Below, one piece after another: positions 1-20,000 of a DNA stretch of 20,000 nt. Numbering within the stretch: position 1 is the stretch's first letter; each line of letters begins with the position of its first letter. The translations under genes were made by a program, and so were the position numbers. The stretch lies in the sequence record SRR20825019_1535; one strand, 5' to 3'. The notes under the pieces were generated by a model. The model made no database searches, was not told the origin of the DNA, and saw nothing but the letters and a program-made list of their open reading frames with translations.

Positions 1-1
1 T

Positions 2-997
2 GGAAAATCGATCGGCGATTTCCTCCATTATGTCCAAGGCCAAGTTCGAGAATTGCGAGTGCTTGAACGCTTCGACACCGAACAGCTCCAGCCAGGTCGC
101 CCTATCATCGGCGGTTTTCTGGTCGGCGATCTTGCCGAGGCTACCGGCGAACTGTTCCTCCACCTCCGCCGTCAGCGCAATGATCCGGTTAACGAAGTCC
201 TTGAGTCGAGCATGGTTTTGTTCCTGCTCCTCGGGCGGAACCGCTTCGGCCTCATCAATTTCAGCGGCAGTGTCCTGTTCGTCATCGAACGAGAAGTCGT
301 CGTCTTCCATCGCCGCTGCGCCGGTCCAGCCACCAAGAACATATGACAGTCGGAACCGCTGCTCACGATGCTCAAGGAGTGCGGCTGCGATCTTGCCGCT
401 CCGTTTCTTCTGGACTGCCTCGAGGCAGGCTTCCTCAAGGCATTCGTCGATATGTGCACGGACCTCTTGCTCCGGCATGAACGTGACAGCGGCCATGTAG
501 CCACCAGGTGCGGTGACGATCTCAAAATCAGCGGTGGTCGTCTTAGCGGTCGACGTGGACGGGAAGCGGTCCGCTTCAGGGTCAGAACCGATTACGTGCC
601 TGAGTAGAGTTGTCTTTCCAGCACCTGTTGTGCCGAGGAACAACACGGTGCTGTAGCCTTCGCTGGCATCGGGAAGCGGAATCACTTCGCCACGCCTTGC
701 TTCTGGATCGACACGTAACACCTCGATCCCGTCGAAGAAGGCCGAAACAACAACTGGAGCATACCGGACTTCTGCGTCGCCGCGACGGTCACCACTCCAC
801 CAGGATCCGTCACATAGGAGCTCATTCAGTTGGGCAACGAGGCGATCCGCCTCTGCTTCGTCACTCGTGCCGAGACCTCGCCGAACTTTGAGGCCACGCC
901 CGCCGCGACTGTCAGATCTTACAGGATGGCGAAATGTGACGCTCCACCCGGGGCGGTTGGAGCGTGATTTCGATGCGGTAAACGATTTCTCGGCCAT
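2..997 (-). CDS. Dynamin-like / TRAFAC P-loop GTPase, 5' part (runs off left edge; >=332 aa)
   Basis: Manual translation from ATG at 997 (GGAG RBS at 1007-1010) is open to the window edge: MAEKSFTASKSRSNRPGWSVTFRHPVR...VLFLGTTGAGKTTLLRHVIGSDPEADRFPSTSTAKTTTAD... It has Walker A GTTGAGKT followed by a dynamin-type G2 (P..TT) and an acidic tract. It is missing from the ORF track because it has no stop in the window. Confidence 0.85.
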   Translation of the reverse strand, partial: MAEKSFTASKSRSNRPGWSVTFRHPVRSDSRGGRGLKVRRGLGTSDEAEADRLVAQLNELLCDGSWWSGDRRGDAEVRYAPVVVSAFFDGIEVLRVDPEARRGEVIPLPDASEGYSTVLFLGTTGAGKTTLLRHVIGSDPEADRFPSTSTAKTTTADFEIVTAPGGYMAAVTFMPEQEVRAHIDECLEEACLEAVQKKRSGKIAAALLEHREQRFRLSYVLGGWTGAAAMEDDDFSFDDEQDTAAEIDEAEAVPPEEQEQNHARLKDFVNRIIALTAEVEEQFAGSLGKIADQKTADDRATWLELFGVEAFKHSQFSNLALDIMEEIADRFS

Positions 998-999
998 GA

Positions 1000-1083
1000 C
1001 GTTGTTCTCCGTTGTTCCGAAGCTAACCTTCTCTCACGCTTACGCGTCGCGGTCAATTTTTTTTGGAACAACATGGAACAACG
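1000..1083. promoter_or_regulatory. Four-copy GTTGTTC/GAACAAC repeat array upstream of the GTPase gene
   Basis: GTTGTTC at 1001 and 1011 and GGAACAAC at 1065 and 1075. Each pair has a 10-bp period and the two pairs are inverted relative to each other. Confidence 0.45.
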
Positions 1084-1263
1084 ACTTGCCGCTTGGCTCT
1101 CTAAGATAGCATTCGATGCCCTCCCCTCGCGGAACTATCTTCGTCGCTGTCCGTCACCGACCCGCACAGTGAGGTGTGCCCGAGTGCGTGCCGGCCGCTA
1201 CAAGCTCAGTCACCAGGGAATTGCGGTGACACGCGACTTAACTCCCAATCATCGACGGTTAGA

Positions 1264-1279
1264 CGACCGCTTCGGGTCG
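1264..1279 (+). repeat. Quasi-palindromic repeat CGACC-GCTTCG-GGTCG (putative recombination site)
   Basis: Near-identical to 9424-9439 and 19576-19591. ACGACCGCTTC (1263-1273) is also inverted at 1318-1328. Confidence 0.6.
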
Positions 1280-1686
1280 ACCGCCAGCCGAATAGGCCAT
1301 CCGGCCCTGCAGGGTGGGAAGCGGTCGTTGCCGCAAACGATAGATACATCGAAGTGTTGCTCAGCCCTCGCCGACCTATCTGCCCAACAAGGCAGCTTCG
1401 ATCTCACCAGGGAGATGGATCAGCTGAGCTACTGCCCGGAAGCTGAACAGTGACGGAAACTATGGCATGAGGTCTGCTGATCTTCGAGAGAGGAGATCTG
1501 ACGTGACCGTAATTCGTTTGTAAGCATACAGGGGGAGTCCGGTACGGAAACCCCGAAGCCGGCCAACCCGACGTGGGTCTCGTGAAGCTCATGGTGCTGA
1601 TGCTGGAGTGCTTCATCGCCGCAGATCGCGGCTTTGCAAAGGCGCGGCGGCAAGACAAGACGAGAGTTTCTCTCTGAGAGCTGCCG

Positions 1687-1731
1687 TTGCAGACCCATGA
1701 TTTTATGTGCCATACTCATTAAATCATGGGT
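1687..1731 (+). promoter_or_regulatory. Putative promoter overlapped by an inverted-repeat operator
   Basis: Perfect 11-bp IR ACCCATGATTT (1693-1703) / AAATCATGGGT (1721-1731). TTGCAG (1687-1692) and TGnCATACT (1708-1716) resemble -35 and extended -10. It lies ~10 nt before the HTH gene start. Confidence 0.6.
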
Positions 1732-1741
1732 GTCAGGCACA

Positions 1742-2032
1742 GTGACCTACGACGATTTCATCACCGAACTGAACAAGGCGGGGCTTACCGTCCGGCGCTT
1801 CGCCCATCTTATGGGAATGCAACCAAACTCAATCTCAAACAATAAGAAGAAGGGCGAGATTCCCGATCATCTCGGGGTTATTGCGAGCCTCCTCGCCGTG
1901 ATGTCAAACCATGAAATTAACTTCGAAGCGACCTTCGCGCGGCTCGAACCCAGGCTAAAGAAGCCGCGGGGGGCTTCCAAACCCGGCAAATTTGCGGGAG
2001 ACCCGCAGGGTGTACTGGAGCTGAGAAAATGA
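1742..2032 (+). CDS. Small XRE/Cro-like HTH DNA-binding protein (possible controller of the MTase-nuclease pair)
   Basis: GTG start at 1742 gives 96 aa, MTYDDFITELNKAGLTVRRFAHLMGMQPNSISN..., a typical Cro/XRE helix pattern. The track's start at 1634 would run through the operator. Confidence 0.8.
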   Translation: MTYDDFITELNKAGLTVRRFAHLMGMQPNSISNNKKKGEIPDHLGVIASLLAVMSNHEINFEATFARLEPRLKKPRGASKPGKFAGDPQGVLELRK

Positions 2033-2060
2033 TGCGTCAGACGCGCCCTTGCAGTGCTTT

Positions 2061-2075
2061 GTTCTTTATTTGTTC
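2061..2075. promoter_or_regulatory. Alphaproteobacterial-type LexA (SOS) box
   Basis: GTTC-TTTATTT-GTTC is an exact GTTC-N7-GTTC with an AT-only spacer, intergenic and ~50 nt upstream of the MTase start. Confidence 0.65.
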
Positions 2076-2125
2076 CACCCCCTGCGCTATGTCTGCATAT
2101 CTCAAGCGCCAACGGGGGGCAGGGC

Positions 2126-5100
2126 GTGGCTGATAGTTTTGCGATGCATTGGCGCGAGGCTCTCGCTCTCGAGCGTCGAGCGGCGCCCGAGTTCTATACC
2201 TCCGCCACCGAAGTAGAACCGGGGCCGCATGCGGAAGCGATTCGCTTTGCCTTGGTCGATCTCGGCTTGGCCGCCGTATTCTGTATCGAGGGGGTTCCGA
2301 CCATCGGCTTCCTAAATCAGCCAGATGTTTTGCCTGCCCGTATAGACGAATTGCACCGCATCCTCTGGAATCAGGGATTAATGAGTTTGTTGCTGGTCCT
2401 CAAAGAGGAGGAACTGGTGGCCTACTCCTTGGTCCAGCGGCCGTTCCAGCACAAAGTGGGGCAGCGAAACGACCCGCGGCTAATCACAACTCTTTCGCTT
2501 CTTTCTGACGCGATAGCGCTTCGTGAACTGCTCGACTCTACCGAGTCGGGGCGCTTTTGGTTCGAGAACGACAAGTTCTTCAATCCGGAGGATCGGGTCG
2601 ACAGTGTCCTGCTCTCAAACCTGCTTGAAGCTTTTCGCGACATGCGCGACGACCTTGGTGGGGAGGCCGCCCAAGCACTTTTGATGCAAACCATGTTCAT
2701 CGCATATCTTGAGGATCGAAAGATCCTCAAGGAAGCGGTGTTCCAAGAAGCGTCCAACAAGACATGCTCCAGTCTTGCGGAGATGCTTGCGGCAGAGTCC
2801 CCAGGACATTTCGAGTCCCTGTTCGTATGGCTAAAAGGAGCATTTAACGGAAACCTGTTCAACGCGCCTTGCGCCTTCGAAATGGATAATGCAGCGCCCC
2901 CGAAACTGGCCGTAAGACACCTGCAAACGCTCGCGCGGTTTCGGCATGGTCGGGAGGAAATGGCTTCTGGGCAGCTTCGCTTATGGGGCTACGATTTTCG
3001 ATACATGTCGATCGGCCTCATTAGCGCGGTTTACGACCGCTTTCTGAAGGAAGAGGCGGAGAAGAAGAGCGCCGATGGCGCATTCTACACGCCGATGTTT
3101 TTGGCCGATGTGGTCGTAAACCAGCTATGGGACGATCTCTCCGACGAGCAGCGGGCCAGCGGGATTTTCTGCGATCCGGCATGCGGGTCGGGGATTTTTC
3201 TCGTAAGGCTGTTCCAGCGCCTAGTGGCGCACCACTGCCGTATCAAGAAAAAGCGTCATGCCACATGGGAAGAGTTGAAAGCCATCGCTCATCGCCTGCA
3301 TGGGGCAGACATCAACCCCTCGGCTGTCCGGGTGGCAGCTTTTTCTCTGTATATAGCGCTGCTCGAACAGTCCAATCCGCCCGTTCTGCCGGCCCTCATC
3401 GACGCAGGCAAGCTTCTGCCATCGCTCTATGGAGATACCCTCCTTCCTGCATGCGACTTCTTTGCGGCTGATGAGCGACCCAAATATGATGCGGTCATTG
3501 GCAACCCGCCTTGGAAGGGGCGCAGTGGTCAGGTCACGACGGCCGAGACCTGGGCAAAGACACATCGCTACCCTCATCCTGCCAAGGACATTGCTTGGGC
3601 GTTCGTCTGGAAAGCTCTTAATGTCGTTAAGCCGGACGGGCATATAGCCTTCCTGCTGCCAGCAATGGGTATTTTGCATAATACTTCGCGCGAGGCACAA
3701 GAGGCTCGGCGGCGGCTCCTTCGGGAAGCCCGAGTTAAACGGATCATCAACCTATCGGACCTTTGCTTCCAATTGTTCGATGGGGCCCAGAGACCGACGG
3801 CATTTGTGCTTTACACGCCTTCAGGCGACGATCTCCCCTATCGATTCGAATACTGGGTGCCGAAGGCTGATCTTAACCTGCGGCTCAAGCGCCTGATGAC
3901 ACTGTCGCGTGCCGACCGTATCAGGTTCCGTTCCGATTTGGTCGGAAAGGATCCCACGCTGTTCAAGCGCCGTCTTTGGACTCGGTCGCCAGATGAAAAG
4001 CTGCTGCAATATTTACGGACTATTCCATCGTTGAATACGTTCATTCGTGAATACAGGGAGATCCACCGGACAAGAGTCGTGATGAACCGGGCAACTGACT
4101 GGGTAATTGGACAAGGGTTCAAGCCGGCGCAGGAAGAACGACTAGACGACCCGGATTACGAGACAACGACAAGTGAAAGCGTGACTCGCTATCGGTATAT
4201 GGACGCCCGCGCGTTCCGCACGATAGCGTTGCCGCCGATTGACGCTGATCCCTGGCCGACGTCGGTCGTTCATCGTCCCGGATTTGCTGAAGGATTTACG
4301 GGTCCCCATATCTTGATCCCTCAGGGTGTCGAGCGTTCAATTGGGCGCGCTCGCGCAGCTTATTCCGAGCAGAGCTTGACATTTGAGCACTCACTGCAGG
4401 CTATAGCCGTTCCTGAAACGGAACGACGGAAGGCAAAGGTACTGACGGCTGTCCTGAATAGCAGCCTTGCCGCATGGGTATATTTTCATGATACGGCTAA
4501 CTTGGGAGCAGACCGTGCGAAGATTCATCAGGGCGAATTGCTCAAGCTGCCGTTTGACGTGCCTGAGAACATGCCGGACCCCATACGAGCGACTGAGGCG
4601 GAAGAGAAAATCGTTCAGTTAGTCGATCGCCAAATTGCAAACGCGAACGAACTCCTGTCGATGGAATCGACTCCTCTCGATGAGATCGATCATCTGGTTT
4701 TTGATTATTACGGGCTTGATGCGCGAGAGATCGCACTCATCGAGGATACCTTCCGCTACATTATTCCAGCGATGCAGCCGCGGCGTAGAGCAGGGTTGCA
4801 GAAGATCTGGACCAACAGCGACGTTGAGCATCGATCCGACTACGCATCCATGCTGTGCGATGCTCTCGAACCGTGCTTCCGGCAGAGTATTAGCGCTTCG
4901 CTCGCTGCGAAGTCAGCGGACGTTGCAGTTCTCAAACTGACGATCAGCGACGAATCTAGCAATTATAGGGAGGAGGCGTCATCCGAGTTTGGAAGATTCC
5001 TTCAGTCCATAAAGGACAACCTGCCTATGCCCCTGCCTGGAAATGTGCAGTTGGTGCCGGACCTTTGCTTCGTAATCGGAGCCGACATGTACCTCGTAAA

Positions 5101-5224
5101 ACCGATGCAATTGCGGCATTGGCTGAGGTCGACGGCACTCGCTGATGCAGAGCAAATCACGGCCGAGTTCAGCGCAGCGGTTGCGCGCCATAGCCAGGGC
5201 GGTTATGCGTATGCTGACTGGTAG
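2126..5224 (+). CDS. Large SAM-dependent N6-adenine DNA methyltransferase (type I HsdM / type IIG-like, gamma class) with probable C-terminal target-recognition region
   Basis: GAFYTP (motif X), DPACGSGIFL (motif I), GADIN (motif II) and VIGNPPW (motif IV) occur in gamma order. The GTG at 2126 follows a G-rich RBS; ~1032 aa. Confidence 0.92.
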   Translation: MADSFAMHWREALALERRAAPEFYTSATEVEPGPHAEAIRFALVDLGLAAVFCIEGVPTIGFLNQPDVLPARIDELHRILWNQGLMSLLLVLKEEELVAYSLVQRPFQHKVGQRNDPRLITTLSLLSDAIALRELLDSTESGRFWFENDKFFNPEDRVDSVLLSNLLEAFRDMRDDLGGEAAQALLMQTMFIAYLEDRKILKEAVFQEASNKTCSSLAEMLAAESPGHFESLFVWLKGAFNGNLFNAPCAFEMDNAAPPKLAVRHLQTLARFRHGREEMASGQLRLWGYDFRYMSIGLISAVYDRFLKEEAEKKSADGAFYTPMFLADVVVNQLWDDLSDEQRASGIFCDPACGSGIFLVRLFQRLVAHHCRIKKKRHATWEELKAIAHRLHGADINPSAVRVAAFSLYIALLEQSNPPVLPALIDAGKLLPSLYGDTLLPACDFFAADERPKYDAVIGNPPWKGRSGQVTTAETWAKTHRYPHPAKDIAWAFVWKALNVVKPDGHIAFLLPAMGILHNTSREAQEARRRLLREARVKRIINLSDLCFQLFDGAQRPTAFVLYTPSGDDLPYRFEYWVPKADLNLRLKRLMTLSRADRIRFRSDLVGKDPTLFKRRLWTRSPDEKLLQYLRTIPSLNTFIREYREIHRTRVVMNRATDWVIGQGFKPAQEERLDDPDYETTTSESVTRYRYMDARAFRTIALPPIDADPWPTSVVHRPGFAEGFTGPHILIPQGVERSIGRARAAYSEQSLTFEHSLQAIAVPETERRKAKVLTAVLNSSLAAWVYFHDTANLGADRAKIHQGELLKLPFDVPENMPDPIRATEAEEKIVQLVDRQIANANELLSMESTPLDEIDHLVFDYYGLDAREIALIEDTFRYIIPAMQPRRRAGLQKIWTNSDVEHRSDYASMLCDALEPCFRQSISASLAAKSADVAVLKLTISDESSNYREEASSEFGRFLQSIKDNLPMPLPGNVQLVPDLCFVIGADMYLVKPMQLRHWLRSTALADAEQITAEFSAAVARHSQGGYAYADW

Positions 5225-5882
5225 TCTGGATCACTGGCTCCGTCACTTCCGAAGTCTCGAAGAACGGGTCGCTGGCGCGGTTGAGGCCGCATGGCCCATT
5301 TGCATTGCACCACTTCAATCGAAGAAGGACGCGATGACTCACGAAGATCACATCACTGAGCATCTCGTTCAGTCGTTAATTCAGACGAAATCTCTTCCGG
5401 GCCGCATCGTCTATCAATACACCCTGCTCGTCGAGGACGCCGATGGCAATGTATCGATGTCGAGCAACGTCGATTTTGTCCTGACCGTCGGCGATGACGA
5501 GGATGTCTATCTTGCCTGCGAATGCAAGCGATTGAACGTGCCCTACAAGACAGGGCTGAGGGGGCTCGTCGGCGAGTATGTAAACGAGGGCCTTATGCGG
5601 TTCGTGACTGGGCAGTACTCAAACGGTCTGCCTGTGGCCATGATGCTGGGATATGTAATGAATGCCCGAACGGACAGGGCACGCCGAGGAGTGAAACGCG
5701 CTATGGCACTTCGATCTGCAGCCATCCGGCTTCAGTCCGATCAAGATGCCCCGATCGTGGATGGTCGATCACTGCGTTTCCACACCACGCACTTATGCGT
5801 GCCTGGACACACAATAGAAGTAGCTCACACATTTCTAGCATGGGGTTCCGGCACCAAATCTGCCGAGAGTGGCGGGAACTGA
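5211..5882 (+). CDS. Putative PD-(D/E)XK-fold nuclease, translationally coupled to the MTase
   Basis: Helix HEDHIT (E), then NVDFVL (D) and ACECKRL (ExK), matching the E...D...ExK signature. The start (5205 or 5211) overlaps the MTase stop; ~223 aa. Confidence 0.72.
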   Translation: MLTGSLDHWLRHFRSLEERVAGAVEAAWPICIAPLQSKKDAMTHEDHITEHLVQSLIQTKSLPGRIVYQYTLLVEDADGNVSMSSNVDFVLTVGDDEDVYLACECKRLNVPYKTGLRGLVGEYVNEGLMRFVTGQYSNGLPVAMMLGYVMNARTDRARRGVKRAMALRSAAIRLQSDQDAPIVDGRSLRFHTTHLCVPGHTIEVAHTFLAWGSGTKSAESGGN

Positions 5883-6046
5883 TTGGGAACTTGGGGTCCG
5901 GCCGCTTGCCAGTTTGTAGTTGGCGTATTGGGGTTTCTTTACTCGGTTTCCCAAAAAATATCGGTATAGCTTTTGAGTAATTTCAAATGCCTACATTCTT
6001 CCGTAGAAGATAGTATAGAAAGCCCAACGTCGCACTCATCGCGGCG

Positions 6047-6970
6047 TCACCGGAGGCGATCGAGTAGGGTTTCGACCATTTCCTGGCTTGAGTTTGCGAC
6101 GATGTCGAGCGGCCGGCCCTCTTGCCTCATCAGCGCGATCAGAAGGCAGGCGGTGAAGGGCCAGAAGGACGAGTCGGGGGACAGATTGTAGCTGCCGATC
6201 AACGCCGTCAGCCGCTCGGCGATCGGCGGGTACTGACGGTTGCCCCAATGCGCGTAGGTCGGCGTCATCGCGTGTATTGTTACGGCGGCGAGCGCTATTC
6301 CCATCGCGCGTTTCTGGTGAACATCGGCATATTGGTGCCCGTGTTCTTTCGCGTAGGCGGCGAGACCGCTGGTCATGAACTCGCGGGCCCAGATGTCGCA
6401 GGCGATTTCCTCTTCTGGCAAGGTAGACGGCGCGTTGTTGTCGGCGCAGAACATAACGTGTCGAAACTCGTGCAGCAGCGCGAAGGCGAGAGCTAACAAG
6501 ACGAGGTCAAACATCGCCTTGTGCTGCTCATCCCCCAAGCTTTCTCGGTCAGCGGTCGGTTCTGGGATGTCCGCGGGCCATGAGATTTGCGCGGTCAGTT
6601 CAGCAGTGACGAGCGACTGGGCGCTGGCAATGCGTTGCTTATAGTCAAACTCAAATTGTCCGCGTTCGGCGTCAATGTTGAGCGCCTGATCGAGCGGTAT
6701 GCCTGTGAGCGTCGCGAGCTCCAGGCCGGGCGAGTAGACCTCGATTGCGTGCCAGGCGCTGAAACCGAGTAGCCAGAAGAAGTCGATCGTCTTGGTGTCG
6801 AACTTGATGCGATTGGCGTCGGCATTCATTGTTGGGCCTTCGGCGCTTGGCGCGACTTCTACCGCGTGGCCGTATTGGCTCCAAAGGCCGCTGACTTCGT
6901 CGGCACGCTCGGGGACGGCGCCGCGCAAGAGGTGAAGGACGATCGTCCGTTCGGATGGTTCTGTCTTCAT
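6047..6970 (-). CDS. lit: Phage exclusion protein Lit family (peptidase U49, HEXXH zinc metalloprotease)
   Basis: AFALLHEFRHV zinc motif, upstream WPADIPEP, downstream EEEIACDIWA and YPPIAER. These features and the 307-aa size match E. coli e14 Lit. ATG at 6970 has an AGGAG RBS. Confidence 0.85.
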   Translation of the reverse strand: MKTEPSERTIVLHLLRGAVPERADEVSGLWSQYGHAVEVAPSAEGPTMNADANRIKFDTKTIDFFWLLGFSAWHAIEVYSPGLELATLTGIPLDQALNIDAERGQFEFDYKQRIASAQSLVTAELTAQISWPADIPEPTADRESLGDEQHKAMFDLVLLALAFALLHEFRHVMFCADNNAPSTLPEEEIACDIWAREFMTSGLAAYAKEHGHQYADVHQKRAMGIALAAVTIHAMTPTYAHWGNRQYPPIAERLTALIGSYNLSPDSSFWPFTACLLIALMRQEGRPLDIVANSSQEMVETLLDRLR

Positions 6971-7019
6971 GCCAGGTAGTTCTCCTGTGATGGGCGACGG
7001 TGCCTGTCTGTTGGGCCGA

Positions 7020-8435
7020 TCATGGGGGCTCGCTTTCACTTTTCGCGACGTCTGTCTTGTCGGGCTCGCCAGCCATGCGCAGATGAGTGATCGACGAAAT
7101 GACCGAGTTCGCCCACATGGTGCGGCACTCGACATCGCCGCCGCGCTCGAACCAATGCGTCGCGCCCGGTATGAGATTGAAGGGAATGGGGTACGTCGCC
7201 TTCGGGTTGTGAAAGACCTCCAGCTCCTGACACCATGCTTCGCCCCAAGGCCAAAGTGCCTGGTATTCGGCGCCGCCGACCGACAGATGGAAGTCAATGG
7301 GCTCCAGCGCGCCTGGGGTTCGGTCGAAGAGAATGCCCCGGCGAGTCATCGTGAGGCCGGGCGGCTGCCATCCGGCGAGAAAGCCCATGCGGTTGAATTT
7401 GGCGAGCGTCGCCGCGTTGCTGAAGATGACGGCGGAGAGGTGGGCGAAGTCGGGATCGCGGAACAGTCCGGCCGGAATGCCGTGCCTTCCCGTAAGGTTG
7501 CTGATCGGCGTGCCGACAGCGCGTCGTCCGGCGCCTTCGCCTTCGACATCGGCCCGCAGGCCGTAGAGATAGGTCGGCAAAGCCTCGCGGCTCCATACCA
7601 TCGAGCCCGATTCGTGAAAGTCGGCGATCGCCAGCGCGAAGGGCTGACCTTTCACATGATCCAGCTCATGATAGTTGCGTTGAAGCTTGCTTCGCAGAGT
7701 CTTGGCGTAGCGCTCGGCAGGCGCGCCAGTCAGGCGTTCGTTTCGGTCGACTGGAGCGTGCGCCCAGTCTCCGATCCCGCTGGAGTGCGGCGTCTCGGAG
7801 TTCGCGGTCACGGCTTCGACCCAGCAGACGGCGTCGTCGTTTTCGATCAGGAAGTCGGGCGAGACATGCTTCTGCCTGACGCTCAGGCCTTGCTCGCGGA
7901 AGCAAGCCAGAAGGTAGAGTTCGAAGAGCCGGGACGCGAAGTTGTTGGTCTGCAGATCGGTGACGAAGTTGGCGTCCGGATTGGGAAGGGCGAGGTAGCA
8001 TTCGTCGATCGCCCTCAGCGCCGGGTAATGGCTGATCGTGCTCGTCAACAGCTCGAACTCCGGTGATGCCCCGCGCGGGCCGGTCTTCAGTAGAAGCGGG
8101 CGCCGCCGCGCGCCCGGGGGCAATGGTTCAGGCGGCTCGCCGGCGCGCATATCGAGGCTCAGGTGATCCAGCGCGACCTCGGGCGTGGAATAGGGGCCGC
8201 CTTCACTAACGCGGACCCAACGATGATCGACGCGTCGTCGCAAAGCCAATGTGGTGAAAGTCCCGCGCTCGTGATCGAGGAGGATGCAGCCGCTCGCTCT
8301 GCCGCGCCCTACCTGATAGCTCCCGAAGATCCGCGCGGGATCGAAATTGGGCCCGCGTTCGAGCGACAGCGCGTAAATCTCGAACTGGCGTTGGCTGATT
8401 GGTGAGATCAGTCGTTGCTCATCGCCGACGGCCAT
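7020..8435 (-). CDS. Hypothetical protein with restriction-endonuclease-like PD-(D/E)X(K) core
   Basis: 471 aa with a GAGGT RBS. FASRLFELYLLACF...SPDFLIE...WVEAVTAN gives E...PD...ExV, with the canonical Lys replaced. Confidence 0.7.
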   Translation of the reverse strand: MAVGDEQRLISPISQRQFEIYALSLERGPNFDPARIFGSYQVGRGRASGCILLDHERGTFTTLALRRRVDHRWVRVSEGGPYSTPEVALDHLSLDMRAGEPPEPLPPGARRRPLLLKTGPRGASPEFELLTSTISHYPALRAIDECYLALPNPDANFVTDLQTNNFASRLFELYLLACFREQGLSVRQKHVSPDFLIENDDAVCWVEAVTANSETPHSSGIGDWAHAPVDRNERLTGAPAERYAKTLRSKLQRNYHELDHVKGQPFALAIADFHESGSMVWSREALPTYLYGLRADVEGEGAGRRAVGTPISNLTGRHGIPAGLFRDPDFAHLSAVIFSNAATLAKFNRMGFLAGWQPPGLTMTRRGILFDRTPGALEPIDFHLSVGGAEYQALWPWGEAWCQELEVFHNPKATYPIPFNLIPGATHWFERGGDVECRTMWANSVISSITHLRMAGEPDKTDVAKSESEPP

Positions 8436-8439
8436 TTTC

Positions 8440-8777
8440 TACCTCTCGGGTTGGCAAGCACCCGCCGCGGCATCTCGGGCGCATGATCATGACGCCTGCG
8501 CTGCAACCTGAGCCAGGATGTCGTTGGCCTCTCACTCGTCGCCGTGCGGCGCAATGACGAATTCGCGATCCCAGACGCCCCAAGTTGGTCTCATATAGCA
8601 AGTCCTCCATTTCGGATTGCTCGAAGTCAGCCGCCGGCTCGTCACTCTCCCAGCGATCCGCTCCTTGACCTTCCGGATCGCTGGGAGAGTGACGTCGTCG
8701 AGAAACGATTGAATCGTTTTACCGTGCCGTGCCGCCGAGACATCGGCATAGCAGAATTGCCGGCGAAACGGCGTCAT
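8440..8777 (-). pseudogene. Frameshifted/deleted remnant of a gene coupled to the HEPN gene
   Basis: ATGA overlap at 8774-8777 with the upstream gene. The protein-like start MTPFRR...FLDDVTLPAIRKVKERIA continues plausibly in another frame (SDEPAADFEQSEMEDLLYET). The 3' end is uncertain. Confidence 0.5.
8640..8694. repeat. Perfect 21-bp inverted repeat with 13-nt loop
   Basis: CGTCACTCTCCCAGCGATCCG (8640-8660) / CGGATCGCTGGGAGAGTGACG (8674-8694). Confidence 0.9.
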
Positions 8778-9346
8778 CGGACTCGCTCCGCCGCTTCCGC
8801 GATCATGTCGCGATAGGCATATGTGATGAGATCTCGGATTAGCTCGAGAAGTCCGCCGACCGGCAATCCGTCAAACGGATCGCCGTGCGCTGCCAAATTT
8901 CGGCGGTCCGATAGGCTCGGTTTGGTCTCGCCGGTCAGTTGTCCGATCGCCGTCCCATCGCAGCGAACGACCATCGGTATGGCTTCGTCAGTGAGACCGT
9001 CGACCTCGACCATGTGTTTTAGGAGAACGGACAGACTCCGCTGCCTCTTCCGGTACAGATGTCCGTAACGGTCGGTCACTGCCAGTTCGAGCGCAGTAAG
9101 CGCGACGAGCTCAGCCGCCTTGATTAGATCGGTGTCGAACCATGCGAGCAGGTAGAGCTTCTGGGCACGCAGATACTTGAGATGAACGATTTCGGGGACG
9201 AAGGGACTGAGAGACAGGCCGTCGACGGCATCGCGCCAGCTTTGTGCATCTTCGAACGCGAGCAGTGCCCCTGGTGCCCCAGGTTTGGGCCAAGGGACCA
9301 CCAAGGGGACCTTGCGAGGTGGCAGTTCGTGGAATGCGCTCGCCAT
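8774..9346 (-). CDS. HEPN-domain protein (putative RNase toxin / Abi effector)
   Basis: 190-aa, helical-looking sequence with ALTALELAV (conserved E helix) and a C-terminal RNLAAH (R-X4-H HEPN motif). AAAGGGG RBS. Confidence 0.75.
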   Translation of the reverse strand: MASAFHELPPRKVPLVVPWPKPGAPGALLAFEDAQSWRDAVDGLSLSPFVPEIVHLKYLRAQKLYLLAWFDTDLIKAAELVALTALELAVTDRYGHLYRKRQRSLSVLLKHMVEVDGLTDEAIPMVVRCDGTAIGQLTGETKPSLSDRRNLAAHGDPFDGLPVGGLLELIRDLITYAYRDMIAEAAERVR

Positions 9347-9387
9347 TTTGGCCCCTTTCGACTGACGATCGTCTCATAGACCTCCGG

Positions 9388-9440
9388 TGACCGCAATTGG
9401 TCAAACGTCGGAGATACATCGGGCGACCGCTTTGGGTCGC
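9388..9440 (+). repeat. Tandem pair of quasi-palindromic sites upstream of the recombinase
   Basis: TGACC-GCAATT-GGTCA (9388-9403) and GCGACC-GCTTTG-GGTCGC (9423-9440); cores are 36 bp apart. Confidence 0.65.
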
Positions 9441-9516
9441 GTGTTGCCAAGATGAGCGTGAAGGCATTGAATCCCGTGACAGGAGGGAAGGAGCATTCTT
9501 TTGAGAGGATGCGACG

Positions 9517-10152
9517 ATGCTTACCGACCATGATGATTTTGGAAGTTCCTCACTGCGTACACCCTGGAACAAGGGAAGATTGGTCGGCCAGAAGCGGCCA
9601 CTCAAGCCGAAGGATGTCTGGTCAATCCGGGTGAGGCTTGAGATAGCGGGGAGCTTGCGTGACCTCGCTTTGTTCAATCTCGCTATCGACAGCAAGCTGC
9701 GGGCTTGCGACCTGGTGAGCCTGCGGGTCGATGATATTCTGTCCGACGGTCGTATTCGCGAGCGCACGACAGTTGTTCAACAGAAGACCGCACGTCCTGT
9801 CCAGTTTGAGATGACAGCGGCAACCCGGAACGCACTGGCCGCATGGATAGACCAAGCCGGACGACGTCCCGGCGACTATCTCTTCATCAGCCGGCTCCGC
9901 AAGAGCGCTCACTTGTCGACGCGCCAATACGCCCGGATTGTACATGGCTGGGTCGAGAGCGCCGGTCTCGATAGCTCGGCTTATGGGACGCACACCATGC
10001 GCCGGACCAAAGCGGCTCAGATTTACCGGAAGACTGGTAACCTACGCGCCGTTCAGCTTCTCCTCGGTCACACAAAGCTTGAGAGCACGGTGCGCTACCT
10101 CGGCATAGAGGTCGAAGACGCATTGGCGATATCAGAGCAGGTCGAATTATGA
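9517..10152 (+). CDS. Minimal tyrosine recombinase/integrase (catalytic domain only)
   Basis: Intact catalytic set: R (DSKLRACDL), K (QQKT), HxxR (HTMRR), H (LLGH), Y (VRYL). Only 211 aa, with no room for core-binding or arm-binding domains. GAGAGG RBS. Confidence 0.93.
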   Translation: MLTDHDDFGSSSLRTPWNKGRLVGQKRPLKPKDVWSIRVRLEIAGSLRDLALFNLAIDSKLRACDLVSLRVDDILSDGRIRERTTVVQQKTARPVQFEMTAATRNALAAWIDQAGRRPGDYLFISRLRKSAHLSTRQYARIVHGWVESAGLDSSAYGTHTMRRTKAAQIYRKTGNLRAVQLLLGHTKLESTVRYLGIEVEDALAISEQVEL

Positions 10153-10159
10153 GGAACAG

Positions 10160-10187
10160 CCGCCGCTCGTGATACTGTGAGCGGCGG
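10160..10187. terminator. GC-rich stem-loop between convergent recombinase and MFS genes
   Basis: CCGCCGCTC-N10-GAGCGGCGG directly after the recombinase stop; no clear U-tract. Confidence 0.5.
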
Positions 10188-10210
10188 TCCTCATCCTGAG
10201 TGTATCCCGG

Positions 10211-11614
10211 TTAGGCGCGTGATCTCGGGGCGACGAAAATTGCCGAAATGATGAAGGAGAGCAGCAGCATGATGCTGCCGGTCAGGATCGAGGCGGAGAT
10301 CTGATGTGCCAGCATATGGTGGTCCGCCACGCCTTCGCGTGATGCCGCGGCGAATACCACAATCAGCAGACCAAGGCCGAGAGAGCCGCCGAGCTGGTGC
10401 GCGACATTCACAAGGCCGGAAGCCGCACCTGCCTGAGCCGCGGGAACCCGGGCAACGCCGGCGACGGTCAATGGTCCGAGAGCAAAACCGTTACCGAAGC
10501 CGATCAGCAGCATGGGCAATGCAATCGCGGTCCAGTAGGAGGCCTCGGCGCCCGCAAAAGACAGCCACACCATACCGGCGGCTGTGAGGCCGAGGGCGGA
10601 GCACAGCAATCCGCCATTGCCGAGTCTCCGGGTGAAGGCCGGGACCAGCGTGGCAGCGATGAAGGTCGGAACGGTCATCGGCAGGAAGGCGGCTCCGGCA
10701 ATGAGGGGTGTATAGCCAAGCACGCCCTGCAGGAACTGCGTGGTGAAAAAGAAGAACCCGACCATAGCGCCGAGAAATAGCATCCGGGCGGCATAGGCGC
10801 CCGACCGCTCCCGGCTGGCGAACAGCCCGAGCGGCAGGATCGGCTCGCGCACTCGGCGTTCGATCAGGATGAAGGCAACGAGCAGGATGATGGCGGCGGC
10901 AATCGACGCGACGGTTACGGGCGCGCTCCAGCCTTCTTCCGCAGCATGCACGATACCGAATACCAGAGCACCCATGCCAAGCGTCGAGCTGATTGCTCCA
11001 GCCACATCGAAGCGGACGGAAGCGCGGGGTGTCTCCGTCAGGACCCGGAGCGAAATCAGGATGAGGCCGATGCCGATCGGCACGTTCATCAGGAAGCCGA
11101 CCCGCCAGGAAAGCAGGTCCGCGAATACACCGCCGAGGACAAGGCCTGCACTGGCGCCAACGCCCGCGACCATCGAATAATAGGCAAGAGCGCGCGTACG
11201 CTCCGGGCCTTCCGGGAAATTGATGGAGATAAGAGCAAGCACGGACGGGCCGAGAATGGCCGCACCGGTGCCCTGCGCGGCCCGCGCGGCGATCATCTCG
11301 ACTGGCGTCTGTGCCACGCCGATCACGAGCGACGCGGCTGTGAACAGCACCAGCCCCACGATGAACATGCAACGGCGCCCGAACACATCGCCGGCCCGCG
11401 CCGCGAGCAGCAGGAAGGCGCCGAAGCAGAGGAGATAGGCGTTTTGCACCCAGGACAGGGTGATCGGCGAGAAGCCCAGATCTTCACGAATGCTCGGCAA
11501 CCCGGTGATGACGATGGAAATGTCGAGCAGGATCATTAGATAGCTCGTGAGTACGATTGCGAGCACGGCGGCGGGCCGTGCCGCTGATCGCACTGGCGAT
11601 GCGGCATTGGTCAT
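10211..11614 (-). CDS. MFS transporter, DHA2 (EmrB/QacA-like, 14-TM) family
   Basis: LDISIVITGLPSI, WVQNAYLL, ARAGDVFGRR (motif A), WRVGFLMNVPIG. ATG at 11614 has an AAGGA RBS. Confidence 0.92.
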   Translation of the reverse strand: MTNAASPVRSAARPAAVLAIVLTSYLMILLDISIVITGLPSIREDLGFSPITLSWVQNAYLLCFGAFLLLAARAGDVFGRRCMFIVGLVLFTAASLVIGVAQTPVEMIAARAAQGTGAAILGPSVLALISINFPEGPERTRALAYYSMVAGVGASAGLVLGGVFADLLSWRVGFLMNVPIGIGLILISLRVLTETPRASVRFDVAGAISSTLGMGALVFGIVHAAEEGWSAPVTVASIAAAIILLVAFILIERRVREPILPLGLFASRERSGAYAARMLFLGAMVGFFFFTTQFLQGVLGYTPLIAGAAFLPMTVPTFIAATLVPAFTRRLGNGGLLCSALGLTAAGMVWLSFAGAEASYWTAIALPMLLIGFGNGFALGPLTVAGVARVPAAQAGAASGLVNVAHQLGGSLGLGLLIVVFAAASREGVADHHMLAHQISASILTGSIMLLLSFIISAIFVAPRSRA

Positions 11615-11625
11615 TATCTTTTCCT

Positions 11626-11657
11626 TATGGCGTTGGAGTTCTATGGCGTTGGAGTTC
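11626..11657. repeat. 16-bp perfect tandem duplication in the MFS leader
   Basis: TATGGCGTTGGAGTTC x2. Confidence 0.85.
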
Positions 11658-11847
11658 TTGGTCGGCCGAGACAATTCATTCTGGCGACTTGCTCCATCGC
11701 GTGGCGGGGAGCCGTTTACCGGCTCCGCGATTACGATTTAAGGTTGTCGCGGCCCTGTCGATGACCCCAACCTTGTCTGTCTGTTGCTGTGTGCAGAGCA
11801 GCTTGGGAAATGCGCCCGGATGAGGCATTTCGATACGCTTTCGTCAC

Positions 11848-12882
11848 TCACCGGTTCATGTTCCGCTCCCAGAACATGACGGCTTCACGAAGCCATCCTT
11901 CAGCTGAAGTTCCCGTGCCGGCTCCAAACCCATGGCCAAGATCGTCGAATTTGCGGTACTCGACCGCGGTTCCGATCGACGTCAGGTTCGCTATGCGCTT
12001 TTCCATGGAAGAAGCTGGCGATATCCGGTCGCGGCCGCCGACGGTAACGAAGGTTGGCGGCTCTTTCGCTGCGATATCGGAATGCGCCGTGTAGGCCATG
12101 ATCACGGCCGCAGGCTTTGGGTAGCCGGCAACTCCGAACGCCGATGTTCCGTGTGATCCGATGGAGGCGGCCATTCGCGCGCCGGCGGAACTTCCCCATA
12201 ACGAGTAGGCGCTTGTTCCGACGCCAAGCGCGTCCGCGTTTCTGAAAATGTACGCCACGGCGGCGGCCATATCCTCGGTCGCCACGCGGCCACCTTGTCC
12301 CACGCGGTACTTCAAAACGAAGGCATTTAGCCCCCGGTCCGATATCTCGCGGGCGTAGGGAAACCCTTCATGGACCGAGCCGACATAGACAAAGCCCCCA
12401 CCAGGGGCCACGACGGCGAAAGGCGCGCCAGCCTGTCCCCGGAAGAAAAACAGCCCTGTCTGTTCCTTGTCGGGCCGTGCGCGTTTCTCCGCCTCATCAT
12501 AGATGTCGTAAAAGACAGGCCGTCCGGCAGCTACCTCATCGATCATATGGTTGAGGGAAGCAAGAACCGTCCCAGGATCGACATGGGTGTGATAGGGCAG
12601 GAGCGTGCCGATCTCATGCAGCTTCAGATCCTGATCATAGTTGCGATCCTCCCAGGGGAGGATCTGCTCCGCATATCCCGAGAAAGCCGGATGATGGAGG
12701 AGGCTCCCGATGGAATCGTCTGGGCCGAGGTGCTGCCCCAGGACGTTATCGGGAGCGCCAATCTCAAGAGTGTGTCGGCTGGCTCGGTCCTGAATGCTCC
12801 CCTCCGCCCGGACTTCGGTGCAGCAAGGCGCCAACACCAAGAGTGCCGCAAGCCAGGCGAAGTCCGGAGCAGTGATAGCCAT
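11848..12882 (-). CDS. Secreted alpha/beta hydrolase (esterase-like)
   Basis: Signal-peptide-like N-terminus, PGGGF oxyanion motif, GSSAG nucleophile elbow and HGFG catalytic His. Confidence 0.88.
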   Translation of the reverse strand: MAITAPDFAWLAALLVLAPCCTEVRAEGSIQDRASRHTLEIGAPDNVLGQHLGPDDSIGSLLHHPAFSGYAEQILPWEDRNYDQDLKLHEIGTLLPYHTHVDPGTVLASLNHMIDEVAAGRPVFYDIYDEAEKRARPDKEQTGLFFFRGQAGAPFAVVAPGGGFVYVGSVHEGFPYAREISDRGLNAFVLKYRVGQGGRVATEDMAAAVAYIFRNADALGVGTSAYSLWGSSAGARMAASIGSHGTSAFGVAGYPKPAAVIMAYTAHSDIAAKEPPTFVTVGGRDRISPASSMEKRIANLTSIGTAVEYRKFDDLGHGFGAGTGTSAEGWLREAVMFWERNMNR

Positions 12883-12907
12883 GGGGATTTTCCTTCATCA
12901 CCGGTGA

Positions 12908-14031
<1,124 letters not shown>

Positions 14032-14033
14032 TA

Positions 14034-14930
14034 ATGGCGATCGAAAACTTCAACGACCTTGCCGCTTTTGTGGCCGTTGCGAAGGAGCGGAGTTTCACCC
14101 GTGCTGCGGCCAAAATGGGCGTATCGCAATCCGCGCTAAGTCAGACAATTCTCTCGCTGGAGAAGCGCTTGGGCCTACGCCTGCTCACGCGGACAACGCG
14201 CAGTGTTGCCCCGAGCGAAGCCGGTGAACGCCTCCTGCGGACCGTTGCTCCGAATTTCGAGGAGATCGAGGCAGAGCTCGCCGCATTGAACGAGTTGCGA
14301 GATACGCCGGCAGGCAGCGTCCGCATCACTGCGGGAGAACATCCGGCTATCTCAATCCTGCAACCAGCGCTCAAGCGATTCCTGCCAGAATATCCCGATA
14401 TAAATGTCGAGATTATCGTCGATTATGGCCTCACCGACATTGTCTCGGAGGGCTACGATGCCGGTGTCCGCATGGGTGAGCAAGTGGCTCAGGACATGAT
14501 TGCAGTTCGTATTGGCCCGGAAATGCGTATGGCTGTTGTGGGCGCACCTGGCTATTTCCAACACCATCCGCCGCCGCAAACGCCACAGGACGTCGCCGCA
14601 CATACCTGCATCAACATGCGGCTGCCGACTTATGGTGGGCTATTTCCATGGGGGCTGGAGAAGGGCGGGCGGGAAGTCAAAGTACGCGGCGCAGGCCAAC
14701 TCGTCTTTAACAATCTCGCCATGCGTTTGGCTTCAGCACTTGATGGTCTTGGCCTGGCCTATATGCCGGAAGATCAGGTGCTCCCCTATATTTCCGATGG
14801 TCGGCTCATACGTGTCCTTGAAGATTGGTGTCCGGCCTTTCCCGGATATCATCTCTACTATCCGAGTCGCCGCCATTCGTCTCCGGCGCTCAGCCTGCTT
14901 GTGGACGTGCTACGGTACCGTGACCCTTGA
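14034..14930 (+). CDS. LysR-family transcriptional regulator (CrgA/PgrR-like)
   Basis: SFTRAAAKMGVSQSALSQTI...LLTRTTRSV wHTH plus substrate-binding domain; divergent from the AKR gene. Confidence 0.96.
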   Translation: MAIENFNDLAAFVAVAKERSFTRAAAKMGVSQSALSQTILSLEKRLGLRLLTRTTRSVAPSEAGERLLRTVAPNFEEIEAELAALNELRDTPAGSVRITAGEHPAISILQPALKRFLPEYPDINVEIIVDYGLTDIVSEGYDAGVRMGEQVAQDMIAVRIGPEMRMAVVGAPGYFQHHPPPQTPQDVAAHTCINMRLPTYGGLFPWGLEKGGREVKVRGAGQLVFNNLAMRLASALDGLGLAYMPEDQVLPYISDGRLIRVLEDWCPAFPGYHLYYPSRRHSSPALSLLVDVLRYRDP

Positions 14931-15614
14931 TCAGGACCGGGACCCGCGCCTCGCATGCAGGAAAACCTTCATGGCATAGTAAGTCAGAAAGATGTAAAGC
15001 CCGGCAATAGCACCACAGTGGATAAAGAACCCAAGGCTGGATTCCTCGAAGTTCCACCATTCAAGTGTCATGCGCATGGCCAGTTTGTCGCCAAGTCCCA
15101 GAACGGATGAACTCCACACACCATGGATCGCGATGCCCGCGGCGATCAGCCGGAGCGCGGCCGTGCGCCAGGGGTTCGTCCGCTGGATGCCAAACAGATT
15201 GCGCGCTGCGCCCATGATCAGCGGCCAGCGCAAGCCGAGATGGATGGCGACCAGCACCAGGGCCCAATAAGCCGCAAGCGTGTGGATCTGCCGTACGGTG
15301 AAACCGCCGAGCTGCGACATGATTCCGGACAGGGCGTTGGAGATCAGCACGCTGGTGATCAGCAGCACGAGCATCGCCGCCAGCAGCGCCCCGGTGGCCA
15401 GGATATCGATCCGGCCACGCGGCTGCCTCCGGGCACGCGGAATGGCTCCGTACCAGCGGCGATTGAAGACATTATGCGCTATCAGCATCAGGAACATTGC
15501 GGTTCCGGCCAGCTCATGCGCCACATTGCCGAGCCACCAGTAAGAGAACCCGAACAGCAGAAGGGCTGCCGCGAGGGTGTCAAAGACCAGACGCAGATGG
15601 AGCGAAGGGATCAC
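14931..15614 (-). CDS. DUF4405-like membrane protein (His-containing, cytochrome b-like)
   Basis: Multiple TM helices with AHELAG, AHNVFN and RQIH...AIHLG. GTG start at 15614 follows the P460 gene. Confidence 0.7.
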   Translation of the reverse strand: MIPSLHLRLVFDTLAAALLLFGFSYWWLGNVAHELAGTAMFLMLIAHNVFNRRWYGAIPRARRQPRGRIDILATGALLAAMLVLLITSVLISNALSGIMSQLGGFTVRQIHTLAAYWALVLVAIHLGLRWPLIMGAARNLFGIQRTNPWRTAALRLIAAGIAIHGVWSSSVLGLGDKLAMRMTLEWWNFEESSLGFFIHCGAIAGLYIFLTYYAMKVFLHARRGSRS

Positions 15615-15631
15615 GGCGCGGCTCTTCCCGT

Positions 15632-16114
15632 TTATTCGACAGGTGTATGGCCATCGAAGCGTGGAATGCGATAGGCGGTATAGAGATAATCGCTGTCTTC
15701 CTGGCTGCTGTGGCAGGACTGACAGCGTGCGGTATTCTCGTCCATGTTGATCGACTTGTCCGCCCAGAACCACTGGAACTGCCAGTCGTCCGTACGCCGC
15801 CGCTCGTCATAGTCGGCGCCGAATTCCTCGCCTTTTTCCATGACGAAATAGCGATGGACCGCACCGTCCCGGTAATCGACCAGAACGAAATGCGTTCCGT
15901 TCGGGATTGGCTGTCCAGCCCGTACCGCCTCGACCGCCTCGGGCGTAGTCATGATGTGCTCGGTCACCTCGCCGCGCCGGACTGTGGTGTAATGCACCAG
16001 CTCGTTGAGATTTTCGGGGAATGTGACGCGGTTCGGCTCGGCCTGGGCCGGCCAGGCGGCCAGAAAGGTGCCGGTCACCAGGACTGCTAGAGTAAATAGG
16101 TGTGATGCCTTCAT
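15632..16114 (-). CDS. Cytochrome P460 / c'-beta family periplasmic monoheme protein
   Basis: Signal peptide ending AQA, P.GT.FV, FVMEKG, W.F and a C-terminal CQSCH heme motif. ATG at 16114 has a GAGGT RBS. Confidence 0.82.
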   Translation of the reverse strand: MKASHLFTLAVLVTGTFLAAWPAQAEPNRVTFPENLNELVHYTTVRRGEVTEHIMTTPEAVEAVRAGQPIPNGTHFVLVDYRDGAVHRYFVMEKGEEFGADYDERRRTDDWQFQWFWADKSINMDENTARCQSCHSSQEDSDYLYTAYRIPRFDGHTPVE

Positions 16115-16169
16115 TGCATACCTCGTTTGATGGAGAGAGTGGGGATCGCCGTATGAGCTCGGTCGGGCG

Positions 16170-16640
16170 TCAGCGCTGATATTGCGCGTCGGTGACCAGC
16201 TCCATCCACTCGACCGTCCTGCCGTCGAGGGCTTCGGAGATCGCAACGTGCGCCATTCCCACTTTCGCGGAGGCGCCATGCCAATGCTTGGTCATTGGTG
16301 GGATCCAGACAATGTCCCCGGGTTTGATTTCCTGGACCTCTCCGCCCCAGTTCTGCACCCATCCGACCCCGGCGGTGACGATCAGGGTCTGGCCGAGAGG
16401 ATGTGTATGCCAGGCCGTGCGAGCACCGGGCTCGAAGGTCACTATACCGCCACCGAGGCGCCCGGGCGCGGCCGCCTGAAACCGTGAGTCGACCCGCGCT
16501 GACCCGGTGAAATGGTCGGACGGCGCAACGGTCGACGGCTGCGATCCGATCCGGGTGACGACGAGTGCCTGATCCGCCTCGACCGGTGCCGCCGACGCGA
16601 GCAGGGCGAGTACCGGCAATGCCTTGGTAATCTTTTTCAT
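16170..16640 (-). CDS. Cupin-domain protein (hydroxynitrile-lyase-like cupin) with signal peptide
   Basis: TFEPGARTAWHTHPLGQ and PGDIVWIPP..KHWHGA cupin motifs. Confidence 0.9.
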   Translation of the reverse strand: MKKITKALPVLALLASAAPVEADQALVVTRIGSQPSTVAPSDHFTGSARVDSRFQAAAPGRLGGGIVTFEPGARTAWHTHPLGQTLIVTAGVGWVQNWGGEVQEIKPGDIVWIPPMTKHWHGASAKVGMAHVAISEALDGRTVEWMELVTDAQYQR

Positions 16641-16695
16641 GATGATCCTTCGGGGTGATTGCGGGCCGGGACATGTGACGGCGGCGTTACGCCGC

Positions 16696-17094
16696 CTAGT
16701 CCTCCTTGAAGACTTCCTTCGCGATCAGCGCTGCCGTGACGGAGCTGGGCCAGCCCGCATAGAAGGCAATATGCGTGATGGTCTCGGAGAGCTCCTCCCT
16801 GGTCACGCCGTTGCGGAGAGCGAGGCGGAGATGGGAGCGCAGTTGGTCGGGACGATTGAGAGCAATGAGCGCGGAGACCGTCGCCAAGCTCCGGTCGCGT
16901 TTGGAAAGCTCGGGACGCTCCCAGATATCACCGTAAAGGACTTCATCGGTGAGCTCGGCCAGTTTCGGGGTGACGTCGCCCATCAATTGCTGTGCCCGGG
17001 ATTGTTGTTTCGGTGCCTGATCCTGGGCGTAAGCCGGGACCGCCATGGTGCCCAGAAGCAGAACCGGGAGGGCCATCTTGCTGATAAGATTCAT
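16696..17094 (-). CDS. Carboxymuconolactone decarboxylase (CMD/AhpD-like) family protein with signal peptide
   Basis: LYGDIWERPELSKRDRSLATV...HIAFYAGWP. ATG at 17094 has a GGAG RBS (17106 is an alternative start). Confidence 0.9.
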   Translation of the reverse strand: MNLISKMALPVLLLGTMAVPAYAQDQAPKQQSRAQQLMGDVTPKLAELTDEVLYGDIWERPELSKRDRSLATVSALIALNRPDQLRSHLRLALRNGVTREELSETITHIAFYAGWPSSVTAALIAKEVFKED

Positions 17095-17147
17095 TGCAAA
17101 CTCCATGTGAAAGGCTCGAGATTGGGTGAAAGACGTGTGCCGGTAGA

Positions 17148-18218
17148 CTACGAGCGACTGGCGGCAAGGGTGCGGGCGAAGAACGGCGTCAGCCTGCCCA
17201 TCGCGGCATCCACATATTCGGGAACCCAGTAGGTTTCGATATGCGTCGCCCCATCGATCACGAACAGCTCCTTGTCCGTCGTGCCGGAGGCCTTTGCGAA
17301 GGCATCCTCGGTCATGTAAAGGCTGTCGGCCTTGCTGCCCGCGATCATCAGTAACGGCGTGCCGATCAGCTCTATCTGGTCGGTAGCGTCCCAGCGCATC
17401 AGGTCCAGCAGACTGCTCATCGTGTATTTGAAGGTCGAGTTCGGGTGTGCGTGGCTTTTCCAGTAGTAAGCATAGCCCTGGCGATAGAGATCGAACGGCA
17501 GCGCAGCGATTTGCTCATCCGTGAGATTGGCATCCCCGGCATAGAGAATTTCTCCGCCAGCGGCTTCCTGGGCACGGGCGGCCGAAGCCTGTGCCAGACG
17601 TTCCTGGATACTATCCAGTTGTGAATCCACGTAGCCGTTGCGGCGGACCCGTCCGGAATTGAACATGCTCAGGGTAGCGATGGACTGGAAGCGCTTGTCG
17701 GTTTTCGCCGCCGCCAGCGAGTATCCGCCGCCGCCGCAGATCCCGAGCAGCCCAAGGCGCGAGACGTCGGCGCCCGGGTAACGGGTGATGAAGTCCGCCA
17801 TGCCGTGGACGTCCTCGATGCGGTTCGAGGGTTTGTCCACGTTGCGCGGCTGCCCGCCGCTTGCCCCCTGATAGGCGGCATCTGCGGTGATCGTGATATA
17901 GCCCTGCTCGGCCAGGTGCTGGGCATAAAGCCCCGCGACCTGCTCCTTCACGCCGCCATTCGGGTGCGCGACGACGATGGCCGGATATTTCTCCTGCGGA
18001 TCGTAGTTCGCCGGGGTGTAGACGTTTGCGGAGATGTCGAGGCCGTTGAGCTTGTAGGTGACCGGGTGAATATTCACCTTGCCCGGCTCGTTCTTCGAGA
18101 TCGCGCCTTCATAGACCAGGGTGAACGGGTTCTGCCGGTAATCCGCCGCCTCGGCTGCGCCAACCGAAGCGCCTGTTACTGTTGCCAGAATGGCGGCTTT
18201 CATAAGTGTGCGTTTCAT
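17148..18218 (-). CDS. Alpha/beta hydrolase, YcjY-like (Cys nucleophile), secreted
   Basis: HPNGGVKEQ, GICGGGG nucleophile elbow, GATH; signal peptide MKRTLMKAAILATV...AEA. Confidence 0.88.
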   Translation of the reverse strand: MKRTLMKAAILATVTGASVGAAEAADYRQNPFTLVYEGAISKNEPGKVNIHPVTYKLNGLDISANVYTPANYDPQEKYPAIVVAHPNGGVKEQVAGLYAQHLAEQGYITITADAAYQGASGGQPRNVDKPSNRIEDVHGMADFITRYPGADVSRLGLLGICGGGGYSLAAAKTDKRFQSIATLSMFNSGRVRRNGYVDSQLDSIQERLAQASAARAQEAAGGEILYAGDANLTDEQIAALPFDLYRQGYAYYWKSHAHPNSTFKYTMSSLLDLMRWDATDQIELIGTPLLMIAGSKADSLYMTEDAFAKASGTTDKELFVIDGATHIETYWVPEYVDAAMGRLTPFFARTLAASRS

Positions 18219-18271
18219 TTGACTGCTTCTTTCATGTTCAGTGCTTGCTCGGAGCCGAAGGCGGATCGCCG

Positions 18272-19357
18272 TCACTCCAGATCTTTCTCGGTCAGGAATT
18301 TCGATACGAGGTCCGCGATCTCGACATTGTTCAGGTCGGAGAACGGGAAATGCGTATTGCCGGTGATGCCGGCCTCAGGCAGATGCACAAGGGTGACATC
18401 GCCGCTATGCTTGTTGACCGTCTCTGCCCAGATCCGCGCCATGTCCAGGCGCACGCGCCAGGCGTCCTGCGTGGGGATGTCCGTCGGCGTTGCCGGGATG
18501 TTGTCCCCGTAGAAAATGATGATCGGGATCTTCGTCAGCTTCAGGAAGTCTGTCATCGCGACCGGAACACCCTTCAGCGTGTCGAAGGAACTCGGCATCG
18601 GATCGGGCACTTCACCTTCCGGGAAGACGAAACCGCTGCCCGGCTCGAAAGCGACGACGGCCTTGATGCCGGCAGTCTTCATTGCGGCAGACCAGCCCAT
18701 GCCGCCGCTGTGGGAATGGGTGAAGAGGATGCCGGGGCCGATCCTGTCGAACAGCGCAGAGACAGCGTTGGCATTGAGATCAGAGTCGATCGGGCCCGTA
18801 TCTGGCGTCATCGCCCGGAAATACTGATCCAGCGATTCCGCGTCGCGCGGGAACTGCACGCCCTCGAAGTAATCCGGCCAAACACCAACACGGAACTGGC
18901 CGAACCAGAATTGCTCGTCCGGTCTCGGAGCTATCGTCGTCCCGACGGTACTGCGGCCGGCATTGCCCCGGCGGGGCTGGTCGATGAGATAGACCGGGAA
19001 GTTCCGGCGCAGGAAGATGTTCTGAAAGCCTTCCCGCCCGTCCGGTGTGCTCTCCCAGGTCCTGGAGAACTGGCCGTAGCCGTGCCACATCACGATCGGA
19101 AGCGGCCGGGGCTCGACCGGGATCTGATAGAACGCGTAGAGATGGTCGCCATGATAGGTCTGGCCGGCTGGCTCCAGCGGCTTCTTCGGATCAAAGCTAC
19201 CTGGCGCCGTCGTCACGGTCCCGCCGACGGCGAAGCTGCCTTGTTCCTGGATCATCAGGGGCGCCGGTTTGGCCGTATCTTGTGCCCGGACGCCTGACGA
19301 CGCTCCAGCGATAACGGATATGAGCAGCAGCGCTGCCAGACTTGTACGAGACCTCAC
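18272..19357 (-). CDS. Secreted alpha/beta hydrolase
   Basis: WHGYGQ, TPDGREG, DQPRRG, THSHSG (Ser nucleophile), GNTHFPF; GTG start with GGGAG RBS and signal peptide. Confidence 0.88.
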   Translation of the reverse strand: MRSRTSLAALLLISVIAGASSGVRAQDTAKPAPLMIQEQGSFAVGGTVTTAPGSFDPKKPLEPAGQTYHGDHLYAFYQIPVEPRPLPIVMWHGYGQFSRTWESTPDGREGFQNIFLRRNFPVYLIDQPRRGNAGRSTVGTTIAPRPDEQFWFGQFRVGVWPDYFEGVQFPRDAESLDQYFRAMTPDTGPIDSDLNANAVSALFDRIGPGILFTHSHSGGMGWSAAMKTAGIKAVVAFEPGSGFVFPEGEVPDPMPSSFDTLKGVPVAMTDFLKLTKIPIIIFYGDNIPATPTDIPTQDAWRVRLDMARIWAETVNKHSGDVTLVHLPEAGITGNTHFPFSDLNNVEIADLVSKFLTEKDLE

Positions 19358-19415
19358 GATGGTCGCTCCCTGCTAAATTGCGGAACCGACCCCTATATGG
19401 CCTCGGATGAAATAT

Positions 19416-19459
19416 CGATTAGATGGCTAAATACGATAGGCTTGATTAGAGAGGCTAAT
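19416..19459. promoter_or_regulatory. Second copy of the LysR-type operator upstream of the six-gene operon
   Basis: ATTAG-AGAGG-CTAAT (19445-19459) and CGATTAG (19416-19422), with the same 27-bp ATTAG spacing as at 13990/14017. Confidence 0.7.
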
Positions 19460-19540
19460 GAATGAGTGTAGCTGATGACCTGCGTCCCGCAAACTCCTCC
19501 AGATTTGGGATCACTCCATCAGTTGTCGGGGTCTTTCAGA

Positions 19541-19591
19541 TGACCGCTTTGGGCTAAATGGCCTATAGTCGCGAACGACCGCTATGGGTCG
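19541..19591 (+). repeat. Tandem pair of quasi-palindromic sites at the island's right boundary
   Basis: TGACC-GCTTTG-GGCTA (19541-19556) and CGACC-GCTATG-GGTCG (19576-19591), 35 bp apart, followed by a hairpin at 19591-19616. Confidence 0.65.
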
Positions 19592-19805
19592 GTTCCCGCC
19601 ATTCCCAGCGGGTACCAAGCGTCAGATTTTTACCACCAGGCGGGCCTCTCCTCTTGCGCGAACAGCGCATCGCTGCCCGCAGCCGGAGTCCATGCATGAA
19701 CTGCGCGGCAGTGCACCTCTCCCGACGCTGCTCATACAGTCTTCACATGGTGCTCATCAGCAGGCTTGAAAAAATACAAACATCCAAAACATGCGCTGAG
19801 CGGCG

Positions 19806-20000
19806 CTATTTGCCGTCCGGCTTCTTCAGCGCCCGCCGGGTCAGCCGGTGCAGGCTGAACCAGAGCGCGATGACGAGGATCGGGAGGAATGCGGCCGAGA
19901 CGATTGTCGGGTCGAGCGTGATCAGGTGTGCCTTCACCATGCCTTCCAGCAGATATTTCAGCAGATTGACGGCGTAATAGCTGATCGCCACCACGGACAG
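19806..20000 (-). CDS. DUF3422-family membrane-anchored protein, 3' end
   Basis: ...LSVVAISYYAVNLLKYLLEG... followed by a TM helix matches the DUF3422 C-terminus; the frame is open to the window edge. Confidence 0.72.
   Translation of the reverse strand: MSVVAISYYAVNLLKYLLEGMVKAHLITLDPTIVSAAFLPILVIALWFSLHRLTRRALKKPDGK

Follow-up and report, generated by a model that had tools for sequence, protein, structure and literature searches.

The window, that is, the whole 20,000-nt stretch of DNA analysed here, holds a 211-aa tyrosine recombinase and five short boxes at the borders of its gene modules (Table 1). This layout raises the question of whether the boxes delimit movable modules and, if so, which enzyme acts on them. 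The initial annotation took the boxes for cognate sites of the recombinase in a candidate cassette-capture system. Our results indicate that the region is probably an integron-like cassette system at a chromosomal hot spot, in which the 211-aa recombinase uses the boxes as its recombination sites.

Table 1. Features of the window, with positions, strands and supporting evidence.
Feature	Position	Strand	Evidence
Module M0, right part (module begins about 1.86 kb left of the window)	1..1263		Left boundary repeat, run X16
P-loop NTPase ORF (M0)	2-997	-	Pfam: weak P-loop hits only
B box CGACCGCTTCGGGTCG	1264..1279	+	Exact pattern match; 21.7 bits
Extension of the 1264 site, ending in GAAGCGGTCG (box left arm, inverted)	1280..1329	+	DNA fold -24 kcal/mol, z -3.2
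Module M1, defence, plus small ORFs	1330..9387		PADLOC: three defence systems
Type IIG restriction-modification enzyme (M1)	2054-5224	+	PADLOC 2.7e-87
Lit protease (M1)	6047-7297	-	PADLOC 1.3e-16; NCBIfam Lit 4.1e-57
PD-T7-1 (M1)	7020-8435	-	PADLOC 1.9e-85
Degenerate A-like box and linker CTCATAGACC at the end of M1	about 9350-9365 (box)		
Box TGACCGCAATTGGTCA, partner upstream of the 9424 box	9388..9403	+	Exact match; 16.7 bits
B box CGACCGCTTTGGGTCG, start of recombinase unit and module M2	9424..9439	+	Exact match; homology of relatives begins here
Tyrosine recombinase, 211 aa, catalytic domain only	9517..10152	+	Pfam PF00589 2e-23, residues 44-195
GC-rich hairpin past the recombinase stop codon	10159..10192	+	Homology to G031 and G034 recombinase units stops at 10198
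Module M2 cargo	10199..19540		Pfam
A box TGACCGCTTTGGGCTA, imperfect copy, cassette-side end of M2	19541..19556	+	21.5 bits
B box CGACCGCTATGGGTCG, junction with conserved chromosome flank	19576..19591	+	Exact match; homology start in six relatives
Conserved right flank	19592..20000		92-93% identity to six relatives
DUF3422 gene, 3' end	19732-19998	-	Full-length gene of relative L213: DUF3422 1.7e-137

The five boxes share the core CGNCCGCTWYGGGTCG. Four of them (1264, 9388, 9424 and 19576) match the pattern YGACC-N6-GGTCR exactly, against an expectation of 0.07, and none of 200 shuffled sequences contained four or more. On the basis of the asymmetric spacers and a 28-nt weight matrix, all five copies lie on the + strand. 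This matrix gave six hits above 15 bits in the window, compared with 0.12 in Markov shuffles; the sixth hit (9579-9606, - strand) is internal to the recombinase gene and was not accepted as a site. Five co-oriented boxes, of which one (19541) is imperfect, were thus recovered as first annotated, and so were two tandem pairs, with start-to-start distances of 36 bp (9388/9424) and 35 bp (19541/19576). The first pair lies just upstream of the recombinase, its 9424 box being 93 bp before the ORF, and the 19576 box of the second meets the conserved flank that contains the 3' end of the DUF3422 gene. The spacers vary among sites (GCTTCG, GCTTTG, GCTATG and GCAATT). Classical tyrosine recombinases require identical overlap regions for full exchange, and the differing spacers count against the boxes as recombination sites of the 211-aa recombinase.

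The core of each site is the 16-bp box, with imperfect inverted arms of 5 bp separated by an asymmetric 6-bp spacer. The usual site is a composite of about 55 bp, formed by an A box, a CTATAG-containing linker and a B box whose start lies 36 bp after that of the A box; some copies have a 66-nt imperfect palindrome in place of the A/B composite. In the window, the 1264 box and its extension form such a palindrome. In relatives, the left flank of the hot spot is conserved and ends in the same sequence as this extension, and each related genome has 1-6 copies of it. Recognition through paired sites or single-stranded hairpins had been suggested. The pairs stand, as the 36-bp A/B arrangement is the rule, but a general hairpin is not supported: good folding is limited to the copy at 1264-1329 (z -3.2), and no attC-like single-strand fold is conserved in the consensus of 19 composite sites (4 pairs, -2.9 kcal/mol). 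Likewise, the compensatory arm change reported at 9388 is present in the sequence as T...A, but it is anecdotal. Among 19 aligned sites the outermost arm pair is C-G in 12, T-G in 4, and G-G, G-C or T-A in one each, indicating that arm complementarity is not systematically maintained, and the argument is not supported.

The 211-aa protein belongs to the tyrosine recombinase superfamily. It scores 83.5 bits against PF00589 (cut-off 27.1), and 33 aligned homologues all share R62, K90, H159, R162 and Y194, with H185 present in at least 90% of them. These catalytic residues align with those of XerA. The AF2 model (pLDDT 81.6) shows a single folded domain at residues about 30-209, with residues 1-23 modelled as disordered; its top Foldseek matches are XerA, XerH and Cre (probability 1.00), spanning about 190 columns of targets 270-350 residues long. 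An N-terminal core-binding domain, which is typical but not universal in this superfamily, is absent, only about 30 residues preceding the catalytic domain. Identity as an integron integrase was rejected, with scores of 26.1 against a cut-off of 265 for TIGR02249 and 22.2 against 435 for PRK15417, both matches being limited to residues about 130-197. The recombinase unit has no detectable box where it ends on the right (10152-10198) and so does not have sites on both sides, a point against the cassette reading.

Breaks in homology with other genomes fall inside the boxes. In six close relatives, homology to the right flank, which contains the 3' end of the DUF3422 gene, begins inside the 19576 box (19570-19579); to its left the DNA is unrelated between genomes, with 3.7-20 kb of unrelated DNA between the conserved flanks. 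In five relatives conservation of the flank sets in at TCGGTTCCC (TCGCTGCCC in G034), and the left arm and spacer differ from genome to genome. Homology to the recombinase unit starts at 9424-9427 in G031, G035, G036 and G034, on other contigs, and the start of the unit is the 9424 box in every context. The G031 unit is 98% identical to that of the window in DNA and 100% in protein, whereas the core flank reaches just 92-93%. Moreover, a 41.5-kb contig of run X4, from another organism, covers 10143-19547 at about 99.5% identity (41 other letters, 19 gaps) and departs from the window at 19547, inside the 19541 box. In the same run, the recombinase unit has about 3-4x depth, and three different left contexts meet at 9425/9427. 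The placement of module boundaries at the boxes is therefore supported, breaks occurring inside them at 9424-9427, 19547 and 19570-19579.

The initial division into two modules (about 1.3-9.4 and 9.4-19.6 kb) has to be revised. A 33.6-kb contig of run X16 places the left boundary repeat 1855 nt left of window position 1, and the array, running about 1.9 kb past the left end of the window, hence comprises at least three modules. The entire hot spot lies between copies of a 34-nt repeat from the DUF3422 3' region. The cargo of M2 includes an MFS transporter, alpha/beta hydrolases, an aldo-keto reductase, a LysR regulator, DUF4405, a cytochrome P460 and a CMD-family protein. M1 is missing from runs X4 and X12, and a comparison with 63 genomes of the order gave no match to it longer than about 100 bases among the matches listed. 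Neither an excised circle nor an empty site or a deletion joint appeared in the assembled contigs, which cannot reveal rare forms.

The closest complete genome, G001 (5 Mb), encodes a recombinase 80-83% identical to that of the window (80% by tblastn), in one intact and one broken copy. We found 21 composite-site matches in this genome at E <1e-4, mostly as 36-bp pairs. A cluster of 17 sites surrounds the recombinase (C1:4801630-4874811), three sites form a second cluster (C1:1734432-1744521), and one match lies outside both. In the array, about 16 co-oriented composite sites cut some 75 kb into modules of 0.58 kb to about 14 kb, which run in both orientations, carry their own regulators and hold cargo unrelated to that of the window. 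Single-gene modules of 0.58-0.8 kb (a hydrolase and, as the smallest at 0.58 kb, NUDIX) sit between complete composite sites. Outside the clusters, box matches (34/22) are at chance level when set against a control pattern (29/32). Other genomes also have few and clustered sites (1-6 or about 23 copies), although the site profile gives only weak matches in close relatives, where site maps are therefore incomplete. The initial annotation had named a REP-like, genome-wide scatter as evidence against its proposal; the sites are clustered, low in copy number and linked to the recombinase and to breakpoints. Its idea of integron-like logic without IntI or attC agrees with the G001 array, which is co-oriented and has one intact recombinase, and with the failure of the integron-integrase models.

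The rival that survives best, and that we consider unlikely, is an accretion hot spot. Here, the boxes would be att remnants of independent integrative elements whose own recombinases were later lost, and the surviving recombinase would move its own module only, leaving the others as fixed relics. The recombinase-carrying module is indeed the sole one found in two contexts, and the recombinase is often present in broken form (G034, G035 and the second G001 copy), but G001 combines about 16 sites with two recombinase copies, one intact and one broken, and its smallest single-gene modules are too short to also have held the 0.64-kb recombinase gene. Five small G001 cassettes sought in 62 other genomes of the order were found in none of them, and the 34-nt repeat around the hot spot is what is expected after a primary integration. 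Decaying relics, on the other hand, would not be as well conserved and co-oriented as these sites still are.

The link between box and recombinase extends to homologous loci. We built a matrix from the three strong boxes of the window alone and applied it, with a threshold of 12 bits, to 75 homologue loci. Upstream of the homologues, 12 of 75 loci exceeded this threshold on the + strand, compared with 0-2 of 65-80 loci in six control regions; in a seventh region, the minus strand just after the gene, 5/75 loci did so, and these are inverted box copies. A + site lies at -300..-60 of the recombinase homologue in 32 of the 75 loci, from alpha-, beta- and gammaproteobacteria, and an upstream site above 15 bits is absent at 43, which counts against the proposed link. 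Because synonymous sites are saturated across the family, selection and not recent ancestry must have kept the upstream motif. In the 1.155 Mb surrounding 80 homologues, 208 matrix hits exceeded 15 bits, versus 6-8 in shuffles, with site density highest at the flanks of the recombinase gene. The enrichment, together with the upstream matches and the saturated divergence, supports the boxes as cognate sites of the recombinase. Our scan confirmed at least 570 loci of the family in three proteobacterial classes, and 207 plasmid records contain a member of at least 60% identity. The family occurs on broad-host-range and clinical plasmids, adjoining resistance integrons and phosphite-use genes.

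These data bear on a second rival, quite improbable in our view, according to which the boxes are not substrates of the recombinase. They would be sites of another enzyme (host XerCD, as in the Acinetobacter pdif modules) or operator, terminator or REP-like elements at operon ends that draw homologous or illegitimate recombination, with the recombinase as a passenger. Box position and orientation upstream of the gene, fixed across three classes despite the synonymous saturation, argue against this, although in G030, which retains sites, a recombinase search with a threshold of E 1e-10 found nothing. Arms of 5 bp are shorter than expected of a recombinase core site, and the activity of the recombinase on the boxes is a prediction; yet the sites cluster around the gene, with a chance-level count in the rest of G001, and breakpoints fall within the 16-bp box itself. 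An Rfam search gave no match, and neither a T-run terminator nor a promoter consensus was found.

In other lineages, inverted pairs of sites occur, only around the recombinase gene. An inverted copy follows right after the stop codon in 24 of 72 loci and inverted copies flank the gene on both sides in 15 of 67, commonly in beta- and gammaproteobacteria; the repeats are 45-55 nt long, and IncP-1 plasmid pRSB223 has the same layout. A gene between inverted copies predicts inversion rather than excision. Nevertheless, it is highly improbable that the system is in the main a switch working by inversion or self-regulation, or a minimal IS-like unit of about 0.9 kb in which a site, the recombinase and an inverted site follow one another, with the window array as a lineage-specific by-product. 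This layout and the absence of a core-binding domain, as in FimB/FimE invertases, would fit such a reading, but the window and G001 have no inverted copy after the gene and all their sites are direct repeats at synteny breakpoints.

In the cassette system that we favour, the hot spot between the conserved left flank and the DUF3422 3' end would be cut by co-oriented sites into self-contained modules, each opening on the right-hand portion of a B box and closing with an A box, the linker and the left arm of a B box. Given the direct orientation of the sites, a recombination event between two sites would release whatever module or modules lie between them as a circle with one composite site, which could enter any other site on the same or a different replicon. 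With its gene 93 bp after a B box, the recombinase is itself carried on a cassette and would serve, in trans, modules without a recombinase of their own. We infer catalysis by the recombinase and circular intermediates, together with the position of the crossover and the role of the A box.

This organization resembles that of integrons, in outline defined by IntI, attI and attC cassette arrays. In both cases a tyrosine recombinase adjoins a site, a co-oriented array (5/5 + in the window; 17/17 + and 3/3 - in G001) separates unrelated cargo including defence genes, and single-gene cassettes occur. Integron arrays can also persist without a recombinase, as CALINs. However, the enzyme here is not IntI and lacks the core-binding domain, the sites consist of 16-bp boxes in tandem without a conserved attC-like hairpin, modules reach 14 kb in both orientations with their own regulators, and the recombinase sits within the array as part of a cassette. 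FimB/FimE invertases share the size of about 200 aa, the catalytic domain only and the inverted repeats of many beta- and gammaproteobacterial loci, but identity with them was rejected, as the NCBIfam models were not passed (40.8 against 222 bits for PRK09871, 21.8 against 221 for PRK09870), and the window sites are not an invertible promoter. In REP/RAYT systems a gene is flanked on both sides, in inverted orientation, by a palindromic repeat with further copies in the genome, as in the beta- and gammaproteobacterial loci described above; the enzyme here is of the phage-integrase family (PF00589), not HUH (Y1), and the repeats, about 5-25 per genome, form clusters instead of being spread genome-wide.

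Acinetobacter pdif modules, as outlined in the cited accounts, are bounded by short tyrosine-recombinase sites and shuffled between replicons (PMC6449649, PMC13141974, PMC7399989). They share with our system discrete gene modules and several sites per replicon. As described there, pdif sites bind Xer proteins, depend on host XerCD and flank modules in inverse orientation, whereas we find an apparently dedicated, cassette-borne minimal recombinase, and the sites in the window and G001 are direct repeats. Tycheposons bring niche-adaptation and defence cargo into hot spots via tyrosine recombinases, with repeated att flanks (10.1101/2020.12.28.424599); they target tRNA genes and each carry their own integration and replication modules. 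Here the sites are not tRNA-derived (a tRNA search found none) and one small recombinase accompanies many recombinase-less modules. Our literature search found no paper on the recombinase family or the box motif. Altogether, this is apparently a gene-capture system of an undescribed kind, integron-like and built from different parts.

More tentatively, and with slightly less than even confidence, the family may constitute a second gene-capture platform independent of integrons, widespread in Proteobacteria on chromosomes and plasmids (IncP-1, Pseudomonas megaplasmids). A recombinase of about 200 aa without a core-binding domain would excise, integrate and shuffle single- to multi-gene modules via 16-bp boxes in tandem (A/B) or palindromic composites, ride as a cassette and serve recombinase-less modules in trans. 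Module cargo under this broader reading comprises defence, metal-resistance and catabolic genes.

The textbook example of cassette capture is the integron, and to our knowledge the dif modules of Acinetobacter form the only other well-known case that depends on a tyrosine recombinase. If our interpretation is true, there would be a third system, equipped with a minimal enzyme and sites of its own and handling entire operons together with their regulators, and a 200-aa recombinase acting on a 16-bp site would be a compact tool of interest. Such a system would account for the assembly and exchange of some genomic islands and defence hot spots.

The initial annotation had listed five co-oriented copies of YGACC-N6-GGTCR around a 211-aa recombinase. 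We found four exact copies of this 16-bp box, against an expected 0.07 and with none of 200 shuffles reaching four, as well as the imperfect fifth copy. All five share one orientation and lie between genes, and the two tandem pairs are spaced by 36 and 35 bp. A 17-mer, [AG]CGACCGCT[TA][CT]GGGTCG, is common to three of them (repeat family D5). The spacers vary from site to site, which counts against a cassette reading. In a collection-wide scan, the 16-mer matches listed were single and scattered, at about the chance rate.

Features of the window and of the nearest complete genome, G001 (chromosome C1)
Feature	Location	Content or context	Support
Box, exact	1264	between P-loop NTPase ORF and next genes	
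Boxes, both exact	9388, 9424	between 190-aa ORF (-) and recombinase ORF 9517-10152 (+)	
Boxes, imperfect and exact	19541, 19576	between last cargo gene and conserved flank	
Type IIG restriction-modification enzyme	module 1330-9387		PADLOC 2.7e-87
Lit	module 1330-9387		PADLOC 1.3e-16; NCBIfam 4.1e-57
PD-T7-1	module 1330-9387		PADLOC 1.9e-85
Recombinase module genes	9424-19547	recombinase, MFS transporter, hydrolases, aldo-keto reductase, LysR regulator	
Recombinase module, further genes	9424-19547	DUF4405, cytochrome P460, CMD protein	Pfam
DUF3422 gene 3' end	right flank		full-length gene of a relative, 1.7e-137
17 composite sites	C1:4801630-4874811	all +	R1 profile
3 composite sites	C1:1734432-1744521	all -	R1 profile
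1 composite site	elsewhere in G001		R1 profile
Single-gene modules	G001	NUDIX 0.58 kb; hydrolase 0.8 kb; GNAT 1.5 kb	
Operon-sized modules, up to ~14 kb	G001	copper oxidase + ATPase; arsenite oxidase + ars genes; TonB receptor + FecR + ECF sigma factor	
Operon-sized modules, further	G001	RTX protein; LysR-linked catabolic genes	

We scored the regions around recombinase homologues (75 loci) with a weight matrix based on nothing but the three strong boxes of the window. On the + strand of the 350 bp upstream, 37 of the 75 loci exceeded 8 bits and 12 exceeded 12 bits, in line with the proposal that the boxes are cognate sites; six control regions gave 0-2 loci above 12 bits and a seventh, on the minus strand directly beyond the gene, 5 of 75. 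With a refined matrix, 208 matches above 15 bits were obtained in 1.155 Mb around homologues versus 6-8 in Markov shuffles, with the highest density at the gene flanks (34 + matches in -1000..0 and 24 - matches in 0..+1000). At 15 bits or more, a + site lies at -300..-60 in 32/75 loci and a - site directly after the stop codon in 24/72, with both sides occupied in 15/67. The link between box and recombinase gene is thus strong but not universal. Two findings count against the cassette reading: sites are present in the comparison genome G030, where the recombinase has no match at E 1e-10 or better, and the right end of the recombinase unit carries a GC-rich hairpin and no box above 9 bits.

Two layouts of the sites were found. 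In the lineage of the window they are direct repeats, and in many beta- and gammaproteobacteria, as well as in the IncP-1 plasmid pRSB223, inverted copies surround the gene. In the inverted layout a long imperfect palindrome forms the full site, with inverted repeats of 45-55 nt; this arrangement predicts inversion, not excision, in those lineages. On pRSB223, tandem + boxes at 7663, 7766 and 7869 (103-bp spacing) precede the recombinase gene and a - box follows it, and an outer inverted pair (3146/14958) encloses an 11.8-kb accessory segment adjoining a class 1 integron. On a P. aeruginosa megaplasmid, a recombinase homologue lies directly 3' of a ptxD-phnCDE phosphite-use cluster with a LysR gene, and a site-like box (at 3234 of the stretch compared) lies at the opposite end of the cluster, which may be a further cargo module.

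A minus-strand matrix match at 9579-9606, inside the recombinase gene, was rejected as a site, because this stretch encodes the conserved LVGQKRPLK and its third codon positions (G24, P28, L29) vary as elsewhere, with an entropy of 1.7-1.9 bits. These codons make a 16.8-bit match to the site matrix, and the beta-/gammaproteobacterial site variant GGCCGCTTCTGGCCGA comes very close to the reverse complement of the GQKRP codons. We take this likeness as a probable coincidence, synonymous positions being free; shared descent of the site and the GQKRP coding sequence is possible.

The recombinase itself has only the catalytic domain of a tyrosine recombinase. This assignment draws on the PF00589 span (residues 44-195), on an AlphaFold model with a single folded domain at ~30-209 and a disordered N-terminus, and on Foldseek, which matched ~190 columns of XerA, XerH, Cre, Tn1549 Int and VchIntIa, each of 270-350 residues. 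The model was built from an alignment of 33 homologues (pLDDT 81.6) and used instead of a single-sequence AF2 model (pLDDT 47.7). In the same alignment, R62, K90, H159, R162 and Y194 do not vary, and H185 is kept in at least 90% of the sequences. Against integron-integrase, Xer and invertase models, the protein scored below all by wide margins. The homologue scan confirmed at least 570 loci; the 80 homologues retained share 63-80% identity and come from alpha-, beta- and gammaproteobacteria, and 207 plasmid records carry relatives with at least 60% identity. Synonymous positions are saturated across the family, which indicates that it is old and under purifying selection. Homologue annotations say nothing beyond 'tyrosine-type recombinase/integrase'. 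In the portions of the literature covered, no description of the family or of the box motif was found; the classification tables of PMC8138268 might assign the family to a named subgroup.

G001, whose 5-Mb chromosome carries the closest homologue among the matches listed, also harbors such sites. It has nine exact matches to CGNCCGCWWYGGGTCG, seven of which lie in C1:4805576-4874804, these seven all on the + strand, and its remaining one-mismatch matches equal the control count. A profile of 19 composite sites (R1; E <1e-4) gave 21 matches. The composite comprises an A box (GAACGNCCGCTTNGGGNCGA), a linker with CATAG or CTATAG and a B box (CGNCCGCTATGGGTCG), mostly as 36-bp pairs arranged like those of the window. 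These sites split ~75 kb into modules with genes in both orientations, among which only one intact and one broken recombinase copy were found. The recombinase is the only gene that this array shares with the window, and a search of the order's 62 other genomes for five of its small cassettes gave no match, a further point against the cassette reading. An 87-nt stretch of G001 (L205:1718-1804) ends exactly at a composite site; copies of 82-91% identity lie in six further genomes, four of them in G044.

The proposed recognition of the sites as ssDNA hairpins does not stand as a general rule: the composite site has next to no consensus fold, which rules out an attC-like hairpin for it, and the idea survives for the palindromic variant at 1264-1329 alone. 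The boxes are not a REP scattered genome-wide without a link to the recombinase, since their copies cluster in G001 and are few in the betaproteobacterial genomes compared. Among five betaproteobacterial genomes, where the local variant has few copies, only G065 shows a clear excess (23 vs 4 in the control), clustered around the recombinase and in a few other places; in three of the other four, counts are near control. A promoter or terminator reading was discarded after a consensus search of 9250-10300 gave zero matches, as was an RNA element, tRNA or tmRNA as the target, since no Rfam family, tRNA or tmRNA was found in the window.

A search of the window against 63 genomes of the order of G001 gave six close relatives. 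Their right-flank homology (92-93%) starts at 19570-19579, which agrees with the module boundary claimed at the core-like gene. The flank from TCGGTTCCCGCC... rightwards is common to five of the six, and reads TCGCTGCCC in G034. Left of this start, the B-box left arm and spacer, the A box and all further DNA differ in every genome. The last ~50 nt of the conserved left flank equal window 1280-1329 and stop at an inverted half box, and the DNA between the flanks is unrelated and 3.7-5.3 kb long, or 20 kb long in G034. The region is a hot spot at a fixed position. On a 33.6-kb contig of run X16, near-identical to the window and perhaps its source, 1855 nt separate the window from the left boundary, so that the array spans ~21.4 kb and at least three modules. 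Without mismatches, 34 nt from the DUF3422 3' region (19805-19838) recur at the left boundary, ~1.96-1.99 kb left of the window on this contig and 63 nt from an element like 1287-1326. The relatives have the same layout, and the repeat may have been left behind when a primary integration hit the 3' end of the DUF3422 gene.

The recombinase unit starts at 9424-9427 in G031, G035, G036 and G034, on other contigs and in unrelated surroundings. For the G031 copy, DNA identity is 98% and protein identity 100%, more than for the core flank (92-93%), which suggests a recent transfer of the unit. In run X4, from another organism, a 41.5-kb contig spans 10143-19547, differing by 41 letters and 19 gaps, and passes into other DNA within the A box, from 19547 on. 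The depth of the unit in X4 is ~3-4x that of the rest, and three left contexts, each different, lead into it at 9425/9427. In the four runs compared, all of assembled contigs, no circle or deletion joint was seen, which in contigs carries no weight either way, and the mobility evidence from runs is limited to the contig crossing 19547 and the loose ends at 9425/9427. Since junctions are placed only to within the 16-bp box, with both box edges as boundaries, the crossover position is not fixed.

The stretch 1330-9387, claimed as a defence module, indeed encodes three defence systems. It had no megablast match on plasmids, and it is absent from the X4 and X12 contigs; a lack of cover in X1, X4 or X12 was by itself not taken as a sign of absence. 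In or beside a small ORF of this module, two perfectly matched 21-nt inverted arms enclose a 13-nt loop (I4, 8640-8694). Copies of a 77-nt stretch (1424-1501), with 79-88% identity and often several per genome, occur in at least ten genomes of the order; the stretch folds weakly (z -1.9), has no Rfam match and may be a small mobile element or small RNA. On comparison, it and the 87-nt repeat of G001 are different elements. Close to the MFS gene's 5' end, a 16-nt unit is perfectly duplicated in tandem (TATGGCGTTGGAGTTC x2; D6, 11626-11657); this is a length polymorphism, as 16 letters are missing there in the X4 contig.

Altogether, we consider it moderately likely that the region is a recombinase-dependent cassette system. 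The dif modules of Acinetobacter likewise lie between short tyrosine-recombinase sites, and they use host XerCD and inverted sites (PMC6449649, PMC13141974, PMC7399989). Tycheposons resemble the region in hot-spot remodelling but have tRNA-gene targets and their own integration and replication modules (10.1101/2020.12.28.424599). The integron-like logic put forward in the initial annotation is upheld, in that a recombinase accompanies a co-oriented site array separating unrelated cassettes. Unlike in integrons, IntI and attC are absent here, the modules are larger and under their own regulation, and the recombinase itself is cassette-borne.
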